Shown here: positions 1-64,000 of the stretch, piece after piece
Layout: the number at the start of each line of letters is the position of its first letter
How positions within the stretch are numbered: position 1 is the first letter of the stretch
Assembly: GCA_040905465.1 (NCBI GenBank)
Contig: JBBDRK010000049.1
Span: 128,001-192,000 of the forward strand
From: Trueperaceae bacterium
GTDB taxonomy: Bacteria > Deinococcota > Deinococci > Deinococcales > Trueperaceae
Direction: 5' to 3'
DNA length: 64,000 nt
Program-made: the position numbers and the translations under genes
Notes under the pieces: generated by a model
Databases searched by the model: none
The model's input: the letters and a program-made list of their open reading frames with translations, nothing else
What the model was told of the DNA's origin: nothing

Positions 1-729
1 GCTCCCGCTCAACGCCGCCACGAAAACCAGCCGCCCCCGGACGTTCATGAGCCGCAGGTTTCGGTCGAAGTACTCCCTGCCCACCATGTCGACGACGACA
101 TCGACGCCACCCCCCGAGAGGAGCGCGCCGAGCCTCTCTTCGAAATCCTCTTCCCGGTAATTGACGGCAATCTCCGCGCCCAACGCCTCGCACGCCTCGG
201 TCTTCGCCCGGCTTCCTGCCGTCGCGAACACCCGGCAGCCGGCCCTGTGGGCCATCTGGATTGCAGCCGTGCCCACGCCGCTCGCTCCGGCGTGGATCAG
301 AACCGTCTCCCCAGGCTTGAGTCGGCCCTCCCAGAACAACGCGGAGAACGCCGTAAGGAACACCTCCGGAACCGCGGCGGCCTCCGTGAGCGTGAGTGAG
401 GCGGGAACCGGAATCAGCATGGCAGCCGGCACCACCGCCTCTTCGGCGTAGCCGCCGCCCGGCAGGAGGGCACACACCCGGTCCCCCACCGACCAACCGC
501 CGACCTCCGCGCCCAGTTCGCGGACCAGCCCCGCCATTTCCAGGCCCATGATCTCGCTGGCACCCGGCGGCGGGGGATAGTTGCCCGCCCGCTGCAGCAG
601 GTCGGCACGGTTGAGTGCGGCGGCGTGCACGTCCACCCGAACCTCGTCGGGGGCGAGTTTCGGGGCCGCGACCTCCGACCAGCGCAGAGGTGCGCCCGCC
701 TCCTGTTCACCGACGATGATCGCCTTCAC
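1..729 (-). CDS. NAD(P)H-quinone oxidoreductase (PIG3/zeta-crystallin-like MDR family), 3' end runs off the window
   Basis: Manual translation from GTG at 729 (AAGGAG RBS upstream): MKAIIVGEQEAGAPLRWSEV...VHAAALNRADLLQRAGNYPPPPGASEIMGLE, followed later by TVLIHAGASGVGTAAIQ. Absent from the ORF track because it has no stop in the window. Confidence 0.9.
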   Translation of the reverse strand, partial: MKAIIVGEQEAGAPLRWSEVAAPKLAPDEVRVDVHAAALNRADLLQRAGNYPPPPGASEIMGLEMAGLVRELGAEVGGWSVGDRVCALLPGGGYAEEAVVPAAMLIPVPASLTLTEAAAVPEVFLTAFSALFWEGRLKPGETVLIHAGASGVGTAAIQMAHRAGCRVFATAGSRAKTEACEALGAEIAVNYREEDFEERLGALLSGGGVDVVVDMVGREYFDRNLRLMNVRGRLVFVAALSGS

Positions 730-917
730 AGTTCGACTCCTTTCGAACTCCGCCGCATCGGGGTCGTTCGCGCATGGGTCATTCGCGTCCGGGTCATTCG
801 CAACCTCGCCGGAAGCGGGCGGGTCGGATGCGGGCGGACTGTTCGCGCCACGGTCGGTAGCGGCCGGGTCATCCGCGCCCGCGTCGGTAGTGGGCGGGTC
901 GGTAGCGCCGGGGTCAT
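726..917 (-). CDS. Possible 63-aa Arg/Thr/Pro-rich repeat peptide
   Basis: ATG overlaps the upstream stop (ATGA at 914-917) and its TGA overlaps the downstream GTG (GTGA at 726-729). No recognisable homology. Confidence 0.3.
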   Translation of the reverse strand: MTPALPTRPLPTRARMTRPLPTVARTVRPHPTRPLPARLRMTRTRMTHARTTPMRRSSKGVEL

Positions 918-940
918 TCGCGCCCGCGTCGGTAACGCGC
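761..940. repeat. Degenerate tandem array of 12 x 15-bp units
   Basis: Units in exact register from 761: gggtcgttcgcgcat, gggtcattcgcgtcc, gggtcattcgcaacc, tcgccggaagcgggc, gggtcggatgcgggc ... gggtcattcgcgccc, gcgtcggtaacgcgc. No indels. Confidence 0.85.
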
Positions 941-2587
941 AGCGCCTGCCTCGGTAACGTACCCTTCGTTCAGGTCGCGCTCAAGCAGCTCCGGAGCGCG
1001 CTCCTCCGGCAAGCCGAAGCCGCTTCCTCCCGGCATGTCAATGGTGACGACATCCGCCGGCGTCCTCAACTCCGCCATGCCGTGCAGCTCGCCGTTCTCG
1101 AGCCGCCCTTCGGGAGTGTCCAGCGCGACTCCGGCCAGGCTGCCCGCCTGCCCGCCGTGCAAGCCCGGCGTCGCTACGATCATTCCTTGCGGATGAAGCG
1201 AGAGCAGGGAGGCCTGGCCGTCATCGAACAGCTTGCGCAGCCGCAACCGCTGACCGAGTCCGCCGCGGTGCCGGCCCGGGCCGCCGCTGTCGGCGATGAA
1301 CGCCTTCTCCTCCACCAATAACGGCGTGCGCGTTTCGAACATCTCGATCGAGGTGTTGCCTGCCGACGTGGGGTAGAGCAGCGCGCTCTGGCCGTCACCT
1401 GAGAGGCTGGCGCCTTGCCCGCCACCCTGGAATACGTGATCGTTGTAAACGTTGCCCTCGGCGTCCCGGCCGTAGGCGGCGGCTCCCATCGGCAGCCCGG
1501 TAAACGCCTGCACCCGCTCCGGCAGGACCTCTGCTAGCGCGGCGAAGATCGCCGGAGCACAGTACCAGCCCGTCTGGGTGCGTTGGTTCACGGCCGCCGG
1601 ATAGACGCAGTTGAGGACGCTACCTTCAGGCGCCGTCACCTCGATCGGCCGGAAGCAGCCGGCGTTCGACGGTATGTCGGGCGTGAGAATGCACTTAAGT
1701 GCGTAAACGGTATGAGCAGCGGTGTAGTTCATGGTGCAGTTGATTCCGCCCATAGGCTGCTCGGGGGGCGCCTCCCAGTCGACATGCAGCGTTTCCCCGG
1801 CGACCGTGATCGATACCGCCAGCTCGAGCGGCTCGGCGTGGCCGTCGAACTTCACCCGACTGCGGTACACGCCGTCGGGAACCGCCGCAACCGCCTCGCG
1901 CATGGCGCCCTCGGCGCGCGACTGTACCTCGTAGGCCAGGGCCCGCAGGTCGTTCAGCTCGTAGGCTTCCATGAACGACAGCAACCGGTGCATCGCCACC
2001 TTGTTGGCGCTGTGTTGCGCCTGGATGTCGCCCAGCACCATCTCGCCCTTGCGCACGTTGCGCTCGATGAGGGCGAACAGGCTCGCGTTCGGGACGCCGG
2101 CCTCGTAGAGCTTCATAGGTGGAATCTGCAGCCCCTCCTCATACACCTCGCGAACCGACTGGTAGTGCCTGGTACCGCCGATATCCGAACAGTGAGCGAT
2201 TGAGCCCACCAGCGCAACCAGGTCGCCGTGGCGGAAGACAGGAGTGACCAGCGCCACGTCGAAGAGGTGGCCGGCGCACAGCCACGGATCGTTGGTGACG
2301 AGTACGTCACCCTCACGCAGCGTCTCCTTCGGAAACTGCTCGAGCAGCGCCTTCACCGCCCGCGGCAGGGTGAGGTTGAAGACCGGCATCGAGCGAGGTG
2401 AGTGGGCCAACGACTCGCCGTCGGCATCGAGCAGTTCGCAGCCGAAATCCTGAGCTTCGCCGATGATGGTGCTGAAAGCGGTCCGCCAGATCGTGATCCA
2501 GCACTCCTCGGTAATGTTTACCAGACGGCTCCACATCACCTCCAGGCTCACCGGATCGAAGGCGGGCTTGGGGGTTGCTCCACTCAT
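914..2587 (-). CDS. Hydantoinase B / 5-oxoprolinase family subunit
   Basis: DPVSLEVMWSRL, AFSTIIGEAQDF, TNDPWLCAGHLFD, HCSDIGG, EEGLQIPP, DSGGPGRHRGGLG, PGGSGFG motifs. Alternative in-frame ATG at 2641. Confidence 0.92.
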   Translation of the reverse strand: MSGATPKPAFDPVSLEVMWSRLVNITEECWITIWRTAFSTIIGEAQDFGCELLDADGESLAHSPRSMPVFNLTLPRAVKALLEQFPKETLREGDVLVTNDPWLCAGHLFDVALVTPVFRHGDLVALVGSIAHCSDIGGTRHYQSVREVYEEGLQIPPMKLYEAGVPNASLFALIERNVRKGEMVLGDIQAQHSANKVAMHRLLSFMEAYELNDLRALAYEVQSRAEGAMREAVAAVPDGVYRSRVKFDGHAEPLELAVSITVAGETLHVDWEAPPEQPMGGINCTMNYTAAHTVYALKCILTPDIPSNAGCFRPIEVTAPEGSVLNCVYPAAVNQRTQTGWYCAPAIFAALAEVLPERVQAFTGLPMGAAAYGRDAEGNVYNDHVFQGGGQGASLSGDGQSALLYPTSAGNTSIEMFETRTPLLVEEKAFIADSGGPGRHRGGLGQRLRLRKLFDDGQASLLSLHPQGMIVATPGLHGGQAGSLAGVALDTPEGRLENGELHGMAELRTPADVVTIDMPGGSGFGLPEERAPELLERDLNEGYVTEAGAARYRRGRE

Positions 2588-2615
2588 CTGTGCACTTCCG
2601 AAATCTTCACGTGAG

Positions 2616-4754
2616 TCATCCTTCGTTCTTTCGAAGCGCATGGACCGGCCGCCCGGCAGCGACGTCGATAGACACCCTCAGGTTGCCGGCGTCGTCCACC
2701 TGCAACAGGTCGCCGGGGGGAATCACGGTGGTGCTTTCGCGCTCCTCGACTATGAGCGGACCATCGATCCGAGCGCCCAAGGGCAGGGCTTCGCGGCCGT
2801 AGACCGGCGTCTCGACAAAACCGCGCGTTTCCGGGAAGTACGCCGAGCGCATCCCCTTGGGCGCCAACGGCGCGGCGGCCCGTGAAGGGTCGGCATGCAG
2901 GTCTACCCGCGGCTCCGGCCCGATGCCGCGCAGCCGCCAGCTCATCGCCATCGGCCGGTATCCCGCCAGCACATTGTGGTAGCGCTCGCCGTATACGCGC
3001 TCGAAGGCCTCGCTGAGGGCCGGGCCGATCGACTCATCTATCGGCCCGCCCGGCAAAGGCACCTCGATCTCATGGAACTGGCCGATCAGGCGAGCCTCCA
3101 CGGAGCGTTCGATGCGCACGTCGCCGCCGTTCACGCCGGCACGCCCGAGCAGCGCTCGCGCCTCGCGTTCCATCTCGGCGAACAGTTCGGCAATGGCAGT
3201 CCAGGTGAGGGTGTCGAATGCGCCGGGGTAGGAACGGACGATCTCGAAGCTGGTGGGCGCAACCAGGAAGCCGAGCGCCGACGCCACCCCCGACACCGGC
3301 GGAACAAGCATGCTCCGGGCGCCGAGGATTCGAGCGACCCGCGCCGCATGGGCCGGTCCCGCACCCCCGAAGGCCAATAGCGGAAAATCGCGCGGGTCCT
3401 GATCCTTCTCGATGATGTGTACCCTCGCGGCCCGCGCCATGCTCTCGCATACCACTTGGTGGACACCCCAGGCAGCCTCCACTGCGTCCATTTCCAGGTC
3501 GCGCCCGAGCGCCCCCAGACTGCGCCGTGATGCATCGGCGTCGAGCCGCATGCTCCCGCCCAGAAAGAACTCCGGGTCGTAGTAACCCAGCAGAAGGCAG
3601 GCGTCGGTTACCGTCGGTTCGGTACCGCCTCGACCGTAGCAGGCCGGTCCGGGATCGGCGGATGCGCTCTGCGGCCCCACTTTCAGCAGGCCCAACTGAT
3701 CGCGGCGGGCGATCGAACCGCCTCCTGCCCCGATCTCGATCATGTCCACCACCGGCGCCCTTATCGGCAGACCGGAACCCCGCTTGAACCGGTGCACCCG
3801 GCCTGCTTCCATCTCGGCGGCGATGTCGGGCCTCCCGTTTTGAATGAGGCAGGCCTTGGCGGTGGTGCCGCCCATATCGAAAGACAGCAGGTTCCGCTCG
3901 CCGGCCCTGCGCCCAAGATAGGCGGTCGCCAAAGCCCCGCCGGCCGGCCCGGACTCGAGCAGGCGGATCGGGTAGCGACGGGCGATCTCCGGTGAGGCGA
4001 TGCCGCCGCTGCTGAGCATCAGCGAGAAGCGGCCCAGGAAACCGCTCTCAGCCAAGGCTGCCTCGATGCGCGCGAGGTAACGGTCCATCAAGGGCTGTAC
4101 GTAGGCGTTGCAGGCGGTCGTGTTGGTCCGCTCGTACTCGCGTATCTCCGGCACCACGTCGTACGACGCGCTCACGTAGAGGCCAGGGTGACGCCGGCTG
4201 ACCCGCTCTGCGACGGCCCGCTCATGATCCGGGTTGCGGTAGCTGTGGAGCAGGCAGATCGCCAGCGCCTCGACACCGTCATCAACCAGTCGGTCGACCA
4301 GGGCGTCGACCTGCTCGAGGTCGATCGGCCGGAGGACCTCCCCGTCGCGGCTGAGGCGCTCGTCCAGCTCGAGGCGGTGTCTGCGCGGAACGACCGGTTC
4401 AGGGTAGTTCAGGAACAGGTCGTATATGTCGTAGCGCTGCTCGTGCCCCATCTCGAGCACGTCGCGGAATCCGCGGGTGGTCAAGAGGCCGGTCGGACGT
4501 CCGCGACGCTCGATGACGGCGTTGGTCACGAGCGTGGTTCCGTGGATCACGGCGTCTACCTGGGTAAGCTCCACGCCGGCCATGGCGAGCAGTTCCTGCA
4601 ACCCCTGCAGGGCACCGACCGCCGGATCGTCGGGGGTGGTCAGGCACTTGTGCAACTGCAGTTGATCGTTCGTGCGGTCGAGCAGAACCAGGTCGGTAAA
4701 GGTTCCGCCGATGTCGAGACCTACCTGAAAGTCTTGCCGTCCGGCGCTGCTCAC
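2616..4754 (-). CDS. Hydantoinase A / 5-oxoprolinase family subunit
   Basis: DIGGTFTD, HGTTLVTNA, ESGPAGG, FDMGGTT, IGAGGGSIA, SASADPGPACYGRGG, TVTDA, FGGAGP motifs. Confidence 0.93.
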   Translation of the reverse strand: MSSAGRQDFQVGLDIGGTFTDLVLLDRTNDQLQLHKCLTTPDDPAVGALQGLQELLAMAGVELTQVDAVIHGTTLVTNAVIERRGRPTGLLTTRGFRDVLEMGHEQRYDIYDLFLNYPEPVVPRRHRLELDERLSRDGEVLRPIDLEQVDALVDRLVDDGVEALAICLLHSYRNPDHERAVAERVSRRHPGLYVSASYDVVPEIREYERTNTTACNAYVQPLMDRYLARIEAALAESGFLGRFSLMLSSGGIASPEIARRYPIRLLESGPAGGALATAYLGRRAGERNLLSFDMGGTTAKACLIQNGRPDIAAEMEAGRVHRFKRGSGLPIRAPVVDMIEIGAGGGSIARRDQLGLLKVGPQSASADPGPACYGRGGTEPTVTDACLLLGYYDPEFFLGGSMRLDADASRRSLGALGRDLEMDAVEAAWGVHQVVCESMARAARVHIIEKDQDPRDFPLLAFGGAGPAHAARVARILGARSMLVPPVSGVASALGFLVAPTSFEIVRSYPGAFDTLTWTAIAELFAEMEREARALLGRAGVNGGDVRIERSVEARLIGQFHEIEVPLPGGPIDESIGPALSEAFERVYGERYHNVLAGYRPMAMSWRLRGIGPEPRVDLHADPSRAAAPLAPKGMRSAYFPETRGFVETPVYGREALPLGARIDGPLIVEERESTTVIPPGDLLQVDDAGNLRVSIDVAAGRPVHALRKNEG

Positions 4755-5686
4755 TTGTTGGCCACCCGCTGCAACTGCGTCATCGGTCCGTACAGGCCAA
4801 CCAGCCGTTCGAACTCCACCGGATCGTAGAAACTGAGTTCACCCGCGCCGAAGCGCTTTGCGACTTCGATCGCGAACTGGCCCGCCGCGGCGGCGTCTTC
4901 GGGCTGGGTAGCGCCGGTGGCGCAACCCGGCACCGGCACCTCGGCGGTCAGGGCAACGCCGACCACCGGAGCGTTCGTGGAGACGGCGGGTTGCATTATC
5001 GAGTTGATGTGGAACACCTCGTTCCCATAAGGGGTGATGTCCTGCATGGTGATGGGTAACACCAGCGGACGTTTGCCGGTGACCCAGCCAAGCGTGTCGA
5101 GCAGGTCATCCGCCACGCGTACGATCCAGCCCTGTACCACCGTTGCGGTGATCGCCACGCCGCGCTGGTTGATCACCCGGTTACCGCGGGTGGTGTCGAT
5201 GGAAAGCACCGCGTCCATCTCGGGCACGACCTCGTGGTCGTTCATGAGAGCCGAGTCGACGGGCGAGCCCATCAGCGGAACCGGTTGGTGCGGCCGCACC
5301 GGAGCGTCGGGGCAAACGTGGGTAGTGATGATCACGTCCCCGGCAAGCCGGTCTCCGGCCGCGACCATCTCTATCAGCTTGCGGGCGGCGGCCAGCGCTG
5401 CCAGCGCGCCGTCACCGTCGGATACGTGACCGACAAGCGCCGGCCGAGCTCCCGAACCACCCAGCCGGCCGATTACGCCGAGAGTCGGGGCGTCTCCCCC
5501 GGCCGTTTTGCCTTTCAGTCCCGGAATCCGCACGCTCACGTGATCGGTCCCGCCGATTTCGCCTCGCAGGCGGCGTACCGTAACCTCCGCCAGGCCGCTC
5601 GCCTGCAGCGCGTCTTTTACTGTCTCTCCGCTGGCGTCGGGTCGGTCCAGAACGTCCAGGAGCTCGATGACCTGGCGCAGGATCAT
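4751..5686 (-). CDS. DUF1177 family protein
   Basis: Start trimmed to MILRQVIELLD (ATG 5686). GVIGRLGGSGARP...VSDGDGA, SIDTTRGNRVIN, DITPYGN..HINSIMQP and VPGCATGA are typical of DUF1177. Confidence 0.85.
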   Translation of the reverse strand: MILRQVIELLDVLDRPDASGETVKDALQASGLAEVTVRRLRGEIGGTDHVSVRIPGLKGKTAGGDAPTLGVIGRLGGSGARPALVGHVSDGDGALAALAAARKLIEMVAAGDRLAGDVIITTHVCPDAPVRPHQPVPLMGSPVDSALMNDHEVVPEMDAVLSIDTTRGNRVINQRGVAITATVVQGWIVRVADDLLDTLGWVTGKRPLVLPITMQDITPYGNEVFHINSIMQPAVSTNAPVVGVALTAEVPVPGCATGATQPEDAAAAGQFAIEVAKRFGAGELSFYDPVEFERLVGLYGPMTQLQRVANK

Positions 5687-5741
5687 GGGGCTGCCGCTAC
5701 GGCGCGCTGCGCTTTCGTGCAGTCGTGGTCTCGACCAAGAA

Positions 5742-6422
5742 TCACAGGGCCACCTCGGCCGCCAGCCTGGCGGCCAACGAGCGCGCAAGCACTACCTGCC
5801 CCGGAAACGCCTCTCTTGCCGCGTCGCGCATCCGGAGGTCGTAACCGAAGCAGTCGAGGAAGCAGACCGCGGCTCCAGCGTCCGCCGCCCTCCCCGCGGC
5901 AGCGGCGACTCCCGGCACCGGATCGCTGCAATACGGGTCGGCATCCACGACGAAAGCGTCCACTCCCATCGACGACCACTTGCGCCGCGCCTGCGTGACC
6001 TGACTGGCCAGCGGCGTCAGCGAAGCTACCCGCCCACCAGCCGCCAGTGCCGTCACTACCGCGTACAAAGCCGACTGAGGCGCAAGCAGCGGACGACGAT
6101 GGCGGAAACTGGGGAACTCGCCGGTGCACATGAGGAGCGTTACCCCCACTCCCTCGTCCTCGAGGTCTTCTATCTGAGCCTGCAGACGCGGCAGCAGGTG
6201 GCGCTTGGCGACCTCGACCGAGCGACCGTCCTGCAAAAGCGTGATCAGCCGATAGTCGTCTTCGCTCGGCGACATCTCCGCAATTTCACCGTCGGTGACG
6301 CCGTCGAGGGCCCCGCGTTCGAGAACCCGCACATCGCCGAGCACCTTGCGCACGTCGCTGGCAAGCCCGTCCCGCCTGGGCGCCTGGCCGATCGTCAGCA
6401 AACCGATGGTAGGTGAGCTCAT
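5742..6422 (-). CDS. aroM: AroM family protein
   Basis: IGLLTIGQAPR, ERGALDG, LMCTGEF, ADPY, LDCFGY motifs (racemase-like two-Cys pattern). Confidence 0.85.
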   Translation of the reverse strand: MSSPTIGLLTIGQAPRRDGLASDVRKVLGDVRVLERGALDGVTDGEIAEMSPSEDDYRLITLLQDGRSVEVAKRHLLPRLQAQIEDLEDEGVGVTLLMCTGEFPSFRHRRPLLAPQSALYAVVTALAAGGRVASLTPLASQVTQARRKWSSMGVDAFVVDADPYCSDPVPGVAAAAGRAADAGAAVCFLDCFGYDLRMRDAAREAFPGQVVLARSLAARLAAEVAL

Positions 6423-7219
6423 CGTTTCTCTCCGTAAACGGACCCCAGGCCCACGAAACGCTCGGTGAGGATGACGGCCAGCACGGTTATAGCTACGCTC
6501 ACGGTCGATGCCGCGGCGGCGGTCGGGTCGAACGAGAACCGCAGGTAGTCGAACAGTTGCACCGGCAGGGTCGTGGTGCCGATGCCTGAGAGAAGCAGCG
6601 AGATCGGGAACTGGTCGAAGCTGGTGATGAATGCCAGCACCGCCCCGGAAACCACGCCGCCCTTGATCATCGGCAGCGTGATCCTCCGGAAGGTAGTGAA
6701 GGGTCCGGCGCCCAGGCTACGCGACGCCTCTTCTATCGACGAGTCGAAGCGAACCAGCACCGAGGTCACGGAGATGAAAACGAACGGCGTACACACCAGA
6801 ACGTGACCCACCCCCAGTGCGAAACCGCCGCTGGTACCGACACCGATGGCGTAGAAGTAGATGAGCAGGGCGATGCCGGTGAGGATGGACGGGAAGGCGA
6901 GGGGCGCCACGAACAGCACGCGCAGGAAATCGCGCAGGCGGCGCGCATGGCGCACCACGAACAGGCTGGCCAGGGTGCCGAGAACGGTTGCCACGAAGGT
7001 GACCCAGAGCGCCAGCCGCAACGAGAAGCCCAGCGCCCTCATGAACGGCCGGTTCTGAAAGAAGTTCTCGAACCAGCGCAGCGAGAAACCTTCGGGCGGG
7101 AACGTCAGGTACTCACCGGAGTTGAATGCCGCCAGCACCACGATCACTATCGGGGCCAGCAGGAAGGCGAACATCAACGTCACGAAGGCCGGAAACAGCA
7201 GTCTTCCGGGTCCGGCCAT
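6419..7219 (-). CDS. ABC transporter permease (PotC-like)
   Basis: Start MAGPGRLLF at 7219 (TGATG overlap with upstream gene). FPPEGFSLRWF, EEASRSLGA (EAA loop), AFITSFD. Confidence 0.9.
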   Translation of the reverse strand: MAGPGRLLFPAFVTLMFAFLLAPIVIVVLAAFNSGEYLTFPPEGFSLRWFENFFQNRPFMRALGFSLRLALWVTFVATVLGTLASLFVVRHARRLRDFLRVLFVAPLAFPSILTGIALLIYFYAIGVGTSGGFALGVGHVLVCTPFVFISVTSVLVRFDSSIEEASRSLGAGPFTTFRRITLPMIKGGVVSGAVLAFITSFDQFPISLLLSGIGTTTLPVQLFDYLRFSFDPTAAAASTVSVAITVLAVILTERFVGLGSVYGEKR

Positions 7220-8112
7220 CACGCGATCCCCTTCATCGCGCGAGACATTATCCGGTTGAACAGCGTGATCGTCCCGACGGTAACGGCGAACAAGACCATG
7301 GCGAGGGCACTGCCGAGCGGCCAATTGAACAGATCCATCACCGCCTGCACGATCAGGAGAGGAGCGGTGAGAACGTTGTAGCCGCCAAGCAGGGAAGGGA
7401 TAACATAGGCGCTCACGGACAGCACGAATACCAGCACGGTGCCTGCTGCCACGCCCGGCAGGCTGAGGGGCCACACTACCCGCCAGAACGTGGTCCAGGC
7501 CGAGGCGCCGAGACTGCGCGACGCCTTCTCGAGCTCGGGATCGACATCGGAGAGGGCGTTCATGAGCGAGATCACCATGAACGGCATGTAGACGTGGATC
7601 AGGCCTATCCAGACCCCGGTCTGGTTGTACATCAGCTTGCGCGCGCCGATCCCCATCCAGTTCAGGAACTGGTTCACCAATCCGGTGTCGGACAGCAGGA
7701 TCATCCAGCCGTAACTGCGCACCACCACGCCTACCAACAGCGGCGCAAGGACCAGCGCCAGAAGTATGCCTTTCCGTTTGCTCGACGAGCGTGCCATGAA
7801 ATAGGCGACCGGATAACTCAGCGCCAGGGTCGCCGCAGCGGTGACGATGGCGAACCAGAAGGTGAGCCCGATAATCTCCCAGTTGAAGCCGTCGCTGAGG
7901 ACATTGGCGTAGTTGGCGAGGGTGGCGACGTGATAGTACGGCTCGTCGTATGCGCGTGTGAGGAAGCTGATGTAGAGCATGTTGGCGTAAGGCAGAACGA
8001 AGAAGAAGAACAGCATCACCATGCCCGGAAGCAGCAACAACCATGAGCGCCAGTTGCGATCAGGCGCAGCCGGGCGCTGCGGCCGACGGGGCACCGAAGC
8101 GGCGGCGCTCAC
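7219..8112 (-). CDS. ABC transporter permease (PotB-like)
   Basis: LSYPVAYFM, VVRSYGW, EKASRSLGA, NWPLGSALA; multiple TM helices. Confidence 0.9.
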   Translation of the reverse strand: MSAAASVPRRPQRPAAPDRNWRSWLLLLPGMVMLFFFFVLPYANMLYISFLTRAYDEPYYHVATLANYANVLSDGFNWEIIGLTFWFAIVTAAATLALSYPVAYFMARSSSKRKGILLALVLAPLLVGVVVRSYGWMILLSDTGLVNQFLNWMGIGARKLMYNQTGVWIGLIHVYMPFMVISLMNALSDVDPELEKASRSLGASAWTTFWRVVWPLSLPGVAAGTVLVFVLSVSAYVIPSLLGGYNVLTAPLLIVQAVMDLFNWPLGSALAMVLFAVTVGTITLFNRIMSRAMKGIA

Positions 8113-9221
8113 ACCGACGGACCGTTTCCGGAAACAGGCTTGGAGCCCACCACCCAGGTCTTGTGCGCCGGGAAACGAAGCTCGACCGGCGAACCGGGCG
8201 GGAACTCCTCGCCGGCAACCGCCTGGACTCGCAGCGACAGCCCGCCCGCGGCCTCCACCTGGTAATCGACGATGCTGCCGAGATAGGCCAGTTCACGCAC
8301 CTGCCCGGTGACGACGGTGAAATCGCCTTCGCGCCGCAATCCCGGCGCGCCGCTGCCTTCGCTCATGGTGAACGCCTCCGGCCGAACGCAAACCAGCACA
8401 TCCTTGCCCGCCCCGAGCTCACTGCCGCCGCGCGCGGCGATCTCGCCCCACTGCGAGGCGATAGTCACGGCTCCGTCCCGGTTGGAAGTGACCTGACCGG
8501 CGATCAGATTGGCGAGCCCGATGAAGTCGGCTACCCGCGCCGAGGCGGGCCGCTCGTAGATCTCCTTGGGGGCGCCGAGCTGGTGCAGCTCGCCATCCAT
8601 CATTACGGCGATGCGGTCCGCCAACACCAGCGCCTCGGACTGGTCGTGTGTCACATAAATAGTGGTGATTCCGAACTCCCGCTGCAACTCACGGATATAG
8701 AAGCGCATCTCTTCGCGCAGCTTGGCGTCGAGGTTGGCCAGCGGTTCGTCCAGGAGAAGCACCGAGGGATTGATAACCAGGGCTCGAGCCAAAGCTGTTC
8801 GCTGCTGTTGGCCGCCCGAGATCTGGCGAGTGTAGCGGTCGCCCAGGCCGTTGAGTTGGACCTTGGCGAGCATGGCTTCGACCCGGCGGGTGACCTCGGA
8901 CGCGTCGACGGCACGCATCTGAAGTCCATAGGCGACATTCTGGGTCACCGTCATATGGGGAAACAGGGCGTAGTTCTGAAAGACCATGCCGACGTTGCGC
9001 CGTTCGGGCGCCAGGTTGGTGACGTCCTGCTCGCCGAAGCGGATTGCGCCGGCGGTCGGGCGTTCAAAGCCCGCCACCATCCGCAGCGTCGTGGTCTTGC
9101 CGCACCCCGAGGGCCCCAGGAAGGCGATCAGCTCGCCCTCCTGGAGATCGAGGCGCATCCTGTCTACAGCGGTGATGGCGCCAAAGCGCTTGGTCACCTC
9201 TTCGATATGGATACTTGCCAC
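8109..9221 (-). CDS. ABC transporter ATP-binding protein (PotA-like, TOBE domain)
   Basis: Walker [34 protein letters not shown]. Likely GTG start at 9221 (ORF track 9248). Confidence 0.93.
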
Positions 9222-9228
9222 CGTAGCT

Positions 9229-10290
9229 TCAGTTCCCCCTGATTTCACGGTTCCAGCGGTTCACCATGTCCTCGCGGGGGCCGGCGTTGAGCCACAACCA
9301 GTCCCACTGGTGGATCTGATCGACCTCGGCGGCGGTTACCGGGATGAGGTTGGCGAGCTCACCCTCGATGGCTACCTCGGTGTTGGCCGGGGTGACGTAG
9401 TAGTTCTCGGCCCATACCTGTTGGGTCTCGGTGTCCAGCATGTAGTCGATGAACGCGAAAGCCAGGTCCTCGACGTCCGTGCCGGCGGTGACGTTCATGT
9501 TCTGTTCGAACATGAAGAGGCCTTCGGAGGGGATCACGAATTCGAGCGGCACCCCTTGCAGCTTCAGGCGAGCCACGGCGGCGGCGTCGAGGATTCCCAG
9601 GTGGACTTCGCCTTGCACGAGAAGGTTCTCCATGTCACCGGAGAAGTCGGTCTGCTTGAACGGACGAAGTTCCTGGAGCAGGTCGAAGCCAACGTCGTAG
9701 TTCTTGGGGTCGCCGGTCTGTATTTCCGCGAGCATCATAAGGAACATCGGAGCGGCCGAGTTGGCGATGTTGTAGATGCCGACATTGCCGCGGTATTCCT
9801 CGTTCCAGAGGTCCATCCAGGACTCCGGCGGGTTCTCGACCAGGTCGGTGCGGTAAGCGATCCCCAGCGGCTGCAGCAGGCCGAGCACGCCGATGTCGTC
9901 CGGAAGCCGGAGTGCGGGATGCACCTTTTCGAGGTTGGGCACCTTCTCCTCGTTGAGCGGAACGAAGCGGTTCTCCAGGCGGCCGGAGCTGATCCAGGTC
10001 TCGTTGGCGATCACCACGTCGTAGGGCGGGTTGGTTCGACCGGCGGCACGAAGGTTCGCCATCCAGTCACGGGAGAGACCGGTGGCCAGCTCGACGGTTG
10101 CGCCGGTTTCCTCCTCGAACGGGGGGAGGATAGTGTCGTTCAGGAACTCCTGCCAGCTGCCGCCGTAACTGGTGACAACCAGCGTCTGGCCCTGGAATGG
10201 TTTGTCCTGCGCCAGAGCGCTGCCGGCCAGCCCGAACAGAGCGATGGTTGTGGCGAAGGCGAGGTTCTTCACGAGCGATTTCGGGTGCAT
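9229..10290 (-). CDS. ABC transporter substrate-binding protein (polyamine/opine type)
   Basis: Signal peptide ending ALA-Q, LVVTSYGGSW, PESWMDLW, AFIDYML. AAGGAG RBS. Confidence 0.88.
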   Translation of the reverse strand: MHPKSLVKNLAFATTIALFGLAGSALAQDKPFQGQTLVVTSYGGSWQEFLNDTILPPFEEETGATVELATGLSRDWMANLRAAGRTNPPYDVVIANETWISSGRLENRFVPLNEEKVPNLEKVHPALRLPDDIGVLGLLQPLGIAYRTDLVENPPESWMDLWNEEYRGNVGIYNIANSAAPMFLMMLAEIQTGDPKNYDVGFDLLQELRPFKQTDFSGDMENLLVQGEVHLGILDAAAVARLKLQGVPLEFVIPSEGLFMFEQNMNVTAGTDVEDLAFAFIDYMLDTETQQVWAENYYVTPANTEVAIEGELANLIPVTAAEVDQIHQWDWLWLNAGPREDMVNRWNREIRGN

Positions 10291-10376
10291 GCGTTCTCCT
10301 TTGGGGTAATTGCGAATGAAGCCACTTACTTGACGTCCTGCGGTCTACTCCTTCCTGGCATCGAGCCCGAATCGGC

Positions 10377-11213
10377 TCAATCTGCCATGCGACGGTCTGG
10401 CTGTTGCCCTCGACCGAACCGTCGAGCGAGGGAATCTGCGGCGTGCTGCAGCGAGGGCAGCATCGTGAGGGCGCGCTCCCGATCGAATCGATAGGCGGGG
10501 GCTCCGATGGATAGGCCGGCCAATACGCGGCCATCGGCGCCGCGAACCGGCACACCGATTGCGGCTGCGCCGGGGGTGAGCTGGGAGGAGGTGTAGGCGA
10601 AGCCGGCGCGGGCGACCGAACGCATCTCCTGCTTCGCCTGCGCCCGAAGCTCCGGCTGGACCACGGTGCGCGCCAGGATCGACGACCGCTCCGCGTCCTC
10701 CAGAAACGCGAGCACCACCGAGTTCGAGGCCCCGAGGTGGAGCGGGCTGGCAGTCCCAACATCGATGAGCAGTCGCACCTCCTGAGGGGTGTTGACGCGG
10801 GCGATGCAGAGCGCATGCAGACCGTCCCGAACCATCATGAACGCGGTCTCGCCGGTCCTGTCGACCAGGTCCTGAAGGATGGGCTGGGCGGCGGCGGCCA
10901 GCGCATCGAAGTCTCGCGAGCGCCGGGCCAAGGTCCACAGTCGAAAGCCGAGATGGTATCGCGAGTCACTCGGGTCCTGATCGATGAACTGCATCGACTT
11001 GAGAGTGCCGAGCAGCCGGTGCACAGTACTTTTGGGCATTCCCAGGTGGCCGGCCAGGTCTTGCAACGCCCAGTGGGAGCGCTGCTCGAAGGCGGTCAGC
11101 ACGTATAGCACCTTCTCGGCCGCGGAGGCGCTGGAGGCGTCCCGCGGAGTTCGGTCGCCCGTGTCCAGCGACGTCGCGCCGGTTCCGCCTGATAGAACCT
11201 CAATTCCATTCAT
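10377..11213 (-). CDS. IclR family transcriptional regulator
   Basis: LGMPKSTVHRLL HTH, TGETA, PLHLGAS, GAAAIGVPV, LSIGAP. Confidence 0.92.
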   Translation of the reverse strand: MNGIEVLSGGTGATSLDTGDRTPRDASSASAAEKVLYVLTAFEQRSHWALQDLAGHLGMPKSTVHRLLGTLKSMQFIDQDPSDSRYHLGFRLWTLARRSRDFDALAAAAQPILQDLVDRTGETAFMMVRDGLHALCIARVNTPQEVRLLIDVGTASPLHLGASNSVVLAFLEDAERSSILARTVVQPELRAQAKQEMRSVARAGFAYTSSQLTPGAAAIGVPVRGADGRVLAGLSIGAPAYRFDRERALTMLPSLQHAADSLARRFGRGQQPDRRMAD

Positions 11214-11221
11214 GTGGTTGC

Positions 11222-11250
11222 ACGATAATGCGTAGCGGTAGCGCTGTCAA
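11222..11250 (-). promoter_or_regulatory. sigma70-type promoter of the IclR/hydantoinase operon (probably leaderless)
   Basis: Minus strand TTGACA-17 nt-TATCGT, ending 8 nt before the ATG at 11213. No SD. Confidence 0.7.
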
Positions 11251-11301
11251 CTCAGCTGTCGCGGCCGGTCGGGTCATCGAGACGCAGTACCACGCGGTAC
11301 T

Positions 11302-12465
11302 TCAGTGTGACTGGACCACCTGTTCGAGAACGTCCGGGTCGGACATCAGGTCGGCTGCTATCGACGCCAGTATCCGTGCCCCATCCAGAACGGTGCGATC
11401 TCCACGAGCACTTCGGGCAGCTTCACGGAAAGCCTCCGTGTGCGGCAGCGCGGTGTCGTCGATGGCCAGCATCGCGTGGAGAGAAGGTAGTTGCTGGGAC
11501 ACGTTGCCCATGTCCGTAGATCCGGCCGCGTCACTCTGACTCCACGACGAAACCTTGCGGCCGACCCTGGCGGAATGCGCCTCGAACCGTGACGCGAGAG
11601 CGGTGTTGGTGCGCAACTCTCGATAAGCGGGTGAGGCATCGGCGACCTCGACGGTGGCGCCCGTCATCAACGCGGCGCCCTCGACCACGTTTCGCAGGCG
11701 CGGAGCCAGATCGTCGAAGAGATAGGCGCCGTCCGAGGCCCGTCCCACCAGCAGCATCTCGGCCCGCTCGGGGATGATGTTCGCTGCGTCGCCTCCGTGG
11801 GTGACGATGGCATGCATTCGCACGTCGGGCCGGACCTGCTGGCGGAGCGCGTCGAGGCCGCTGAACGCCAGGCGGACGGCGTCCAACGCGTTCACACCCA
11901 GGTGTGGCGCCAGCGCGGCATGCGCCGGCTTTCCGCGAAATCGGACGTGCCACTTGAAACTGGCGAGCATGGCGATTCCCGACTGGTCCAGGTGGTACGG
12001 ATGAATCATCATCGCGGCGTCGACGTCGTCGAAGACGCCCGCTTCAATCAGGATCGCCTTGCCGCCGCCGCCCTCTTCGGCGGGCGTTCCGATTACCAGT
12101 AACTTGCCGGGCAGCTTACCCATCAACGGAGCAAGTGCGAGACCTGCGCCGATCGCCGCGGTGGCGATGATGTTGTGACCGCAGCCGTGTCCCAGGCCCT
12201 CCAGTGCGTCGTACTCCGCGAGCACCGCCACCGTGGGTCCAGCTCCCGTGCCCGGCAACTCCGCTCGAAAGGCCGTGGCCAGGCCGCCGACTCCTCGCTC
12301 GAGCTGGAAACCTGCCTCTTCGAGCGTGCCGGCAAGGACCGAGCTCGCCTGAATCTCCTGGAACCTGATCTCCGGATTCGCGTGAATTCGGTGGCTCAGC
12401 TCGAGCAGTTCCGCTTCTCGAGCGGCGACAAAGGTATCGATGGCGGCATAGCCTTCGTTTGTCAC
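11302..12465 (-). CDS. M20 family amidohydrolase (ACY1L2/AbgB-like)
   Basis: GTG start 12465 with GGAGGAG RBS. IHANPE, AEYDAL..GHGCGHN, GTPAEEGGGGK, MMIHP, GSTDMGNVS. Confidence 0.9.
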   Translation of the reverse strand: MTNEGYAAIDTFVAAREAELLELSHRIHANPEIRFQEIQASSVLAGTLEEAGFQLERGVGGLATAFRAELPGTGAGPTVAVLAEYDALEGLGHGCGHNIIATAAIGAGLALAPLMGKLPGKLLVIGTPAEEGGGGKAILIEAGVFDDVDAAMMIHPYHLDQSGIAMLASFKWHVRFRGKPAHAALAPHLGVNALDAVRLAFSGLDALRQQVRPDVRMHAIVTHGGDAANIIPERAEMLLVGRASDGAYLFDDLAPRLRNVVEGAALMTGATVEVADASPAYRELRTNTALASRFEAHSARVGRKVSSWSQSDAAGSTDMGNVSQQLPSLHAMLAIDDTALPHTEAFREAARSARGDRTVLDGARILASIAADLMSDPDVLEQVVQSH

Positions 12466-12601
12466 GATGTTCTCCTCCGGTTCACCACCGCTCGATACGG
12501 CAGATGTGGCGTCAGCGATAGCGGGTAGGATAATGCATGCCGAGCACTCCAGCGCCATTCGCCCCGCGGGCTTCCTGCGCATGCGGCGGACGCGGTCGCT
12601 G

Positions 12602-13858
12602 ATGAAAAGAACTCGAAGCGACGGAACTACAACCGTCACCGCCACACTCCCGGCATCCACTAATCGAGCGCGCTACCGCGCCTTCAGGGGCGAGCGCCTC
12701 ACCGCCTACCTGTTCATACTGCCGGCGGTCTTCCTGATCGCCATCTTCGGCATCTTCCCGATCGGCTATACGTTCTACATGAGCCTCTATCGCTGGCGGA
12801 TTCGCAAGGGGTCGTTCATCGGCTTCGACCATTACAGCGATCTGGTGGGCAACTGGGCGGCGGCGCTGGCGTTCATGGTGGGCTTGGCGGCCTTGCTGGT
12901 GGCTCACTGGCTGTGGACGAGCGCTTTCGCCCGCGAAGGATGGCGTCGCTGGCGCAGGTTGGCCGTCTCGCTCACGCTAATGGCGGCCGGCGTGTCGATC
13001 GCCCTTGGCTGGCGCACGATGATGGCCCTGGGAGACGACGAGTTCCTCGGATCCCTGGTGGTAACGCTCTACTATGCGCTCGGCACGGTACCTGTTCAGA
13101 TCGCGCTGGCGCTCGTACTGGCAACCTTGCTGTTTCAGAAAATCCGCGGGAAGGAGGGGTTCCGAATGATCTACTTCCTCCCTTACGTCACGCCGCAGGT
13201 GGCCGCCGCAGTGGTGTTCGCGCAGATCTTCAGCCCCAGAGGCAGCAGCCTGGCGCCCGGCAGCAACAGCGTCGCCAATCAGGTGCTCGCCTGGTTTCGC
13301 ATCGAACCGCAACGGTGGCTGTTCGAGCCGCGACCCCTCACCGAACTACTGTTCGGCGATCAGATCGCGGTTTTCAACGGCTGGCTCGCCGACTCGGGAG
13401 TCGCATGGCAACTGGGCGGACTGTGGCTGGGACCCAGCCTGGCCCTGGTGAGCATCATTCTGTTCGGCGTCTGGACCTACACGGGGCTGAACGTGGTGAT
13501 TTTCCTGGCCGGCCTGGGCGGCATTCCGGTGGAGCTGTATGAGGCCGCCGAGATCGACGGAGCCAATTCACGGCAACGCTTCTGGAGCATCACGATTCCG
13601 CTTCTCTCGCCGGTGACCTACTACCTCACGCTGCTGGGCTTCATCGGCACATTGCAGGCTTTCAGCCAACTGTACGTGATGCGCTCGCCGTTCGCCCGAG
13701 GGACGGTCGATACCGCCAGCATCATGATCTTCGACACCTTCTACAAATCGAACAACTTCAGCCTGGCGGCGGCTCAGTCGTTCCTGCTCTTCTTCGTAAT
13801 CCTGTTCGTGACCATCACCCAACAGCGGGTGATGGGGCGCAAGGTGTTCTATGGCTAG
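12602..13858 (+). CDS. Carbohydrate ABC transporter permease with extra TM segments
   Basis: AYLFILPA, YFLPYVTP, LYEAAEIDGA, ITIPLLSP. Start uncertain (12533-12602). Confidence 0.88.
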   Translation: MKRTRSDGTTTVTATLPASTNRARYRAFRGERLTAYLFILPAVFLIAIFGIFPIGYTFYMSLYRWRIRKGSFIGFDHYSDLVGNWAAALAFMVGLAALLVAHWLWTSAFAREGWRRWRRLAVSLTLMAAGVSIALGWRTMMALGDDEFLGSLVVTLYYALGTVPVQIALALVLATLLFQKIRGKEGFRMIYFLPYVTPQVAAAVVFAQIFSPRGSSLAPGSNSVANQVLAWFRIEPQRWLFEPRPLTELLFGDQIAVFNGWLADSGVAWQLGGLWLGPSLALVSIILFGVWTYTGLNVVIFLAGLGGIPVELYEAAEIDGANSRQRFWSITIPLLSPVTYYLTLLGFIGTLQAFSQLYVMRSPFARGTVDTASIMIFDTFYKSNNFSLAAAQSFLLFFVILFVTITQQRVMGRKVFYG

Positions 13859-14720
13859 GGCGCTTGGCGGAGGAGCCTCCGGCCTGGGCTTCAGGCTCCG
13901 TCACCTACCGGTGTATTTCGTGCTGTTGCTCGGTGCGGTCGTCGCCATAACTCCCTTCTTCTACATGCTGTCGACATCTTTCATGACGCTCGGCGAGGCG
14001 ATCAACCGGCAGTGGCTGCCGGCACAACCGCAGGTCGTGAACTTTGAACGCGCCTGGAACGAGGCCGACTTCGCCCGTTATTTCATGAACAGCGTGATCA
14101 TCACCGCCACAACCATCGCCGGACTGCTGATTACCTCCACCCTTGCGGCCTACGCCTTCGCACGCATCCGCTTCCCTGCTCGCGACCTGATCTTCACGAT
14201 CTTGCTGGCCACGCTGATGATCCCTGAAACGGTCACGTTCATCCCCCAGTACCTGATAATCCGCGGCGACGTCTTCCCACTACCCGGCGGCTCTTGGATC
14301 AATACCCTGCAGGCGCTCACCGTGCCGTTCATGGCCAATGCGGTGAGCATCTTCCTGTTGCGCCAGTTCTTCGCGCGCATCCCGTTCGACCTGTGGGACG
14401 CCGCCCGTATGGATGGCGCCGGACATCTGCGCTTCCTGGTGGCGGTGGTGGTGCCGATGAGCAAGCCGGTGATGCTCACCGTCACCCTGCTCGCTTTCAT
14501 CACCTCCTGGAACGCCTTCCTGTGGCCGATCCTGGTGACCAACAACCCGACCTGGCGACCGCTGATGGTGGGCCTCTACAACTTCATGGGCGAGGCAGGG
14601 CCGGAGACGCACCTGCTGATGGCTGGCGCCATGATCACAATCGTGCCGGTGCTGGTGCTCTACTTCATCGCCCAGAAACAGTTCACCGAGGGGATCGCTA
14701 CCTCCGGGCTGAAGGGCTGA
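13851..14720 (+). CDS. Carbohydrate ABC transporter permease
   Basis: AAYAFAR, IFLLRQFF, DAARMDGA, SWNAFLWP, QKQFTEGIATSGLKG. Confidence 0.92.
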   Translation: MARALGGGASGLGFRLRHLPVYFVLLLGAVVAITPFFYMLSTSFMTLGEAINRQWLPAQPQVVNFERAWNEADFARYFMNSVIITATTIAGLLITSTLAAYAFARIRFPARDLIFTILLATLMIPETVTFIPQYLIIRGDVFPLPGGSWINTLQALTVPFMANAVSIFLLRQFFARIPFDLWDAARMDGAGHLRFLVAVVVPMSKPVMLTVTLLAFITSWNAFLWPILVTNNPTWRPLMVGLYNFMGEAGPETHLLMAGAMITIVPVLVLYFIAQKQFTEGIATSGLKG

Positions 14721-14928
14721 GCGTCAGCTCGCCGACGATCCCTCGGAAGGCCAACTCCAGTTTCCTGTGCGCCTCGTCGAAGCGCTCCCCGCGCCAGTCC
14801 GGTGGCGACACTCCGCCGAGGTCTTCGCCGGCGGCCCGAAATGCGGGCGGGCGCCACGAATCTGACAGTTCCCTGACCTCCAGCCGGTAGAGTGAGGGGA
14901 ACTACTCGCAAGCTTGAAGGGAGAGGGA

Positions 14929-16254
14929 ATGAAGCGATTGAGGTGGATGCTGGGTCTGCTGGTTGCACTATCGCTCACGGCGGCAGTGGCCCAAGGCAAC
15001 CGATACGAGAACGTCGATCCGAGCGGCCAGGAAGTGGTGTTCTGGCACGTTCACAGCGGTCCGAACGGCGAACTGCTGGAATCGATAGTCCAGGACTTCA
15101 ACGAGACGAACGAGTACGGCATCACCGTGGTGGCCGAGCATCAGGGCAGCTATCCGGACATCTTCCAGAAGATTCTGCCGATCCTCGGCAGCGACGACAT
15201 GCCCAACTTGCTCATCGCCTACCAGAACCAGGCCGCCACCTATCAGTTGGCGGATGCCCTGGTCGACATGCGGCCGTTGGTGGAGAGCGACCAGTGGGGC
15301 TTCGGCGAAGCCCGAGCCGACTTCTTCGAGGGCTTCGTGCAGTCGGACGTGTTCCCCAGCTTCGGTGGCGCTCAGCTTGGTTGGCCGCCGAACCGTTCTA
15401 TGGAGGTCCTCTTCTACAACCAGCAGTGGCTCGAGGAGCTGGGCTTCGACAAGGCTCCCACCACGCCGGAAGAGTTTCGGGAAGTGACCTGCGCTGCCTC
15501 ACAGAACCCGTTCAGCGAGGCGGCCGGCCAGGGGGCGATAGGCTTCGAGATGACCGTCGGCGCCAGCACCTTCGCCTCCATGGTCTTCGCCTTCGGCGGC
15601 AACGTCTACGACACGGAGAACAACCGCTACACCTACGACAGCCCTGAGGCGATCGAAGCGATGACCTTCGTGCAGGGCCTGATCGAGGACGGCTGCGCCG
15701 CCATCGAGACCGAACGCTACGGCGCTCAGGCGAACTTCGGGGTCGGTACCACCTTCTCCACCACCGGCTCCTCGGTGGGCATTCCCTACTACGAGCGGGC
15801 GGTAGAGGCGGGAGCTCAGTTCGAGTTCGACGTTGCAGCGATGCCGCACGCCACCCCGAATCCGGTGATGAACGTCTACGGCCCCTCGATCAGCATGGCC
15901 GACGTTGGCGGTCCCGAGGCGCACGTGGCCTCGTGGCTGTTCATCAAGCACCTGAGCACGCCCGAGGCGCAGGCCGAGTGGGCCCGCTTCACCAACTACT
16001 TCCCGGTGCGTGAGAGCGTTGCCCGCGAGCTGGACGAGTACTTCACCGCCAATCCCAAGTTCGAGACGGCCTTCGAGCTGCTGCCGTACGGGGTAGCCGA
16101 GCCGGCCACCCCCGGCTACGACTTCGTACGCGACCTGGTCGGCGACGCCATGGCCGCGATGTTCACCGGCGAGGACGTCGCCGAGACCTTGGCCGACCTG
16201 AACGAAGAGGCGAACGAGATCCTGCAGGACCAGCTCGCCGAGATGCAGAACTAA
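14929..16254 (+). CDS. Carbohydrate / glycerophosphodiester ABC substrate-binding protein (UgpB-like)
   Basis: Signal peptide MKRLRWMLG...AVA-Q, VVFWH, PPNRSMEVLFYN, QAEWARFTNYFPV. Confidence 0.88.
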   Translation: MKRLRWMLGLLVALSLTAAVAQGNRYENVDPSGQEVVFWHVHSGPNGELLESIVQDFNETNEYGITVVAEHQGSYPDIFQKILPILGSDDMPNLLIAYQNQAATYQLADALVDMRPLVESDQWGFGEARADFFEGFVQSDVFPSFGGAQLGWPPNRSMEVLFYNQQWLEELGFDKAPTTPEEFREVTCAASQNPFSEAAGQGAIGFEMTVGASTFASMVFAFGGNVYDTENNRYTYDSPEAIEAMTFVQGLIEDGCAAIETERYGAQANFGVGTTFSTTGSSVGIPYYERAVEAGAQFEFDVAAMPHATPNPVMNVYGPSISMADVGGPEAHVASWLFIKHLSTPEAQAEWARFTNYFPVRESVARELDEYFTANPKFETAFELLPYGVAEPATPGYDFVRDLVGDAMAAMFTGEDVAETLADLNEEANEILQDQLAEMQN

Positions 16255-16315
16255 CAGGCGCAGACTCAAAGGCGCAGACTCAAAGGGCTTGCAAGCCTGC
16301 GTCGAGCCGCAAGCC

Positions 16316-16349
16316 AACCGGTGTGCCGCGAGTTCGGCCCACCGGTTTT
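16316..16349 (+). terminator. Intrinsic terminator after the sugar SBP gene
   Basis: AACCGGTGtGCCG-cgagtt-CGGCcCACCGGTT followed by TT. Confidence 0.6.
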
Positions 16350-16461
16350 CGTCTGTCGCGTTCGATCGAATCAGGTCCAGCGCACCGCCAGACCGCAGCG
16401 GAAACCGCACCTGAGGTAGCCCTCTACCGCCGCACGTCCCGACGGTGTCGGCCGGACCCGG

Positions 16462-16620
16462 CTACAACGCCACCAGCACGATGAGCAGGACCACCACTGC
16501 CGCCAGCAGCAAGTAGAACAGGATCTTCGCCGCTCCCGCAGCCACACTGGCGACTCCGGTGAAACCGAGGGCGCCGGCGATGACCGCGACGATTGCGAGT
16601 CCGATAATCCATCCGAGCAT
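16462..16620 (-). CDS. DUF1328 (UPF0391/YtjA-like) small membrane protein
   Basis: Manual translation, 52 aa, below the ORF-track cutoff: MLGWIIGLAIVAVIAGALGFTGVASVAAGAAKILFYLLLAAVVVLLIVLVAL. GGAGAGG RBS. Confidence 0.9.
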   Translation of the reverse strand: MLGWIIGLAIVAVIAGALGFTGVASVAAGAAKILFYLLLAAVVVLLIVLVAL

Positions 16621-16698
16621 TGCACCCCTCCTGCAGCTACGGTAGACCGGTACGCCCGTACCGTTTGTGCCCGGTCATCCGCTGCGAGGGGCAAGCGC

Positions 16699-17877
16699 CT
16701 ACTCCTTGACGAAGAGTCTCCTCGGCACGTTGCTCAGGCACTCCGACCCGTTCTCCGCGATGAGGATGCTCTCGGTGATCTCCATCCCCCAGTCGTCGAA
16801 CCACAGGCCCGGCATCAGGTGGAAGGTCATCCCCGGCTGCAATACGGTCTTGTCACCTGGCCGGAAGCTCATGGTCCGCTCCCCCCAGTCCGGTGGATAG
16901 CTCAGGCCGATCGGATAGCCGGCTCGACTCTCGCGCTCGATGCCGTAGCAGGCTATCGTCCGGGCGAAGGCCGCTTCCACCTCCTCGCAGGTATTTCCCG
17001 GCCGTGCCGCCTCCAGCGCCGCCTCGATACCTTCGAGCAGCGCGCCTTCGGCATGCGTGAACCTCTCGTCCGGCTTGCCGAGGAAGATCGTGCGCGACAG
17101 CGGGCAGTGGTAGCGTTTGTAACAGCCCGCGACCTCGAAATAGGTGCCGTAGCCCCGCTCCATCGGAGCATCGTCCCACGTCAGGTGGGGCGCGCATGCC
17201 TGAACGCCGGTAGGCAGGAGCGGCACTATCGAGGGGTAGTCGCCGCCGAATTCGTCGGTGCCCCGCACGGTAGTGGCGTAGATCTCGGCGACCAGGTCGT
17301 TCTTGCGCATTCCCGGCTCGATCACCTCGAGGATTCGCTGGTGCACCCGCTCCACGATACGCGCTGCCTTGCGCATGTATTCGATCTCCTGCTCCGACTT
17401 GATCGCTCGCTGCCAGTTCACCAGGCAGGTCGCATCCAGCAGGCGGCCATTCGGCAGGTTGCACTCGAGCGCGCGGAAGGCGGCGGCGCTGAAGTAGTAG
17501 TTGTCCATCTCCACGCCGATCGCCAGTTGGTCCCAGCCCCAATCGCGAATGATCAGCGCGAGGTACTCCATCGGGTGGCACTCGGAGGACTGTACGAAGC
17601 GGTCGGGGTAGCCCATCACCCGGTCATCGTTCATGTAGACCGTGTGCTTGGCACCGGTGACGTCGTGCATGCGGCCGTACCAGAGTGGCTCGCCCTGGTC
17701 CGGGACGAGGACACACTGGTGGACGTAGAAGGACCAGCCGTCGTAGCCGGTCAACCAGGCCATGTTCGAAGGGTCGCTGACGATGAGCAGGTTGATCCCT
17801 CGCTCGCTCATCGCGCGTTGCGTCTTGCTGAGACGCTGAGCATATTCCTGCCGGCTGAAGTTGAGCTTGTCGTTCAT
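16699..17877 (-). CDS. doeA: Ectoine hydrolase DoeA/EutD (M24 family)
   Basis: Start MNDKLNFSRQEY. DPSNMAWLTGYDGWSFYVHQ, EMDNYYFSA, GGDYPSIVPLLP, YPPDWGERTMS are characteristic of DoeA. Confidence 0.92.
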   Translation of the reverse strand: MNDKLNFSRQEYAQRLSKTQRAMSERGINLLIVSDPSNMAWLTGYDGWSFYVHQCVLVPDQGEPLWYGRMHDVTGAKHTVYMNDDRVMGYPDRFVQSSECHPMEYLALIIRDWGWDQLAIGVEMDNYYFSAAAFRALECNLPNGRLLDATCLVNWQRAIKSEQEIEYMRKAARIVERVHQRILEVIEPGMRKNDLVAEIYATTVRGTDEFGGDYPSIVPLLPTGVQACAPHLTWDDAPMERGYGTYFEVAGCYKRYHCPLSRTIFLGKPDERFTHAEGALLEGIEAALEAARPGNTCEEVEAAFARTIACYGIERESRAGYPIGLSYPPDWGERTMSFRPGDKTVLQPGMTFHLMPGLWFDDWGMEITESILIAENGSECLSNVPRRLFVKE

Positions 17878-17917
17878 GCCCGTTCCTTCGGAGGCCGCAC
17901 GCGGCCATGTGATGTGA

Positions 17918-18928
17918 TCACGCATCGAACGTGACCCCTTTGCTGCCAGCACCGACTGGGGTGCTACCAACCGCCCTGGCGTAGGCCAGAGCGGCAATGG
18001 CCGTGTCTTGGGCACCGGTGCCGGTAAGGTCGCACACGGTGATCTGCCGCGCGCCGGTTCGGCCCGCCACTTTGCCGGCGATGACCTCGCCGAGCTCGGG
18101 AAAACTGCTGTCCTCCGGAACCACTCCGGCCAGAACGGCATGGTGCAGCTCGCCCAGCTTGCGGCTTTGGCTCAGCCGGTCGCAAACGAACCGGTCCGCC
18201 CGCACGAGCACGCTCGGGTCGAGCTCGTTCTTGTGCTCGGAGTCCGAGCCCATGGCTGTGACGTGCACGCCGGGCTGCAGCCACTCGCCGCGCACCAGCG
18301 GTTCCCGGCTGGGCGTGGTGGTGACGACGATGTCGCTCTCCCGTACCGCACGTTCGGGCGAACCGACCGGTACCACGCCGATGCCCAGCCTCTCGCTCAT
18401 CTCTTCGGCGTACTGCCGTGCCTTGTCCTCACGCCGCGCCCACACCAGAGCCCGTTCTATCGGCCGCACCAGAGTCAGGGCCTCCAGTTGCAGCCGAGCC
18501 TGAGCGCCGGCGCCGATGATTCCGGCCGTACCGCTCTCCGGACGTGACAGCGAGCGCGCGGCAACTGCGCCGGCCGCGGCGGTTCGCACATCGGTGAGAT
18601 AGCCGTTGTCGAGAAGGAGGGCCAGCACCTGACCGGTCGTGCTGCTCAGCAAAATCATCAGCCCGCCCAGGCTGGGTAGCCCCAGCTTCGGATTGTCGAA
18701 GAAGCCCGGACTCACCTTTATGGCGAAGCTGTCCAGCCCCGGCAGGTAGGCGCTCTTCACGTCGACCTCGCCGTTGTGCTCGCGGATGTCGAGCCTCATT
18801 ACCGGCGGCATCACCACGTCGCTGGTCGCCAGCAACCGAAAGCACTCCTCTACGGCATCAACGGCCCTCCTGTCGAGCGGCACCAGCGACCTGAGTTCCG
18901 ATTCGTTCAGAAGCCGCACGCTCGCCAT
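17918..18928 (-). CDS. eutC: Ectoine utilization cyclodeaminase-family protein EutC
   Basis: GEVDVKSAYLPGLDSFAIKVSPGFFDNPKLGLPS, LLDNGYLTDVRTAAAG, DLTGTGAQDTAIA. Confidence 0.9.
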   Translation of the reverse strand: MASVRLLNESELRSLVPLDRRAVDAVEECFRLLATSDVVMPPVMRLDIREHNGEVDVKSAYLPGLDSFAIKVSPGFFDNPKLGLPSLGGLMILLSSTTGQVLALLLDNGYLTDVRTAAAGAVAARSLSRPESGTAGIIGAGAQARLQLEALTLVRPIERALVWARREDKARQYAEEMSERLGIGVVPVGSPERAVRESDIVVTTTPSREPLVRGEWLQPGVHVTAMGSDSEHKNELDPSVLVRADRFVCDRLSQSRKLGELHHAVLAGVVPEDSSFPELGEVIAGKVAGRTGARQITVCDLTGTGAQDTAIAALAYARAVGSTPVGAGSKGVTFDA

Positions 18929-18929
18929 G

Positions 18930-20087
18930 TCAATCGCCTCCCCGGTCAGGCCGCGACCCTTTGGTTGGCGCCGTCCTCGTTACTCCGGCGCGTCCCTGCT
19001 GCTCCGCCGCACTGCCGTCGTATGCCGCTGTCAGCCGGGCGTGCAGTTCGCCGTCTATGTTCCCGCCGCTGAGCAGGACTACCGTCGTCTCGAAACGCCC
19101 ATGGTCCCGGTGGCGGCTGTCGGACACGTTGGTCGAATAGACTCCAGGCGCAGCTTTGCGACCAGCGGCCTCGGCAAGCAGTCCCGCGATTCCCACCGCC
19201 CCGGCGCCCTCGACGACCTGCCCCTCCATCCAGTGGGCATGCCCGATGGCGGCCGCCAGCGACTCTTCGCCCACCAGCAGGTGCTCATCCACCAGTGAGC
19301 GCACCATCTCGAAGGTGAAGCGGTTATCGCGGCCGATACCCCCGCCGAGCGAGTCCGCCAGGCTCTCCGGCTCCTCCACCTCGACCGGCTTGCCGGCCTC
19401 CAGGCTTCGGTACATCGCGCAGCCCCGTTCCATGCTCACTGCGGTGATGGTGACCCGAGGATCGAGCGACTTGAGCGCCAAGGCGACTCCGGCGATCAGC
19501 CCACCACCGGAGAGCGGCACGATCATGCGCAGCAGACCGCCGTTCCGGTCGGCGCCCGCGAGTTCCGCCAACTGCTCGTTTACTTCGGTTCCGATTGTCC
19601 CCTGTCCCGCTATGACCTCGGCGTGGTCGAAGGGAGGTATCAGCGCCATTCCCTGCTCGCTCACCAGCCGCGCCGCTTCTCGCTGGGCTTCGTCCTGGCT
19701 GGCGCCGACTACCCGCACTTCGGCTCCCTGCTCCTCGACAGCAGAGACCTTGTTGCGAGGCACCAACCGAGACAGGCATACGACCGCACGGGCTCCTGCC
19801 TGACTGCAGGCAAAGGCGACGGCCCGACCGTGGTTACCGGTCGACACCGTGACCACGCCCCGGGAGCGTTGCTCGTCGCTGAGTGCCAGGACGGCGTTCA
19901 GCGCACCGCGCAGCTTGAAGCTGCCGGTACGTTGCAGGTTCTCGAGTTTCAGGTAGACGTCGGCACCCGTCAGCCGGCTCAGCTCGGCGGAGCGTACCAA
20001 CGGCGTTCGCACGACGTGAGCAGCCAGCCGCGCCCTCGCACGGTCCACGTCCTGCAACGACAACCCGCCGGGCAACGGGCCCCTCAT
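18930..20087 (-). CDS. eutB: Hydroxyectoine utilization dehydratase EutB (threonine dehydratase family)
   Basis: KLENLQRTGSFKLRGA, STGNHG, VPLSGGGL, SLADSLGGGIG; adjacent to eutC and doeA. Confidence 0.88.
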   Translation of the reverse strand: MRGPLPGGLSLQDVDRARARLAAHVVRTPLVRSAELSRLTGADVYLKLENLQRTGSFKLRGALNAVLALSDEQRSRGVVTVSTGNHGRAVAFACSQAGARAVVCLSRLVPRNKVSAVEEQGAEVRVVGASQDEAQREAARLVSEQGMALIPPFDHAEVIAGQGTIGTEVNEQLAELAGADRNGGLLRMIVPLSGGGLIAGVALALKSLDPRVTITAVSMERGCAMYRSLEAGKPVEVEEPESLADSLGGGIGRDNRFTFEMVRSLVDEHLLVGEESLAAAIGHAHWMEGQVVEGAGAVGIAGLLAEAAGRKAAPGVYSTNVSDSRHRDHGRFETTVVLLSGGNIDGELHARLTAAYDGSAAEQQGRAGVTRTAPTKGSRPDRGGD

Positions 20088-20090
20088 CGC

Positions 20091-21602
20091 TCAGCCGGCT
20101 CCGGGTCCACGTTCGTCTGATCCTCGCTGCGGTTCTCTGCGCGGGTCCAGATGCTCGGAGCGGTCGGAGGAGCTGTCGACCCGTACGCCCTTCAAGCGGA
20201 AGCTCAGCAGCTTCGGCTCGCTCATCTCCTCCATCGCGAACCTCACTCCCTCACGGCCGAGGCCCGATCCCTTGGGCCCGCCGAACGGCATAGCGTCGAT
20301 GCGGTAATCGCTGCTGTCGTTGACTATCACCCCACCGTAGTCGAGCTCGTCGCTCACCTGGAAAGCGGTGTCGAGGTCCTGCGTGAAGATCGCTGCCTGG
20401 AGGCCGAACTCGACCGCGTTGGCCTGCTCGATCGCCTCGTTCAGCACGGCGAAAGGCTGCACCAGACTCACCGGACCGTAGACCTCTTCCCGGTAGAGCC
20501 GCGCCGTCGGAGAGACTCGGTCCAGCAACGTCGGCTGGAAGAAGCTCCCTTCCCGCCGTCCGCCCGTGAGGCAGCGGGCTCCCTGGGACAACGCATCCTC
20601 GACCATCTCCTCGACCCTGGCCGCCGCAGCTTCATCGATCATCGGACCCATGTCGGTTGTCTCGTCCAGCTTGTCGCCCATTCGCAGGTGCTCGGCTCCG
20701 GCCACCAGCTTCGGAATTAGCCGGTCGAACACACTTTCGTGAACCAGAATCCGCTGTGCATGCAGGCAGTTCTGACCGGCCGCCCAGAAGGCCCCGCTCA
20801 CTATCGACTCGGCGGCCTCCGCTAGATCGGCGTCGCCCAACACGATCACTGGAGCGTTGTTCCCCAGCTCCATGGCGTACTTCTTGAAGCCGCCATCGCG
20901 CATGATCCGCTCGCCGGTCTCTCGTCCCCCGGTGAAGGAGATCAGGCGAACCCGTGGGTCCCGCACCAGCTCCACGCCCACGCTGCTGCCCGGTCCGGTC
21001 ACCACCTGCAAGACGCCGGTCGGAACTCCAGCCTCATGGAGCGCCGCCGCCAGCTTCAGGGCGGATAGCGGCGTGCGGCTGTCGGGCTTGACGATCACCG
21101 CATTACCGGCTGCCAGCGCCGGTCCCACCTTGTGGGCGACAAGGTTGAGCGGATCGTTGAAAGGAGTGATGGCGCCAACGATCCCGATAGGCTCGCGCGT
21201 CCAGAACCCCTTGCGCCGCTCGCTGCCCGGAACCTGATCGAAACGGATGGTCTCGCCGTCGAGCCGCCTGGCCTCCTCCGCGCTGATCCGGAGCGTCTCC
21301 ACGCAACGCGCCACCTCGGCTCGCGCCTCACGAATTGTCTTTATGCCCTCCAGCGCGATGGTTCGGGCGAACGCCTCGCTCTCCCTTGCGATGGTGGCGG
21401 CAGCCTCGCTGAGGACACGCATTCGTTCATGGGTCGGCGCCTTGCGCCAGTGACGCCCACCTTCCACCGCACAGTCGATCGCGTGCCGCATCTGGCCGGC
21501 GTTGGCCATGGGGACTGTGTCGACCAAGGTGCCGTCCTGTGGATTTCGCACCTCGATGACCTTCACCGCTTGCTCCCAACGACCGGCGATCAGCATGTTC
21601 AC
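20091..21602 (-). CDS. Aldehyde dehydrogenase family protein
   Basis: ITPFNDPLNL, SFTGG, MELGNN, AGQNC (catalytic Cys), EEVYGP, MPFGG.K.SGLGREG. Start 21602 (GTG) or 21596 (ATG). Confidence 0.92.
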   Translation of the reverse strand: MNMLIAGRWEQAVKVIEVRNPQDGTLVDTVPMANAGQMRHAIDCAVEGGRHWRKAPTHERMRVLSEAAATIARESEAFARTIALEGIKTIREARAEVARCVETLRISAEEARRLDGETIRFDQVPGSERRKGFWTREPIGIVGAITPFNDPLNLVAHKVGPALAAGNAVIVKPDSRTPLSALKLAAALHEAGVPTGVLQVVTGPGSSVGVELVRDPRVRLISFTGGRETGERIMRDGGFKKYAMELGNNAPVIVLGDADLAEAAESIVSGAFWAAGQNCLHAQRILVHESVFDRLIPKLVAGAEHLRMGDKLDETTDMGPMIDEAAAARVEEMVEDALSQGARCLTGGRREGSFFQPTLLDRVSPTARLYREEVYGPVSLVQPFAVLNEAIEQANAVEFGLQAAIFTQDLDTAFQVSDELDYGGVIVNDSSDYRIDAMPFGGPKGSGLGREGVRFAMEEMSEPKLLSFRLKGVRVDSSSDRSEHLDPRREPQRGSDERGPGAG

Positions 21603-22696
21603 GACACCCGCACGCCCTTCAGCCCACCTCTCGAGCCTGGACTGGCCGCAAAGTTGCCGGAGGCCCGCCGGTGGATCTTAAGCAGATCGGCGATCATCGC
21701 GTAGCCTGTTTCCAGCCTGCCGGCGCCGGGGCCGACCAGAGTCACGTCGCCCAGGTAGTCGGTCGTGAAGGTGACAGCGTTGGTAGCGCCGCTGATGCCA
21801 GCCAACGGATGATCCTTGGCCACCCGTTGCGGCGCCACCCGAGCAACGAAGCTCCCGGCGGCCCGCTCGCCGGCAGCCCGTTCTACCGTGCCGATCAGCT
21901 TCCAGACCTGCCCGTCCGCTTCCGCCTGCGCCAGATCTTCGGCTGTGAGTTCGCTGATTCCCCGACGCTCGACGTCGCCGATTCCGATCGGCAGGTCCAT
22001 TACCAGATTGGCCAGGATAGCCACCTTGCCGGCGGCGTCGATTCCCTCTACGTCCCCGGTCGGGTCGGCCTCTGCGTACCCCTTCTCCTGCGCCTCGCTG
22101 AGCGCGGCGGCGTACTCGAGTCCCTCGCCCATTCGAGTGAGGACGTAGTTGGTCGTGCCGTTGAGGATCCCTTCGATCTTTCGGACGCCCGCGCCCTTGA
22201 GCATCTCGGTGCCGAGAGCCAAGGTGGGCGTTCCGCTCATCACGGTAGCTTCAACGCCGATGGTCCGCCCCTTGTTGCGGGCCAGCTCGAGCAGTTCGGG
22301 AAAGCGTAGCGCCACCGGTCCCTTGTTCGACATGACGACGTGCTTGCCGCTGGCCAGGGCTCCCTGGGCATGGGTGTAACCCGGCTCACCTGTCTCCAGA
22401 TTGGTGTAGGCCATCTCGAGGACGGCGTCGGCGTCGCACTCCATGATCGTCCTGATCGCGTCCCAGCCTTTGTGCGGAGCGTCGATGCGCTCCAGGTCGT
22501 CGGCGTTCTGCAGCAGTGTCTGGGCGTCCAGCCCTGACGGCCGGTACACGCTGCCACGCTTGATGTCGCTCACCGCCACGATCTCGAAGTCCGCGCCGAA
22601 CTCGTTCCAGTAGCTGTCGCGCCGCTCGGCCAGGATCTCCGCTACGCCCTGGCCCACCGTGCCGAAGCCGATAAGGGCGAGCCGGTAAGTGGTCAC
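21599..22696 (-). CDS. hom: Homoserine dehydrogenase
   Basis: GTG start 22696 (GTGA overlap). LIGFGTVGQG, GKHVVMSNKGP, GILNGTTNYVL, GYAEADP..DVEG.D, GPGAG. Confidence 0.9.
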   Translation of the reverse strand: MTTYRLALIGFGTVGQGVAEILAERRDSYWNEFGADFEIVAVSDIKRGSVYRPSGLDAQTLLQNADDLERIDAPHKGWDAIRTIMECDADAVLEMAYTNLETGEPGYTHAQGALASGKHVVMSNKGPVALRFPELLELARNKGRTIGVEATVMSGTPTLALGTEMLKGAGVRKIEGILNGTTNYVLTRMGEGLEYAAALSEAQEKGYAEADPTGDVEGIDAAGKVAILANLVMDLPIGIGDVERRGISELTAEDLAQAEADGQVWKLIGTVERAAGERAAGSFVARVAPQRVAKDHPLAGISGATNAVTFTTDYLGDVTLVGPGAGRLETGYAMIADLLKIHRRASGNFAASPGSRGGLKGVRVS

Positions 22697-23967
22697 TGGA
22701 GTGCACCTTCCCTCTTGTCGACCGTGTTGCCGAAGCGCTCCATGGTCGCGGCCAGCGCCTGGTCGAGGTCGGCGATGAGATCGTCGGCGTGCTCTATTCC
22801 AGCCGAGTAGCGCACCAGGGTCTCGGGAATGCCGGCGGCGGCACGCTCCTCGGCGGTGAGCTCGACGTGGGAGCCGGTCGCGGGCGGCGCCACTATCGTT
22901 TCCACCGCGCCCAGGTTGGCGGCACGGTGCACGCGCTGCAGCTTCGGCAGAAAGGTCCGGATAGCGTCGAAATCGTCGGTCGCCAACTGGAACGAGAGCA
23001 TGCCGCCGTAACCGCGCATCTGCTTGCGGGCGATGTCGTGGTTGTGGTGGGTTTCCAGGCCCGGATAGAAGACCTCGCCGATGAACGGGTGTGCCGCCAG
23101 CCAGCGAGACACCTTCATGGCGTTGGCGTTCTGGCGTTCGACCCGCAAGTCGAGGGTTTTCATTCCCCTGAGGAGCAGGTAGGCCGCCTCCGGGTGAAGG
23201 GTGGCGCCGTTGATCTCCCGGAAGTGATAGATGTCGTGGATCACGCCGGCCGGCCCGCACACGACACCGCCGAGCGCATCGGCATGGCCTCCCAGGAACT
23301 TGGTGGCCGAGTGCAGCACCAGGTCGGCGCCGAGCTGCAGCGGGTTCTGGTTGATGGGCGTGGCGAACGTGTTGTCCACCACCACCAGCGCTCCCACCTC
23401 GTGGGCCCTGGCCGCCAACCGTTCGATGTCGAGGACCTTGCAGGTGGGGTTGGTGGGCGTCTCCAGGTAAAGGATCTTGCAGCCCTTGGCGACCTCGGCT
23501 TCGATGGCCGCGAAGTCGGAAGTGTTGCACAGGGTAACGTCGAATCCGAACTTGGGGAAGAACTCGGTAAAGATCTTATGGGTGCCGCCGTAGGTGTCCT
23601 TCACGCTCACGCACCGGTCACCCGGGTCCATCAGGGTGAATAGCGTGTTGCTGATGGCAGCCATGCCGGTGGAGAAGCTGGTGGCCGCCTCGGCCCCCGC
23701 CGATTCTCCACCTTCCAACAGTCGCACCTTCTCCTCGAATACCTCTACCGTCGGATTGGTGTTGCGCCCGTAGATGTGACCCTTGCGCTCTCCCAGGGCG
23801 ACCTCTCGCCAGGTGTCGACATCCTGGTAGCCGAAACTGACGCTGTGCACGACCGGCACCTGGGTCACGCTTTCCATCAGGTACTGTTCTTCCCCGCCCC
23901 ATACGGCAACGGTTGCCTTGCTCAGGTGCGACGGCGACTTTTCCACTGGCTTGTTGTCATCAGGCAT
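22693..23967 (-). CDS. Cystathionine gamma-synthase family PLP enzyme
   Basis: YGRNTNPT, FSTGMAAI, ETPTNP, VDNTFATP, HSATKFLGGH (PLP Lys), ANLGAVET, RYSAGIE. Confidence 0.9.
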   Translation of the reverse strand: MPDDNKPVEKSPSHLSKATVAVWGGEEQYLMESVTQVPVVHSVSFGYQDVDTWREVALGERKGHIYGRNTNPTVEVFEEKVRLLEGGESAGAEAATSFSTGMAAISNTLFTLMDPGDRCVSVKDTYGGTHKIFTEFFPKFGFDVTLCNTSDFAAIEAEVAKGCKILYLETPTNPTCKVLDIERLAARAHEVGALVVVDNTFATPINQNPLQLGADLVLHSATKFLGGHADALGGVVCGPAGVIHDIYHFREINGATLHPEAAYLLLRGMKTLDLRVERQNANAMKVSRWLAAHPFIGEVFYPGLETHHNHDIARKQMRGYGGMLSFQLATDDFDAIRTFLPKLQRVHRAANLGAVETIVAPPATGSHVELTAEERAAAGIPETLVRYSAGIEHADDLIADLDQALAATMERFGNTVDKREGALQ

Positions 23968-24694
23968 CGAATTCGAACTCCTTCGTTGTGTCCACGTCGA
24001 ATATGGCGCTGCTCAGGTAGTGGTTGAAGCGCTGGAGATTCCAGGCCATGTGATAGCGGCGGATCCGGGCTACCTCCTGCATGTCCTTGGCGTCCATCGC
24101 CGCTGCGATCTCGCGCATCTCCTGCACCGCGATCCCGACTTCCTGCTCCCACTCCATGTCGGGGAGAACCTGCAAGTACATGCGCGAGGTCTGATAGAAC
24201 AGTCGGTCCATGATCTCGAGGAACGGGCGGTTGCCGATGGCGAGCCCGAACTCCTGGGCGAAGTACATATAGATACGGGCGAGCTCCCGATAGTCTCGGG
24301 TCGGCAGCAACGCCTCGACTGCGTCGGCGAGCTCGGACATTCGCTGAAGGTTTTCTTCGGTAACCCTGCCGGCGGAAAAGTCGGCCACCAGCTCCGTCAG
24401 CTTGAAGCGCAGTGCGTAGACCTGCTGCAGGTACACCAGATCGATGCTGGTCACTATCGTGCCCACGCCGGCGATGCTCTCCACCAGTCCGTCGTATTCC
24501 AGGCCGTAGAAGACCCGCTTGATAACGGTGCGACTGGTATCGAAGCGCTTGGCCATGGCGTTCTCGCTCAGGGCGCTGCCCGGTGCGTGGTCGAGGAGAC
24601 AGATCTCTTCTCGCAGGACACGAGCGATCGCCTCCGTTCCTTCCGCGGCGTCGGCATCGAGGGTTGGGATAGCTGCTTCTGTCATCGTTTCCAC
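23960..24694 (-). CDS. GntR (FadR/FCD type) transcriptional regulator
   Basis: LREEICLLDHAPGSALSE...FDTSRT wHTH, GVGTIV, C-terminal FCD-like helices. Start 24694 or 24685. Confidence 0.85.
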   Translation of the reverse strand: METMTEAAIPTLDADAAEGTEAIARVLREEICLLDHAPGSALSENAMAKRFDTSRTVIKRVFYGLEYDGLVESIAGVGTIVTSIDLVYLQQVYALRFKLTELVADFSAGRVTEENLQRMSELADAVEALLPTRDYRELARIYMYFAQEFGLAIGNRPFLEIMDRLFYQTSRMYLQVLPDMEWEQEVGIAVQEMREIAAAMDAKDMQEVARIRRYHMAWNLQRFNHYLSSAIFDVDTTKEFEFDA

Positions 24695-24759
24695 TCTTCC
24701 GGGACGGTGGATCGAGGGCCCGCCTGGCGAATTTCCGAGGGCCGATTGAAGGCTTGCTT

Positions 24760-24812
24760 ACAAGTTGAGTACAACCTGTGAACATGCTAGGTGCCCGGCG
24801 GGATGATGTCAA
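24760..24812 (-). promoter_or_regulatory. sigma70 promoter plus palindromic operator of the ectoine-catabolic operon
   Basis: Minus strand TTGACA(24812-24807)-17 nt-TAGCAT(24789-24784). Near-perfect palindrome ACAAGTTG-AGTA-CAACCTGT at 24760-24779 overlaps the expected start site. Confidence 0.75.
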
Positions 24813-24947
24813 TAGGCGCGCGTGTAAGAAGCCAGCTTTGCGCGAAAATGGACGTTTGCCGTCCGCCGTCCCCTTGCTATGGCGGTGTAGTCGGCGACCT
24901 TGCCTCTATGGTAGAATTGCCATGGGGCTCAGGAGCGATGCTGACAC

Positions 24948-25309
24948 ATGCGACAGCAGAAGCCCGTCAGATGGGTAGGTTCGTCACTCAAGGACCTGCA
25001 GGCGATGCCCGAGGAAGTCAAGGACGAAATCGGCTTCGTTCTCGGTCGCGTTCAAGAGGGAAAGGGTCATCAGAGCATCAGGCCGCTCTGTCCGGATTTC
25101 AGGGCGTGTCGGAGATCAAGTCCGACCTTAGTTCGGACACCTTTCGCCTCGTATACGTCGCCGATCTGCCTGACGCAATCTATGTTCTACATGCTTTCAA
25201 GAAGAAGTCCAAGAAGGGAATTAGTATCCCGAAGCACGAGATTGACGTCATCCGAGCCCGGGTGATGAGAGCGCAGGAGGCATCCGATGAAGAAGGAAAA
25301 CAACGATAG
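24948..25309 (+). pseudogene. RelE/ParE-like (HigB, phage gp49/DUF891 type) toxin, frameshifted
   Basis: N-half MRQQKPVRWVGSSLKDL..MPEEVKDEIGF.L.RVQEG in one frame; C-half SGFQGVSEI...TFRLVY...AIYVLHAFKKKSK.GI in another. Junction CCG CTCTG TCC at 25083-25093. Confidence 0.85.
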
Positions 25310-25613
25310 CGTCGTTAGCGGCAGCGGGAACGTGTTTGCCGACCTGGGGCTGTCGAACCCAGAAGAACGAAGCGTAAAAGCGAGGCTCGCGAGCAAGATA
25401 TACGACAAGATCGAGGCGAGTGACTGGACGCAAACACAAGCTGCCCACGAGCTCGGTATTAGTCAACCGGACGTTTCTCGCCTGACTCGTGGCATCCTCA
25501 ATGACTTCTCGATAGACCGCTTAATGATGCTTCTGGGGAGACTCAACTACCGTGTAAGCATTCATCTCCAAAGCGAGAACGAGCAATCGGACGAGATCCT
25601 CGTTTCGGCCTAA
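25287..25613 (+). CDS. XRE-family HTH antitoxin (HigA-like)
   Basis: GSGNVFADLGL, WTQTQAAHELGISQPDVSRL, FSIDRLM; overlaps the toxin 3' end. Confidence 0.9.
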   Translation: MKKENNDSVVSGSGNVFADLGLSNPEERSVKARLASKIYDKIEASDWTQTQAAHELGISQPDVSRLTRGILNDFSIDRLMMLLGRLNYRVSIHLQSENEQSDEILVSA

Positions 25614-26157
25614 GAAACGCACGTCCGCGCCGGTTCGCGTCTCTTGTGGCGACGAGGTCGCGGAGGATTATTGTGTTGAACCCTTCGGCCGACGCTCGTC
25701 GTGCTGTCGCATCGACGCAGATCTCCGTTCTTACCCCGCTGACCAAGAGGTTCCTGACACCTCGAGAAAGCAGCTCCCCTGAGAGCATGGTGTGAGCGAA
25801 GGCATCGAAGTGCGGCTTCTCGACGATTACCGAACCTGCCGGAATCTTCATTTCGCAGAGTTCCTCGCCGCCCGTGCCTCTTCTCACCGGTGGATTCACT
25901 CCCATGACCTGGCGGAAGAGTTTCAGGTTCCACGGCATTGTTTGCTCGTCAACGATCGCCTTCGTAAACACTACGAAGACGCCAAGGTCGCTCAATCTCC
26001 GGACGACTTTTTCAATCCTGCTGGGTAGGAGGAGCATGTCGGTTACGGGATGACTCGACTTTGCGCTCTTCCCTTGCGGCGAGCAGAAGTCAACCTGTAG
26101 GTCCACCACGATCAGGGCGGTCTGCGTGGCAAGCAAGTGGAGTTCAGGAGGAAGCAT
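25543..26157 (-). CDS. Isochorismatase-like cysteine hydrolase, possibly 3'-truncated
   Basis: TALIVVDLQVDFC, VEKPHFDAF, SGVRTEICVDATAR (D-K-C triad). The tail after DLVATRD is atypical and runs about 70 nt antisense into the antitoxin gene. Confidence 0.75.
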   Translation of the reverse strand: MLPPELHLLATQTALIVVDLQVDFCSPQGKSAKSSHPVTDMLLLPSRIEKVVRRLSDLGVFVVFTKAIVDEQTMPWNLKLFRQVMGVNPPVRRGTGGEELCEMKIPAGSVIVEKPHFDAFAHTMLSGELLSRGVRNLLVSGVRTEICVDATARRASAEGFNTIILRDLVATRDANRRGRAFLRPKRGSRPIARSRFGDECLHGS

Positions 26158-26511
26158 CAAGGCCACGTGCCACTGGGAGGTTCCACGCGCACAGACCAAC
26201 AAAGACCAGGACTAGAACGACCTTGGTTACTGCAGAATGGACTGCGTCTGACCACAGAGTCATAAAAACCTTGTCTTCCTTTGCCGAGGGGCATCGGCGC
26301 ATGAAGGTCGAAGTGGAACTGAGCAACCCTGCTCAACTGGCTCACGTCAACAGGAATGCGTTGAAGGAATCTCGACTCGAACGACATCCGGGGCCTCCGA
26401 CAATGTGGGGGTGAAACGTAGAAACAGGGTAGTTTCTTCGCACAGACCACCACGTTTATTCGTTTCGATGCTCAATTCTCGAGACGGTTGAATCGCAATG
26501 GAGGTGAAACA

Positions 26512-26796
26512 ATGATCATTGTGTCCGGAAAACTTTACGTCGATCCAATCGTTCGCGACTCGTACCTTGCGGACTGCCGCGACATAATCGAGAAGGCGAG
26601 AAGCACGGATGGTTGCATTGACTTCCACATTGCTGCCGATCCCTTGGAAAGTGACCGCATAAACGTGTTCGAGCAGTGGGCGTCGATTGCCGACCTAGAG
26701 GTTTTTCGCGGCTCTGGACCATCATCTGAGCAGGCCGCTCAGATCCGCGAGGCACAGGTATCTCAGCATGAGGTTGGCTCGTCACAGAAGCTGTGA
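26512..26796 (+). CDS. Antibiotic biosynthesis monooxygenase (ABM/YgiN-like) protein
   Basis: GGAGGTG RBS. MIIVSGKLYVDP...ARSTDGCIDF.IAADPLE..RINVFEQW. Confidence 0.85.
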   Translation: MIIVSGKLYVDPIVRDSYLADCRDIIEKARSTDGCIDFHIAADPLESDRINVFEQWASIADLEVFRGSGPSSEQAAQIREAQVSQHEVGSSQKL

Positions 26797-26931
26797 AACT
26801 CGCGAAGAAGCTGGCCGGATACTTTGGAGTCGTCGTCGGGCTCTTCGTCTGACATTGTTGTACGGCACGGGACCAGTCAAATTGCGCCCACAGAGTCAAT
26901 ATTCGCTTCGGGGAGCCAGCCGGTTCTCCCT

Positions 26932-28470
26932 TCAGCCATTCATCCAGACGAACCTCACCCGGCTCCCTGCCGCCAGTTGCCCTGCCTTGTGCAGGTCGCC
27001 GGGATGCAGCAGAGCCGGCTTTACATATCCGCCCAGGGTCCCGCGGTCGTTCAGCAGGAGAATCGGCGAGCCGCCGGGAGGAACCTGGATCGCGCCGAGA
27101 GGGACGGCCTCTGAGAGGATCTCGCCGCCCGGAACGAGGTCCCCGTCGAACCGGACGCCCAGCCGATCGGCCGACGCCACCCGGAAGCGCCCCCTCGATG
27201 GGCCGGCGGTAAGCGCTTCGGCCGCCTCCTTCGATTCCTGCGGTCCGGGCAACAAGCGCAGGACGACCGGATCCTCCGGCCGGCGGTGAGGCCTGAACGA
27301 GAATCCCGGCCGAGCCGAGCTTCGAGCCGCAACAGCAAGCAGGTCACCGGCTGCGAGGCGACTTCCGATCATGCCCCTCAAGTCGGTCGAGGAACTCCCG
27401 GAGAAAGAGTTGGCAGCAATGCCTCCGGCGAGTGCCAGATAGCCCCGGCAGCCCACCCGCTCTCTCCCGCGGCCGAACCTTGCGTCGGCAAACGAGAGAA
27501 CGTCGCCCCGGCTTACCGTGAAAGAGCGGAAGGGATCGACTTCCTGGCCGTTCAACAGGGGCGACAGGCCCCATCCGGCATAGGCCAGAACGCCCGGAGC
27601 GACCACCTCGAGCACAGGACCCCGCAAGTTCATCTCCAGCAAGGGGGCGGCGGCGACGTTGCCCAACAGGGCGTTGGCCAGCGCGGCGGAACGAGGATCC
27701 AGCGGCCCGCCACGGCTGAGACCGAATCGGCCCACCAGGAAGCGGCCGCGGTCGACCACCAGATCGAGCAGTCCCGGCTCGCGTACCAGCAGGAGGGGCA
27801 GTTTCGGTTCGGCAGGCAGGAGAGCTACCGGAGCCGGCTCGTCGGGCGGTATGCCCTCCGCGGGATTGAAACGGACCCTGTCGCCCGGCCGCAGCAGGAA
27901 CGGCTCCTCACGATGCGGGTCATACACCCTGACCAATGCCCGGCCGACAAGCTGCCAGCCGCCGGGCGACGCCAGCGGGTATATCCCGGTCTGGGGGCCT
28001 GCGATGGCGACCGAGTGCGCGGGGACGCGTTTGCGGGGGGACGGGTGGCGGGGCACTCGAATTTCGGCCGGTACCTCGCCCATGAACGGGAATCCCGGCG
28101 AGAATCCCATGGCGTACACACGGTACTGCTCGGCGCTGTGGCGCTCGATCACCTGGGCGGAAGTCAGCCCGGAGCGCTCGGCGACGTTCGGCAGATCTTC
28201 TCCGCCATATGCCACCGGAATCTCGACATCACTGCCGGAGTGGGACAATTCGTTCTCGGCATGGCGCTCCACCCACCTGCGAACGCGGCCTTCGCTCACC
28301 CGCCAGGCGTCATACTCCACGTACAGCGACGCGTAGCCGGGTAGCAGGTCGGTGACTCCCGCTGGTACGTCTGCCAACAGGCTAGCCGCAAGAGCGTGAA
28401 CCCGAGCGTTGGCGAGCGGGTCCATCGACTCGGAGAATCGCAGGTAGATGCCACGCGGGTAGTGGTTCAG
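26932..28470 (-). CDS. pxpBC: 5-oxoprolinase subunits B/C fusion (PxpBC, KipI-KipA type)
   Basis: VYAMGFSPGFPFM, AIAGPQTGIYP..SPGGWQLVG, GYLALAGG, DRLGVRF, GAIQVPPGG.P..L..DRGT.GGY.K. Conserved RGIYLRF lies upstream of the ATG at 28425, so a CTG start at 28470 is proposed. Confidence 0.88.
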   Translation of the reverse strand: MNHYPRGIYLRFSESMDPLANARVHALAASLLADVPAGVTDLLPGYASLYVEYDAWRVSEGRVRRWVERHAENELSHSGSDVEIPVAYGGEDLPNVAERSGLTSAQVIERHSAEQYRVYAMGFSPGFPFMGEVPAEIRVPRHPSPRKRVPAHSVAIAGPQTGIYPLASPGGWQLVGRALVRVYDPHREEPFLLRPGDRVRFNPAEGIPPDEPAPVALLPAEPKLPLLLVREPGLLDLVVDRGRFLVGRFGLSRGGPLDPRSAALANALLGNVAAAPLLEMNLRGPVLEVVAPGVLAYAGWGLSPLLNGQEVDPFRSFTVSRGDVLSFADARFGRGRERVGCRGYLALAGGIAANSFSGSSSTDLRGMIGSRLAAGDLLAVAARSSARPGFSFRPHRRPEDPVVLRLLPGPQESKEAAEALTAGPSRGRFRVASADRLGVRFDGDLVPGGEILSEAVPLGAIQVPPGGSPILLLNDRGTLGGYVKPALLHPGDLHKAGQLAAGSRVRFVWMNG

Positions 28471-28479
28471 GCGTCTCCC

Positions 28480-29241
28480 CTAATACGCCCGGACGCTTAC
28501 GCCGGCCGATTCGAGCGTCTCCCGGACCGCCTTGGCGATCTCGACCGACTCGGGATTGTCGCCGTGGATGCACAGTGTCTGTGGCTCGAGTACAATGCTG
28601 CCGCCGTCGAGGGTCTCGACCGGCTCGCCCCGCGCCATCCGCAAGGCGCGCTCGCCTGCGAGGCGGGGCTCGCGAATCAGCGAACCGGCAACGCTGCGAG
28701 GAGCAAGCAGACCGTTGGCAAGGTAGCCACGGTCGGGGAACGCCTCGCGAACCACCCACGCCCCTTCGGCCTCTGCCGCCCGCTGCATGGCAGTGCCGGC
28801 CAGAACTACCAGGGGCAGCGAGCGCTGGAAGGCTCTGACCGCGGCTGCCACCGCGCGCGTGAGTTCGTCATCGCCGAGCATCTGCATATAAAGCGCCCCG
28901 TGCGGCTTCACGTGATGGAGCGTGAGCCCCTCCGAGCGGACGAACGCGTCGAGAGCGCCGACCTGATAGAGGACGTCGGCATACGCCTCCTCCGCTGCCA
29001 GGCTCAACTCGCGCCGCCCGAAACCGACCCGGTCGGCATGGCCGGGATGCGCGCCAACGGCGACTCGGTGTTGCCCGGCCAGCCGTACCGAGCGGCGCAT
29101 GGTGAGCGGGTCGCCGGCATGGAAGCCGCACGCGAGATTCACCGAGCTGACCAGCGGGTAGAGTTGCTCGTCTCGTCCCATCGGCCAGGGCCCGAAAGAC
29201 TCGCCGGCGTCGGCATTGATGTCGATAGCGTCTGCCGCCAT
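28480..29241 (-). CDS. pxpA: 5-oxoprolinase subunit PxpA (LamB/YcsF)
   Basis: IDINADAGESFG, NLACGFHAGDP, GAHPG, HVKPHGALY, EAFPDRGY, TLCIHGDNP. Confidence 0.95.
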   Translation of the reverse strand: MAADAIDINADAGESFGPWPMGRDEQLYPLVSSVNLACGFHAGDPLTMRRSVRLAGQHRVAVGAHPGHADRVGFGRRELSLAAEEAYADVLYQVGALDAFVRSEGLTLHHVKPHGALYMQMLGDDELTRAVAAAVRAFQRSLPLVVLAGTAMQRAAEAEGAWVVREAFPDRGYLANGLLAPRSVAGSLIREPRLAGERALRMARGEPVETLDGGSIVLEPQTLCIHGDNPESVEIAKAVRETLESAGVSVRAY

Positions 29242-29430
29242 GCCCTCAGTATCCTCCCGATCGTCCGCAGCCTACGGTAGTCGCTTCGGCCGCTGCAGCG
29301 GTAGCACGAACGCGTGGGCCTTGGGAGGCCGTTGTCCCTGCCGCCGCGAGTTTCGCCGCAAAGAACTGTCCATTCATGCTAGCTTGAAACTGCATACTGA
29401 GGAGTCAGGAACAAGGGGAGGGAGAGACAC

Positions 29431-30408
29431 ATGAAAGTTCTGTTTTCAGGCTTGGCAACGGCGCTCGTGCTACTTGCCGGAACCGCTGCCGCCCAGGACG
29501 ACCGTTTGGTCAATGTGGGCATGGAGGCGGTCGGGACGTTCTCCTGGATCAACTTCGCTATGGAGCACTACGGCATCGATGAGGAGCTCGGCTTCGACAT
29601 CGAAACCACCAGTTATGCGACGAAACAGGCCAAGCAGTTGGCGCTGCAGTCCGGAGAGTCCGACCTGGTTGTCGACGACATCACCGGCGTTGCGCTATGG
29701 CACGAACAGGGGCTCGACGTGAAGGGCGTCTACCCATACAGCCTCGCTACCGGCGGGGTGGTGGTAAGGGCCGACAGCGACATCCATAGTATTGCCGACC
29801 TTCGCGGGCGCACCATCGCCGCCACAGACCTCGGCGACAAGAGCCTGCTGATCCTGCGCTCGCTGGCGGTCGGAGAGCACGGCTTCGACCCACAGGAAGA
29901 CGGCGAAGTCGTGGCCGCCGCGCCACCGCTGATGTCGGAGTTGCTGGCGCGCGGCGAAATCGACGCCGCCATTCCGCCCTGGCACTTCGTCGCCCGAATG
30001 GTCGGCACCGGCGATTTCCGCGAGATCGTCTCGGCAGTGGACATGCTCGGCGAGCTCGGAGCTTCGCAAGACATGCCGATCCTTATGGTCGCCGCGCGCA
30101 CCGACATGGACCCGGCGCTGCTCAGCGACTACCTTCAGGCGATGAACATGACCATCGAACGCATGCGAGGCGACGACGAGATCTTCGAACTGATCCTCGA
30201 GGAGGAGCTTTACAGCCTGCCCGATCGGTCGGTGTTCCCACAGGTGATCGAACGCTGGGAGGCGGGGATTCCGCAACGCTGGGACCAGGACGTGATTGAC
30301 GGTATCGTCGAGCTCATCGACGACATGGTCGACCTGGCGGGAACCGAGGTCGTGGGCGTTCAGGGTGGCGACGCTGACGCGTTCACGGCGGAGTTCAATC
30401 CGGAGTAA
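29431..30408 (+). CDS. NitT/TauT-type ABC substrate-binding protein, PqqT-like (candidate PQQ-binding)
   Basis: Signal peptide; GTFSW..., PYS..GG.VV..DS.I.SIADL.G, DKSLLIL, APPLM.E.L..GEIDA...WHFVAR match my recollection of the PqqT-type SBPs encoded next to PQQ dehydrogenases. Confidence 0.8.
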   Translation: MKVLFSGLATALVLLAGTAAAQDDRLVNVGMEAVGTFSWINFAMEHYGIDEELGFDIETTSYATKQAKQLALQSGESDLVVDDITGVALWHEQGLDVKGVYPYSLATGGVVVRADSDIHSIADLRGRTIAATDLGDKSLLILRSLAVGEHGFDPQEDGEVVAAAPPLMSELLARGEIDAAIPPWHFVARMVGTGDFREIVSAVDMLGELGASQDMPILMVAARTDMDPALLSDYLQAMNMTIERMRGDDEIFELILEEELYSLPDRSVFPQVIERWEAGIPQRWDQDVIDGIVELIDDMVDLAGTEVVGVQGGDADAFTAEFNPE

Positions 30409-30520
30409 CCGTCGTGGCAAGAGAGGGACCGGGACTGGCTGAACCGGGCATGAGCACATGATGGCGCTCTGGCAGCGAACGCGCCGGGACAGTTCATCGT
30501 TTCTACAACCTGAACGATTT

Positions 30521-30552
30521 TCGCGGGACCTCCTGGCCACGAGGTCCCGCGA
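30521..30552. other. Perfect 12-bp stem-loop between the SBP and permease genes (mRNA stability or attenuation)
   Basis: TCGCGGGACCTC-ctggccac-GAGGTCCCGCGA. No following U-tract. Confidence 0.55.
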
Positions 30553-30640
30553 GTCGGCTACGCGAGACACACGCGCTTCTCTCCTGACGCCTCCGCCGGA
30601 TGCGGCCATCGCACGGATTGCGTGATAGCTTTTTAGCGAG

Positions 30641-31507
30641 GTGCCCCGAAGCGAGGTTGGGTTGAGACAGGCAAGCCGGAGCGAGCAGCGGAGCGGGGGC
30701 GAGAACTCGAACCGAGCCGGTAAACGGCCGAAGATCGACCCGCTGACATTGGAGAACTGGCTCTATCGGCCGGCGTCGTTGCTCTCCATCGTCCTGGTCT
30801 GGCTGGTGCTCGCGCGGATACTGGGCGAACAGATACTGCCCGGTCCCGTGAGTACATTCGAGTTCCTGTGGAGTCAATTGGAGCGCGGCGCGTTGACGCG
30901 CCACATAGGCATCACCATGTACCGGGTACTCGTGGCATTCAGCGTCGCCATGGTGCTCGGCGTCGTCCTCGGCATGCTGATGGGTTTATCGCGCGTCGTG
31001 GACCGGCTGATGGAGGCATGGCTGATCGTCGGCCTCACGGTTCCCAGGATAATGCTCTTCGTGGTCGCCTATCTCATGCTCGGCCTCAACGACACCTCCG
31101 CGATCGTCGCACTGGTGTTCACCGTCATTCCCACGATCATCGTGCAGTTGCGCGAGGGCACCCGTGCCGTCGACCAGAAACTGGTGGAGATGGCGCGAGC
31201 CTACCGCCGATCGGACTTCACGATCTGGCGCCAGGTAATCTTCCCCCAACTGCTGCCTTACTTCATCGGAACGGCGCGCGGCGCCTTGTCGCTGGCCTGG
31301 AAGATGGTCATCCTCGCCGAACTGCTGGGGCGAACCAGCGGAGTCGGCTACCAGATCACCTTCTACTTCCAGATGTTCAACATGCGGGGGATCCTTGCCT
31401 ACGGGGTTGCCATGATGCTGGTGCTGGCCGTTATCGACCTGACGTTTGTCGGCCTTACCCAGCGCTTCGGCTTCCGCTGGCGGCGCTCCGGAAGGTACAC
31501 CGGTTAG
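30641..31507 (+). CDS. NitT/TauT-type ABC permease
   Basis: ILPGP, HIGITMYRV, EGTRAVDQKLVEMARAY, AWKMVILAELLG...GVG. Start uncertain. Confidence 0.9.
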   Translation: MPRSEVGLRQASRSEQRSGGENSNRAGKRPKIDPLTLENWLYRPASLLSIVLVWLVLARILGEQILPGPVSTFEFLWSQLERGALTRHIGITMYRVLVAFSVAMVLGVVLGMLMGLSRVVDRLMEAWLIVGLTVPRIMLFVVAYLMLGLNDTSAIVALVFTVIPTIIVQLREGTRAVDQKLVEMARAYRRSDFTIWRQVIFPQLLPYFIGTARGALSLAWKMVILAELLGRTSGVGYQITFYFQMFNMRGILAYGVAMMLVLAVIDLTFVGLTQRFGFRWRRSGRYTG

Positions 31508-31514
31508 TCGCGCG

Positions 31515-32294
31515 ATGGCCGGGATCCTGGTTTCAGGCGTAAGCAAGAGTTACATTCTGCCCGACGGCAGCGAGCGGCAGGCTCTCGACGAGATCGACCT
31601 GAAGATCGACGACGGCGAGTTCGTATGCCTGCTCGGACCCTCGGGCTGCGGCAAGACGACACTGCTGAACATCCTCAGCGGTCTCGACCGCGACTACCGG
31701 GGGAGCGTGGAGTTCACCGGTACCGGGGAGCCGGTATTCAGCTATATGTTCCAGGAGTCTCGGCTGTTGCCCTGGCTCACCGTTCGGGAGAACCTGCGCT
31801 TCGTTCTGGACCAGGAACAGCGAGGACAGCCGGGCCGGACCATGATCGACGACTGGCTCGAGCGGGTCGGCCTGGCAGCCTCCGGCGGAGACTACCCGTC
31901 ACAACTGTCCGTGGGAATGCAGCAGCGCGTGGCGCTGGTCCGGGCGTTGATAGTGGGACCGGAAGCGCTGTACATGGACGAGCCGCTCAGCTCCCTCGAT
32001 GAGCTCACCGCCTCGCAGATGAGGGATGAGTTGCTGGCGCTGTGGCAGGAGCAGTGCCCGACAGTCGTGTTCGTGACCCACAATCCGTTGGAGGCCGTCT
32101 ACCTGGCCGACCGCGTGCTGATAATGAGTCCACGACCCGGGCGCATCATCCGAGAGCTGCGGGTGAGCCAGGAGCTTCCGCGTCCGCGGAGTGCCGAGGA
32201 TGACCGGCTATGGAAACTCTCTCGGCAGTGTGTGCGGATCCTCCGGGGAGAGACGAGCGGGCACCCCGAAGCTGAGTACGAGGTAGGCGGCTGA
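31515..32294 (+). CDS. NitT/TauT-type ABC ATP-binding protein
   Basis: [47 protein letters not shown]. Confidence 0.92.
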   Translation: MAGILVSGVSKSYILPDGSERQALDEIDLKIDDGEFVCLLGPSGCGKTTLLNILSGLDRDYRGSVEFTGTGEPVFSYMFQESRLLPWLTVRENLRFVLDQEQRGQPGRTMIDDWLERVGLAASGGDYPSQLSVGMQQRVALVRALIVGPEALYMDEPLSSLDELTASQMRDELLALWQEQCPTVVFVTHNPLEAVYLADRVLIMSPRPGRIIRELRVSQELPRPRSAEDDRLWKLSRQCVRILRGETSGHPEAEYEVGG

Positions 32295-32448
32295 GCGCGC
32301 CGTCCGGTAGCCGGTACAACCCCGGGAGCACGCACGGTGACGGCACAAGAGCCTTCGGCTCGCGAGCCTAAGCGGTCGGCGATACTTTCTATACCTGAGG
32401 ACCGGTGCTACCATCTCCCCAAAATGAATCGACGAGAGGGGGAGACGC

Positions 32449-33417
32449 ATGCGAAGGTTCTACGTCCTTTTGTTCGTAGCAGTCGGCATGGGTATGTTGC
32501 TGGCCGCCGCGCAGGAGACCGACACCCCGAGCATCGAGGCGGCCGAACACGACCAGCTCGGCAAGTATCTTACCGATTCCGAGGGGCGCGCTCTATATCT
32601 GTTCCGGAACGACGAAAGAGGCGGGCCGAGCACCTGTTACGACGGTTGTGCCGAGAACTGGCCGCCGGTCGTGTTCGAGGGTTCTTTGAGGGCGGGCGAG
32701 GGCGTCGCCGAATCGCTACTGGGCACCGTGGAGCGTGACGACGGTTCGTTGCAGGCTACGTATTACGGCTGGCCGCTCTACTACTTCGCTCGAGACGAAG
32801 CTCCTGGCGATACCAACGGCCAGGGAGCAGGCGACGTATGGTTCCTCGTTTCCCCCTACGGTGAGGCGGTAGAGCCGCGCGACGAGGCGACAGCCGCCGG
32901 TGACGAGGGTGGCAAGCCAGCCGCGGCGGAAGGCGTCGACACCGAGGACGTCACCCAGGACGAAGGCGCGGAGCGCGACGAGGCTGCAGCCGAGCCGGAC
33001 GACGAGGGCGGCAAGCCCGCCGCGGCCAAGGGCGTCGACACCGAGGACGTCACCCAGGACGAAGCGGGCGAGAAGGCGGAGCCCACGGAAGAGGAGGGCG
33101 ACGGGGCAGATGGGGCCGAGACAGAGGAGATACCGAGCGACGTGATGGCCCAGGGTCAAAGCGTCTATCGCGCTAATTGCGCCACCTGCCATGGAGCGGA
33201 AGGTGGCGGCGGCTCGGGGCCCGCCCTGGCGGGCAATTCGCGCCTGGGGAACGAAAGTCGCGTGCTCAACCAGATTCTGAATGGTGGTTCGTTCATGCCG
33301 CCGTTCGGTGGTCAACTCTCCGATGAGGAGGTTGCGGCCGTCGCCACTCACATCCGAAATTCGTGGGGCAACGACTTCGGCCTCACGACTGCCGAGGAGG
33401 TGAGCGAGGCGCGCTAG
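32449..33417 (+). CDS. Secreted COG4315 (Lipoprotein_15 repeat) domain + acidic linker + class I cytochrome c
   Basis: Signal peptide; LTDSEGRALY...CYDGCAENWPP...RDDGSLQATYYGWPLYYF..D..PGD..GQG; CATCH heme motif with MPPF axial Met and IRNSWGN. Confidence 0.88.
   Translation: MRRFYVLLFVAVGMGMLLAAAQETDTPSIEAAEHDQLGKYLTDSEGRALYLFRNDERGGPSTCYDGCAENWPPVVFEGSLRAGEGVAESLLGTVERDDGSLQATYYGWPLYYFARDEAPGDTNGQGAGDVWFLVSPYGEAVEPRDEATAAGDEGGKPAAAEGVDTEDVTQDEGAERDEAAAEPDDEGGKPAAAKGVDTEDVTQDEAGEKAEPTEEEGDGADGAETEEIPSDVMAQGQSVYRANCATCHGAEGGGGSGPALAGNSRLGNESRVLNQILNGGSFMPPFGGQLSDEEVAAVATHIRNSWGNDFGLTTAEEVSEAR
32902..33065 (+). repeat. Direct repeat (99-bp period) encoding DEGGKPAAAxGVDTEDVTQDE twice in the linker
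   Basis: gacgagggtggcaagccagccgcggcggaaggcgtcgacaccgaggacgtcacccaggacgaag versus the near-identical copy from 33001. Confidence 0.85.
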
Positions 33418-33497
33418 GCAGACCAGTGCGTGAATACATCCTCGCAGTGTGACGAATAACCGTACCGATTTCCCTCTCGACGAAAGGAGCAACGAAC

Positions 33498-35192
33498 ATG
33501 GTTCGAACTACTTCGAAAATCAGCCTACGAGGCCTTTTGGCGGCGCTCGTGTGTCTGGCGCTGGCGGCACCGCTGGCCCTGGCGCAGACGGCGGATGAGC
33601 TGCTTGACCCGGATCCGGCCGACTGGCCCACCTACGGCCGCACACTCGACATGGCTCGCTTCAGTCCGCTCGACGAGATCAATCGCGACAACGTAGACAA
33701 CCTGAGGTTGGCCTGGAGCCGTGGGCTTCAGTTCGTAATCGACGCGCAGTTCTCTCCCGTCGTCTACGACGGCGTCATGTATATAAACGCTCCGGATCAG
33801 GTTCAGGCGCTCGACGCGGCCACCGGAGAACTGCTGTGGGATTACGAAGCCGAGCTTCACGAGAACACCCACTTCCTCACCAGCAGCCGCAGCCGCGGCA
33901 GCGTCGTCGTCTTCGACGGAATGGTCTTTCATGCCTTGGGTGACGGTCGGCTCGTCGCGCTCGACGCGCAGAGCGGCGAGGAGTTGTGGAGCACGCCGGT
34001 CGGCCAGATCGAGGTCGGCGAGGGCTTCTCCTCCGGCCCGATATTCGCGGACGGCAAGATCATAGTCGGGCCCTCCGGCGCCGACGCGGGAGGTGCTCCC
34101 GGGCGCGTGCTGGCGCTGGACTCGGAGAACGGCGAGATTCTCTGGACGTTCAACACCGTGCCGCGTCCGGGCGAGCCAGGCTTCGAAACGTGGGACCCGC
34201 CGTCCGCGGCGGAATGGGGCGGCGGCTCCTCCTGGGTCCCCGGCGTCTACGATCCGGAAACTCGGACGGTCATCTACGGAGTCGGGCAGCCGATCCCGTG
34301 GTGGGCCGGCGAGCAGCGCCAAGGCGACAACCTCTACACCTCCAGCTACGTCGCCATGGACGTCGACACCGGTGAGCTCAAGTGGTACCACCAGGTCATA
34401 CCTCAGGACGAGTGGGACTACGACCTCATCAATACGCCGATCATCGCCGACCTGGAGATAGACGGCGAGACCAGGCGTTCAGCCATCATCGCTACCGTCA
34501 CCGGTTTCGTCATCGTTCTCGACGCCGACACCGGCGAGTTCCTGGCCCATCACCAGATGCATCCGGACAACACGGTGCACCTCGGGTACGAGGACGACGG
34601 CACGCCGATCATCGATGACGACATGCGCTGGGCCGCGGACGAGGCGGGCGAATCCCGGACGGTCTGCCCGCTGCGCTGGGTGGACTTCGAGCCGGCGGCG
34701 TTCAACGCCGACACCGGGGTCTACTTCCGCCCGAATACCCACGAGTGCTATGAGATGACCAACGCTCCTCAGCCGGACGACTGGGTCCCCGGCGAGGATC
34801 CGAACAACGCCCAACTCGAGGTCCTGCCCGACTCGTTCGACCGCCTGGGCGGCCTCACGGCGATGGACCCCGTCTCCGGCGACGTGCTGTGGGAGTGGAC
34901 CTTCGGTTACTCTCAGCGTAGCGGCGTCGTCGCTACTGCCGGCGACCTGGTCTTCATGGGCTCGCCCGATCGCGGTTTCCGTGCGTTCGATGCCGAAACG
35001 GGCGACGTACTCTGGCAACAGCGGTTGACCGCCTACATCCAGGCAAACCCGATCACCTACTCGGTAGATGGCAAGCAGTACGTGGCCATTCCGGTAGGCG
35101 GGGAGGGCCCGCTGGTCATTGCGCGCCAGAGCGACCAGCCGCCGATCGTTACCTCCGACGTGTCGATCTTCGTGTTCGCGCTGCCCGACTAG
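33498..35192 (+). CDS. PQQ-dependent dehydrogenase (8-blade propeller), divergent, unknown substrate
   Basis: Signal peptide; DWPTYG...RFSPL.EIN..NV..L.LAW, ALDA.TGE.LW repeats, GGGSSW, DNLYTSS, YHQVIPQDEWDYD, P.TY..DGKQYVA, FVFALP. Confidence 0.9.
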   Translation: MVRTTSKISLRGLLAALVCLALAAPLALAQTADELLDPDPADWPTYGRTLDMARFSPLDEINRDNVDNLRLAWSRGLQFVIDAQFSPVVYDGVMYINAPDQVQALDAATGELLWDYEAELHENTHFLTSSRSRGSVVVFDGMVFHALGDGRLVALDAQSGEELWSTPVGQIEVGEGFSSGPIFADGKIIVGPSGADAGGAPGRVLALDSENGEILWTFNTVPRPGEPGFETWDPPSAAEWGGGSSWVPGVYDPETRTVIYGVGQPIPWWAGEQRQGDNLYTSSYVAMDVDTGELKWYHQVIPQDEWDYDLINTPIIADLEIDGETRRSAIIATVTGFVIVLDADTGEFLAHHQMHPDNTVHLGYEDDGTPIIDDDMRWAADEAGESRTVCPLRWVDFEPAAFNADTGVYFRPNTHECYEMTNAPQPDDWVPGEDPNNAQLEVLPDSFDRLGGLTAMDPVSGDVLWEWTFGYSQRSGVVATAGDLVFMGSPDRGFRAFDAETGDVLWQQRLTAYIQANPITYSVDGKQYVAIPVGGEGPLVIARQSDQPPIVTSDVSIFVFALPD

Positions 35193-35239
35193 GAGGTCGC
35201 TCGGAGGGACATCCGGGCAATCTTCCTGACAGAAACTGG

Positions 35240-35274
35240 AGAGGTGGGATGTCGGTGGCATCCCACCTCTTCTC
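35240..35274 (+). terminator. Strong hairpin after PQQ dehydrogenase 1
   Basis: AGAGGTGGGATGTC-ggt-GGCATCCCACCTCT followed by TCTC. Confidence 0.65.
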
Positions 35275-35323
35275 GCATACTTGGGCCCCCTGCGCTCGAT
35301 CGTAGGAATGGCGGTGCCAGCAA

Positions 35324-37387
35324 ATGAACTCCCTGCGCCGAAGAGGCGGACCTATCGAGATCCCGACACTGCTCGTGGCTCTTCTGTCGGTACTGCTCAT
35401 GAATCCTCACGCTCATGGGCAGAACGGCTGGGAGATGCGTGTCTGCGCCGATCCCGCCGCCTACCCCTTCTCCAGTCGCGAAAGTGCCGGGATCGACAAC
35501 CGGATTGCCCAGATCCTGGCGGACGAACTGTCGGCGGAGCTGAGCTACGTGTGGACGCCGATCAACCTTGGCGCGGTGAGGCAACACCTGCATCCTGGCG
35601 ACTGCGATCTGCTCATGGGAGTGGCCGAAGGCGCCGAGGGCGTGCTGAACACGATTCCCTACTACCAGGCTCCCTTCGTGTTCGTTTACCGGCAAGATTC
35701 CGGCCTCGAGCTGCGGTCGCTGGAAGACGAAAACCTGCGGGAGCTGCGGATAGCTGTGAACCCCAACGGCCTGGCTCAGTTCGCGCTTAGCGAGTTGGGC
35801 CTGGGGGGAAGCGCGGTTACCGTGCGCCCAAACCGCGCCGTACGTGGCGCCGAGCGGATAACGCCTCTCATCGATCGTGTACTGGAGGGGGAGGTAGACG
35901 CGGCGATCGTCTACGGTCCGGAAGCCGCCCCCTTCGTCCGGGAGCACCCGGCCGAGCTGCAGATCGAGCCGGTGACGCCACAGATCGTGCCACCCCTGAT
36001 CCAGATGTTCCGGATCGTGACCATGGGAGTGCGCCCCGGTGACGAGGCGTTCCGGGACCGTCTCAACATCGCACTCGGAAAGCGCTGGGAGGAGATCCAG
36101 GCGGTCTTCGAGGAGTTCGGCGTGCCCCTGACCCAGTTGCCGGCGCCGTTCGTGGCGGAACAGGTTCAGGAAAACCTGATCCGGATCGGGGCCGTCCTGC
36201 CTGTCACGGCGGGCCAGCCGGGGATCAGCGACCCGCTCGGAAACGCTGCCCGATTGGGTGCTCTGATTGCGGAAGACACGATAGCGAGAGGAGCGGCGGC
36301 GAGCGAAGCCGGCGCAGCCAACAGCGCTCCCAAGGTACTGATCGCCAGCAGCCCCAGTGCCGCGGCGGCCGAGAGAGCGGCCGAGCGGATGATAGCAACC
36401 GAGGACGTCGTCGCTATTATCGGTGGATTGGGAAGCGAGCAGGCCTTCGCTTTGAACGGGGTGGCTGCCGAGCGCGACGTGCTGTTCTTCAACCTAGGCG
36501 CCATCGACGCCGAGTTGCGCGGGGCGGAGTGCAGCCGCAACACCTTCCACATCGAGGCGAGCGCGGCCATGTATCTCGACGCGCTGGCCGAGTGGTTCAG
36601 CCAGGCCGGTCATGCTCGCTGGTTGGTCGTATACGAAGGATCGGAGGAGGGCCGCGAGCTCCTGGAGCAAGCTCTACTGGCGGTGGACGGAGTCGACTCC
36701 GAGGTGGTGGGCGAGATCGAGCTGCCGCCGGGACCCGCCGCCTACCAGGAAGGTTTCAGCGCTATCGAGGAGGAGCAAGCCGACCTCGTGTTGCTGTTGC
36801 TGGCTCCGCGCGATCAGGAACTCTTCCTCTCCCAGTACGGTGTCCAGGGGCCGGACGTCACCGTGACCGGCATGCCGTTCCCGGTGATGCAGACCCGCGA
36901 TTACCTCGGGCGACTCCAGCAGTCCGCACCGCCTGGCGCACGTTTCCGGGCAGCACTATGGGATACCACGCTGGCGGACCACGGAGCGGAGGAGCTGAAC
37001 GAGCGCTTCGTCTCTCGCTCGGGAGAGCCGATGGATCCCTCCGGTTGGGCAGCTTACGCCGCGATCCGGATCATCCACCATGCCGCGAACGAGGCGTCGG
37101 GAACGGAGACCGGGCAACTGGTCGACTACCTGGAGAGCCCCGCTGCCGAGTTCAACCTGCACAAGGGACCTGGGACTACCTTTCGTCCACACAACCACCA
37201 ACTGCGGCAACCGCTGTATATGATCGAGTTGGACCCGGATGCGCCGTGGGGACGCGAAGTGTCGAGCCGAATTGCGTTGGCGGATCTCGCCGGGCAGCTT
37301 CCGCGAGAGCCCGACGGCGATGCTTACCTCGAGCGGCTCGACCGGCTGGGCGAAAGCGGGGAGCAGGATTCCTGCGACTTCCAATAG
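35324..37387 (+). CDS. Fusion: XoxJ/MxaJ-like binding domain + PQQ-ADH-system (LutA/PedA1-like) binding domain
   Basis: N-half MRVCADP..YPFS...GIDNRIA.ILA.EL, CDLLMGV, T.PYY, DAAIVYGP.A, MGVRPGD. C-half type I PBP ending GWAAYAAI...HKGPGTTFRPHNHQLRQPLY. Confidence 0.8.
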   Translation: MNSLRRRGGPIEIPTLLVALLSVLLMNPHAHGQNGWEMRVCADPAAYPFSSRESAGIDNRIAQILADELSAELSYVWTPINLGAVRQHLHPGDCDLLMGVAEGAEGVLNTIPYYQAPFVFVYRQDSGLELRSLEDENLRELRIAVNPNGLAQFALSELGLGGSAVTVRPNRAVRGAERITPLIDRVLEGEVDAAIVYGPEAAPFVREHPAELQIEPVTPQIVPPLIQMFRIVTMGVRPGDEAFRDRLNIALGKRWEEIQAVFEEFGVPLTQLPAPFVAEQVQENLIRIGAVLPVTAGQPGISDPLGNAARLGALIAEDTIARGAAASEAGAANSAPKVLIASSPSAAAAERAAERMIATEDVVAIIGGLGSEQAFALNGVAAERDVLFFNLGAIDAELRGAECSRNTFHIEASAAMYLDALAEWFSQAGHARWLVVYEGSEEGRELLEQALLAVDGVDSEVVGEIELPPGPAAYQEGFSAIEEEQADLVLLLLAPRDQELFLSQYGVQGPDVTVTGMPFPVMQTRDYLGRLQQSAPPGARFRAALWDTTLADHGAEELNERFVSRSGEPMDPSGWAAYAAIRIIHHAANEASGTETGQLVDYLESPAAEFNLHKGPGTTFRPHNHQLRQPLYMIELDPDAPWGREVSSRIALADLAGQLPREPDGDAYLERLDRLGESGEQDSCDFQ

Positions 37388-37436
37388 GGTCCGGCCCCCG
37401 CAGCACCCGGTTCAGGAACAGGATGATTGACCCAGG

Positions 37437-38972
37437 ATGATCGAAATGGTCGACAGGCTGCGCCGGAGCCGCACCCGTTTTCGTCGTCGGTTACTGCTGG
37501 CCGGCGCGATCAGGAGCGTGACGGCTGCCTTGGCGCTGTTCGTCGTCCTCGAGGGTTCCCGGCGGCTCGCCCGCGCCTTGGGCACCGCGCCGGAGGTAGA
37601 AACCGGCCACCTCCTGTGGCTGGCGCTCGCCGCCCTGCTGGCCTTCCTCACCGTCGCTGCCGTCCAGGCGTGGCGGAATGTACCCACGCTGCTCGGCATT
37701 GCCCAACTCGCCGACGCGCGCTACGACCTGCTCGAACGCGTGACCACGGCGTTTGAAACGCTCCAACGCGGGGCCGAAACCCCGGTTCAGAAGGCGTTGC
37801 TCGACGACGCCGCTGCGCGCTCGCGGCAGATCGACCCGGCAGAGCTCGTACCGAACTCACTTCCCTGGCCAATCTGGCCTTCGGTGGCGCTGACGGGCGT
37901 CGCCATGGTCCTGATCCTCCTCCCACAGCCCGCCGCACTCGCCCCCGACAGCCGCACGGCATCGACAGCGAATATGGAGGGCTCGACGCCGGAGGGAAGG
38001 ATCGAAGAAACCGGCGCCAAGGTGAGGCGCGTGGCGGAACTGGTTGGCCGAGACGCCGAGGCAAGCCGCGACCCCTACCTGCAGGCCGTTGCCAGGTCGT
38101 TCGATGACCTCGGCAGGCGAATAGAGGCAGGCGAGTTGGGACAAGCCGAAATCGACAATGAGGTCGGCCGCCTGTTACAGCACCTCGAGCGGGCACTGGG
38201 CGGAGACGACGCCGCTGCCTCGGCCGGACTGCTCGGCTACGGAGCTGAAAACCGCGGCGATGCGGGCCCCGGCGGCTCCCGAACCGACGCGGACGTTGCG
38301 CCGGAAGGGGCCGCCACAACGGACACCGAGCCGGCAGTCGATGAGGCCACCGGCCGGCAGGATCGGTCGAATGGTGAGGTCTCCAGCAGCACGGCCGGCG
38401 AGCAGGACACTGCTACCGGCCTCGACGAGCTACTGAACCGCCTCCAGGCGCGTCTGGAGGCCCGCGAGCCGGAGGACCGGCCGCCGCAGCCCCGGACTCA
38501 GTCGGCGGAAAACGATTCGGCCGGCGGCTTCTATACCGACATCGATCCAGACCTGGTTGCCGAGATCGAGGAGCGGCAGAACCGACTTACGCGGCAACGG
38601 GCCGAGAATCGAGCCGGTGGAGAACCGGTAGGGGCGGCAGAAGAGTCGAACGAAGGGCCGGGGGATCTGGCCGGGGAGGGAGCCCAACCTCTCGGTATTG
38701 GGGCGAACGGCGTGCCCGAGTCCGATAGTGAGCGGTTCGACCCTCTGCAACTGCCCGGGGGCCGGCAGGCCGATGGCCGCCGCATCCGGATAGAGATTCC
38801 ACCGGACGCCGAGTTCACGGAGGTGGACGCCCTAGCCGAACCGATGAGTGGTGGCTGGCGACGTAGCCGCGGGGGAACTTCCGCCGGAACGCTTCTCGGT
38901 ATGATGGACCGTGACGTCGTAAGCCGTTACTTCATGCCACAGGAAGAGAATCGAGACGGCGCTCGCCGCTAG
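37437..38972 (+). CDS. Membrane-anchored coiled-coil/acidic protein of MoxR-VWA clusters (DUF4175-like)
   Basis: Three N-terminal TM segments, AD.RY.L.ER.TTA.E motif, helical acidic body, C-terminal RDVVSRYF. Confidence 0.7.
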   Translation: MIEMVDRLRRSRTRFRRRLLLAGAIRSVTAALALFVVLEGSRRLARALGTAPEVETGHLLWLALAALLAFLTVAAVQAWRNVPTLLGIAQLADARYDLLERVTTAFETLQRGAETPVQKALLDDAAARSRQIDPAELVPNSLPWPIWPSVALTGVAMVLILLPQPAALAPDSRTASTANMEGSTPEGRIEETGAKVRRVAELVGRDAEASRDPYLQAVARSFDDLGRRIEAGELGQAEIDNEVGRLLQHLERALGGDDAAASAGLLGYGAENRGDAGPGGSRTDADVAPEGAATTDTEPAVDEATGRQDRSNGEVSSSTAGEQDTATGLDELLNRLQARLEAREPEDRPPQPRTQSAENDSAGGFYTDIDPDLVAEIEERQNRLTRQRAENRAGGEPVGAAEESNEGPGDLAGEGAQPLGIGANGVPESDSERFDPLQLPGGRQADGRRIRIEIPPDAEFTEVDALAEPMSGGWRRSRGGTSAGTLLGMMDRDVVSRYFMPQEENRDGARR

Positions 38973-38992
38973 GCCGGGCGCTCGTTTACGGG

Positions 38993-40044
<1,052 letters not shown>

Positions 40045-40048
<4 letters not shown>

Positions 40049-40923
40049 GCCTCCTTCCGCCGAGAGTGCTGCAGAAGCTCGCTCGCTCGCGCCTCCAGCC
40101 GATATGGGCGACCCCGCGGGCCGGCGTGGGCGAAAGACGCTCGAGGGCCAAGGGTTCCGGAATCGAGTTTGCGGACCACCGTGAATACCAGCCGGGGGAC
40201 GACATCAGGCACCTCGATCGCCACGCCTACTCGCGACTGGGACGGCACGTCATCAAGCAGTATTCGCTCTATCAGCAGCTTCAGGTAACCGTTTTGATCG
40301 ACAGCAGCGCCTCGATGGGGTTCGGGACACCGGCGAAACTCCGGCGGGCAGCCGAGCTCGCGGGCATCGTCGCGTACGCGGGACTGAGCGGCGGCGACCG
40401 AGTGCTGGTGGGGGCTTTCTCCGGCGGCAGCGTCAAGTGGCATCGACACCTGGAAGGTACCCGCCGAGCAGCTGCGCTCTTCCGTTGGCTGGAGCAGCTG
40501 CGACCGGAGGGCTCGTCGCGCGTCGCCGAGTCGGCTCGGGCCAGCGCCCGTCGCCTCGGCAGCTCCGGCCTGCTGGTGGTGATCAGCGACTGGCTGGACG
40601 ACGGATTGGCGGCGGCTCTCTCGGCGTGGCGGCGAGCCGGCCAGGAGCTGGTAGGGGTGAGGCTGCTGGCGCCTGAGGAGCTCGAACCCGAGCGCATGGG
40701 CGACGGCCCGGTCCGGCTGTTCGACGTCGAGTCCGGCCAGGAGGTAGAGGCGTCGCTGGACGCCGGCGGCTACGCGAGCTACCGGAAGGCGCTGGCCGAC
40801 TGGGAGCGACGGCTGCGCGACGCGCTCTTCGTGCAGGAGGGGCGGCTGTTCTCGGTTCGCAGCGACGATGATCTGGAACGCACCGTCCTGACCGAGTGGC
40901 GGGTGAAGCAGCTGATTTCATGA
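40045..40923 (+). CDS. DUF58 family protein (MxaS-like VWA partner)
   Basis: GSGIEFADHREYQPGDDIRHLD, LIDSSASM, VVISDW. Confidence 0.92.
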
Positions 40924-43900
40924 GCATCGGCAACCCATGGTGGCTGCTCTTGCTGGGACTCGCCTTGCTGGTGGTCGTGCTTCACGCCCGGCGGCGCCGC
41001 GAGCTTCCGGTGTCGAGCATTCTCCTGTGGCGCCACCTCGCGAGCCATGGCTCGAGCCGGCCCCAGCGTCGGTTTCCGCCTATAACGCCGCCGCTGCTGC
41101 TCCAACTGCTGGCACTGATCCTCCTGATCTCGGCACTGGCGCAACCCTACTTGCGCACGACCGATAGTTCACCGGACCACCTGGTCGTCGTGATCGACGC
41201 CTCGGCCAGCATGCACGCAAGCGACGTATCGCCGTCCCGCCTAGGTGCCGCTCGCGCAGCTGGCCACGACCGACTTGCGGCGCTTCCGACGAGCGCACGC
41301 GGCACGGTGATCGAGGCCGGAGCGAACCCGGTTGCAACGTCAGCCAGGCTTGGTGCCGGAAACGCGGCGGCGCAACTGGAACGCTCCGCCGTGAGCTCTG
41401 GACCTATCGCCGGCGAGCGGGCGGGCGGGGCGGGCGAGGGGGGCGCGGGCCCGGCCGATTGGCACGCCGCGGCGAGGTTGGCGGCCGGCACGATACGACC
41501 TGGGGAGAGGACTCTGGTTCTGCTCCTCAGCGACCCTTCAGGCGTCGACGCAGCCGGTCAGGCGCTGCAGGCGGAAATTCCCGACGTCGAGATCGTGACG
41601 CGCGAGTTCGCCGGCAGCAGGGTCCGGAACGTCGGCTTTGCCGACGTCCGGCCTGAGCCGCTTGACCTCGACGGCGGGCACTGGAGTGTGACCGGAGAGG
41701 TGGTCAGCGCCGGCGCCGCTGGCGAGACGACCGAAATGCGAGTGCTGTTCGAGCCGGAAGGGAGCGAGGGGGCACTCGCCTGGGACACGTTGGAGCTCGA
41801 GCCGGTGGACGGTGAGGCGCTGGAGTTCGAGTTGGAGCTAGAGCTTCCCGGGCCGGGATCACTGGAGCTTCGACTGCCCGACGACGATCTGAACGTCGAC
41901 AATCGGGCTCGGTTCATTCTGCGGGAAGGGCGCGTGAGCGCCCGGGTGCTACACGTGGGCCCCGAGAATCCCGAACTTCAGCGAGCGCTACAGGCGATCG
42001 ACGCCGTAGAGCTGTTCCGCGCCGAGTCGCTGCCGGCCGACAACGCCGAGTACGACCTCGTCATCGTCGACCGGACCGAGGTGGATCGCCGGCCGGATAC
42101 CAACGTCTTGTGGATCGCCGCCTCGCGCCACCGCGCCAGACCCAACGCGATGTTGTCGGAGCCGGACCCGAGCGGCTGGCGAAGCGATCATCCGCTTGCC
42201 GCCTCGATGGACTGGAGCTCGCTCACCGTGTCGGCCGCTCGCGATGTAGGTCTTCTACAGGGAGCAACCGTGCTGCTCGAGGCACGGGGGGCGCCGCTGA
42301 TCCAGGTCCGCACCGTCGACGAGCACACCGAGGTCGTCCTGTCTTTCGCATTGCGGGACAGCAACTGGCCTTCTCAGCTCGGCTTCCCGTTGTTCGTATC
42401 CAACCTGGTTCGAACGGCGCAACCGGCGCTGGGCCGGGCGGTCCTCTCCCTCGACGCCTTCCACCCCAGGGAAAGCATTCTTGCCGGCGGGACCGGCACA
42501 CGCGAGGCGGCCGCGGCTTCCGGTCCGCTTGACTGGCCACTGTGGCGTTGGCCCGTTTGGCGTTGGCTCGTGCTGGCCACGTTCGTCGTCGTTGTCCTCG
42601 AAGCGCTGATCGCGGGCCTGGCAAGCGAACGATACCTCCGGCGACAAGCGCTCGGCGCCGGCAATCCACTGGCCGGCCGCCACCGCACCACAGTTGCCTT
42701 ACAGGCCGGAGCTGCTGCGCTCCTGCTCCTGGCGCTCCTGTCCGTCTCCGTGCCGTTTCCCGGCCGACAGGCGCAAACCGTCCTGATCGTCGAGGATGAG
42801 CGGTTCCTGACCGGCGAGGCAACTGAAGGCCGCGAGGAGACGGGCCGCTCTTCGCTGGACTTCCTGGATGACGACGCGGCGACCGGTGCCGGGATCGTAC
42901 GCCTGGGAGCGCCGAGCACCATAGTCAGGGACGCCGGAAAGAGGGGTAGGCCTACCTCAGCGCCAGCCGGAGTTGCGGGAGCCGATCTCGAATCGGCGAT
43001 CGACCTGGCAGCTGGAATGCTTGCCTCGGGAATGCTTGCTGCTGGAACGACTGCTTCGGAAACGCAGGCCACTGGAACGCAAGCCGCCGGTGCGCGGGGA
43101 GGCGCCGAGCAGGGCAGGATCGTAATAGTCGGCGGAGCTCTGTCGACTGTCGGCGAAGCGTCGAGGAGTGTTCCAGGGCTCGTCGCCAGCGGCATCACCG
43201 TCGACGTCTTACCACCGGGAGGGATTCCAGCGGGCGAGTCGCTGGTCGAGGAGGTCGTTGCCCCCGAGCGACTTCACCCTTCACAGACCTTCCGGCTCGA
43301 GGGAATCGTCTTCAGCGAGAGTGCCCAACAGGCTTCGGTGACCCTGTACCGCGACGGCGAGGTGCTGGTGGAACGGGAAGTACACCTGGAGGCCGGCCGC
43401 AACCGGGTCGAGACGGAGGCCGACGAGGAGGAAGCAGGCACCTACCTGTACGAAGTAGAAGTCGACTCGCAAGGCGACGTCTTCAGCGAAAACAATCGGG
43501 CCGGGCAGATGGTGCGCGTCCTGGCACCGCCGTCGGTCTTGTTGGTGTCGCCCCAGGCCGAGTGGGCGGAACTGTTTGCCGACGCCCTCCTGATTCAGGG
43601 CGTCGAGGCCGAGATCAACGAACCGCTTGCCGCGCCGTGGAATATCGAGGGCTGGCTCGAGCACGACGTGGTGGTCCTGATGAACGTCCCGGCGCTGGAC
43701 CTGCATTCGACCCAGCAGGAGTTGCTGGCGACTTGGGTAACCGAGCACGGCGGCGGCCTGCTGATCCTGGGTGGCGAGAACAGCTTCGGACCCGGCGGTT
43801 ACTATCAGACGCCTCTGGAGGACCTCTCTCCCCTTTCAAGCCAGGTGCCGCGCGAGGCGCCGGCGGTCGCGATGCTCTTCGTGCTCGACCGTTCCGGCAG

Positions 43901-45275
43901 CATGCAGCAACAGGTGGGTGAATCGACACGGCTCCAGATCGCCAAGGAGGCCACGATCGAAGCAATCGACCTCCTCGGTGAGGAGAGCCTCACCGGCGTA
44001 GTGGTGTTCGATTCCGAGTCGACGGTCCTGGCCCCGATCCAGCCGGTCGAAAACAGGGACGCGATTGCGGCGGAGCTCGAGCTGCTCGGTCCTAGCGGCG
44101 GCACGGCGATCCAACCGGCTCTGGAGCAGGCCCTGGAGCAGATGCGCGGCGTCGATGCCTCGACGCGCCACGTGGTGCTGATGACCGACGGCCTGTCCCA
44201 ACAAGGGCAGTTCACGGCGGTCATGGAGGGCTTCGAAGCGGCGGAGACGACGGTCAGCAGCGTGGCGATCGGCAGCGGCGCGGACACCGCCCTGCTGCAG
44301 CAGATTGCCCGGGCCGGCGGCGGAACGTTCCACAGCACCACCGATTTCAGGGCTCTTCCCAGCATCCTCGCCCAGGAAGCGCTGCTGCTCTCGGGGACTC
44401 CGATCGAGGAGACCAGCTTCCAGCCGCAGTGGGCCGACCGGGGGGTAGAGTTCCTGGCGGCACTGCCGGAAGACTTGCCGCCGCTCCACGGTTACGTCCT
44501 GACGACCCCCAAGGGCGGGGCCGACGTTCACCTGTTGGCGCCCGACGACGACCCGGTCCTCGCTTCGTGGCGGCACGGCCTTGGCCGGGTGGTCGCGTTC
44601 ACATCTCACGGTGCAGGCTCCTGGAGTCGCGACTGGTTGTCGATGACGGAGTTCCCGCTCCTGTGGGCCCAGGCGGTACGCTGGACCCTTCCCCAGGTTG
44701 CCGGACCCGGCCTCACGCCGCGAGTGAGTTGGCGAGGCGACGAGGCGCAACTGCTCGTCGATGCAATCGACGCTCAGGGTCGACCGCTCTCCGAGCTGGC
44801 TGTCGAGGCGGAGATCGAGGCGCTGGAGGACTCGCAGGGCGATCGGCGGCTCGTGCTGCAAGAAACCGACCGGGGAAGGTATGAGGGCACTGTTGAACTG
44901 ACGAGCGAGGCGACCTACCGGCTGACGGCCCGGACGGTAAGCGACCCGTTCCAAACAGCCGAAGAGCTCGAGCCCGCCGTTTTGCTGTTTCGCGCCTCCT
45001 ACCCTGCCCGCTATGCATTCAGCCGCCAAGACGCGAGCGAACTCCTGGCCATCAGCGAGTCGACTGGTGGCCAGGTCCTCTTCTCGACCGAGGACCTGCC
45101 GGCAACCTCGTGGCGCTGGCGCTGGCAACCCCTGGAGGCGTGGCCGTTTTGGCTGCTCCTCGCGCTGACGCTGTTCATGCTCTCGCTGTTCTCCCGCTAC
45201 GCTCCCCGCTTCCGTCGCAAACCGCTTGGGAAGCGTTCCGCGGGCTCGCGGAGGTCTGCGGCCGAGGCGGGTTGA
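40920..45275 (+). CDS. Large membrane-anchored BatA + multi-VWA + GATase1-like protein
   Basis: ATGA overlap with DUF58. N-terminal BatA-like (NPWW...VSSILLW...LLQLLAL..L..ALAQP); MIDAS motifs DASASM and DRSGSM; LMTDG; GGGLLILGGENSFGPGGY; WRHGLGRVVAFTS; internal and C-terminal TM helices. Confidence 0.88.
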   Translation: MSIGNPWWLLLLGLALLVVVLHARRRRELPVSSILLWRHLASHGSSRPQRRFPPITPPLLLQLLALILLISALAQPYLRTTDSSPDHLVVVIDASASMHASDVSPSRLGAARAAGHDRLAALPTSARGTVIEAGANPVATSARLGAGNAAAQLERSAVSSGPIAGERAGGAGEGGAGPADWHAAARLAAGTIRPGERTLVLLLSDPSGVDAAGQALQAEIPDVEIVTREFAGSRVRNVGFADVRPEPLDLDGGHWSVTGEVVSAGAAGETTEMRVLFEPEGSEGALAWDTLELEPVDGEALEFELELELPGPGSLELRLPDDDLNVDNRARFILREGRVSARVLHVGPENPELQRALQAIDAVELFRAESLPADNAEYDLVIVDRTEVDRRPDTNVLWIAASRHRARPNAMLSEPDPSGWRSDHPLAASMDWSSLTVSAARDVGLLQGATVLLEARGAPLIQVRTVDEHTEVVLSFALRDSNWPSQLGFPLFVSNLVRTAQPALGRAVLSLDAFHPRESILAGGTGTREAAAASGPLDWPLWRWPVWRWLVLATFVVVVLEALIAGLASERYLRRQALGAGNPLAGRHRTTVALQAGAAALLLLALLSVSVPFPGRQAQTVLIVEDERFLTGEATEGREETGRSSLDFLDDDAATGAGIVRLGAPSTIVRDAGKRGRPTSAPAGVAGADLESAIDLAAGMLASGMLAAGTTASETQATGTQAAGARGGAEQGRIVIVGGALSTVGEASRSVPGLVASGITVDVLPPGGIPAGESLVEEVVAPERLHPSQTFRLEGIVFSESAQQASVTLYRDGEVLVEREVHLEAGRNRVETEADEEEAGTYLYEVEVDSQGDVFSENNRAGQMVRVLAPPSVLLVSPQAEWAELFADALLIQGVEAEINEPLAAPWNIEGWLEHDVVVLMNVPALDLHSTQQELLATWVTEHGGGLLILGGENSFGPGGYYQTPLEDLSPLSSQVPREAPAVAMLFVLDRSGSMQQQVGESTRLQIAKEATIEAIDLLGEESLTGVVVFDSESTVLAPIQPVENRDAIAAELELLGPSGGTAIQPALEQALEQMRGVDASTRHVVLMTDGLSQQGQFTAVMEGFEAAETTVSSVAIGSGADTALLQQIARAGGGTFHSTTDFRALPSILAQEALLLSGTPIEETSFQPQWADRGVEFLAALPEDLPPLHGYVLTTPKGGADVHLLAPDDDPVLASWRHGLGRVVAFTSHGAGSWSRDWLSMTEFPLLWAQAVRWTLPQVAGPGLTPRVSWRGDEAQLLVDAIDAQGRPLSELAVEAEIEALEDSQGDRRLVLQETDRGRYEGTVELTSEATYRLTARTVSDPFQTAEELEPAVLLFRASYPARYAFSRQDASELLAISESTGGQVLFSTEDLPATSWRWRWQPLEAWPFWLLLALTLFMLSLFSRYAPRFRRKPLGKRSAGSRRSAAEAG

Positions 45276-45500
45276 CGGCAGTTTCGCCCCCGGCAGCCGG
45301 CTCACCTGAGAGGCACCAAGTGTGGAGGGTGCGGCACCGCTGTGCCCTGACCTCTCCGCTGCGCCGCCGCCCGAGCCACCGCCCGAGCGGAATTGTGTAC
45401 CGAAATGGAGGCTCGGGCCCGTTCCTTCGCCGCAGCAGGCGGTGCTACGATAAATCCACGGGGGCAACCATGCCCACATTTTGATCAATAGGAGTTTCGC

Positions 45501-46256
45501 ATGCGATTCGTTTTGTCGTCATCTGCCTTCCTGGTCCTGTCCCTGGCGCTCGTCGGCGCCCAGGAGGCCGGCGAAGCAACGGTGCAGGTTGCCGAAAGCG
45601 AGAGTTGGGGCAGCCACCTGACCAACGCCGAGGGTGCCAGCCTCTACCTCTACCTGGAAGACGAAGGCCTCGAGGGCGAGAGTGCCTGCGCCGAGAGTTG
45701 CACCAGGAACTGGCCGCCGCTGACGGTGGACGGCGAGCCCGTCGCCGGTGAAGGCGTGGACGCTGAACTGCTCGGCACCCTCACCCGTGACGACGGCTCG
45801 AGCCAGGTGACCTACGGCGGCTGGCCCCTCTACACTTACGCCCGTGATACCGAGCCGGGCCACACCAAGGGCCAGGGCCTGGGCCGGGTGTTCTTCCTGG
45901 TGTCGCCGGCGGGCGAGCAGGTAACCGAGGAGCTGGTCCAGGAAGCTCCCGAGCTGGATGAGGAAGTGATGGCCCAGTTGATGACCGAGGGCGAGCGCGC
46001 GTTCCGCAACAACTGCGTCGTATGCCATGGAGCTCAGGGCCAGGGCGCCATAGGGCCTCGCCTGGCAGGCAACTCGAACGTGGGCGGTACCGCGTTCCTG
46101 GTCCAGAGGATCATCATCGGCTTCGAGGCACACGGGATGCCACCGTTCGGACACCTCTCGGACGAGCAGATCGCAGCCATATCCACTTTCGTCCGCAACT
46201 CGTGGGGAAATGAGTTCGGTGCCGTCACTTCTGAGGAGGTGAGTAACCTGCGATAA
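45501..46256 (+). CDS. Secreted COG4315 domain + class I cytochrome c (paralog of 32449-33417)
   Basis: LTNAEGASLYLY...CAESCTRNWPP...RDDGSSQVTYGGWPLY; CVVCH, GMPPF, VRNSWGN. AGGAG RBS. Confidence 0.88.
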   Translation: MRFVLSSSAFLVLSLALVGAQEAGEATVQVAESESWGSHLTNAEGASLYLYLEDEGLEGESACAESCTRNWPPLTVDGEPVAGEGVDAELLGTLTRDDGSSQVTYGGWPLYTYARDTEPGHTKGQGLGRVFFLVSPAGEQVTEELVQEAPELDEEVMAQLMTEGERAFRNNCVVCHGAQGQGAIGPRLAGNSNVGGTAFLVQRIIIGFEAHGMPPFGHLSDEQIAAISTFVRNSWGNEFGAVTSEEVSNLR

Positions 46257-46346
46257 GCAACGGACGAACCGGTGTATCCCAAGTCCTCTCCCCCTACGAA
46301 CTTATTCCGCAACGTCTCCTACTCGAAAGGTTTGGTGGCTGTTCAC

Positions 46347-48155
46347 ATGACACACCCAACAACATTCGGAGCCGGCTGGCTCAACAGGCTCGCCCTCGCG
46401 TTCACGGCGGCGGTACTACTGACCGTCGGCGCCGGAGCGGCACTGGCGAACGAAGAGGTGCTCAACCTCCAGGACGATCACTCGATGTGGGTGATGCCCA
46501 ACCAGAACTACGCCGGCTGGAACTACAGCGAACTGGACCGCATCAACCGCCACAACGTTGACAACCTGCGCGTCGCCTGGGCGTTCCAGACGGGCGTGCT
46601 GGACTCGCACGAAGCGCAGCCGTTGGTCATAGGCTCTACGATGTACGTCCTGACTCCCAAGCCGAACACGCTATATGCCCTCGATCTCACACGGCAAGGC
46701 TTCATCAAGTGGTCGTTCGCTCCCGAGATGGATACGGAGCGAGCCGGCTCACTGGCCTGCTGTGGCGCCCAGACCCGCGGCATGATGTACGCCGAAGGCA
46801 AGATTCTCTTCAACACACTCGACGGACAGCTTTTCGCCGTAAACGCCAACGACGGCTCGGTGGCATGGGACACGCAGGTTGCCGATCTCGATCTCGGTGA
46901 GACGACCACGACCAACCCGTTGGTCGTCGGCGACAACGTCATCATCGGCAACGAAGGCGGCGAGCGCGGGGTTCGCGGCTGGGTGGCGGCATACGACCTC
47001 AACAGTGGCGAGCAGCAGTGGAAGTTCTACAGCACCGGACCCAACGAAGATATGGGGATCGGTGAGCGCTTCAACCCGTTCTACGCCGACGACCAGGTCG
47101 AGGAGCCGGGCGTACAGAGCTGGTACGAGGATTCCTGGGAGCACGGTGGCGGCACCAACTGGGGCTACTGGACCTACGACCAGGACACCAACCTCTTCTT
47201 CTATGGCACCAGCAACTGCGCCCCCTGGAACCCGGACTACCGCCGCGACCCGGCCACCGCGCCCGGATTCGACGAGTACGGCAACAAGTACTGCGCCTCG
47301 CTTCTCGCCCGCGACGCAACCAGCGGCGAGCTGGTGTGGGCGTACTCGGTCACGCCGCAGGATCAGTGGGACTTCGACGAGCCCGGCCAGAACTTCCTGG
47401 TGGATCTCGAGATGGACGGTGAGATGCGCAAGACGCTCGTCAAGCCCGCCCGCAACGGTTTCTTCTACGTGTTCGACCGCGAGACCGGCGAGATCCTCAA
47501 CGAGCCGTTCACCTACACCAGCGTCAACTGGGCCTCTAGCATCGACCTCGACACCGGCCGGCCCGTCTTCAATGAGGAAACGATCGCCTACACGGACGTC
47601 GAGATCCCGATCTGCCCCTTCATCGCCGGCAACAACTGGTTCAACGACGCCTACTCGCCGCGCACCGGCTTGGTTTACTTCGCTGCTGAGAACCGCTGCT
47701 CTTCACTCACGCCGATCGAGGGCGAATTCACCGCCGGCGAGAACTACATCCTCATGAAATTCGGCCAGAGTCACGCGGGACCAGGCGGATACCTCGGCGA
47801 ACTTCAGGCATGGGATCCGGTAACCGGCGAGAAGGCCTGGGGTATCAAGACCCAGACCTCGCGCAACGCCTTCCCGGTGCTCGCCACCGCCGGCGACCTG
47901 ATCTTCCAGGGGACCGACAAGGGTGAACTGAGGGCCGTTGACGCCCGCAACGGACAGGTTCTGTGGTCGTTCCGTACCGGCAGCAACTTCCGCAACTCGC
48001 CGATCAGCTATGTCGGGCCCGACGGCAAGCAGTACCTCGCGGTCATCTCCAGCCAGGCGCCACGAGATCCGGAGATCGGTGAAGACACCGAGCCGGAGGC
48101 GGAGGGTCGCTACCGACGCGCAGGCTCGACGCTCTACGTGTTCAGTCTGCCTTGA
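46347..48155 (+). CDS. xoxF: PQQ-dependent methanol/ethanol-family dehydrogenase, XoxF-like (lanthanide-type D-x-D)
   Basis: MDH-like N-terminus (NEEVLNL..D...WVMP..NYA..NYSEL..IN..NV), vicinal CC (46758-46763), GGERGVRG (Glu ligand), YGTSN (Asn ligand), PQDQWDFDE (47367-47378), GSTLYVFSLP. Symbol tentative because the sequence is divergent. Confidence 0.85.
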   Translation: MTHPTTFGAGWLNRLALAFTAAVLLTVGAGAALANEEVLNLQDDHSMWVMPNQNYAGWNYSELDRINRHNVDNLRVAWAFQTGVLDSHEAQPLVIGSTMYVLTPKPNTLYALDLTRQGFIKWSFAPEMDTERAGSLACCGAQTRGMMYAEGKILFNTLDGQLFAVNANDGSVAWDTQVADLDLGETTTTNPLVVGDNVIIGNEGGERGVRGWVAAYDLNSGEQQWKFYSTGPNEDMGIGERFNPFYADDQVEEPGVQSWYEDSWEHGGGTNWGYWTYDQDTNLFFYGTSNCAPWNPDYRRDPATAPGFDEYGNKYCASLLARDATSGELVWAYSVTPQDQWDFDEPGQNFLVDLEMDGEMRKTLVKPARNGFFYVFDRETGEILNEPFTYTSVNWASSIDLDTGRPVFNEETIAYTDVEIPICPFIAGNNWFNDAYSPRTGLVYFAAENRCSSLTPIEGEFTAGENYILMKFGQSHAGPGGYLGELQAWDPVTGEKAWGIKTQTSRNAFPVLATAGDLIFQGTDKGELRAVDARNGQVLWSFRTGSNFRNSPISYVGPDGKQYLAVISSQAPRDPEIGEDTEPEAEGRYRRAGSTLYVFSLP

Positions 48156-48200
48156 TCGAACTTTTGCCGTTTCCCGCTGAATAGGAAAGCCAGCCAAAGG

Positions 48201-48240
48201 CGGGGGGAGAGCGGTCATTCGCTCTCCCCCCGTTTTCTTC
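48201..48240 (+). terminator. Intrinsic terminator after the XoxF-like gene
   Basis: CGGGGGGAGAGCG-gtcatt-CGCTCTCCCCCCG followed by TTTTCTTC. Confidence 0.85.
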
Positions 48241-48340
48241 TCACCGCCACTATGGACAGGACCGAACGGAACCGGTCCGGCGGCCGCCCAGCTGATGACG
48301 TCGCCGCCAGTGCGGGCTACGACGGAAAGGAACGTCAATC

Positions 48341-50398
48341 ATGACCAGGGGGATGAGGCGAGGCCTCGCTCGAGCCCTACCCACAATCGCCTGCGCGCTG
48401 GCGCTGAGCTTGTCTTTCGCGGGCCTTGCAGCCGACGGCGACTGGGAGATGCGCGTCTGCGCTGACCCCGACGGCATGCCGTTCTCGAATCGAGACCTTG
48501 AAGGTTACGAGAACCGTATCGCCGCCGTCCTGGCCGAGGAGCTCGGCGCCACGCTCACATATGACTGGTTCACCCAGGGGCCCGACATGGTCAACTTTCA
48601 CCTGCGGGAGGGCCAGTGCGACCTGATCATCGGTGTTCCCGACGGATACGAGGACCTGCTCACAACCGTCGCCTATTACCGCAGCCCCTACGTCTTCCTC
48701 TACCCCACCGACTCGGAGCACAAGGTGACGTCGCTGGACGACCCGGCTTTGGCGGAGATGCGCATCGGCGTGCAGGCGGTAGGAATACCGCCTCATCAGG
48801 GCCTGATCAACCGCGGACTGGGCCACACCGTGGTCCGCCGCTTCGCCGGGCCCGGCCTCACCAACGCGGCCGCCTCCTTCGAACAGGTAGTCGACGCCCT
48901 TGCCAACGAAGAGATCGACGTGGGTATCGCCTGGGGACCGGTGGCGGGCTACGTGGCCGAGCGCTCCGACGTCGACCTGGAAATCACGCCGGTTACGCCC
49001 GAGTTCGAGCCCCCCTTCCTGACAATGGTGTTCGCCATGGCGATCGGAATGCGACCCGGCGATGAGTCTTTTCGCGATCGCCTGGACGTGGCCCTGGTGA
49101 ATCGCTGGCAGGAGATTCAGGCGATCCTCGGTGACTACGGCGTTCCGACCGCTCCCCTTCCGACGCCTACTCTCCCCGCCGATGAACCAAGCGGAACCGT
49201 CGTTCGAGTAGGGGTCGTTATCCCCGGAACAACGGGGCACAGCAGGATTCGCGCCTCGATCAACGACCTGGTGGGCGACGCTGCCCGCATGGGCGCCCTG
49301 ATGGCTGAGAGCGACATAGCCAACCTCGAAGCCGTCGAAAACACTTTGAAGGTGCTGCCCGCCAGTTCACCGAGCGCCGAGGCCGCCTTCCGGGCTGCCG
49401 AGAGACTGGTGGCAACCGAGGAGGTGACTGCGATTGTCGGGGGCCTGGGCGATGGTCAGGCCGAGAGGCTCTCCGAAGCGTTGGCGGCTGGGGAGGTCCT
49501 GTTCTTTAATATCGGCTCCCCGTCGATGGCGTTGCGCGAGCTCTGCAATCCCGCCACCTTTCACATCGAGCCTAGCGCGGCAATGTACCTCGATGCCCTG
49601 GCCGAGTGGTATTCGGAACGAGGGATGGAAAGCTGGTTCGTAGTCCACGAGGACAACCCCGCGGGAGAGGCGCTGCGTGAGCGTGCCGTTCGGGCGATAG
49701 AGAGTCACGGCGGCGGAGAGCTGGCCGGAACCGCCGCAACGACCATCGAACAACCGGTCTACTCGGCCGAGATCAGCGAACTCGAAGTCTCCGGTGCGGA
49801 CGTGGTGCTGTTGCTTCTGGGTCCGGCCGATCAGATAGCCTTCGTATCGCAACAACAGTCGTTCGCCAGCGGCGCTATCGTCGCGATGTACCCGCATCCG
49901 ATCACCCAGACGCGCGATTTTATCGCGGCAACCAGCGACGCGGCCAGGGACGGAGGGGCCGACCAGCGAATGATGTCTTGGGAGACCACTCTCGAGGAAG
50001 GCGCGATGGGTGTGCTCAACGAGCGCTATACCTCGCGCTGGGGTCAGCCGATGGACACGCCTGCCTGGAGCAGCTACCAGGCTATCCGCATCGTCGATCA
50101 GGCCGTTCGCGACTCCGATAGCGACGATTCGGCAGCACTCGTCGCGTACCTCGAATCTCCGGATACGTCGTTCGAGGCGAAAGGGCTCGAGCTGTCGTTC
50201 CGGCCATGGGACCACCAGCTGGGTCAACCGCTGTACGTGGTCGACGTGAATCCCGACGCTCAGTGGGGAACTAACCTCTCGCAGATGGTGGCGTTCGCCG
50301 AATTGGCGGGAACGGTGCCGAGCGAGCTGGGGGATGGGGCACGGGAACGTCTGCTGGCGTTGGGCGACGACGAGGAAGCGTTGGCTTGCCGACGATGA
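48341..50398 (+). CDS. Fusion: XoxJ/MxaJ-like + LutA/PedA1-like binding domains (paralog of 35324-37387)
   Basis: MRVCADPDGMPFSN...GYENRIA, CDLIIGVP, T.AYYRSPYVF, DVGIAWGPVAGY, MAIGMRPGD. C-half ends AKGLELSFRPWDHQLGQPLY. Confidence 0.82.
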   Translation: MTRGMRRGLARALPTIACALALSLSFAGLAADGDWEMRVCADPDGMPFSNRDLEGYENRIAAVLAEELGATLTYDWFTQGPDMVNFHLREGQCDLIIGVPDGYEDLLTTVAYYRSPYVFLYPTDSEHKVTSLDDPALAEMRIGVQAVGIPPHQGLINRGLGHTVVRRFAGPGLTNAAASFEQVVDALANEEIDVGIAWGPVAGYVAERSDVDLEITPVTPEFEPPFLTMVFAMAIGMRPGDESFRDRLDVALVNRWQEIQAILGDYGVPTAPLPTPTLPADEPSGTVVRVGVVIPGTTGHSRIRASINDLVGDAARMGALMAESDIANLEAVENTLKVLPASSPSAEAAFRAAERLVATEEVTAIVGGLGDGQAERLSEALAAGEVLFFNIGSPSMALRELCNPATFHIEPSAAMYLDALAEWYSERGMESWFVVHEDNPAGEALRERAVRAIESHGGGELAGTAATTIEQPVYSAEISELEVSGADVVLLLLGPADQIAFVSQQQSFASGAIVAMYPHPITQTRDFIAATSDAARDGGADQRMMSWETTLEEGAMGVLNERYTSRWGQPMDTPAWSSYQAIRIVDQAVRDSDSDDSAALVAYLESPDTSFEAKGLELSFRPWDHQLGQPLYVVDVNPDAQWGTNLSQMVAFAELAGTVPSELGDGARERLLALGDDEEALACRR

Positions 50399-50537
50399 TG
50401 GCCCGCGTCGCGCGGATCGCTGAGGGCCACCGCACTTTTCCCGGGGTCACGGTTACATGAGGTGATCGGGCTTACCGTGAATCGATGACCGGTCCGCCGG
50501 GCCGGTGATTCGATCGACGCGAACAGGGGGAGCAGAA

Positions 50538-51599
50538 ATGGCGTATTGGAGAATTTTACTGGCCGTAATCACGCTTCTGTGGGCGGCGCCGGCATTGGCG
50601 CAAGGTAGCGCAGACGGCGGCGACGACAACGGAAGCGCAGCGGGCGAAAGCGCCGCTGGGCAAAGCGAGGACGGTGCGGCCGCCGGTGACGATGCGGTTG
50701 GCGACGATGCGGTTGGCGACGACGCTGCTGGCGATGACGCGGCCGGCGACGAAGGTGCTGTCGGTGACGACGGGGCCGAGGGCGACGATGGCGCAGCCGG
50801 CGATGACGCCGCAGTCGGTGACGATGGGGCCGAGGGTGAGGACGCCGAGGCCGCCGCCGAGGAGCCGCAGGTGCAGCGCTGGACGTTCGAAGCGTTCGAC
50901 GCCGATGGCGACAGCAGCTTGACGGTAGGGGAGTTCGGGACCGGTCTGTTCGAACTGGTGGTAGGCGACGGTGAGGGTCTCGGCCCGGACCAGTACGAGC
51001 ACGCGGCACAGGCGTTCGGGGTCGAAGCTCAGGAGGTCGACTTCGAAACCGCCGACGTGAACCAAGACGGCATAGTGACCGATGACCAGGAGTTCATTCC
51101 TGCCGTGGCGACCCGCGTGTTCGAGAACTGGGACGCGGACGGCGACAATGCTCTGAGCGCCGAAGAGTATCGCACCAACATGTTCTCTACCTTCGATGCC
51201 GACGCTGACGGCACCGTGAGCGCCGACGAGTTCGAGCCGTTTGCCGCCTGGTTCGACACCGGCTTCGAAGAGGTCGCCGGCGGGGGCGCTGGCGGCTTTA
51301 CCGAGGACTTCTTCATGGAGGACGGCTTCGGCGCGGGCGACGGCGCGGGCGACGGCGCCGATGAAGGCGCTGCCGACGACGTAGAGACGCCTGCGACTGA
51401 AGACGACGATGCGGATACAGAAGACGCAGACATGGAAGACACCGACACAGAAGACGCGGAAACAGACGACGCGGACACCGAGGGCGCCGGTGAAGATGGT
51501 GCCGGCACGGACGACACGGATGACGACACGAATGACGGCACAGAGGACGGCGACGTAGGAGGCGGCGGCGAAGCCGACGATGCCGGCAGCGACTACTGA
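50538..51599 (+). CDS. Secreted hyper-acidic multi-EF-hand protein
   Basis: Signal peptide ending ALA-Q. EF-like loops DADGDSSLTVGE, DVNQDGIVTDDQE, DADGDNALSAEE, DADADGTVSADE, flanked by GDDA(V/A) and EDADT low-complexity repeats. GGGGGAG RBS. Confidence 0.85.
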   Translation: MAYWRILLAVITLLWAAPALAQGSADGGDDNGSAAGESAAGQSEDGAAAGDDAVGDDAVGDDAAGDDAAGDEGAVGDDGAEGDDGAAGDDAAVGDDGAEGEDAEAAAEEPQVQRWTFEAFDADGDSSLTVGEFGTGLFELVVGDGEGLGPDQYEHAAQAFGVEAQEVDFETADVNQDGIVTDDQEFIPAVATRVFENWDADGDNALSAEEYRTNMFSTFDADADGTVSADEFEPFAAWFDTGFEEVAGGGAGGFTEDFFMEDGFGAGDGAGDGADEGAADDVETPATEDDDADTEDADMEDTDTEDAETDDADTEGAGEDGAGTDDTDDDTNDGTEDGDVGGGGEADDAGSDY

Positions 51600-51677
51600 G
51601 ACGACTACCGCTCGATCGGTGAGCTCGCCGAGCTCATAACGGGTGCAACCGGCAGAAACCAATGGAAGCTCGATCGT

Positions 51678-51720
51678 AACGGGGGTCAGGCGCCGCAGAA
51701 CGGGGGCGCCTGACCCCGTT
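51678..51720. terminator. Long hairpin between convergent genes (probable bidirectional terminator)
   Basis: AACGGGGGTCAGGCGCC ... GGCGCCTGACCCCGTT (one bulge). Confidence 0.65.
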
Positions 51721-51800
51721 CACTCACTGAGGCCGCCCGTTCTCAGTGCCGTGCCCCGACCATTGCCAGTCCGCGCGCGGAAACCGCGCTAGCGGACGGC

Positions 51801-52463
51801 TCAGTTCACCCTGAACACCGAAAACGTGCGCGAGACCTCATCGAAGATCCCGTAACTGCTCCCGGGCGTTCGGTCGCGGGGGAGGCTCACCGAACCCGGA
51901 TTGAGAAACGCCTGGACGCCCGGTTCGAGGCGCAACGTTCCTTGCCCTTCGCGAAACGGCCGCACGCCCCACGCACCATCCGGCTCCCGCAGGAACGCTC
52001 CCGGCACATGTGTATGACCAACGAAGTAGACGTCCCGCTTCATGTGACTGGCGTTCGACCTCGCCACCGGCACGCTAATGAGGTACTCGAAACGGGTGCG
52101 CAGCGCACCGTGGACAGCAGCCCAGTCATCGTCCAGATACTCGGGCTGCAGCCGGTCGAGGAACTCCAAATCGTCGGGCCCGAGCTCGCGCAGATGGGAG
52201 GCCAGGATGTCGTTGATCCGGTCGGCGGCGTTCGGCGCACGACCCTGGCGCAGGATGTCGAGCATCGCTTCGTGATTGCCGCTGAGCGCGGCCCGAAAGT
52301 CCAGCGTTCGCAACCTGGCTACGGCAGCCGCCGGCTCGCTGCCGTAGCCGATGGCGTCTCCCAGGAAAACGACCTGGTCCCAGCCACGCTCGGCGGCATC
52401 GGCCAAGACCGTGTCGAGACTCCGTGCATCGGCGTGGACGTCGGAGATGACCAGAAGGCGCAC
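51801..52463 (-). CDS. Metallophosphoesterase (calcineurin-like)
   Basis: GTG start 52463. ISDVHA, LGDAIGYG, GNHE, VHG, GHTHVP, NPGSV. Confidence 0.9.
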   Translation of the reverse strand: MRLLVISDVHADARSLDTVLADAAERGWDQVVFLGDAIGYGSEPAAAVARLRTLDFRAALSGNHEAMLDILRQGRAPNAADRINDILASHLRELGPDDLEFLDRLQPEYLDDDWAAVHGALRTRFEYLISVPVARSNASHMKRDVYFVGHTHVPGAFLREPDGAWGVRPFREGQGTLRLEPGVQAFLNPGSVSLPRDRTPGSSYGIFDEVSRTFSVFRVN

Positions 52464-52516
52464 GCCTTCATCTTGGCACGAGTGGGCGAATCGGGGACCG
52501 AGCCGGCCACCTGGGC

Positions 52517-53740
52517 TCAGCGGTCGCCATCGCCGTCGCCACCGTCGCCGCCACCGTTGCCATCGCCGTCGCCGGCAACAGACGATGGCCATTCATCCCT
52601 GAGTTGGGACGACGAGATGTCCTCGTGAAACCTATCCTCGGGAAGCGCCTGGAACAGCTCGCGGGCAGCCGCCGGCACGTCCAGGTGCTCCAGCGTGAGA
52701 AAACGCCCGTCGCGGCGCCGGCCCGCCACGAGGAACCTGGCACCCAGAGTGCGCAACTCCTCCAGAGCGCCTATGCGGCTCTCTTCCGAGCCGTAGAACC
52801 GGCGCTCGAGCAGTCGGACCGCCGTATCGACCCCGACGACGAACGTATGGCCCGGAAACAATCGGGCCTTCTCGTTGAACAGAGGCGAGCGGGTGAGCAG
52901 CAGCGAGCGATTGCCGAGAAACTGGGCGGCGCGTCGTCGCGCCTCCGCCAGCCCGATCTCCTCCTTGTCGGCATTCGCCAGCGGCAGTTCGAACACCACC
53001 TCCGAGCCCAGGTAGGCGCCGGCCGCCTCGGCCAGGCGAATGTGGCCGTGGTGCACGGGATTGAAGGCGCCGCTCAGGATTGCCGCGCCCTCGGGAACCC
53101 GTTCCGCCACCTCACCTGCCGGCGTGACCTGAAACCAGCTCCTTCGTCCTGCTTCGAACTCGGCGGCTATCCCGGTCGCCACCAATCTCTGAAGCAACTG
53201 CTCGCCGGCGACCAGTTCCGGTAACGGTGCGCCCAGTACACCCTTGGCGTCGGCGACCGCTCTCATCACCAGCGAGCTCACCACCCGTTCCTCGCCGGCC
53301 CGGTCGCGTTCGCCCTTGGCGAGCCGCAGGCTGTAGTGGTGGATCCCGAACGTATCGTGGACGGCCGCTTCACAGCGATGCTCGCCGCGCTTGGTTCGGT
53401 CGGTGGCGATGGCGGCGCTCAGTCCCAGTCCGAACGTCGGCAGGTTGGCGCGGGCCAACGCGCTCGCGCGCCGTTGTGCCTGCTCGGCCAGCGCGGCAGC
53501 AACCTCCGAAGATGCGAAGCGCTTCGGCGTGAAGCCGACGGCTTCGATCAATGAAGCCGTCGTGTAGTGATCTACCGCTTCCAGCACGGTACGAGACGAA
53601 CCGGCAACGCTATGCAGCCAGTACAACGCCTCGGCTCCGGCCCCGGTGAACTTCATGACCATGAGGGGGGCGCCCGCGTGGATGTGCTCGAGCAGGGCGA
53701 GCGGCGGACCGTGGTCTGGCGAGCGGCCAGGTTCGTTCAT
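52517..53740 (-). CDS. CinA/PncC-like N-domain fused to an HxGH nucleotidyltransferase (NMN-adenylyltransferase-like)
   Basis: TGAG...GSSRTVLEA...Y, AIATDR.KRGEHR; SGAFNPVHHGH, NADK, PLF.EKA.LFP, VVGVDT..RL, DISSS. Start trimmed to ATG 53740. Confidence 0.8.
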   Translation of the reverse strand: MNEPGRSPDHGPPLALLEHIHAGAPLMVMKFTGAGAEALYWLHSVAGSSRTVLEAVDHYTTASLIEAVGFTPKRFASSEVAAALAEQAQRRASALARANLPTFGLGLSAAIATDRTKRGEHRCEAAVHDTFGIHHYSLRLAKGERDRAGEERVVSSLVMRAVADAKGVLGAPLPELVAGEQLLQRLVATGIAAEFEAGRRSWFQVTPAGEVAERVPEGAAILSGAFNPVHHGHIRLAEAAGAYLGSEVVFELPLANADKEEIGLAEARRRAAQFLGNRSLLLTRSPLFNEKARLFPGHTFVVGVDTAVRLLERRFYGSEESRIGALEELRTLGARFLVAGRRRDGRFLTLEHLDVPAAARELFQALPEDRFHEDISSSQLRDEWPSSVAGDGDGNGGGDGGDGDGDR

Positions 53741-53908
53741 TCCGGTAGCGTAGCCCTTCCGAGCCGGGCAGTGCCATGCGGTGACGGACTCGGGCTGCGC
53801 CACCGAGAACAAAGCTGTAAACTCCTGTCACTCAAGCGCCAGACACGCCTCTACTCTGTGCCGCGTCCGACTACTCTTGCAAAGGACGCAGCTGGCGGGT
53901 GAGTCGGT

Positions 53909-56662
53909 CTACTCGCCTTCGTCTCGTTCCGGTTCCTCTCCGTCCCCAACGACTCCGCCCTCGAAGAACCGGATAGGCCGCTCCTGTGGCCGAAGCTCGA
54001 TCACCACCGTATTCTCGCCCGACGTGAGGTCGATCGTCTGCTCGGCCGGCTCGAGCTGGTAGAGGTCGGACAGGTGTGGAGCCGTGGCCACGAGGCGCCA
54101 CTCGCCGGGGGGCAGGCGTCCGAACTCGAACCGGCCGCGCCCATCGCTGGTGGCGCGCCGTACCGACTGGCCTCCCCTCAACTCGAGAAGGATCCCGCTC
54201 ACCAGCTCGGCCTCTCGCTCCGGTCTACCTATGCCATAGACGGCGGTATTCTCACCTCCCGCGGGGACCACGAAGCTGACCTGTCCTCGCAAGCGAGCCG
54301 CATCCACTATCCTGAAGTCGACCTGGACGTTCGAGCCCGCCTGAACCTCCAGCGGAAGCGGGCTGGCCGGTACCGTCAGCTCGCGACGAGCGAGGCTGTC
54401 GGGATGCACGATGAGCTGGTGGGTCCCCTCCGGTACCGCGGGGAAGAGATAGCTCCCGTCCTCCTGGGTTACCGCCGAGCGCCCGGCGACCCGGAGAACC
54501 CGGAGGTCGAGGGGTTCTCCGTTTGCGTCGACGACCGTGCCCGAGACACTGCCCACCGTCGACAAGGGGCCGAGCGGCACGTCGATATCGTGTGAATAGG
54601 CCAGGCGAAGCGTGAGCCCGGCACTTCTGCTCCGGTAGAGATTCCCTCCCATAGTGATCGTCAACTTTCGCGCGGCATCGGGCACGTATCGGCCCTCGAG
54701 GTCGAGCCTCAGGACACGATCTCCCACCAGCCCCCAATCCCCGCCGGCGATTACCTCCAGGTCGGGCGTCACCGCTCCCGACCAGGCCGTTCGCAAGTTC
54801 AGGCTGGTGAACGAGCGCTCGTCTCTGGAGTAGCCCAGCTCTACTTCGGACGTCAGCTTGCCGCCGGCGGCAGGAGACCTCGCTCCCGCGCTGTAAGAGT
54901 AGGAGTACCGGGCACCGTCGACGGCCGTTCCCGACCGTCTCCGCAGGTCGATTCGCTGCTGGAGTTGAGTGTCATCCAGGAAGGTTCCGACCGAGACGCT
55001 GACCTCGTCGTCCTGACTTTCCCGGCTCGTCTCGCCAATGGTGGCTCGGTACTCGTGGGTATACTCCAGGCCCAGGTCGGCGCCCGCGATGGTGCCGTCG
55101 AATCCTATCTCCACTCTCGAATCCTGCTGCTCGATCACTCTCGGAGGGAACCACATCGTGCCAGTCCGGTACTCGGAATCGAGCCGGTAGCTTATCTCGA
55201 GATTGCTGGGGAAGTTCACCCCGAAGGAGATGGAAGCCGCGGCCGAGAACGTGGAGCGGTCCGACTGCTCGTCGTCGTAGCCACTCTCCCGGGCCCTGAA
55301 ACCGACGTCCAGATCGAGAGGCCCTTCCGCTATGCCGCCTCCGAGCCAGAGCGCCCGGCCTGCCTGACCAGAAGCGTCCTGTCGGCCGGCATACTCCACT
55401 TCGAGATCCAGGGCCCGTGCTGCCGGCGACGCGCTATTTGGCTTTGGGAGCAGTTGCCAGCGTGTTCCGAAATGCGACTCTCCGTCAACCGTCATGATCT
55501 GAGCGGAAGCTCGGAGAGACTCCTCCAAGGTAAAGCGAGCGCTTCCCCCGAACCCGGCTCCACTCTCACCAGCTAGCATGAACGCCTCCGCGGAGAACCG
55601 CAGGACGTTTATCGGCCACAACTCCGCCTTTGCGCTCACGCCCACGCCTGGGAGTTCCGGAAACAATGGCGCGGGGCTGATGCTCTGCCGACCGAGCGAG
55701 ATACGAAACTCGTCGTGCCGGTACTCGAGGAGGGCGCGATGCTGAGCGCTACCCAGGCCGGTCCCCAGCCGGATCCTGAAGGCGCCCGGCTGACGGTCCC
55801 ACAGCTTCCCCTGGCCGTCGACTTCGATAGTCGCGCGTTGCACAGCCGCTGCTGGATCGCCTCCCAGTTGGCCGAGGTTGATACTCGAAGTCGAAGTCAG
55901 TTTCAGCGGGAAGCTGTGTCTGGCGCTGGAGACGTCCGATTCGTGCGGGATGAGATCGACGGTTGCTTCGGCTACTCCGCCCAGCGACTGAGGTTGCATG
56001 TCCATGCCTTCGGCCCGCAGAGTCAACAGGTGAACCTCCGACCTGCTCAGGTCGGACGGGACGCCCACGCGGACGGCGATCTCGCGCGTCTCACCCGCCT
56101 CGAGATGTATTTCCTCGACCTCGAGTTCGAGTCGAAGCCCGAGGTTATCTTCTGCGGTCAGCCTCAGAGCAGCGGTGGCGTTGCCGCCATTTCGCACGGC
56201 GAATACTGCCGTGTAGTCACCAGCCACCACCACTCCTGGCGCGTCTAGCAGTAGCACCTCGACATCGGCTACCGCGACCACTCTCACCTCGAAATCGACG
56301 GAGTTCGCGGCTTCTCCCCCCAAGGCGAGAACCGTGATCGTATAGGAACCGGCCTCGGCGTGCTGGGGCACCAGCAGACTGAACACCTCGGTGGTCGTCT
56401 CGCCCGGCGCCAGCGTCATCCGCACCGGTGGAACGAGTAAGCGCCAGCCGGCCGGCAACTGTGGCTCGAGTGTTCCGTTCCACGCGTCGTCACCTATGTT
56501 CCCCGCCATCAGGACGAGGTTCGCCGTCTGCCGTGGGGCCAGTTCAGTGGGCGGCGCCAGCGCCGTCAGGTTGAGGTTCGCCTGGGAATCTACTATCCCG
56601 ACAACCAGGAACACGCTCATGAGCCACGAGTGCCGGAGGACTTTTCTGGCCGGCACCTTCAT
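53909..56662 (-). CDS. Large exported protein: Ig-like (NEW3) domains + predicted beta-barrel + carboxypeptidase-regulatory-like domains (usher-like)
   Basis: Signal peptide; LPAGW...L.PGET...VP..AEAGSY.I.V; amphipathic beta-strand-rich centre; GSVSGTVVDANG, T..DGSY.F..VP.G, SDGRGRFEF..LPPGEW. Confidence 0.65.
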   Translation of the reverse strand: MKVPARKVLRHSWLMSVFLVVGIVDSQANLNLTALAPPTELAPRQTANLVLMAGNIGDDAWNGTLEPQLPAGWRLLVPPVRMTLAPGETTTEVFSLLVPQHAEAGSYTITVLALGGEAANSVDFEVRVVAVADVEVLLLDAPGVVVAGDYTAVFAVRNGGNATAALRLTAEDNLGLRLELEVEEIHLEAGETREIAVRVGVPSDLSRSEVHLLTLRAEGMDMQPQSLGGVAEATVDLIPHESDVSSARHSFPLKLTSTSSINLGQLGGDPAAAVQRATIEVDGQGKLWDRQPGAFRIRLGTGLGSAQHRALLEYRHDEFRISLGRQSISPAPLFPELPGVGVSAKAELWPINVLRFSAEAFMLAGESGAGFGGSARFTLEESLRASAQIMTVDGESHFGTRWQLLPKPNSASPAARALDLEVEYAGRQDASGQAGRALWLGGGIAEGPLDLDVGFRARESGYDDEQSDRSTFSAAASISFGVNFPSNLEISYRLDSEYRTGTMWFPPRVIEQQDSRVEIGFDGTIAGADLGLEYTHEYRATIGETSRESQDDEVSVSVGTFLDDTQLQQRIDLRRRSGTAVDGARYSYSYSAGARSPAAGGKLTSEVELGYSRDERSFTSLNLRTAWSGAVTPDLEVIAGGDWGLVGDRVLRLDLEGRYVPDAARKLTITMGGNLYRSRSAGLTLRLAYSHDIDVPLGPLSTVGSVSGTVVDANGEPLDLRVLRVAGRSAVTQEDGSYLFPAVPEGTHQLIVHPDSLARRELTVPASPLPLEVQAGSNVQVDFRIVDAARLRGQVSFVVPAGGENTAVYGIGRPEREAELVSGILLELRGGQSVRRATSDGRGRFEFGRLPPGEWRLVATAPHLSDLYQLEPAEQTIDLTSGENTVVIELRPQERPIRFFEGGVVGDGEEPERDEGE

Positions 56663-56737
56663 TGGATCAGGCCGAGACTGCCTGAACGCCGGCTCGACTC
56701 GAGCAACCGAGACAGTCGCGCAACCGTGGTACCGGGT

Positions 56738-57577
56738 TCAGGGAGTACCGACACGCAGTGTGTAGCGAGCTCCAAACACGTCCTCGCCACCGGCGTCGAC
56801 CACCACGATGCCGGTGTACTCGCCGGGCGCGAGATTCGCGAGCCGAAAGGTCTGCCCCACTCGTTCTTCCGGAAAGACCAGCGGCGGCTCGCCTTCGAAC
56901 CGCCGCACGTGCTCGCCGCCGCCGTCGTACAGATCGAGGTAGCTGTCGGGCCACACGAGCCGTTGACCCGAGTTGACGAGTGATACCGAGAAGGCCCACC
57001 CGTCCTGCTCATGAACTTTCAGGCTTGGATTCGTGAAAGCGAGCTGCACCGGCGTGCGCGCCCGAGCATTGGTAACCAGGTAAATACCGTATCGAGTCAC
57101 CGACCTGATCCGCACCCCTTGGGCGGCTGCAGCCTCGCCGACTGGGGCATTCTCCACCATCACCATGCTCCAGTAGGAATCGTGGAGGCCCGGGTCGTCG
57201 GGTACGCTGACCGTGTAGCCGACGGTTGCACTTTCACCGGCCTCGATCTGCACCGACCCCAACTCGAGCTCGATCCAATCGGCGTTGGAGCGGGGATGAC
57301 TACCCGGCTCCAGGAAAGCCTGTACATCCCCCTCGAAAACGACGTCGTTGATATAGATCGTTGCCGTTGCCGCGGCAGTGCTCTGGTTCCGCAACGTCAA
57401 CGTTCCCCGGTAACTATCGCCTGGCCGCGCATCCTCCTGGATGTAGATCAGGTCGCCGGCTACCGCGATCTGGGCACGTGCCGGGCTAGCGAACTGGCTT
57501 GCGAGAGCCAGCGCGAGGGTAACGAACAGCGACGAACGACCGAGCCGTTCGAGTGCCCCAAGCGGCAGTTGGCTCAC
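56738..57577 (-). CDS. Exported PapD/DUF916-like pilus chaperone-like protein
   Basis: Signal peptide; G...L.N......IY..D...HPRSNADWI...GE...V.YTV.VP...SYWSMVMVE...RYGI; second Ig domain N.G...L.PGEY...VV.D.G..DVFG. Confidence 0.65.
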   Translation of the reverse strand: MSQLPLGALERLGRSSLFVTLALALASQFASPARAQIAVAGDLIYIQEDARPGDSYRGTLTLRNQSTAAATATIYINDVVFEGDVQAFLEPGSHPRSNADWIELELGSVQIEAGESATVGYTVSVPDDPGLHDSYWSMVMVENAPVGEAAAAQGVRIRSVTRYGIYLVTNARARTPVQLAFTNPSLKVHEQDGWAFSVSLVNSGQRLVWPDSYLDLYDGGGEHVRRFEGEPPLVFPEERVGQTFRLANLAPGEYTGIVVVDAGGEDVFGARYTLRVGTP

Positions 57578-57687
57578 CCTGCCCTTATCGCGTCCGCCAG
57601 GTAGGTTGCAACTATCGGCATGCTCCGCCGTAGCTTATCATTACCGGCTCTAAGCGAGCCGGCACGGAGATCTAACGGGTCTTACGA

Positions 57688-58182
57688 CTAACTGCCGCCG
57701 CCGGCCGTAATAGTGTATCTGATAACGATATCGGTATCGTCGATGGGACCGGTTGCCACGGCACCGAAGGTGACGGTGGCCGTGCCGCCGGTCGTGCCGC
57801 TCGAGATCCCTGTTATCAGGTTACTAGTGCTGTTGGTCACCACCACCGACGTGCCGGAACCGGCACCGGTGTCGGCAGCGGCGGTTGCCGTCAGCGTGAG
57901 ACCGTCGGGCAGGGTGCCGTTTGCCTGAACAGTTATCCTTCGGATTATCGTCTGATTGTTCGAGTACTCGAGTGCGTGAACGCCGGCGATCGTGGCTTCG
58001 TAGTCGCCGGTTGCGGTCTCCGTATCGAACGTTATCGCGACGTCCCCGGTGGTAGTGATGCTGTCTGCGACTCTCCAGAGGACTGCGATGGTCGAATCGA
58101 CGGTATTGGGTTGCCCGAACGACGCCGTCAACAGCAGCAGCGCGACCAATGGCAACGGTATCTTACGGATTAGCTCTCTCAC
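57688..58182 (-). CDS. Exported Thr/Gly-rich pilin-like subunit
   Basis: Signal peptide, all-beta composition, RITV...LP.GLTL, LITGI, terminal V.YTIT strand. Lower GC than neighbours. Confidence 0.6.
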   Translation of the reverse strand: MRELIRKIPLPLVALLLLTASFGQPNTVDSTIAVLWRVADSITTTGDVAITFDTETATGDYEATIAGVHALEYSNNQTIIRRITVQANGTLPDGLTLTATAAADTGAGSGTSVVVTNSTSNLITGISSGTTGGTATVTFGAVATGPIDDTDIVIRYTITAGGGS

Positions 58183-58200
58183 GGCGTCCCCTCAATTGAA

Positions 58201-58228
58201 AAGCTACGTAGTATTTGCGATTTGTCAA
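58201..58228 (-). promoter_or_regulatory. sigma70-type promoter for the pilin-like gene
   Basis: TTGACA-16 nt-TAGCTT in an AT-rich intergenic tract, followed by GAGGGG RBS and GTG. Confidence 0.6.
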
Positions 58229-58313
58229 GCGTAATAGTTATCTATAGCACACTTGGCGGCACAAGGTGTCATCATCGCCGTAATTCACCCCCGCGGATCG
58301 TCGATAGCCGCGG

Positions 58314-59540
58314 TCACACCGCTGGGCTTCCTGCCACATAGACTTGCGTGACCCTGAAGTCGTCATCCAACGCGACCATATCGGAGCGTAGGCCCACTGC
58401 GATCTCACCGCGATCGGCCAGTCCCAGGTAACGAGCCGGAACCGCCGACAGCATCGCCGAAGCCTCGGCCAGGGGTACCCCGACGGCCAGTACATTGCGC
58501 AGGGCCCGGTCGAGCGTCAGGACGCTGCCCGCGAGGGTGCCGTCGGCCAGCCGGGCGGCTCCCCGGTCTATCGTGACCGGCAGGCCACCGAGTTCCGTCT
58601 CGCCATCCCCCTGTCCACCCGCCCTGATGCAGTCGGTCACCAGCATGAGACGGCCATCCTTGGCCGCGCGCGCCGCGTGCAGCGCGCCTTCGGCCACATG
58701 ATGCCCGTCGAATATCAGCTCGGCGTAGCCGTCCACCAGCGCCAGGGCCGCCCCGGCAGTTCCGGGCGCCCGACCCTCCACTCCACCCATTGCGTTGTAG
58801 AGATGGGTGAAGCCAAAGGTGCCGCTCGCCTCACGCACGGCTCGCGCCAGCTCACGCACCGTTTCGTAATCGGCGCGAGTGTGCCCAACGCTCACCCGAA
58901 CTCCCGCTTCAGCGAACACCCGCGCCGCAGCCAGCGCACCTGGGAGCTCCGGTGCCAGCGTCACTACCCGCACGACGTCGCGACCGAGCACCTCGGCGAC
59001 CAGTTCGGGTAACGGATGCAGGGCGAACGGGGGCTGGGCGCCCAGGCGATCCGGACTTATGAACGGCCCTTCGAGATGAGCGCCCGGGATATTCGGGAGC
59101 GGGACCGCGGGTTGCGAGTCATCCCCTGCCTCGCTATCGATCTCGCCGGCAGATGCGGAGACTCCCGTGACCACGGCTTTTGCAGCGCCGGCTTCCGCGA
59201 CACCGGAAGACTCGCTCGCTCGGGCCCCAGCCAGTTGGGAGCGCACCCGGGCCACCCCGTCGAGCGCCGCCAGCACCCTCTCCCAGGGGTTGGTCATCGT
59301 GGTGGGTAACAGGGTTGTGGTGCCGTGGCGCAGGTGGAAACGAGCCAGTGCACGGATACCTTCGGGACCGTCCATGGTGTCTCCGCCGCCACCTCCGTGC
59401 AGGTGGCAGTCGATGAAACCGGGCACGATCAGAGGTCCGTCGACGTCCGCCGCGACGACCTCCTCTATCCGCTCACCGAAGCGCACTGTGCCGCGAATGA
59501 GCCCGGAAGGGGTGAGGATCCGACCGTGGAGCTCAGTCAT
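58314..59540 (-). CDS. nagA: N-acetylglucosamine-6-phosphate deacetylase
   Basis: PGFIDCHLHGGGG, GTTTLLPT, GAHLEGPFI, TLAPE, GHT, THLYNAM, DGHH, LVTD, LAGSVLT. Start ATG 59540. Confidence 0.93.
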   Translation of the reverse strand: MTELHGRILTPSGLIRGTVRFGERIEEVVAADVDGPLIVPGFIDCHLHGGGGGDTMDGPEGIRALARFHLRHGTTTLLPTTMTNPWERVLAALDGVARVRSQLAGARASESSGVAEAGAAKAVVTGVSASAGEIDSEAGDDSQPAVPLPNIPGAHLEGPFISPDRLGAQPPFALHPLPELVAEVLGRDVVRVVTLAPELPGALAAARVFAEAGVRVSVGHTRADYETVRELARAVREASGTFGFTHLYNAMGGVEGRAPGTAGAALALVDGYAELIFDGHHVAEGALHAARAAKDGRLMLVTDCIRAGGQGDGETELGGLPVTIDRGAARLADGTLAGSVLTLDRALRNVLAVGVPLAEASAMLSAVPARYLGLADRGEIAVGLRSDMVALDDDFRVTQVYVAGSPAV

Positions 59541-59541
59541 G

Positions 59542-60579
59542 CTAGATGGTCCGAGTGACCTTGGAGATATTGCGTGGGCTATCGGGGTCGTAGCCGCGAG
59601 ACACACTCAGATGCAAAGCAAGCAGCTGACCCGCCAGCACCAGCAGGAACGCTTCGGTTGCCGAGTGCAGCCCGGCCGGCAGCGGCACGGCAGCGTTGGC
59701 ACCTGCAAGCAGTTCGGTGGCGCTGCTCATCACCGTCAAGTCCGCCTGGAGCTCGTGCAGCCGGGCGACAGCAAGGGCGTTCGGTTCGCGCGTCGCATCA
59801 CCCGTCGCCAGCAGGAGGACCGGAGCGCGAGAGGAGAGCGCCGCTATCGGGCCGTGCTGGAACTCAGCGGCAGAGTAGGCCTGGGTGCCCATGTAGCTGG
59901 TTTCCTTGAGTTTGAGTGCCACCTCCTGGGCGACCGCGAAGGAGAAGCCGCGGCCGAGCACGTAGGCCTCGTCGGCGTGGGTGAGCCGCAGAGCGGCGTG
60001 AGCGACTTCCTGGCGTTCCGTAAGCAATTCGCGCATCGCTCCCGGCACCGCCTGCAGGGCAGCCAACAACTCCTCGTTACCCGACCAGTACGCCACCAGC
60101 AGGGCCAACAGCATCATCTGGCTGGTGAACGTCTTGGTCGCGGCAACCGCCTGCTCCTCACCCGCCAGCTGCTGAAGTTCCAAGTCGGCCGCGTTGGCAA
60201 GCGGACTCTCAGGATCGTTGGTTATCGCCACCGTCAGCGCGCCCGAGGCCTCCAGCGATTCGAGCGAGCGGCGGACATCCTCGGAGCGGCCCGACTGGCT
60301 CACGGCAATCGCAATCGCCTTCTCCACCCGCATCTGCGAGCCGTACACGGTGAGCAGGCTGGGCGGCATGCTGGCGACCGGCAGTCCCAAGTAGCGTCCG
60401 GCGAGGTACCCGAAGAAGGTGACGGCGTTGTCCGAAGATCCCCGCGCCAGCGTGACGATCAGCGGGCAGTCGGCGGCCCGCAACGCCGCCGCGACCCGCT
60501 TCGGCTCGTCGCCGTCCAGGAGGCGCTGCAGCACGTCGGGCTGCTCGAGGACCTCTCGCTCGAAATGACTCACTGGCAC
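59542..60579 (-). CDS. SIS-domain sugar-phosphate isomerase/deaminase (GlmS C-terminal-like)
   Basis: EVLEQP, ARGSSDNA, SQSGRS.D, E.AVAATKTF, E.ALKLKE, EFQHGP, DPDSPRNISKVT. Confidence 0.9.
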   Translation of the reverse strand: MPVSHFEREVLEQPDVLQRLLDGDEPKRVAAALRAADCPLIVTLARGSSDNAVTFFGYLAGRYLGLPVASMPPSLLTVYGSQMRVEKAIAIAVSQSGRSEDVRRSLESLEASGALTVAITNDPESPLANAADLELQQLAGEEQAVAATKTFTSQMMLLALLVAYWSGNEELLAALQAVPGAMRELLTERQEVAHAALRLTHADEAYVLGRGFSFAVAQEVALKLKETSYMGTQAYSAAEFQHGPIAALSSRAPVLLLATGDATREPNALAVARLHELQADLTVMSSATELLAGANAAVPLPAGLHSATEAFLLVLAGQLLALHLSVSRGYDPDSPRNISKVTRTI

Positions 60580-60681
60580 TCCTTTCGGTACATACGGCAG
60601 GCCGCTGAAGGCTCGTGTACCGATTGTCGCCCATCCAGCACCGGTCGGCGCGCAGATGCCGGGCGGAGGTAGACTCTGGGC

Positions 60682-61350
60682 ATGCTCACACGCGGTCTAA
60701 TCGTGTCCTGTCAGGCGCGTCCCGACAACCCGCTCCACGGCCCGGAAATCATGGCGGCCATGGCAAGGGCGGCCGAGCAGGGCGGAGCGGCCGGCATCCG
60801 CGCCAACGAGCCGGACGACATAGCCTCGATCAGGCAGTCGACGGCGCTACCGATAATCGGGATCTACAAGCGCGAGATAGCCGGATTCGCTACCTGCATC
60901 ACACCGGATCTGGCCAGCGCCCGAGCGGTCGCCGAGGCGGGAGCGGACATAGTGGCGGTGGACGCCACCGCGCGCCCCCATCCTGAAGGCAGTGCCAGCG
61001 ACCTGATCCGGGCGGTCAAGCGAGAGCTGCGGGTCCCGGTGTTCGCCGACGTGTCGAAGTTCGACGAGGGGATAGAAGCGGCGCGGGCGGGGGCCGACTA
61101 TGTCGCCACCACTCTCGCCGGGTATACCGCCGATTCGGCCCAGGGAGACGGTCCCGACCTGGAACTGCTGGCCGCGCTCGCCCGGGCCATCGATGTTCCG
61201 GTCGTCGCCGAGGGTCGCTTCTGGACTCCACTCGAGGTGGAGCAGGCGTTCGAGTTTGGGGCGTTCGCCGTGGTGGTCGGAACCGCCATAACCAACCCCC
61301 GCGAGATAACCAGGCGCTTCGCGGCCGCCGTGCCTGAAGAGGACTCGTGA
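60682..61350 (+). CDS. nanE: N-acetylmannosamine-6-phosphate 2-epimerase
   Basis: GLIVSCQA, MARAA..GGA.GIRAN, LPIIGIYK, ITP, TTLAGYT, AEGR, VVVGTAIT.P. Confidence 0.93.
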   Translation: MLTRGLIVSCQARPDNPLHGPEIMAAMARAAEQGGAAGIRANEPDDIASIRQSTALPIIGIYKREIAGFATCITPDLASARAVAEAGADIVAVDATARPHPEGSASDLIRAVKRELRVPVFADVSKFDEGIEAARAGADYVATTLAGYTADSAQGDGPDLELLAALARAIDVPVVAEGRFWTPLEVEQAFEFGAFAVVVGTAITNPREITRRFAAAVPEEDS

Positions 61351-62270
61351 TAGGTCTCGGCATAGACGCCGGCGGCTCGAGCACCCGCTGGCTGTTGCGT
61401 GACGAGGCCGGCGTCGAGATCGGCCGGGGAACCGCGGGCCCGATCACCGGGCACGTGTTCACTCCCGCTGATCTCGAGGCCACCAGGGAACGGCTTCTGG
61501 CGCTCATCGCCGAGGTGCTGACCGTCGCCCGGCCGGACGCCGTGGTTGCGGGCATCACCGGCTATCATCCCAGGTCCGAGGCGTCCGAAGCCCTTGCCCG
61601 AGCTATCTGCGATCGGCTGGGTATCGGCCACAGCCGCGCGTCGCTGGTCGACGACATGCTCATCGCCTACGCCAGCGTGTTCGAGCCCGGCCAAGGAGTC
61701 CTGCTCTACGCTGGCACCGGCAGCGTGGGGTATCACGTCGGCGTCGATGGAACTCCGCTGCGGGTAGGTGGTTACGGCTACCTGATCGACGACGCCGGAG
61801 CCGGCTACTGGATAGGCCACCAGGGGATCAGGCAGACCATGCGCTGGACGGACGAGGCGCAAGGCGCCCGGCAGCACCCGCTGGCACGGACCATCCATGG
61901 CGCGCTGGGCTGCCATGACTGGGACGACATTGCGATCGAGGTGTACCGTGGCGGTCGGCAGCGGGTTGCCGCGCTGGCGCCGGCGGTGGCCGAGGCTGCC
62001 GAAGCCGGCGACGAGGCCGCGGTGGCCATTTTGCGCACCGCCGGTACCGAGCTCGCCCGTCTCGCCAATCTGCTGTCGGCGCGGATCGGACGGCCCCTGC
62101 CGGTCGCGTTCACAGGCGGCATAGCCAGACTCAGCCCCCTGCTGAACGACAGCCTCCGCGCCGAACTGGGTCCGGGTACGTCGTTCGAAGTGGTGAATGT
62201 CGAGCCGATCACTGCCGCCGCGCGCATGGCGATCGAACTGGCCGGTGGTGCGCAGGTGACTACTGGTTGA
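61347..62270 (+). CDS. N-acetylglucosamine/N-acetylmuramic acid kinase-like (BadF/BadG family)
   Basis: GIDAGGSST, AGTGS, GGYGYLIDDAGAGYWIG, A.AGDEAA..IL, TGG. Confidence 0.85.
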   Translation: MIGLGIDAGGSSTRWLLRDEAGVEIGRGTAGPITGHVFTPADLEATRERLLALIAEVLTVARPDAVVAGITGYHPRSEASEALARAICDRLGIGHSRASLVDDMLIAYASVFEPGQGVLLYAGTGSVGYHVGVDGTPLRVGGYGYLIDDAGAGYWIGHQGIRQTMRWTDEAQGARQHPLARTIHGALGCHDWDDIAIEVYRGGRQRVAALAPAVAEAAEAGDEAAVAILRTAGTELARLANLLSARIGRPLPVAFTGGIARLSPLLNDSLRAELGPGTSFEVVNVEPITAAARMAIELAGGAQVTTG

Positions 62271-63201
62271 TGCCGCTCGCCTCGTCGAGGCCACCCGTCG
62301 CTGCCAGCACGTCGCGCACCCGGTTGTGATGCTCCGCCAGCAGCGACAGCGCCTCTTCCCGCGAAACGCCGGCCCGCAGGCAGACTATCGCCACCCTGAT
62401 CGAGCCTCCGGCGCTCACCAGGGCCTCACGCGAGCGCTCCTCGCCGGCCTCGGTAGCCCTGTCGACTATCGCCACCGCCCGCCGGCGCAACTTATCGTTC
62501 GACTGCACCATTCCCACCATCAGGTTCCGATATGCACCACCGAGCCTCACCAGTGCCGCCGTCGACAGTGTGTTGAGCGCAACCTTCTGAGCCGTACCCG
62601 CCGACAGTCGGGTCGAGCCCGCCAGCACCTCCGGACCCGTCTCCAGGCAGATCGGGAACTGCGCCGCCGCCAGCAGCGGAGTATTGCGATTGTTGGCTAT
62701 CCCCACGGTCAGCGCGCCGAGTTCGCCGGCGATCTCGAGCACGGCCACAGTGTAGGGCGTGCGGCCGCTGGCAGCGATGGCAATGACAGCATCCTGCGGG
62801 CCGACTGCCGCATCCTCGACGGCTCGCCGGGCCGCGTCGGTGTCGTCCTCGGCGCCTTCACGCGCCCTAGCTCCGGCCCCCTCGCCCCCCGCGAGGAGCA
62901 CTACCGTCCGGTCGAACCCGAACGTGGGCGGCAGTTCGGCTGCGTCCTGCAAGGCCAGCCGGCCGGAAGTGCCGGCACCGGCGTACACCAGCCTGCCGCC
63001 TCCGGCGATCCGCTCGACGATAGCCTCGGCGGCCGAGGTAAGTTGCGGCAGGGCGGCGGCGACCGCCTCGATGGACCGCCGGTTGGCGTCCACCAGCTCA
63101 CGGACGGTCCTGTCCGCCGGCCAGCGATCGAGATCCCGGTAGCGCTCGGCACTGGACTCGGTCACCTCCCCGGACGTATCACTACCCGCGTCCTCATCCA
63201 C
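62260..63201 (-). CDS. murQ: N-acetylmuramic acid 6-phosphate etherase
   Basis: GRLVYAGAGTSGRLA.QDAAELPPTFG, EGAEDD, IAASGRTPY, TGPEVLAGSTRL.AGTAQK..LN..ST. Confidence 0.93.
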   Translation of the reverse strand: MDEDAGSDTSGEVTESSAERYRDLDRWPADRTVRELVDANRRSIEAVAAALPQLTSAAEAIVERIAGGGRLVYAGAGTSGRLALQDAAELPPTFGFDRTVVLLAGGEGAGARAREGAEDDTDAARRAVEDAAVGPQDAVIAIAASGRTPYTVAVLEIAGELGALTVGIANNRNTPLLAAAQFPICLETGPEVLAGSTRLSAGTAQKVALNTLSTAALVRLGGAYRNLMVGMVQSNDKLRRRAVAIVDRATEAGEERSREALVSAGGSIRVAIVCLRAGVSREEALSLLAEHHNRVRDVLAATGGLDEASGINQ

Positions 63202-63231
63202 GCGATGCCCCTCCCCACATCCGAATCCCCG

Positions 63232-63987
63232 TCACGCGCCTCTCCCCGGCGTCCCCGCCTGCGCCCGCAGGTCCAACGCCATCCGGTAGCGGTCGCCGCG
63301 GTAGGCGCTGCGAACGAACTCGAACGGCCGGCCGTCGGCGTCGTAGGTGGTGCGCTCCATCGCCAGTACCGGAACGCCCGAATCGAGATCGAGCAGGCCT
63401 CGCTCGCGCGCCGTCGGCATTCGGGCGCCTATCGTCTGCCGCGCGCGCGAGGCCTCGATTCCGTACTGGGCGGCGATCGCACGGTAGAGCGAGCCCAACT
63501 CCTCGAGGCGTTCCAAAGCCAGATCGGCGAGGTGGGGCGCCAGGTGCGCTACCTGAAGCGCCAGCGGGGCGTCGTCCGCTGTGCGCAGGCGCGTGAGCCG
63601 CAACAGCGGTTCGCCCGGCGACACCTCCAGCCATCGCGCGGTCGCGCCGTCCGCGGGATGGCGATCCACCTCCAACATTCGCCCGCCCGGCCGCAACCCG
63701 AGCCGGCTGGCCTCCTCGCCAAAGCCCTGAAGCCGGTCTATGGTCTGCTCGACCGGACCCTCGCGCACGAACGTGCCGGAGCCCTGGCGCTGTTCGACCA
63801 AGCCCTCCGAAACGAGCTCCTCGAAGGCGCGCCTGACCGTCATCCTCGACAGCGCCAGCGTTTCCGACAGCTCACGCTCCGAGGGCAGGGCGCTGCCGGG
63901 CAAGAGCTCTCCCGTCCTTATAGCGCGGCTGAGTTGCTCGCGAAGCTGGAGATAGGCCGGAGTCGGCAGCTTCTTGTCGATATTCAA
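63232..63987 (-). CDS. GntR/HutC (UTRA) regulator, NagR/DasR-like
   Basis: PAYLQL, LPSEREL...SRMTVRRA...G.GTFV, C-terminal UTRA with RTTY....PFE..RSAYRGDRY. TTG start near the window edge. Confidence 0.9.
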   Translation of the reverse strand: MNIDKKLPTPAYLQLREQLSRAIRTGELLPGSALPSERELSETLALSRMTVRRAFEELVSEGLVEQRQGSGTFVREGPVEQTIDRLQGFGEEASRLGLRPGGRMLEVDRHPADGATARWLEVSPGEPLLRLTRLRTADDAPLALQVAHLAPHLADLALERLEELGSLYRAIAAQYGIEASRARQTIGARMPTARERGLLDLDSGVPVLAMERTTYDADGRPFEFVRSAYRGDRYRMALDLRAQAGTPGRGA

Positions 63988-64000
63988 CCGGGCGGAAGTC

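Follow-up and report, generated by a model that had tools for sequence, protein, structure and literature searches.

The island studied here lies in a window of 64,000 nucleotides, the whole stretch of DNA that was analysed, and comprises 14 genes, all on the + strand, between positions 29431 and 51599 (Table 1). According to the open reading frame coordinates and to scans with Pfam and NCBIfam models, this 22-kb island contains two copies, A and B, of a module in which the gene for a PF03640-cytochrome c protein is followed by a PQQ dehydrogenase gene, a hairpin and the gene for a two-domain binding protein. The modules bracket a MoxR-DUF58-VWA set, the genes of an ABC importer are found at the 5' end of the island and an EF-hand protein gene at its 3' end. 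This layout had been described in an earlier note made from the sequence alone, and it was borne out by the coordinates and the domain scans. The model searches, which included TIGR03075, TIGR03871 and TIGR03863, recognised the families, several of them with scores under the curated cut-offs. The ABC ATPase gene probably starts later than listed, since the listed frame and the permease gene have 62 nt in common, and the start of dehydrogenase B is probably an internal Met 24 codons downstream of the listed one. The host, which the earlier note had placed in the Deinococcota as probable, is indeed a Trueperaceae-like member of this phylum, with an RpoB 83-85% identical to that of such MAGs. Unrelated genes on the opposite strand border the island: to its left they are pxpA/pxpBC-like, and to its right there is a gene for a metallophosphoesterase. 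A search of RNA runs gave none that covers the island.

Table 1. Genes and hairpins of the quinoprotein island, with positions in the window
Feature	Coordinates	Strand	Evidence
ABC-importer periplasmic binding protein, PqqT-like, candidate PQQ binder	29431..30408	+	Pfam NMT1/Phosphonate-bd (NMT1/SsuA-type), PDB matches
ABC permease, SsuC/SaoP-like	30641..31507	+	BPD_transp_1
ABC ATPase	31446..32294	+	Pfam
Module A secreted PF03640 (x2) + monohaem cytochrome c fusion	32449..33417	+	Pfam/NCBIfam, CxxCH
PQQ dehydrogenase A, divergent clade, W-D-Y-D	33498..35192	+	TIGR03075 416 bits, alignments
Hairpin, perfect 16-bp stem, weak T tract, directly 3' of dehydrogenase A gene	35238..35272	+	
Fused binding protein A: XoxJ/MxaJ-like N domain + LivK-type (Peripla_BP_6) C domain	35324..37387	+	TIGR03871-like
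Membrane-anchored, mostly disordered 511-aa protein, no family	37437..38972	+	
MoxR-type AAA+ ATPase, MxaR-like	38993..40048	+	AAA_3, 6.7e-58
DUF58 protein, MxaS-like	40045..40923	+	DUF58, 3.1e-26
1459-aa membrane protein, BatA_N + VWA (residues about 993-1160)	40896..45275	+	VWA_2, 1.3e-23
Module B secreted PF03640 (x2) + monohaem cytochrome c fusion	45501..46256	+	Pfam/NCBIfam, CxxCH
PQQ dehydrogenase B, XoxF-like, W-D-F-D	46272..48155	+	TIGR03075 518.9 bits, 4MAE alignment
Hairpin, 15-18-bp stem then TTTTCTTCT, terminator-like, directly 3' of dehydrogenase B gene	48197..48242	+	
Fused binding protein B: XoxJ/MxaJ-like N domain + LivK-type C domain	48341..50398	+	TIGR03871 227.7 bits, 6ONP
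EF-hand protein, secreted, very acidic	50505..51599	+	four EF-hand loops

Conservation of the module in other genomes

A synteny survey of 364 Deinococcota species genomes showed the module recurring as a unit in 44 of them. Of 22 related loci, 19 have the binding-protein gene directly downstream of the dehydrogenase gene and the remaining three end at contig edges. The non-conservation of the gene set that would have spoken against the earlier note was thus not seen. The same adjacency holds in further loci beyond these 22, and the order dehydrogenase-binding protein is not due to chance. The triad was found in two Deinococcota families and, with split parts, in Alphaproteobacteria. The MoxR set follows the module in the loci L002, L020, L038 and L040-L042; several B-type modules (L044-L046 and L048) have no such set within 10 kb. 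The protein without family encoded upstream of MoxR is kept at this place in related loci.

The earlier note had considered the module to be duplicated. The order does occur twice, but not by a duplication within this genome, as the A and B paralogues are old: they share 29% identity for the dehydrogenases, 43% for the binding proteins and 39-49% for the cytochrome proteins, and fall on separate branches. In the tree, the binding proteins encoded downstream of A-type dehydrogenases form a single branch (6/6, support 98/99). By sequence, A and B represent two ancient, paralogous types of module, and each type has been kept across genera. Nor is the island self-contained, as had been proposed. 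A third module is present on contig C74, where the gene of a dehydrogenase with the extra Asp is followed by a split pair of XoxJ-like and LivK-like genes, and contig C36 carries a PedA1A2BC-like transporter set and a two-component system, all the Ped-like transporter parts scoring under the curated cut-offs. Split XoxJ-like and LivK-like gene pairs also occur in Thermaceae and Alphaproteobacteria.

The dehydrogenases and their partner proteins

Dehydrogenase B scored above the curated cut-off of TIGR03075 (518.9 vs 480.05 bits). Its closest solved relative is the lanthanide enzyme of SolV (4MAE, E 1e-126), and the next four PDB matches include the XoxF entries 7O6Z, 6DAM and 6OC5, the Ca-type MxaF 4TQO being the fourth. 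In the alignment with 4MAE, the metal ligands Glu, Asn, catalytic Asp and extra Asp are all present, together with the vicinal Cys-Cys, and the Cys-Cys, Glu231, Asn315, Asp367, Asp369 and Arg394 are invariant in 23/23 relatives. Dehydrogenase B is a sequence-canonical XoxF relative with the full predicted lanthanide ligand set. It resembles the XoxF-XoxG-XoxJ systems of Methylacidiphilum fumariolicum SolV and Methylorubrum extorquens AM1 in this ligand set and the Cys-Cys, and in the XoxJ homologue and c-type cytochrome encoded beside it. The island differs from these systems by its cytochrome-dehydrogenase-chaperone order, by the fusion of XoxJ to a LivK-type domain, by a class I c6/c551/CcoP-like cytochrome that is fused to PF03640 and is not a cytochrome cL, and by a host in which neither PQQ synthesis nor a formaldehyde pathway was found.

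Dehydrogenase A, with 416 bits, remained under the TIGR03075 cut-off. Its second-best family is TIGR04528 (acido-empty-quinoprotein group A), which gave 357.1 and 310.6 bits against a cut-off of 650, the higher score being that of dehydrogenase A. The Asp at the lanthanide position is present in all 110 members of its clade and the catalytic Asp in 98 of them, the stacking Trp is found in 118/118 aligned homologues and the equivalent of Arg109 in 110/118. By alignment, the position of the metal Glu is occupied by Asp in 110/110 clade members, with a one-residue indel beside the equivalence, and that of the metal Asn by Gln in 87, including dehydrogenase A, and by Asn in 23. At the position of the PQQ-contacting Arg, 106 of the 110 members have Thr or Val (Ser and Pro also occur) and none has Arg or Lys; dehydrogenase A has Val there and no vicinal Cys-Cys. 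Because these four further positions depart from the XoxF/PedH site, its metal and cofactor are less certain, and with Cys-Cys, Glu, Asn and Arg replaced the enzyme may bind the cofactor or the metal differently. Dehydrogenase A belongs to a previously undescribed clade, in which the predicted lanthanide Asp is kept and the site is remodelled. Among its closest solved relatives are PQQ dehydrogenases without Cys-Cys (22VI, the sorbose dehydrogenase 4MH1, 4CVB, 7WMD and 9M2C, E 2e-81 to 2e-70). In the only alignment shown, that with the top match 22VI, the likeness is the lack of Cys-Cys at the aligned position; 22VI has no Asp two residues past the catalytic Asp, whereas this Asp is present throughout clade A, together with the Asp/Gln signature.

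Binding protein B scored above (227.7 bits) and binding protein A below (194.5 bits) the TIGR03871 cut-off of 212.15, and the N domain of B matched XoxJ (6ONP, E 5.5e-40) and MxaJ (9ISM_B, E 2.4e-24) in the PDB. By homology, both combine a XoxJ/MxaJ-like cofactor chaperone and a LivK-type domain in one protein. With the PedA1 model TIGR03863 (cut-off 413.6), the LivK-type C domains gave 111.7 (A) and 106.3 bits, and the C36 protein 127.8 bits. The proposal that known functions had been rebuilt here from different, fused parts holds for the fusions, which are real, but not for the N-terminal half of the binding protein, which the 6ONP match identifies as a true XoxJ/MxaJ homologue. Both cytochrome proteins consist of two PF03640 repeats and one c-type cytochrome domain with CxxCH. 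The one of module A has a CATCH haem motif and a conserved CxxxC...NWPP motif, and its gene contains a tandem repeat (99 bp x2, 32877-33107) encoding an acidic linker. A cytochrome cL (XoxG/MxaG) identity was considered and rejected, with TIGR03872 scores of 24.5 and 20.2 bits against a cut-off of 147.8 and a Cytochrome_CBB3-like domain. A hairpin was present in 20/20 dehydrogenase-to-binding-protein gaps examined. In module B, a 15-bp stem and the TTTTCTTCT after it span 48200-48233. The fold z-scores of the two hairpin regions of the island range from -2.65 to -4.02, and equally good folding was seen in 21/232 trials with random segments of the same length from these GC-rich loci.

Predicted PQQ supply and metal handling

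The pqqC gene was not found in this 95%-complete genome and is absent from 40 of the 44 Deinococcota module carriers, whereas the positive control, three alphaproteobacterial carriers, had detectable pqqC. The binding protein of the importer has the PqqT entries 9B1U, 9B1V and 9OOZ as its sole PDB matches at E<=0.001 (E 1.7e-21, about 80 bits, residues 29-310 against 7-288). Residue numbers of PqqT were taken from an excerpt of PMC11331073, with an offset of 27, and the positions were read off the pairwise alignment. The equivalent of Lys142, which according to this excerpt takes the place of the metal at PQQ, is conserved in a 'DK' motif; Asn143 is changed to Ser and Tyr188 to Pro, i.e. two of the three named side-chain contacts, and the following Trp is kept. 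The protein thus resembles PqqT of M. extorquens AM1 (9B1U), its only solved relative, over nearly the full length and in the PQQ-tethering Lys, and differs from it in the two changed contacts, in its non-producer host and in its tight linkage to dehydrogenase modules. PqqT-like proteins were found in 40/44 module carriers vs 35/320 non-carriers, and in 28 of these 40 carriers the gene lies on the same contig within 25 kb of the module.

In excerpts of PMC12276312, MxaJ is described as the PQQ-insertion chaperone and MxaR/S/A/C/K/L as required for Ca2+ insertion, MoxR, DUF58 and VWA being the families of MxaR, MxaS and MxaC-L. The island shares with the mxaFJGIRSACKLD cluster of the Ca2+ methanol dehydrogenase these three families beside a dehydrogenase, as well as an MxaJ-like chaperone. 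It has no MxaI small subunit and a single MoxR set for two modules, the VWA functions are gathered in one BatA-type protein of 1459 aa, and an unclassified 511-aa membrane protein is added. No family model for MxaA or MxaK came up in the scans.

PedA1A2BC is the lanthanide importer of Pseudomonas putida according to the part of PMC12997753 that bears on it. Like the island, the ped cluster of that species (PedH, PedF, PedG, PedA1A2BC, PedS2R2) includes a PQQ alcohol dehydrogenase of the lanthanide type that has a cytochrome of its own, and it is matched further by the PedG/XoxJ-like (TIGR03871) and PedA1-like LivK-type (TIGR03863) binding proteins and by the PedA2/PedB/PedC-like set and two-component system on C36. 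The island differs in that a single polypeptide contains both the PedG-like and the PedA1-like part, and P. putida makes its own PQQ, whereas this genome has no detectable pqqC.

The EF-hand protein, of 364 aa, has its loops at residues 132-143, 184-195, 210-221 and 231-242, flanked by repetitive D/E/G/A-rich tails. The loops read D-A-D-G-D.., D-V-N-Q-D.., D-A-D-G-D.. and D-A-D-A-D.., with Ser or Thr at position 9. Homologues were found in 4 of 128 family genomes, from two genera, each of which has a copy adjoining a module. Lanmodulin is a protein of about 12 kDa with four EF hands, Pro at loop position 2 and Asp at position 9. The island protein is likewise secreted, with four EF-hand loops, only 9 residues between EF3 and EF4 and a gene near lanthanide-type dehydrogenases, but it is not lanmodulin-like: it has neither the Pro nor the Asp, its loops are of the ordinary Ca2+ type, it is much longer, with long acidic repeats, and no lanmodulin entry was found among its PDB matches at E<=1.

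Proposed function of the island

The island is probably the principal site of quinoprotein alcohol oxidation in the genome of a Trueperaceae-like bacterium unable to make PQQ. The analysis shows which genes are present, with their motifs and homologies, that the unit is conserved and that pqqC is absent; from this we infer the activities, the metal, the ligands of the binding proteins and the role of the hairpins as follows. Two periplasmic, eight-bladed, lanthanide-type PQQ dehydrogenases, the XoxF-like B and A of the new clade, would oxidise alcohols, each handing the electrons on to the monohaem cytochrome c whose gene lies immediately upstream and which has an N-terminal PF03640 domain. 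Each enzyme would be matured by the binding protein encoded downstream, the XoxJ/MxaJ-like half holding the apo-enzyme open for PQQ, as shown for MxaJ, and the LivK-type half, distantly PedA1-like, bringing or sensing a second ligand, for which the metal is the most plausible candidate. Metal insertion, the task of MxaR/S/A/C/K/L in the case of Ca2+, would fall to the MoxR-DUF58-VWA set together with the conserved membrane protein, and the uptake of PQQ from outside to the PqqT-like ABC system. The acidic EF-hand protein would buffer or hand over periplasmic metal ions. The strong hairpin between the dehydrogenase and chaperone genes would keep the enzyme transcript above that of the chaperone.

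Three functions assigned to the locus in the earlier note are consistent with these data: alcohol oxidation, which homology and synteny suggest through the lanthanide-type Asp of both dehydrogenases; cofactor scavenging, to which the PqqT matches, the synteny and the missing pqqC point; and metal loading, supported by homology to the MxaR/MxaS/MxaC-L families (excerpts of PMC12276312). Family-model searches of the genome for fae, hexulose-phosphate synthase and glutathione-dependent formaldehyde dehydrogenase gave nothing above the cut-offs, and methylotrophy is therefore unsupported. As the earlier note had surmised for the phylum, a literature search gave no earlier description of lanthanide biology in Deinococcota, and the island points to rare-earth-dependent alcohol oxidation in this group.

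We give hardly any credence to the reading that the 14 genes are unrelated operons lying side by side, with a repeated order that reflects local duplication without functional meaning. Even though a scan for consensus promoters and terminators gave 10 sites vs 9.1 expected, i.e. no excess, and the EF-hand gene is missing from most related loci, this reading is contradicted by the recurrence of the triad in two Deinococcota families and, in split form, in Alphaproteobacteria, by the MoxR set trailing the module in six of the loci named above, and by paralogues just 29-49% identical that belong to separate conserved module types. It is quite unlikely that the module A enzyme is an "empty" or repurposed propeller, which would either serve for binding or use a different cofactor and would merely have retained its gene neighbourhood. 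Its score under the TIGR03075 cut-off, the acido-empty family as runner-up with 357 bits, the loss of the Cys-Cys and of the PQQ-contacting Arg, and the lack of the catalytic Asp in 12/110 clade members would fit such a protein; however, the cut-off of TIGR04528 is missed as well, the stacking Trp, the Arg109 equivalent and the D-x-D pair are conserved, solved relatives without Cys-Cys carry PQQ-enzyme names in the PDB (4CVB, 4MH1, 7WMD), and a cytochrome c and a XoxJ-like chaperone of its own co-segregate with dehydrogenase A across genera.

A dependence of the quinoproteins on Ca2+ or another metal, the extra Asp being unused for lanthanides and the MoxR/VWA and EF-hand proteins handling Ca2+ as in mxa, appears very unlikely. 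The invariance of the extra Asp (B-type 23/23, A-type 110/110, and the third dehydrogenase of the genome), the lanthanide enzymes closest to dehydrogenase B and the PedA1A2BC-like set, a lanthanide importer in P. putida (PMC12997753, in part), argue against it, even if two of the four metal ligands are changed in dehydrogenase A, the EF-hand loops are canonical for Ca2+ and the MoxR/DUF58/VWA homologues are documented for the insertion of Ca2+, not lanthanides, in the excerpts of PMC12276312. We also consider it unlikely that the importer carries a substrate other than PQQ, such as a sulfonate, nitrate, a thiamine precursor or an oxidation product, its linkage to the module being metabolic or incidental. 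An ABC importer delivers its substrate to the cytoplasm, where it is of no use to dehydrogenases that need PQQ in the periplasm. The family matches are generic (SsuA_fam with 53.7 bits, NMT1, SaoP/SsuC, SaoA), the match to PqqT is of about 80 bits with two of three contacts changed, and 35 genomes without the module also have a PqqT-like protein. Nevertheless, no other solved binding protein was matched at E<=0.001, the metal-replacing Lys (PMC11331073, in excerpt) is conserved, and the gene is found in 40/44 carriers, mostly a few kb from the module. In the genome G364 about 1.5 kb separate it from pqqC, and the four genomes of the family f2 with pqqC have a PqqT-like protein, like the PQQ producers of the PqqT literature.

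Beyond the proposed role of the island as an alcohol-oxidation locus, a wider and rather doubtful reading is that Trueperaceae and Thermaceae have a distinct, self-assembling lanthanide quinoprotein system that runs on scavenged PQQ and combines three new features. The fused XoxJ-LivK protein would be a two-cofactor loading chaperone, one half opening the apo-enzyme for PQQ and the other delivering the lanthanide. Clade A would be a new class of lanthanide enzymes that lack the redox disulfide and have an Asp/Gln/Asp/Asp site, and this site, if so, may be adapted to other lanthanides or bulky substrates. PF03640 would be a docking module of a new kind, by which small electron carriers are tethered to the dehydrogenase. 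Structure prediction lends this docking weak support, with an ipSAE of 0.41 vs 0.00 for the best control, 100% contact agreement in three runs and a partner pLDDT of at least 88; the calibration mark was reached by 58/80 solved complexes and 2/110 mismatched pairs, and the passes at <=0.60 comprise just 7 of the 80 solved complexes and both passing mismatches. In 2 of the best 120 relatives, PF03640 is joined to a cupredoxin instead of a cytochrome c.

Gene order of the island and its host

The interval 29431-51599 holds 14 genes, every one on the + strand (Table), and domain scans together with a hairpin search placed the twice-occurring order of cytochrome, dehydrogenase, hairpin and binding protein exactly where the earlier note had located it.

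Table. Features of the island, its flanks and related loci of the same genome
Feature	Position	Strand	Remarks
Carboxyltransferase gene, left flank	26932-28425	-	Unrelated to island
LamB/YcsF gene, left flank	28480-29241	-	Unrelated to island
NMT1/SsuA-type binding protein, then permease, then ATPase	Genes 1-3 (binding protein 29431-30408)	+	Pfam, NCBIfam scans
PF03640 (x2) plus cytochrome c, module A	Gene 4	+	Pfam, NCBIfam
PQQ dehydrogenase A	Gene 5 (33498-35192)	+	Pfam, NCBIfam
Perfect hairpin, 16-bp stem	35238-35272		After dehydrogenase A gene
Two-domain binding protein, A copy	Gene 6 (35324-37387)	+	Pfam, NCBIfam
511-aa protein without family	Gene 7	+	Pfam, NCBIfam
MoxR, DUF58, 1459-aa BatA_N/VWA protein	Genes 8-10	+	Pfam, NCBIfam
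PF03640 (x2) plus cytochrome c, module B	Gene 11	+	Pfam, NCBIfam
PQQ dehydrogenase B	Gene 12 (46272-48155)	+	Pfam, NCBIfam
Perfect hairpin, 15-bp stem, then TTTTCTTCT	48200-48233		After dehydrogenase B gene
Two-domain binding protein, B copy	Gene 13 (48341-50398)	+	Pfam, NCBIfam
EF-hand protein	Gene 14 (50505-51599)	+	Pfam, NCBIfam
Metallophosphoesterase gene, right flank	51801-52592	-	Unrelated to island
Third quinoprotein module	Contig C74, L049:7567-14383	-	
Third dehydrogenase	Contig C74		W-D-W-D, Glu, Asn; without Cys-Cys
PedA1A2BC-like set	Contig C36, L050:3763-10993	-	

A hairpin between the dehydrogenase and binding-protein genes was present in all 20 gaps examined, its position being kept and its sequence not. 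In 21 of the 232 trials with random segments of the same length the fold was equally good, and 10 of the 20 regions had no random segment that matched the hairpin fold; the hairpin is thus a real feature, only moderately above background by this measure. A promoter and terminator consensus scan returned 10 terminator-like sites (9.1 expected) and missed both hairpins, and Rfam gave no match in the entire window at gathering thresholds. Upstream of the island, a DUF891 (Gp49-like) gene (24791-25309) lies in a stretch (24001-26000) with a G+C content of 0.58 compared to about 0.65, which may represent a small toxin-antitoxin system or a mobile remnant. An aldehyde dehydrogenase gene (20091-21602, - strand), 8 kb upstream of the island, clusters with PLP enzymes and a GntR regulator, and no link to the island was established.

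The surrounding genome amounts to 3.53 Mb in 81 contigs, with a completeness score of 95%. Its RpoB is 85% and 84% identical to those of two Trueperaceae-labelled MAGs, one of which shares the coded family of the window, 83% to that of a Deinococcaceae-labelled MAG, 69% to that of Calidithermus chliarophilus and 58% to that of Pelagibacterium, which backs the assignment of the host to a Trueperaceae-like member of the Deinococcota. Among the sequencing runs, only metagenome DNA from sediment and soil contains the stretch, and no RNA run is listed; the best of the DNA runs may be its source.

The dehydrogenases and their cytochrome

With 29% identity, dehydrogenases A and B are, by sequence, different enzymes. 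Dehydrogenase B scored 518.9 bits with the methanol/ethanol family model TIGR03075, above the curated cut-off of 480.05, and its best PDB match was 4MAE, the lanthanide enzyme of M. fumariolicum SolV (E 1e-126); the next four matches include the XoxF entries 7O6Z, 6DAM and 6OC5, and the Ca-type MxaF 4TQO ranks fourth. In the alignment with 4MAE, it matches Glu172, Asn256, Asp299, Asp301 and the Cys-Cys pair, and the metal ligands, the Cys-Cys pair and the PQQ-contacting Arg are invariant in all 23 relatives from related loci.

Dehydrogenase A scored 416 bits with the same model, below the cut-off. A metagenome search yielded 118 full-length homologues, and the 110 that are at least 42% identical to it, here called clade A, share a common signature. 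The metal Glu position is Asp in 110 of 110, an equivalence that we infer because a one-residue indel adjoins it in the alignments, and the metal Asn position is Gln in 87 and Asn in 23. The catalytic Asp is present in 98 of the 110 and the lanthanide Asp in every one; the vicinal Cys-Cys is absent, and the PQQ-contacting Arg position is occupied by Thr, Val, Ser or Pro, never by Arg or Lys. Over the full set of aligned homologues, the stacking Trp is retained in 118 of 118, and 110 of these have the Arg109 equivalent. The eight distant homologues, acidobacterial ones included, have canonical residues at most signature positions. Clade A, whose named members are Trueperaceae MAGs and Calidithermus terrae, offers a natural variant of the metal site.

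Three eight-bladed dehydrogenases were collected from the genome by tblastn. The third, on contig C74, is a 993-aa PQQ dehydrogenase with an SGL/gluconolactonase-like propeller as its N half, encoded together with a 606-aa trihaem cytochrome c. Since it also carries the W-D-x-D motif, all three enzymes count as lanthanide-type when the Asp is used as the criterion. A methylotrophic role was considered and found no support: single-family searches of the 95%-complete genome for fae, hexulose-phosphate synthase and glutathione-dependent formaldehyde dehydrogenase gave no match above cut-off, and we do not name the dehydrogenases methanol dehydrogenases.

Unlike XoxG/MxaG, the island cytochrome is not a cytochrome cL (20-24 bits with TIGR03872); it is a class I domain behind two PF03640 repeats with a conserved Cys pair. 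This fusion recurs in 102 of its best 120 relatives, and in 2 of them a cupredoxin takes the place of the cytochrome. The AlphaFold2 model is confident (pLDDT 90.3), and Foldseek matched it to PDB entries via the cytochrome domain only; an Atlas search with the PF03640 protein retrieved other PF03640 clusters only, and the fold gave no functional lead. Nothing on the function of PF03640/COG4315 was found in the literature, solved structures or the Atlas, nor was PF03640 mentioned in the literature in a xoxF or lanthanide-enzyme context. When dehydrogenase B was modelled in complex with the isolated PF03640 domain, the score was 0.41, versus 0.00 for the best control, with 100% contact agreement over three runs and a partner pLDDT of at least 88. 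In the calibration of this score, 58 of the 80 solved complexes passed the mark, as did 2 of the 110 mismatched pairs; the passes at 0.60 or under comprise only 7 of the 80 solved complexes and both passing mismatches. The models thus weakly favour docking of the PF03640 domain on dehydrogenase B, which we take as a lead only. In the module A protein, the PF03640 and cytochrome domains are joined by an acidic linker present in duplicate, which the module B protein lacks; a 99-bp tandem repeat (32877-33107) of about 2 copies with 80-88% matches encodes it.

Proposed cofactor supply and maturation

The N half of the fused binding protein is a XoxJ/MxaJ homologue (6ONP, E 5.5e-40; MxaJ 9ISM_B, E 2.4e-24), and the B copy scored 227.7 bits with TIGR03871, above cut-off. 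According to a recent study, MxaJ is the chaperone that lets PQQ into MxaF (PMC12276312). The C half is of the LivK type and, at 106-112 bits against a cut-off of 413.6, is distantly related to the PedA1 family. Another report assigns PedA1 to the Pseudomonas lanthanide importer as its binding protein and describes PedG as the XoxJ-like protein of the same cluster (PMC12997753); the island protein thus fuses a PedG-like with a PedA1-like part. The unfused form, separate adjoining XoxJ-like (274 aa) and LivK-like (428 aa) genes, is found behind the third dehydrogenase, and such pairs also occur in Thermaceae and Alphaproteobacteria, while full-length fusions make up about 50 of the best 150 representative clusters. 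That the two parts are fused in some lineages and adjacent in others argues that they act on one process. This is "Rosetta stone" evidence linking XoxJ/PedG-type and PedA1-type proteins, a question that also arises for the Pseudomonas and methylotroph systems. The MoxR, DUF58 and VWA proteins between the modules belong to the families of MxaR, MxaS and MxaC/L, respectively; for the 511-aa protein, an Atlas search gave hypothetical clusters only and a weak DUF4175 lead.

The sole PDB matches of the importer binding protein were PqqT entries (9B1U, 9B1V and 9OOZ; E 1.7e-21, nearly full length). In two PqqT papers, Lys142 substitutes for the metal at PQQ (PMC11331073; PMC12124388). Once the residue numbers of chain and paper are matched by an offset of 27, the Lys142 equivalent is kept, Asn143 is replaced by Ser and Tyr188 by Pro, after which a Trp is conserved. 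The pqqC gene was not found in the 95%-complete genome of the window, in C. chliarophilus or in one Trueperaceae MAG, and the same search detected it above cut-off in 3 alphaproteobacterial carriers. Among 364 Deinococcota species genomes, pqqC exceeded the cut-off in 10, including 4 of the 44 carriers of a XoxJ/LivK-type protein. A PqqT-like protein occurs in 75 of the 364; 40 of these are among the 44 carriers and 35 among the 320 other genomes, and the 4 carriers that lack it have a completeness of 77-91%. As related genomes are not independent, these counts describe a pattern and are not a test. Read from the coordinates, 28 of the 40 carriers have the PqqT-like gene on the contig of the module and within 25 kb of it. 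In genome G364, one of only four pqqC-bearing module carriers of the phylum, about 1.5 kb separates it from pqqC, and both lie with a LivK-like gene inside 8 kb (contig C313:6099-14192).

ABC importers deliver their substrate into the cytoplasm, whereas the dehydrogenases of the island need PQQ outside it. The importer binding protein might hand PQQ to the chaperone too, or the cytoplasmic PQQ might serve a use of its own.

The EF-hand protein has a signal peptide, long repetitive acidic tails and four loops, three of them canonical and one ending in Gln, with a spacing of 9 residues between EF3 and EF4. In contrast to lanmodulin, whose hallmarks we take to be a loop Pro at position 2 and an Asp at position 9, it has neither residue, and lanmodulin was not among its PDB matches at E<=1. 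Of 128 family genomes, only 4, from 2 genera, have homologues of its core, and in all 4 a copy lies beside a module. A periplasmic buffer, of whichever metal, would be a reasonable reading of these features. In-frame tandem repeats of 12-54 bp (50682-50836 and 51329-51549) build the D/E/G/A-rich tails, and these arrays may vary in length among strains.

On contig C36 of the same genome, PedA2-, PedA1-, PedB- and PedC-like genes (beta-propeller, TIGR03866, 224.6 bits; binding protein, TIGR03863, 127.8 bits; ATPase, TIGR03864, 222.3 bits; permease, TIGR03861, 105.8 bits), all four below the curated cut-offs, enclose an OmpR-type response regulator and a histidine kinase. This set is a candidate locus for lanthanide uptake and sensing.

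Conservation and history of the gene set

Among species genomes, a scan picked out 22 loci that encode a protein related to the fused one; they belong to Deinococcota and to Hyphomicrobiales-type Alphaproteobacteria. The dehydrogenase gene is directly upstream in 19 of them, the remaining 3 being cut by contig ends; a full-length PF03640-cytochrome fusion precedes it in 6, and shorter PF03640 matches lie near it in 5 alphaproteobacterial loci. The triad was found again in twelve further loci, and the synteny survey proposed earlier thus shows a gene set conserved as a unit. The 511-aa/MoxR/DUF58/VWA set follows the triad in L038, L040, L041 and L042, and the importer is beside it in L038, L040 and L043, the last, from a Thermaceae genome, having A and B module types in tandem. 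Of the 127 other genomes in the host family, 37 have the XoxJ/LivK-type protein, as do 6 of 68 in the Calidithermus family and none of 125 in a third family. In two loci of Rhizobium sp. Q54 MAGs (L012 and L014), three to four XoxF-like genes stand in tandem ahead of a single binding-protein gene or pair, and a crude motif scan missed W-D-x-D at the expected place in 2 of the 4 dehydrogenases of L012.

The earlier note had described the module as duplicated. Two like-ordered modules are indeed present, and a recent duplication in this genome was rejected on the 29% identity of the dehydrogenases and on a tree of 15 fused proteins, in which the 6 encoded behind A-type dehydrogenases group together on a single branch (support 98/99). 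The A-copy fused protein is 47% identical to the A copy of another genus versus 43% to its own B copy. The branching and this closer identity across genera indicate that the modules are old paralogous types inherited as units. In L038 and L040 (window's genus; G294, G295), the importer genes are 76-86% identical to those of the window, the A-type dehydrogenase 49-50% and its binding protein 42%, on a long tree branch; module replacement or transfer inside the genus is possible.

To our knowledge, lanthanide-dependent quinoproteins have been characterised nearly exclusively in Proteobacteria and Verrucomicrobia. In line with the earlier note, which knew of no characterised lanthanide biology in the phylum, full-text literature searches gave no description of xoxF or lanthanide PQQ enzymes for Deinococcota, Truepera, Meiothermus or Thermus, although a bare phylum listing may exist in surveys or supplements. 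Surveys place lanthanide-dependent PQQ enzymes in many phyla; one of them, on ocean MAGs, reports 14 of 33 (PMC11996626). The kind of system is known and, as far as we have seen, the package is new: the cytochrome carries PF03640 and is not of the cL type, the chaperone is a fusion, dehydrogenase A has the active site of its clade, and a PqqT-type importer is linked to the modules in organisms that do not make PQQ. The island would perform the same chemistry in a different package, carried by a family-level lineage of the Deinococcota.

Judged from sequence comparison, Trueperaceae and Thermaceae probably share a conserved lanthanide-type quinoprotein system with PQQ salvage; our confidence in module A, the importer ligand and each accessory role is lower than in this overall mechanism. 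Calidithermus chliarophilus DSM 9957, which is cultured, has a B-type triad and a PqqT-like importer, and these predictions are therefore open to direct test.

Follow-up and report, generated by a model that had tools for sequence, protein, structure and literature searches.

A MxaJ/XoxJ-like domain joined to a PedA1/LutA-related binding domain beside lanthanide-type PQQ dehydrogenases of Trueperaceae

In a 64,000-nt stretch of a Trueperaceae genome (hereafter the window), a relative of the dehydrogenase chaperones MxaJ and XoxJ carries a second binding-protein domain in the same chain. The locus raises the question of whether this second domain serves the neighboring PQQ dehydrogenase or a transporter. 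The reading frame at positions 35324-37387 (+) encodes an exported protein of 687 aa in which a MxaJ/XoxJ-like domain (TIGR03871) is joined to a type I binding-protein domain (Table 1). The frame is open, profiles match both domains, and the motifs listed in the original prediction are present: RVCADP (aa 39-44), GDCDLLMGV (aa 92-100), TIPYY, YGPEA, TMGVRPGDE and, close to the C-terminal end, HKGPGTTFRPHNHQLRQPLY. The fusion is therefore real, and its label "copy 1" was apt, as the window holds a second fusion that is 43% identical over the full length. An AlphaFold2 model of copy 1, built from 42 aligned fusions, had a compact two-domain arrangement (mean pLDDT 90.7, pTM 0.89). Among these fusions, the linker from the conserved LPxP to the R[IV]G strand spans 10-19 residues, with exactly 13 in 26 of the 42, and its sequence is not conserved. 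C403 and C684 are near-invariant among the fusions, and the terminal Cys is invariant in alignment A1.

Table 1 Features of the fusion locus, in window positions.
Feature	Positions	Strand	Evidence
PqqT-like (NMT1/SsuA-type) binding protein of ABC importer	29431..30408	+	Pfam NMT1, Phosphonate-bd
ABC permease of importer	30641..31507	+	BPD_transp_1; related to SsuC, SaoP
ABC ATPase of importer	31446..32294	+	ABC_tran
Lipoprotein_15 repeat and c-type cytochrome	32449..33417	+	PF03640, Cytochrome_CBB3; weak match to c550/PedF
PQQ alcohol dehydrogenase 1, lanthanide type (W-D-Y-D)	33498..35192	+	TIGR03075, 416 bits
Fusion copy 1: signal peptide (aa 1-33)	35324..35422	+	Sec kind by motif; pLDDT <60
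Fusion copy 1: MoxJ/XoxJ-like domain (aa 37-269)	35432..36130	+	TIGR03871, 194.5 bits; XoxJ 6ONP; Foldseek
Fusion copy 1: short linker	36131..36181	+	pLDDT 82-86
Fusion copy 1: type I binding-protein domain (aa 287-640), class A	36182..37243	+	Peripla_BP_6, 128.9 bits; TIGR03863 sister family
Fusion copy 1: C-terminal tail with near-invariant terminal Cys (C684), and stop codon	37244..37387	+	Alignment
Membrane-anchored acidic protein, first gene of MoxR module	37437..38972	+	No Pfam/NCBIfam match
MoxR-type AAA ATPase (MxaR-like)	38993..40048	+	AAA_3, 194.7 bits
DUF58 protein (MxaS-like)	40045..40923	+	PF01882, 92.4 bits
1459-aa BatA/VWA protein	40896..45275	+	BatA, VWA_2, VWA
Second Lipoprotein_15 and cytochrome c protein	45501..46256	+	Pfam/NCBIfam profile matches
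PQQ dehydrogenase 2, XoxF-like (W-D-F-D, vicinal Cys-Cys)	46272..48155	+	TIGR03075, 518.9 bits, above cut-off
Fusion copy 2 (685 aa)	48341..50398	+	TIGR03871, 227.7 bits, above cut-off; TIGR03863, 106.3 bits
Exported, very acidic protein with four EF-hand-like loops	50505..51599	+	EF-hand families; sequence

The N-domain of copy 1 matched TIGR03871 over model positions 1-231 of 232 with an E-value of 2e-57. Its score of 194.5 bits is below the curated cut-off of 212.15 bits, which is exceeded by copy 2 and by a split gene on contig C74 of the same genome (221.0 bits). The TIGR03870 model (the MxaJ/MoxJ equivalog, cut-off 258.1) was missed at 122.6 bits. The N-domain is a divergent member of the TIGR03871 lineage, related to MxaJ but not its orthologue. 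The best solved relatives by sequence were XoxJ (6ONP, E 1.6e-34) and MxaJ (9ISM_B, E 6.4e-23), and Foldseek returned 6ONP, 5SV6 and 9ISM_B with TM-scores, by target, of 0.86, 0.80 and 0.78, respectively. The N-domain thus shares the type II binding-protein fold of the solved MxaJ and XoxJ structures and superposes on them; it is of the MxaJ/XoxJ kind, as had been predicted. The L8-loop residues of MxaJ had no clear alignment to it. MxaJ and XoxJ (9ISM, 9ISO, 5SV6 and 6ONP) and PedG of P. putida resemble the N-domain in fold and in family-level sequence, and like it they are encoded right behind genes for a PQQ dehydrogenase and a cytochrome c. Unlike them, the N-domain of the fusion bears a binding-protein domain of ~400 aa at its C-terminal side, and the RPGDE stretch after MGV, a predicted contact of the C-domain, is different in XoxJ and MxaJ. 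In the MxaF system, MxaJ is described as gripping the active-site lid and keeping the pocket open for PQQ entry, with PQQ binding solely to the MxaF/MxaJ complex (PMC12276312); among proteins of this kind, such a role is known for MxaJ only. Disruption of pedG in P. putida is reported to cause modest defects only (PMC12997753).

The C-domain had been assigned to TIGR03863, the family of PedA1 and LutA. This is the nearest curated family, but membership did not hold. Peripla_BP_6 covers aa 346-638 of copy 1 at 128.9 bits, while the best NCBIfam family, TIGR03863, reached 111.7 bits in two stretches compared to a cut-off of 413.6. All 12 close relatives that we scanned scored 85.5-139.5 bits. 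P0077 passed the cut-off (483.5 bits) and P0079 was just below it (403.0), and these two are only 24-25% identical to the C-domain; the outgroup rows P0078 and P0080 stood outside the scan. Two Rhodobacterales genomes, Paracoccus sediminis and Ruegeria marina, encode both the C-domain family and a true TIGR03863 protein. The C-domain belongs to a sister family of TIGR03863, outside TIGR03863 proper, and this sister family has its own ped-like transporter cluster (YVTN propeller, ABC-2). Foldseek matched the C-domain to LivJ-like binding proteins (3I09, 4ZPJ and 3I45, TM by target 0.75-0.81), and the aromatic-acid binding proteins 4EY3 and 4EVQ were among the nearest solved folds. PedA1 (PP_5538) and LutA are likewise type I, LivJ-like binding proteins, and the transporter-linked members of the sister family adjoin genes for a YVTN propeller and for the ATPase and permease of an ABC-2 transporter, as described for pedA1 (PMC6839425). 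By contrast with PedA1 and LutA, the C-domain family has an extra C-terminal tail ending in the conserved Cys, and the fused lineage lies outside the transporter operon.

Each fusion in the window directly follows a PQQ dehydrogenase with the lanthanide-type Asp. Dehydrogenase 1 has ADH-IIG, PedE/PedH and XoxF as PDB relatives and is without the vicinal Cys-Cys. Dehydrogenase 2 aligned with XoxF 4MAE (E 1e-126), its D-F-D falling on Asp299-Tyr-Asp301, of which Asp301 is described as the lanthanide-specific ligand (PMC11845868). W-D-x-D was present in all 37 linked dehydrogenases that were aligned (from 35 of 52 locus stretches, plus the two of the window), with D307 and D309 (dehydrogenase 1) invariant. 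The copy-1 lineage is paired with a type-1 dehydrogenase in each of 5 loci. For the copy-2 lineage, all 7 fused loci read have a XoxF-like dehydrogenase as neighbor. The genome has exactly 3 PQQ dehydrogenases of the methanol/ethanol family, 3 MoxJ_2 matches and 4 C-domains. Every MoxJ_2 match follows one of the dehydrogenases, and each dehydrogenase is followed by MoxJ and a C-domain, fused in two cases and split in one (on C74, each with its own signal peptide). The fourth C-domain lies in the sole YVTN/ABC-2 cluster, on contig C36.

The Lipoprotein_15/cytochrome gene, the product of which is the probable electron acceptor of dehydrogenase 1, is conserved upstream of the dehydrogenase in most loci. 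Downstream of copy 1, the MoxR/DUF58/VWA module resembles that of mxa clusters, where MxaR, S, A, C, K and L are assigned to metal insertion into MxaF (PMC12276312). The 1459-aa BatA/VWA protein may have a MxaA/C/K/L-like role, and the acidic membrane-anchored protein is conserved before MoxR in Trueperaceae loci. This neighboring module could by itself account for metal insertion. The EF-hand protein was not found in any of the 70 loci examined, and we dropped it as a candidate part of the conserved system.

The original prediction stated that no cognate permease or ATPase is adjacent. The window indeed encodes no ped-type permease or ATPase, and the genome's only YVTN/ABC-2 cluster, on C36, has its own C-domain paralogue. 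However, an ABC importer with a PqqT-like binding protein of its own (29431-32294) lies directly upstream of the dehydrogenase operon. The best solved match of this protein was 9B1U/9B1V (E 1.7e-21), reported as PqqT, the PQQ-binding protein of M. extorquens (PMC11331073), and the equivalents of Thr41 and Lys142 are kept. PqqT is also an accessory binding protein of lanthanide/PQQ metabolism but has a type II, NMT1-like fold and no relation to the two domains of the fusion. The PqqT-like gene is conserved near the clusters in 11 of 70 loci, and the importer permease was found in 10 loci at 52-65% identity, with one further weak match. A search for PqqC found none in this genome (95% complete) or in 3 other Deinococcota carriers, and PQQ scavenging is therefore probably needed here. 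Both alphaproteobacterial carriers searched had PqqC.

The two domains had also been taken to be normally separate genes. They are separate elsewhere, but dehydrogenase, MoxJ and C-domain genes are normally adjacent, so the fusion joins conserved neighbors. A series of cytochrome c, dehydrogenase, MoxJ and C-domain genes, in this order, is seen repeatedly in both Deinococcota and Alphaproteobacteria. In the latter, as in the third locus of this genome, MoxJ and C-domain are adjacent genes. The two are neighbors almost everywhere, with gaps of 3-150 nt. Nor is the fusion rare: 32 of 364 Deinococcota genomes encode it, often with 2-3 copies per genome and with identities down to 35-37%, and it is common in Trueperaceae and Thermaceae. 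A protein collection held 40 further full-length fusion clusters (629-724 aa, 39-81% identity), and NCBI already lists the fusion under a TIGR03871-derived name. A literature search, with InterPro architectures and supplementary files outside its range, found no description of such a fusion among the papers listed, and it gave no paper on XoxF in Trueperaceae. Fused loci also retain an independent C-domain gene next to the fusion. In L015 it separates the fused gene from the YVTN gene; the contigs of L013 and L074 end too early to show whether a YVTN gene follows.

The relationship between these C-domains was examined in a tree of 98 C-domains and 4 outgroup rows. Matches spanning <330 profile positions were left out, which removed incomplete second copies from L023, L031 and L059, fragments from L044, and the fused L073. 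All 23 MoxJ-adjacent and 16 fused rows that lack a YVTN neighbor formed one clade of 39 rows (UFBoot 99, SH-aLRT 99) with the transporter-linked rows outside. This MoxJ-linked clade (class A) and the transporter-linked paralogues (class B) are separate lineages. The C-domain of copy 1 lies within class A, and that of copy 2 falls in a clade of 9 rows, 8 of them fused (support 100/98). In 13 rows from Rhodobacterales and some Thermaceae, a single C-domain copy adjoins both MoxJ and YVTN/ABC genes, and docking to MoxJ and service to a transporter need not exclude each other. The best tree requires 3 changes to explain the fused forms, and 0 of 200 bootstrap trees require only 1. We make no claim of recurrent fusion, as an AU test of a single clade of the 16 fused rows, a group named only after the tree had been inspected, did not reject it (p 0.09).

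The classes also differ in their conserved sites. Across all classes, 27 positions are conserved in at least 90% of sequences, among them N390, R399, H409, R525, W546, K614, R621, R628 and Q629, and 14 of the 27 are common to the outgroup. The conserved core, rich in Arg, Lys, His, Trp and Gln, is better suited to an anionic ligand than to a bare cation. The transporter-linked and single-copy forms share 82 conserved sites, and class A is relaxed at 29 of them. The relaxed sites cluster in aa 421-435, 541-565 and 641-687 (20 of 32 sites, compared to 8 of 49 elsewhere; Fisher p 3e-5), and the tail is relaxed at 9 of 15 sites kept by the transporter-linked forms. Conversely, 18 sites are conserved in class A and not in class B. 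The asymmetry between 29 and 18 is in part general divergence, because class A sequences vary more among themselves (mean pairwise identity 0.41 vs 0.49 for class B). Class A thus keeps the conserved core of the family and has a relaxed local patch that transporter-linked forms conserve.

We know of no solved complex of the MoxJ/C-domain kind. The split MoxJ and C-domain proteins of C74 were predicted to bind each other with an ipSAE of 0.62 (runs 0.59, 0.62 and 0.63), while the best of 3 controls scored 0.00. Among solved complexes, 116 of 157 attain this level, as do 2 of 215 mismatched pairs; the counts hold only roughly, since own alignments were used. The runs agreed in at least 98% of contacts, and the partner had a pLDDT of at least 81. 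Being a language-model folder, the predictor could have picked up this packing of the domains from fused chains. The predicted MoxJ-contact surface comprises 22 of 405 residues (aa 289, 294-297, 310, 339-345, 347-348, 351-352, 354-356 and 358-359) and includes 4 of the 18 class-A-specific conserved sites (G297, P344, A348 and R351), an enrichment with an odds ratio of 5.9 (p 0.012); all 29 relaxed sites lie outside this surface. The list of class A and B sites was drawn up before the complex was predicted.

The architecture, gene order, separate clade, site patterns and predicted MoxJ/C-domain interface are computational observations, and the reading that we prefer, with middling confidence, is that the fusion is an exported two-domain accessory protein, an assembly unit dedicated to the dehydrogenase in which MoxJ opens the enzyme and the tethered domain presents metal or cofactor. 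In this mechanism, the N-domain would act as a MxaJ/XoxJ-type chaperone for the lanthanide-type PQQ dehydrogenase encoded just upstream. The class A lineage would have left the transporter operon after a duplication, retaining its core residues, and its N-lobe (the loop after strand 1, the AS.P loop and helix 346-359) would dock onto lobe 1 of MoxJ. The linker of ~13 residues would hold the C-domain beside the opened active site. The C-domain most likely keeps the ligand of its family, possibly a lanthanide, free or chelated, and would hand it over to the enzyme; a single polypeptide would then couple the insertion of PQQ to that of the metal. The phylogeny, the site patterns and the predicted complex lend support to the original idea of a second domain that works for the dehydrogenase rather than for a transporter. 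Points that count against the preferred reading are the modest effect of pedG disruption, the core better suited to an anion, the greater overall divergence of class A, the single-copy rows beside both MoxJ and transporter genes, the nature of the complex predictor, the different signal types of split and fused forms, and the neighboring MoxR/DUF58/VWA module. Binding and delivery of metal or PQQ, like the identity of the ligand, its hand-over and a ternary complex with the dehydrogenase, are what we infer.

The fused C-domain could instead still be a transporter component that delivers its ligand in trans to the ABC-2 transporter of C36, with fusion ensuring co-expression or placing uptake beside the enzyme. 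Basal and single-copy members do lie directly before genes for the YVTN protein, a conserved helical protein, and the ATPase and permease of the ABC-2 transporter (13 rows), and class A retains the conserved core. In addition, PedA1A2BC and LutA-EF are reported to be required for lanthanide-dependent growth, and genetic evidence underlies the uptake role given to PedA1A2BC and LutA (PMC6839425, PMC7391723). We nonetheless consider this explanation unlikely: the transporter cluster comes with a class B binding protein of its own, both here and in fused loci, the class A clade is without a YVTN neighbor, and it is relaxed in the very patch that transporter-linked forms have kept. The preferred architecture might also hold with a different ligand, the C-domain binding PQQ, a PQQ-lanthanide complex or another organic anion and feeding the cofactor into the pocket opened by MoxJ. 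The core is basic and aromatic (R399, H409, R525, W546, W575, K614, R621, R628), aromatic-acid binding proteins are among the nearest folds, PqqC was not found in the Deinococcota carriers searched, and PQQ binding solely to the MxaF/MxaJ complex would be compatible. A PqqT-like protein with its own importer is already encoded directly upstream, however, carriers with pqqC keep class A too, and genetic evidence links the related TIGR03863 system to lanthanide uptake. We regard this reading as distinctly improbable.

A neutral join of adjacent genes, leaving two domains that act independently on a tether of no functional meaning, appears very unlikely. With neighbors so close almost everywhere, loss of a stop codon and a signal peptide would suffice, a single origin of all fused forms was not rejected, and other fusions of type II and type I binding proteins exist. 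Against it, the fusion has been kept at 35-37% identity and often in several copies, the linker length is conserved and the model compact, and a complex was predicted for the split pair while the controls stayed clean. The other fusions are tandem or dual binding proteins (SBP_bac_3 or DctP with Peripla_BP_6; atlas leads only) that likewise have two folds per chain. They are presumed transporter components, whereas the present fusion pairs a known enzyme chaperone with a domain whose lineage has no transporter link.

A bolder form of the preferred assembly-unit reading, which we regard as possible but doubtful, is that class A is the missing periplasmic insertase for lanthanide, or lanthanide-PQQ, of XoxF/PedH-type enzymes. 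It would bind MoxJ/XoxJ chaperones and load the metal while the lid is open, with its chaperone partner fused in Deinococcota and a heterodimer in Alphaproteobacteria. Twin-arginine signals are present in 20 of 23 split class A proteins, in contrast to the Sec-type leaders of fused ones, and these split forms would fold, and perhaps load, in the cytoplasm. For the fused protein, we set aside Tat export with cytoplasmic loading, as a strict twin-arginine motif occurred in only 1 of 15 fused N-termini. Why a periplasmic enzyme should have a cytoplasmic import system is a question discussed by Wehrmann et al. (PMC6839425), and cytoplasmic loading of the split forms would explain such import.

The MoxJ-linked C-domain clade, the class A site pattern and the predicted binding of the split pair are new. 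The curated PedA1/LutA model misses a parallel system in Deinococcota and Alphaproteobacteria that consists of a binding protein, a YVTN propeller, a new helical protein and an ABC-2 transporter. The helical protein of C36 (360 aa; AF2 pLDDT 90.1, pTM 0.87) had no Pfam, NCBIfam or PDB sequence match and no Foldseek match at E <=0.001. VIA-align returned generic four-helix bundles only (residues 262-360), with Z up to 12.7, which is within the tool's range for unrelated helical models. We therefore set aside the idea that it is a relative of a known lanthanide-binding protein, having found no link by sequence, Foldseek or VIA-align. For the lanthanide route to the XoxF/PedH-type active site, the locus and its relatives supply a concrete candidate: a PedA1-like lineage that has come off the transporter, is tied to a MxaJ-type PQQ-insertion chaperone by fusion or a predicted heterodimer, and always adjoins a lanthanide-type dehydrogenase. 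Several carriers are in culture (Calidithermus roseus, with the fused form, Pelagibacterium mangrovi, Paracoccus sediminis and Ruegeria marina), and the candidate is therefore testable at the bench.

The forward-strand reading frame of fusion 1 (P0001) is open over 687 residues and bears out the part of the original prediction that placed an MxaJ/XoxJ-like domain and a binding-protein domain in one chain: a MoxJ (MxaJ/XoxJ-like) domain matching TIGR03871 is followed by a Peripla_BP_6 domain, here the C-domain, and a second copy, fusion 2, is 43% identical to the first. The closest solved relatives of the N-domain are XoxJ 6ONP (E 1.6e-34) and MxaJ 9ISM_B (E 6.4e-23). An AlphaFold2 model built from an alignment of 42 fusions had a mean pLDDT of 90.7 and a pTM of 0.89, and Foldseek matched its N-domain to MxaJ/XoxJ and its C-domain to LivJ-like binding proteins. 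Pfam- and NCBIfam-type domain matches place both fusions in one island (~29431-51599), and the window outside it holds ordinary metabolism genes.

Features of the fusion island and of the related clusters on contigs C74 and C36 of the same genome
Feature	Position	Strand	Match or remark
PqqT-like binding protein, permease, ATPase	29431-32294
PqqT-like binding protein	29431-30408
Lipoprotein_15 + cytochrome c protein	32449-33417
PQQ dehydrogenase 1	33498-35192
Fusion 1	35324-37387	+
Fusion 1, signal peptide	N-terminal	+
Fusion 1, MoxJ/XoxJ-like domain	aa 37-269	+	TIGR03871, E 2e-57, 194.5 bits (cut-off 212.15)
Fusion 1, linker	between MoxJ-like domain and C-domain	+	short
Fusion 1, type I binding-protein domain	aa 346-638	+	Pfam Peripla_BP_6, 128.9 bits
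Fusion 1, C-terminal tail	47 residues	+	conserved Cys at end
Family-less membrane protein, MoxR, DUF58 protein, 1459-aa BatA/VWA protein	37437-45275
Second Lipoprotein_15 + cytochrome c protein	45501-46256
XoxF-like dehydrogenase 2	46272-48155		best solved match 4MAE, E 1e-126
Fusion 2	48341-50398
Acidic EF-hand protein	50505-51599
C74 dehydrogenase	C74:23667-26648
C74 multi-haem cytochrome	C74:26563-28383
C36 helical protein	C36:56847-57929 = L011:10847-11929 (-)

The C-domain had been assigned to TIGR03863 (LutA/PedA1) proper, and this assignment did not hold. TIGR03863 was the best curated family for the fusion 1 C-domain, with 111.7 bits where the cut-off is 413.6, and all 12 close relatives scanned scored 85.5-139.5 bits; two TIGR03863-like outgroup proteins reached 483.5 bits (P0077, over the cut-off) and 403.0 (P0079, just below). 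Besides four weak matches (22-25% identity), a protein-collection search with fusion 1 brought up 40 more full-length fusions and, at 33-45% identity, 35 stand-alone proteins 383-496 aa long. Both Paracoccus sediminis (468 bits) and Ruegeria marina (501 bits) have a genuine TIGR03863 gene together with one gene of the C-domain family; two Devosiaceae and Calidithermus roseus have the C-domain family alone. The best matches in a PDB profile search were 3I09 and 3I45 (E about 1e-19), and no member of the family has been solved. The sub-cut-off scores and the co-occurrence of both families in two genomes led us to place the C-domain family as a sister of TIGR03863.

A search for relatives in one genome per species yielded 369, from which 70 loci were kept and mapped with custom profiles. 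The usual order was cytochrome c, dehydrogenase, MoxJ, C-domain. MoxJ and C-domain shared one stop-to-stop frame in 15 ORFs at 14 loci, carried by Trueperaceae, Thermaceae, metagenome-assembled genomes (MAGs) labelled Deinococcaceae or Bacillota, and unclassified bacteria. Two adjoining genes encode them in Alphaproteobacteria, Meiothermus, Calidithermus chliarophilus and some Trueperaceae. Many genomes carry two kinds of C-domain, one behind MoxJ and one heading a YVTN/ABC-2 operon, while in Rhodobacterales and three Thermaceae a single copy adjoins both. At three loci (L013, L015 and L074) a separate C-domain gene lies directly 3' of the fused gene. Within Deinococcota, 44 of 364 genomes had a match, and by manual count from the table a single uninterrupted match spanned both domains in 32, the source genome included, all in two families; copy numbers here are lower bounds, since at most three candidates were scored per genome.

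In a tree of 98 C-domains and four outgroup rows (IQ-TREE, LG+G4), all 23 MoxJ-adjacent and all 16 fused rows without a YVTN neighbour formed one clade, class A (UFBoot 99, SH-aLRT 99). The three Thermaceae single-copy rows were sister to it, and neither the single-copy rows of Rhodobacterales nor the transporter-linked paralogues (class B) belonged to it. The fusion 1 C-domain clustered with fused genes adjoining type-1 dehydrogenases (5/5 loci) and that of fusion 2 with fused genes adjoining XoxF-like dehydrogenases (7/7 loci). The fused state needed three changes on the best tree, but the AU test did not reject a single clade of fused rows (p 0.09). The alphaproteobacterial class A clade is nested among Deinococcota rows, which implies transfer between phyla. 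Fused and stand-alone C-domains from two MAGs labelled Bacillota (L013 and L016) are placed beside Calidithermus roseus and Trueperaceae sequences in the tree, reflecting either mislabelled bins or a cluster that moved between phyla.

The source genome has exactly three dehydrogenases, three MoxJ matches and one YVTN match, and it holds both unfused arrangements. Contig C74 has a dehydrogenase with a MoxJ gene of 274 aa (TIGR03871-type, 221 bits, over the cut-off) behind it; two bases past the MoxJ stop codon starts a C-domain gene of 428 aa, which bears a twin-arginine signal of its own. On contig C36, the neighbours of the fourth C-domain are a YVTN propeller (TIGR03866, 224.6 bits), a family-less helical protein, a two-component system and the parts of an ABC transporter, namely an ATPase (TIGR03864, 222.3 bits) and an ABC-2 permease (TIGR03861, 105.8 bits); the cluster is a divergent counterpart of pedA1A2BC, the latter described in PMC6839425. 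A strict twin-arginine motif was found in 20/23 split class A proteins and 12/13 single-copy forms, in 7/31 YVTN-linked forms and 2/9 without neighbours, and in none of 37 split MoxJ proteins. Since only 1/15 fusions has it, against 20/23 split class A proteins, fusion exchanges a Tat leader for a Sec-type one.

Conservation of at least 90% across class A, class B and the single-copy forms was seen at 27 C-domain positions; Arg, Lys, His, Trp, Gln and Asn are frequent among them, and 14 are common to the outgroup. Class A keeps 40 of the 82 sites conserved in class B and single-copy forms and has relaxed 29; class B keeps 41 of the 69 class A sites and has relaxed 18, an asymmetry due in part to the greater overall divergence of class A (mean pairwise identity 0.41 vs 0.49). 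The class A relaxed sites are concentrated in aa 421-435, 541-565 and 641-687 (20/32 vs 8/49 elsewhere, p 3e-5), in fused and split members alike, and we infer that class A has here lost a surface on which the transporter or the YVTN partner docked.

We modelled the MoxJ-C-domain complex with the C74 split pair and 35-row alignments of split pairs. The pair gave an ipSAE of 0.62 (three runs: 0.59, 0.62 and 0.63) and the best of three controls 0.00; that mark was attained by 116/157 solved complexes and 2/215 mismatched pairs, counts that are only rough for custom alignments. Contacts agreed between runs by at least 98%, with partner pLDDT of at least 81. In the predicted interface, MoxJ contributes its first strand, residues 81-87 and a conserved stretch, GVRPGDE..D; the C-domain contributes the loop that follows strand 1, the AS.P loop and the helix after it (fusion 1 numbering: 289, 294-297, 310, 339-345, 347-348, 351-352, 354-356, 358-359). 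Four of the 18 sites conserved in class A and not in class B, a list drawn up before the modelling, fall inside this 22-residue surface (G297, P344, A348 and R351; odds ratio 5.9, p 0.012), and none of the 29 relaxed sites does. Linkers of 10-19 residues over 42 fusions (13 in 26 of them) and the pTM of 0.89 fit a fixed packing of the two domains. The predictor of the split-pair complex may have learnt the packing from fused sequences.

All three dehydrogenases of the genome contain W-D-x-D, whose second Asp aligns with Asp301 of 4MAE, described in PMC11845868 as a lanthanide-specific ligand. According to PMC12276312, MxaJ keeps the MxaF lid open so that PQQ can bind, and calcium is inserted with the help of MxaR, S, A, C, K and L. 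The four-protein module at 37437-45275 looks like a compacted counterpart of that metal-insertion set, here beside lanthanide-type enzymes. In the fusion, an MxaJ-type domain is tethered to a lanthanide-uptake-like binding protein that has lost its genomic link to a transporter, and the fusion lies next to such dehydrogenases and the MoxR/DUF58/VWA module. We give an even chance to the fusion being a dedicated assembly unit, whose C-domain would present the family's putative ligand, a lanthanide, perhaps chelated, at the opened active site.

The fused C-domain might instead still be a transporter binding protein acting in trans, which we consider unlikely; a neutral fusion we consider very unlikely. 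Quite unlikely, in our view, is the same architecture with a C-domain that binds PQQ or another anion. The source genome, which is 95% complete, and three other Deinococcota carriers gave no match to PqqC, whereas the same search was positive in two alphaproteobacterial carriers; PQQ auxotrophy, with uptake of the cofactor from outside, is thus probable for this organism. Against a PQQ-binding C-domain stands the PqqT-like binding protein with a transporter of its own: it is closest to PqqT (9B1U, E 1.7e-21), a PQQ-binding protein (PMC11331073), keeps the equivalents of Thr41 and Lys142, and 10-11 of the 70 loci have its transporter next to such a cluster. Probable scavenging of PQQ makes binding of PQQ by the C-domain less likely, without removing the chance.

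Both parent families were already known, and NCBI names the fused protein after TIGR03871. A literature search, with supplements and InterPro architectures outside its reach, found no paper on the MoxJ-C-domain fusion or on the sister family. New here are this family with its own transporter system, its division into enzyme-linked and transporter-linked lineages, and the predicted MoxJ-C-domain complex.

Several neighbouring genes have features of their own. Dehydrogenase 2 has a vicinal Cys-Cys pair that dehydrogenase 1 lacks. Both are preceded by a Lipoprotein_15 (SCO0930-like) repeat domain fused to a class I cytochrome c, an unusual PQQ dehydrogenase partner whose upstream position is kept in related loci. 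The module of membrane protein, MoxR, DUF58 and BatA/VWA proteins is conserved in Trueperaceae loci 3' of the fusion or of the transporter cluster. The C74 dehydrogenase frame is open for 993 aa, with a ~440-aa N-terminal extension rich in propeller-blade-like repeats; the multi-haem cytochrome gene upstream of it is interrupted by a run of N, bases either withheld or unassembled, and its reading is therefore incomplete. The conserved periplasmic all-helical protein of C36 (360 aa), with E172, W199, E239 and E242 invariant and two Cys near-invariant, is encoded between the YVTN and ABC ATPase genes in most of the family's transporter clusters; it had no sequence match in Pfam, NCBIfam or PDB, and its AF2 model (pLDDT 90.1) matched generic four-helix bundles only. 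Directly after fusion 2 lies an exported, strongly acidic 364-aa protein with long GDDA-type repeats; a search of the 70 related loci did not find it. It has four EF-hand-like loops, e.g. DADGDSSLTVGE and DADADGTVSADE. Lanmodulin EF-hand loops have Pro at position 2, whereas these do not; from its sequence, the protein could be a calcium or lanthanide binder.
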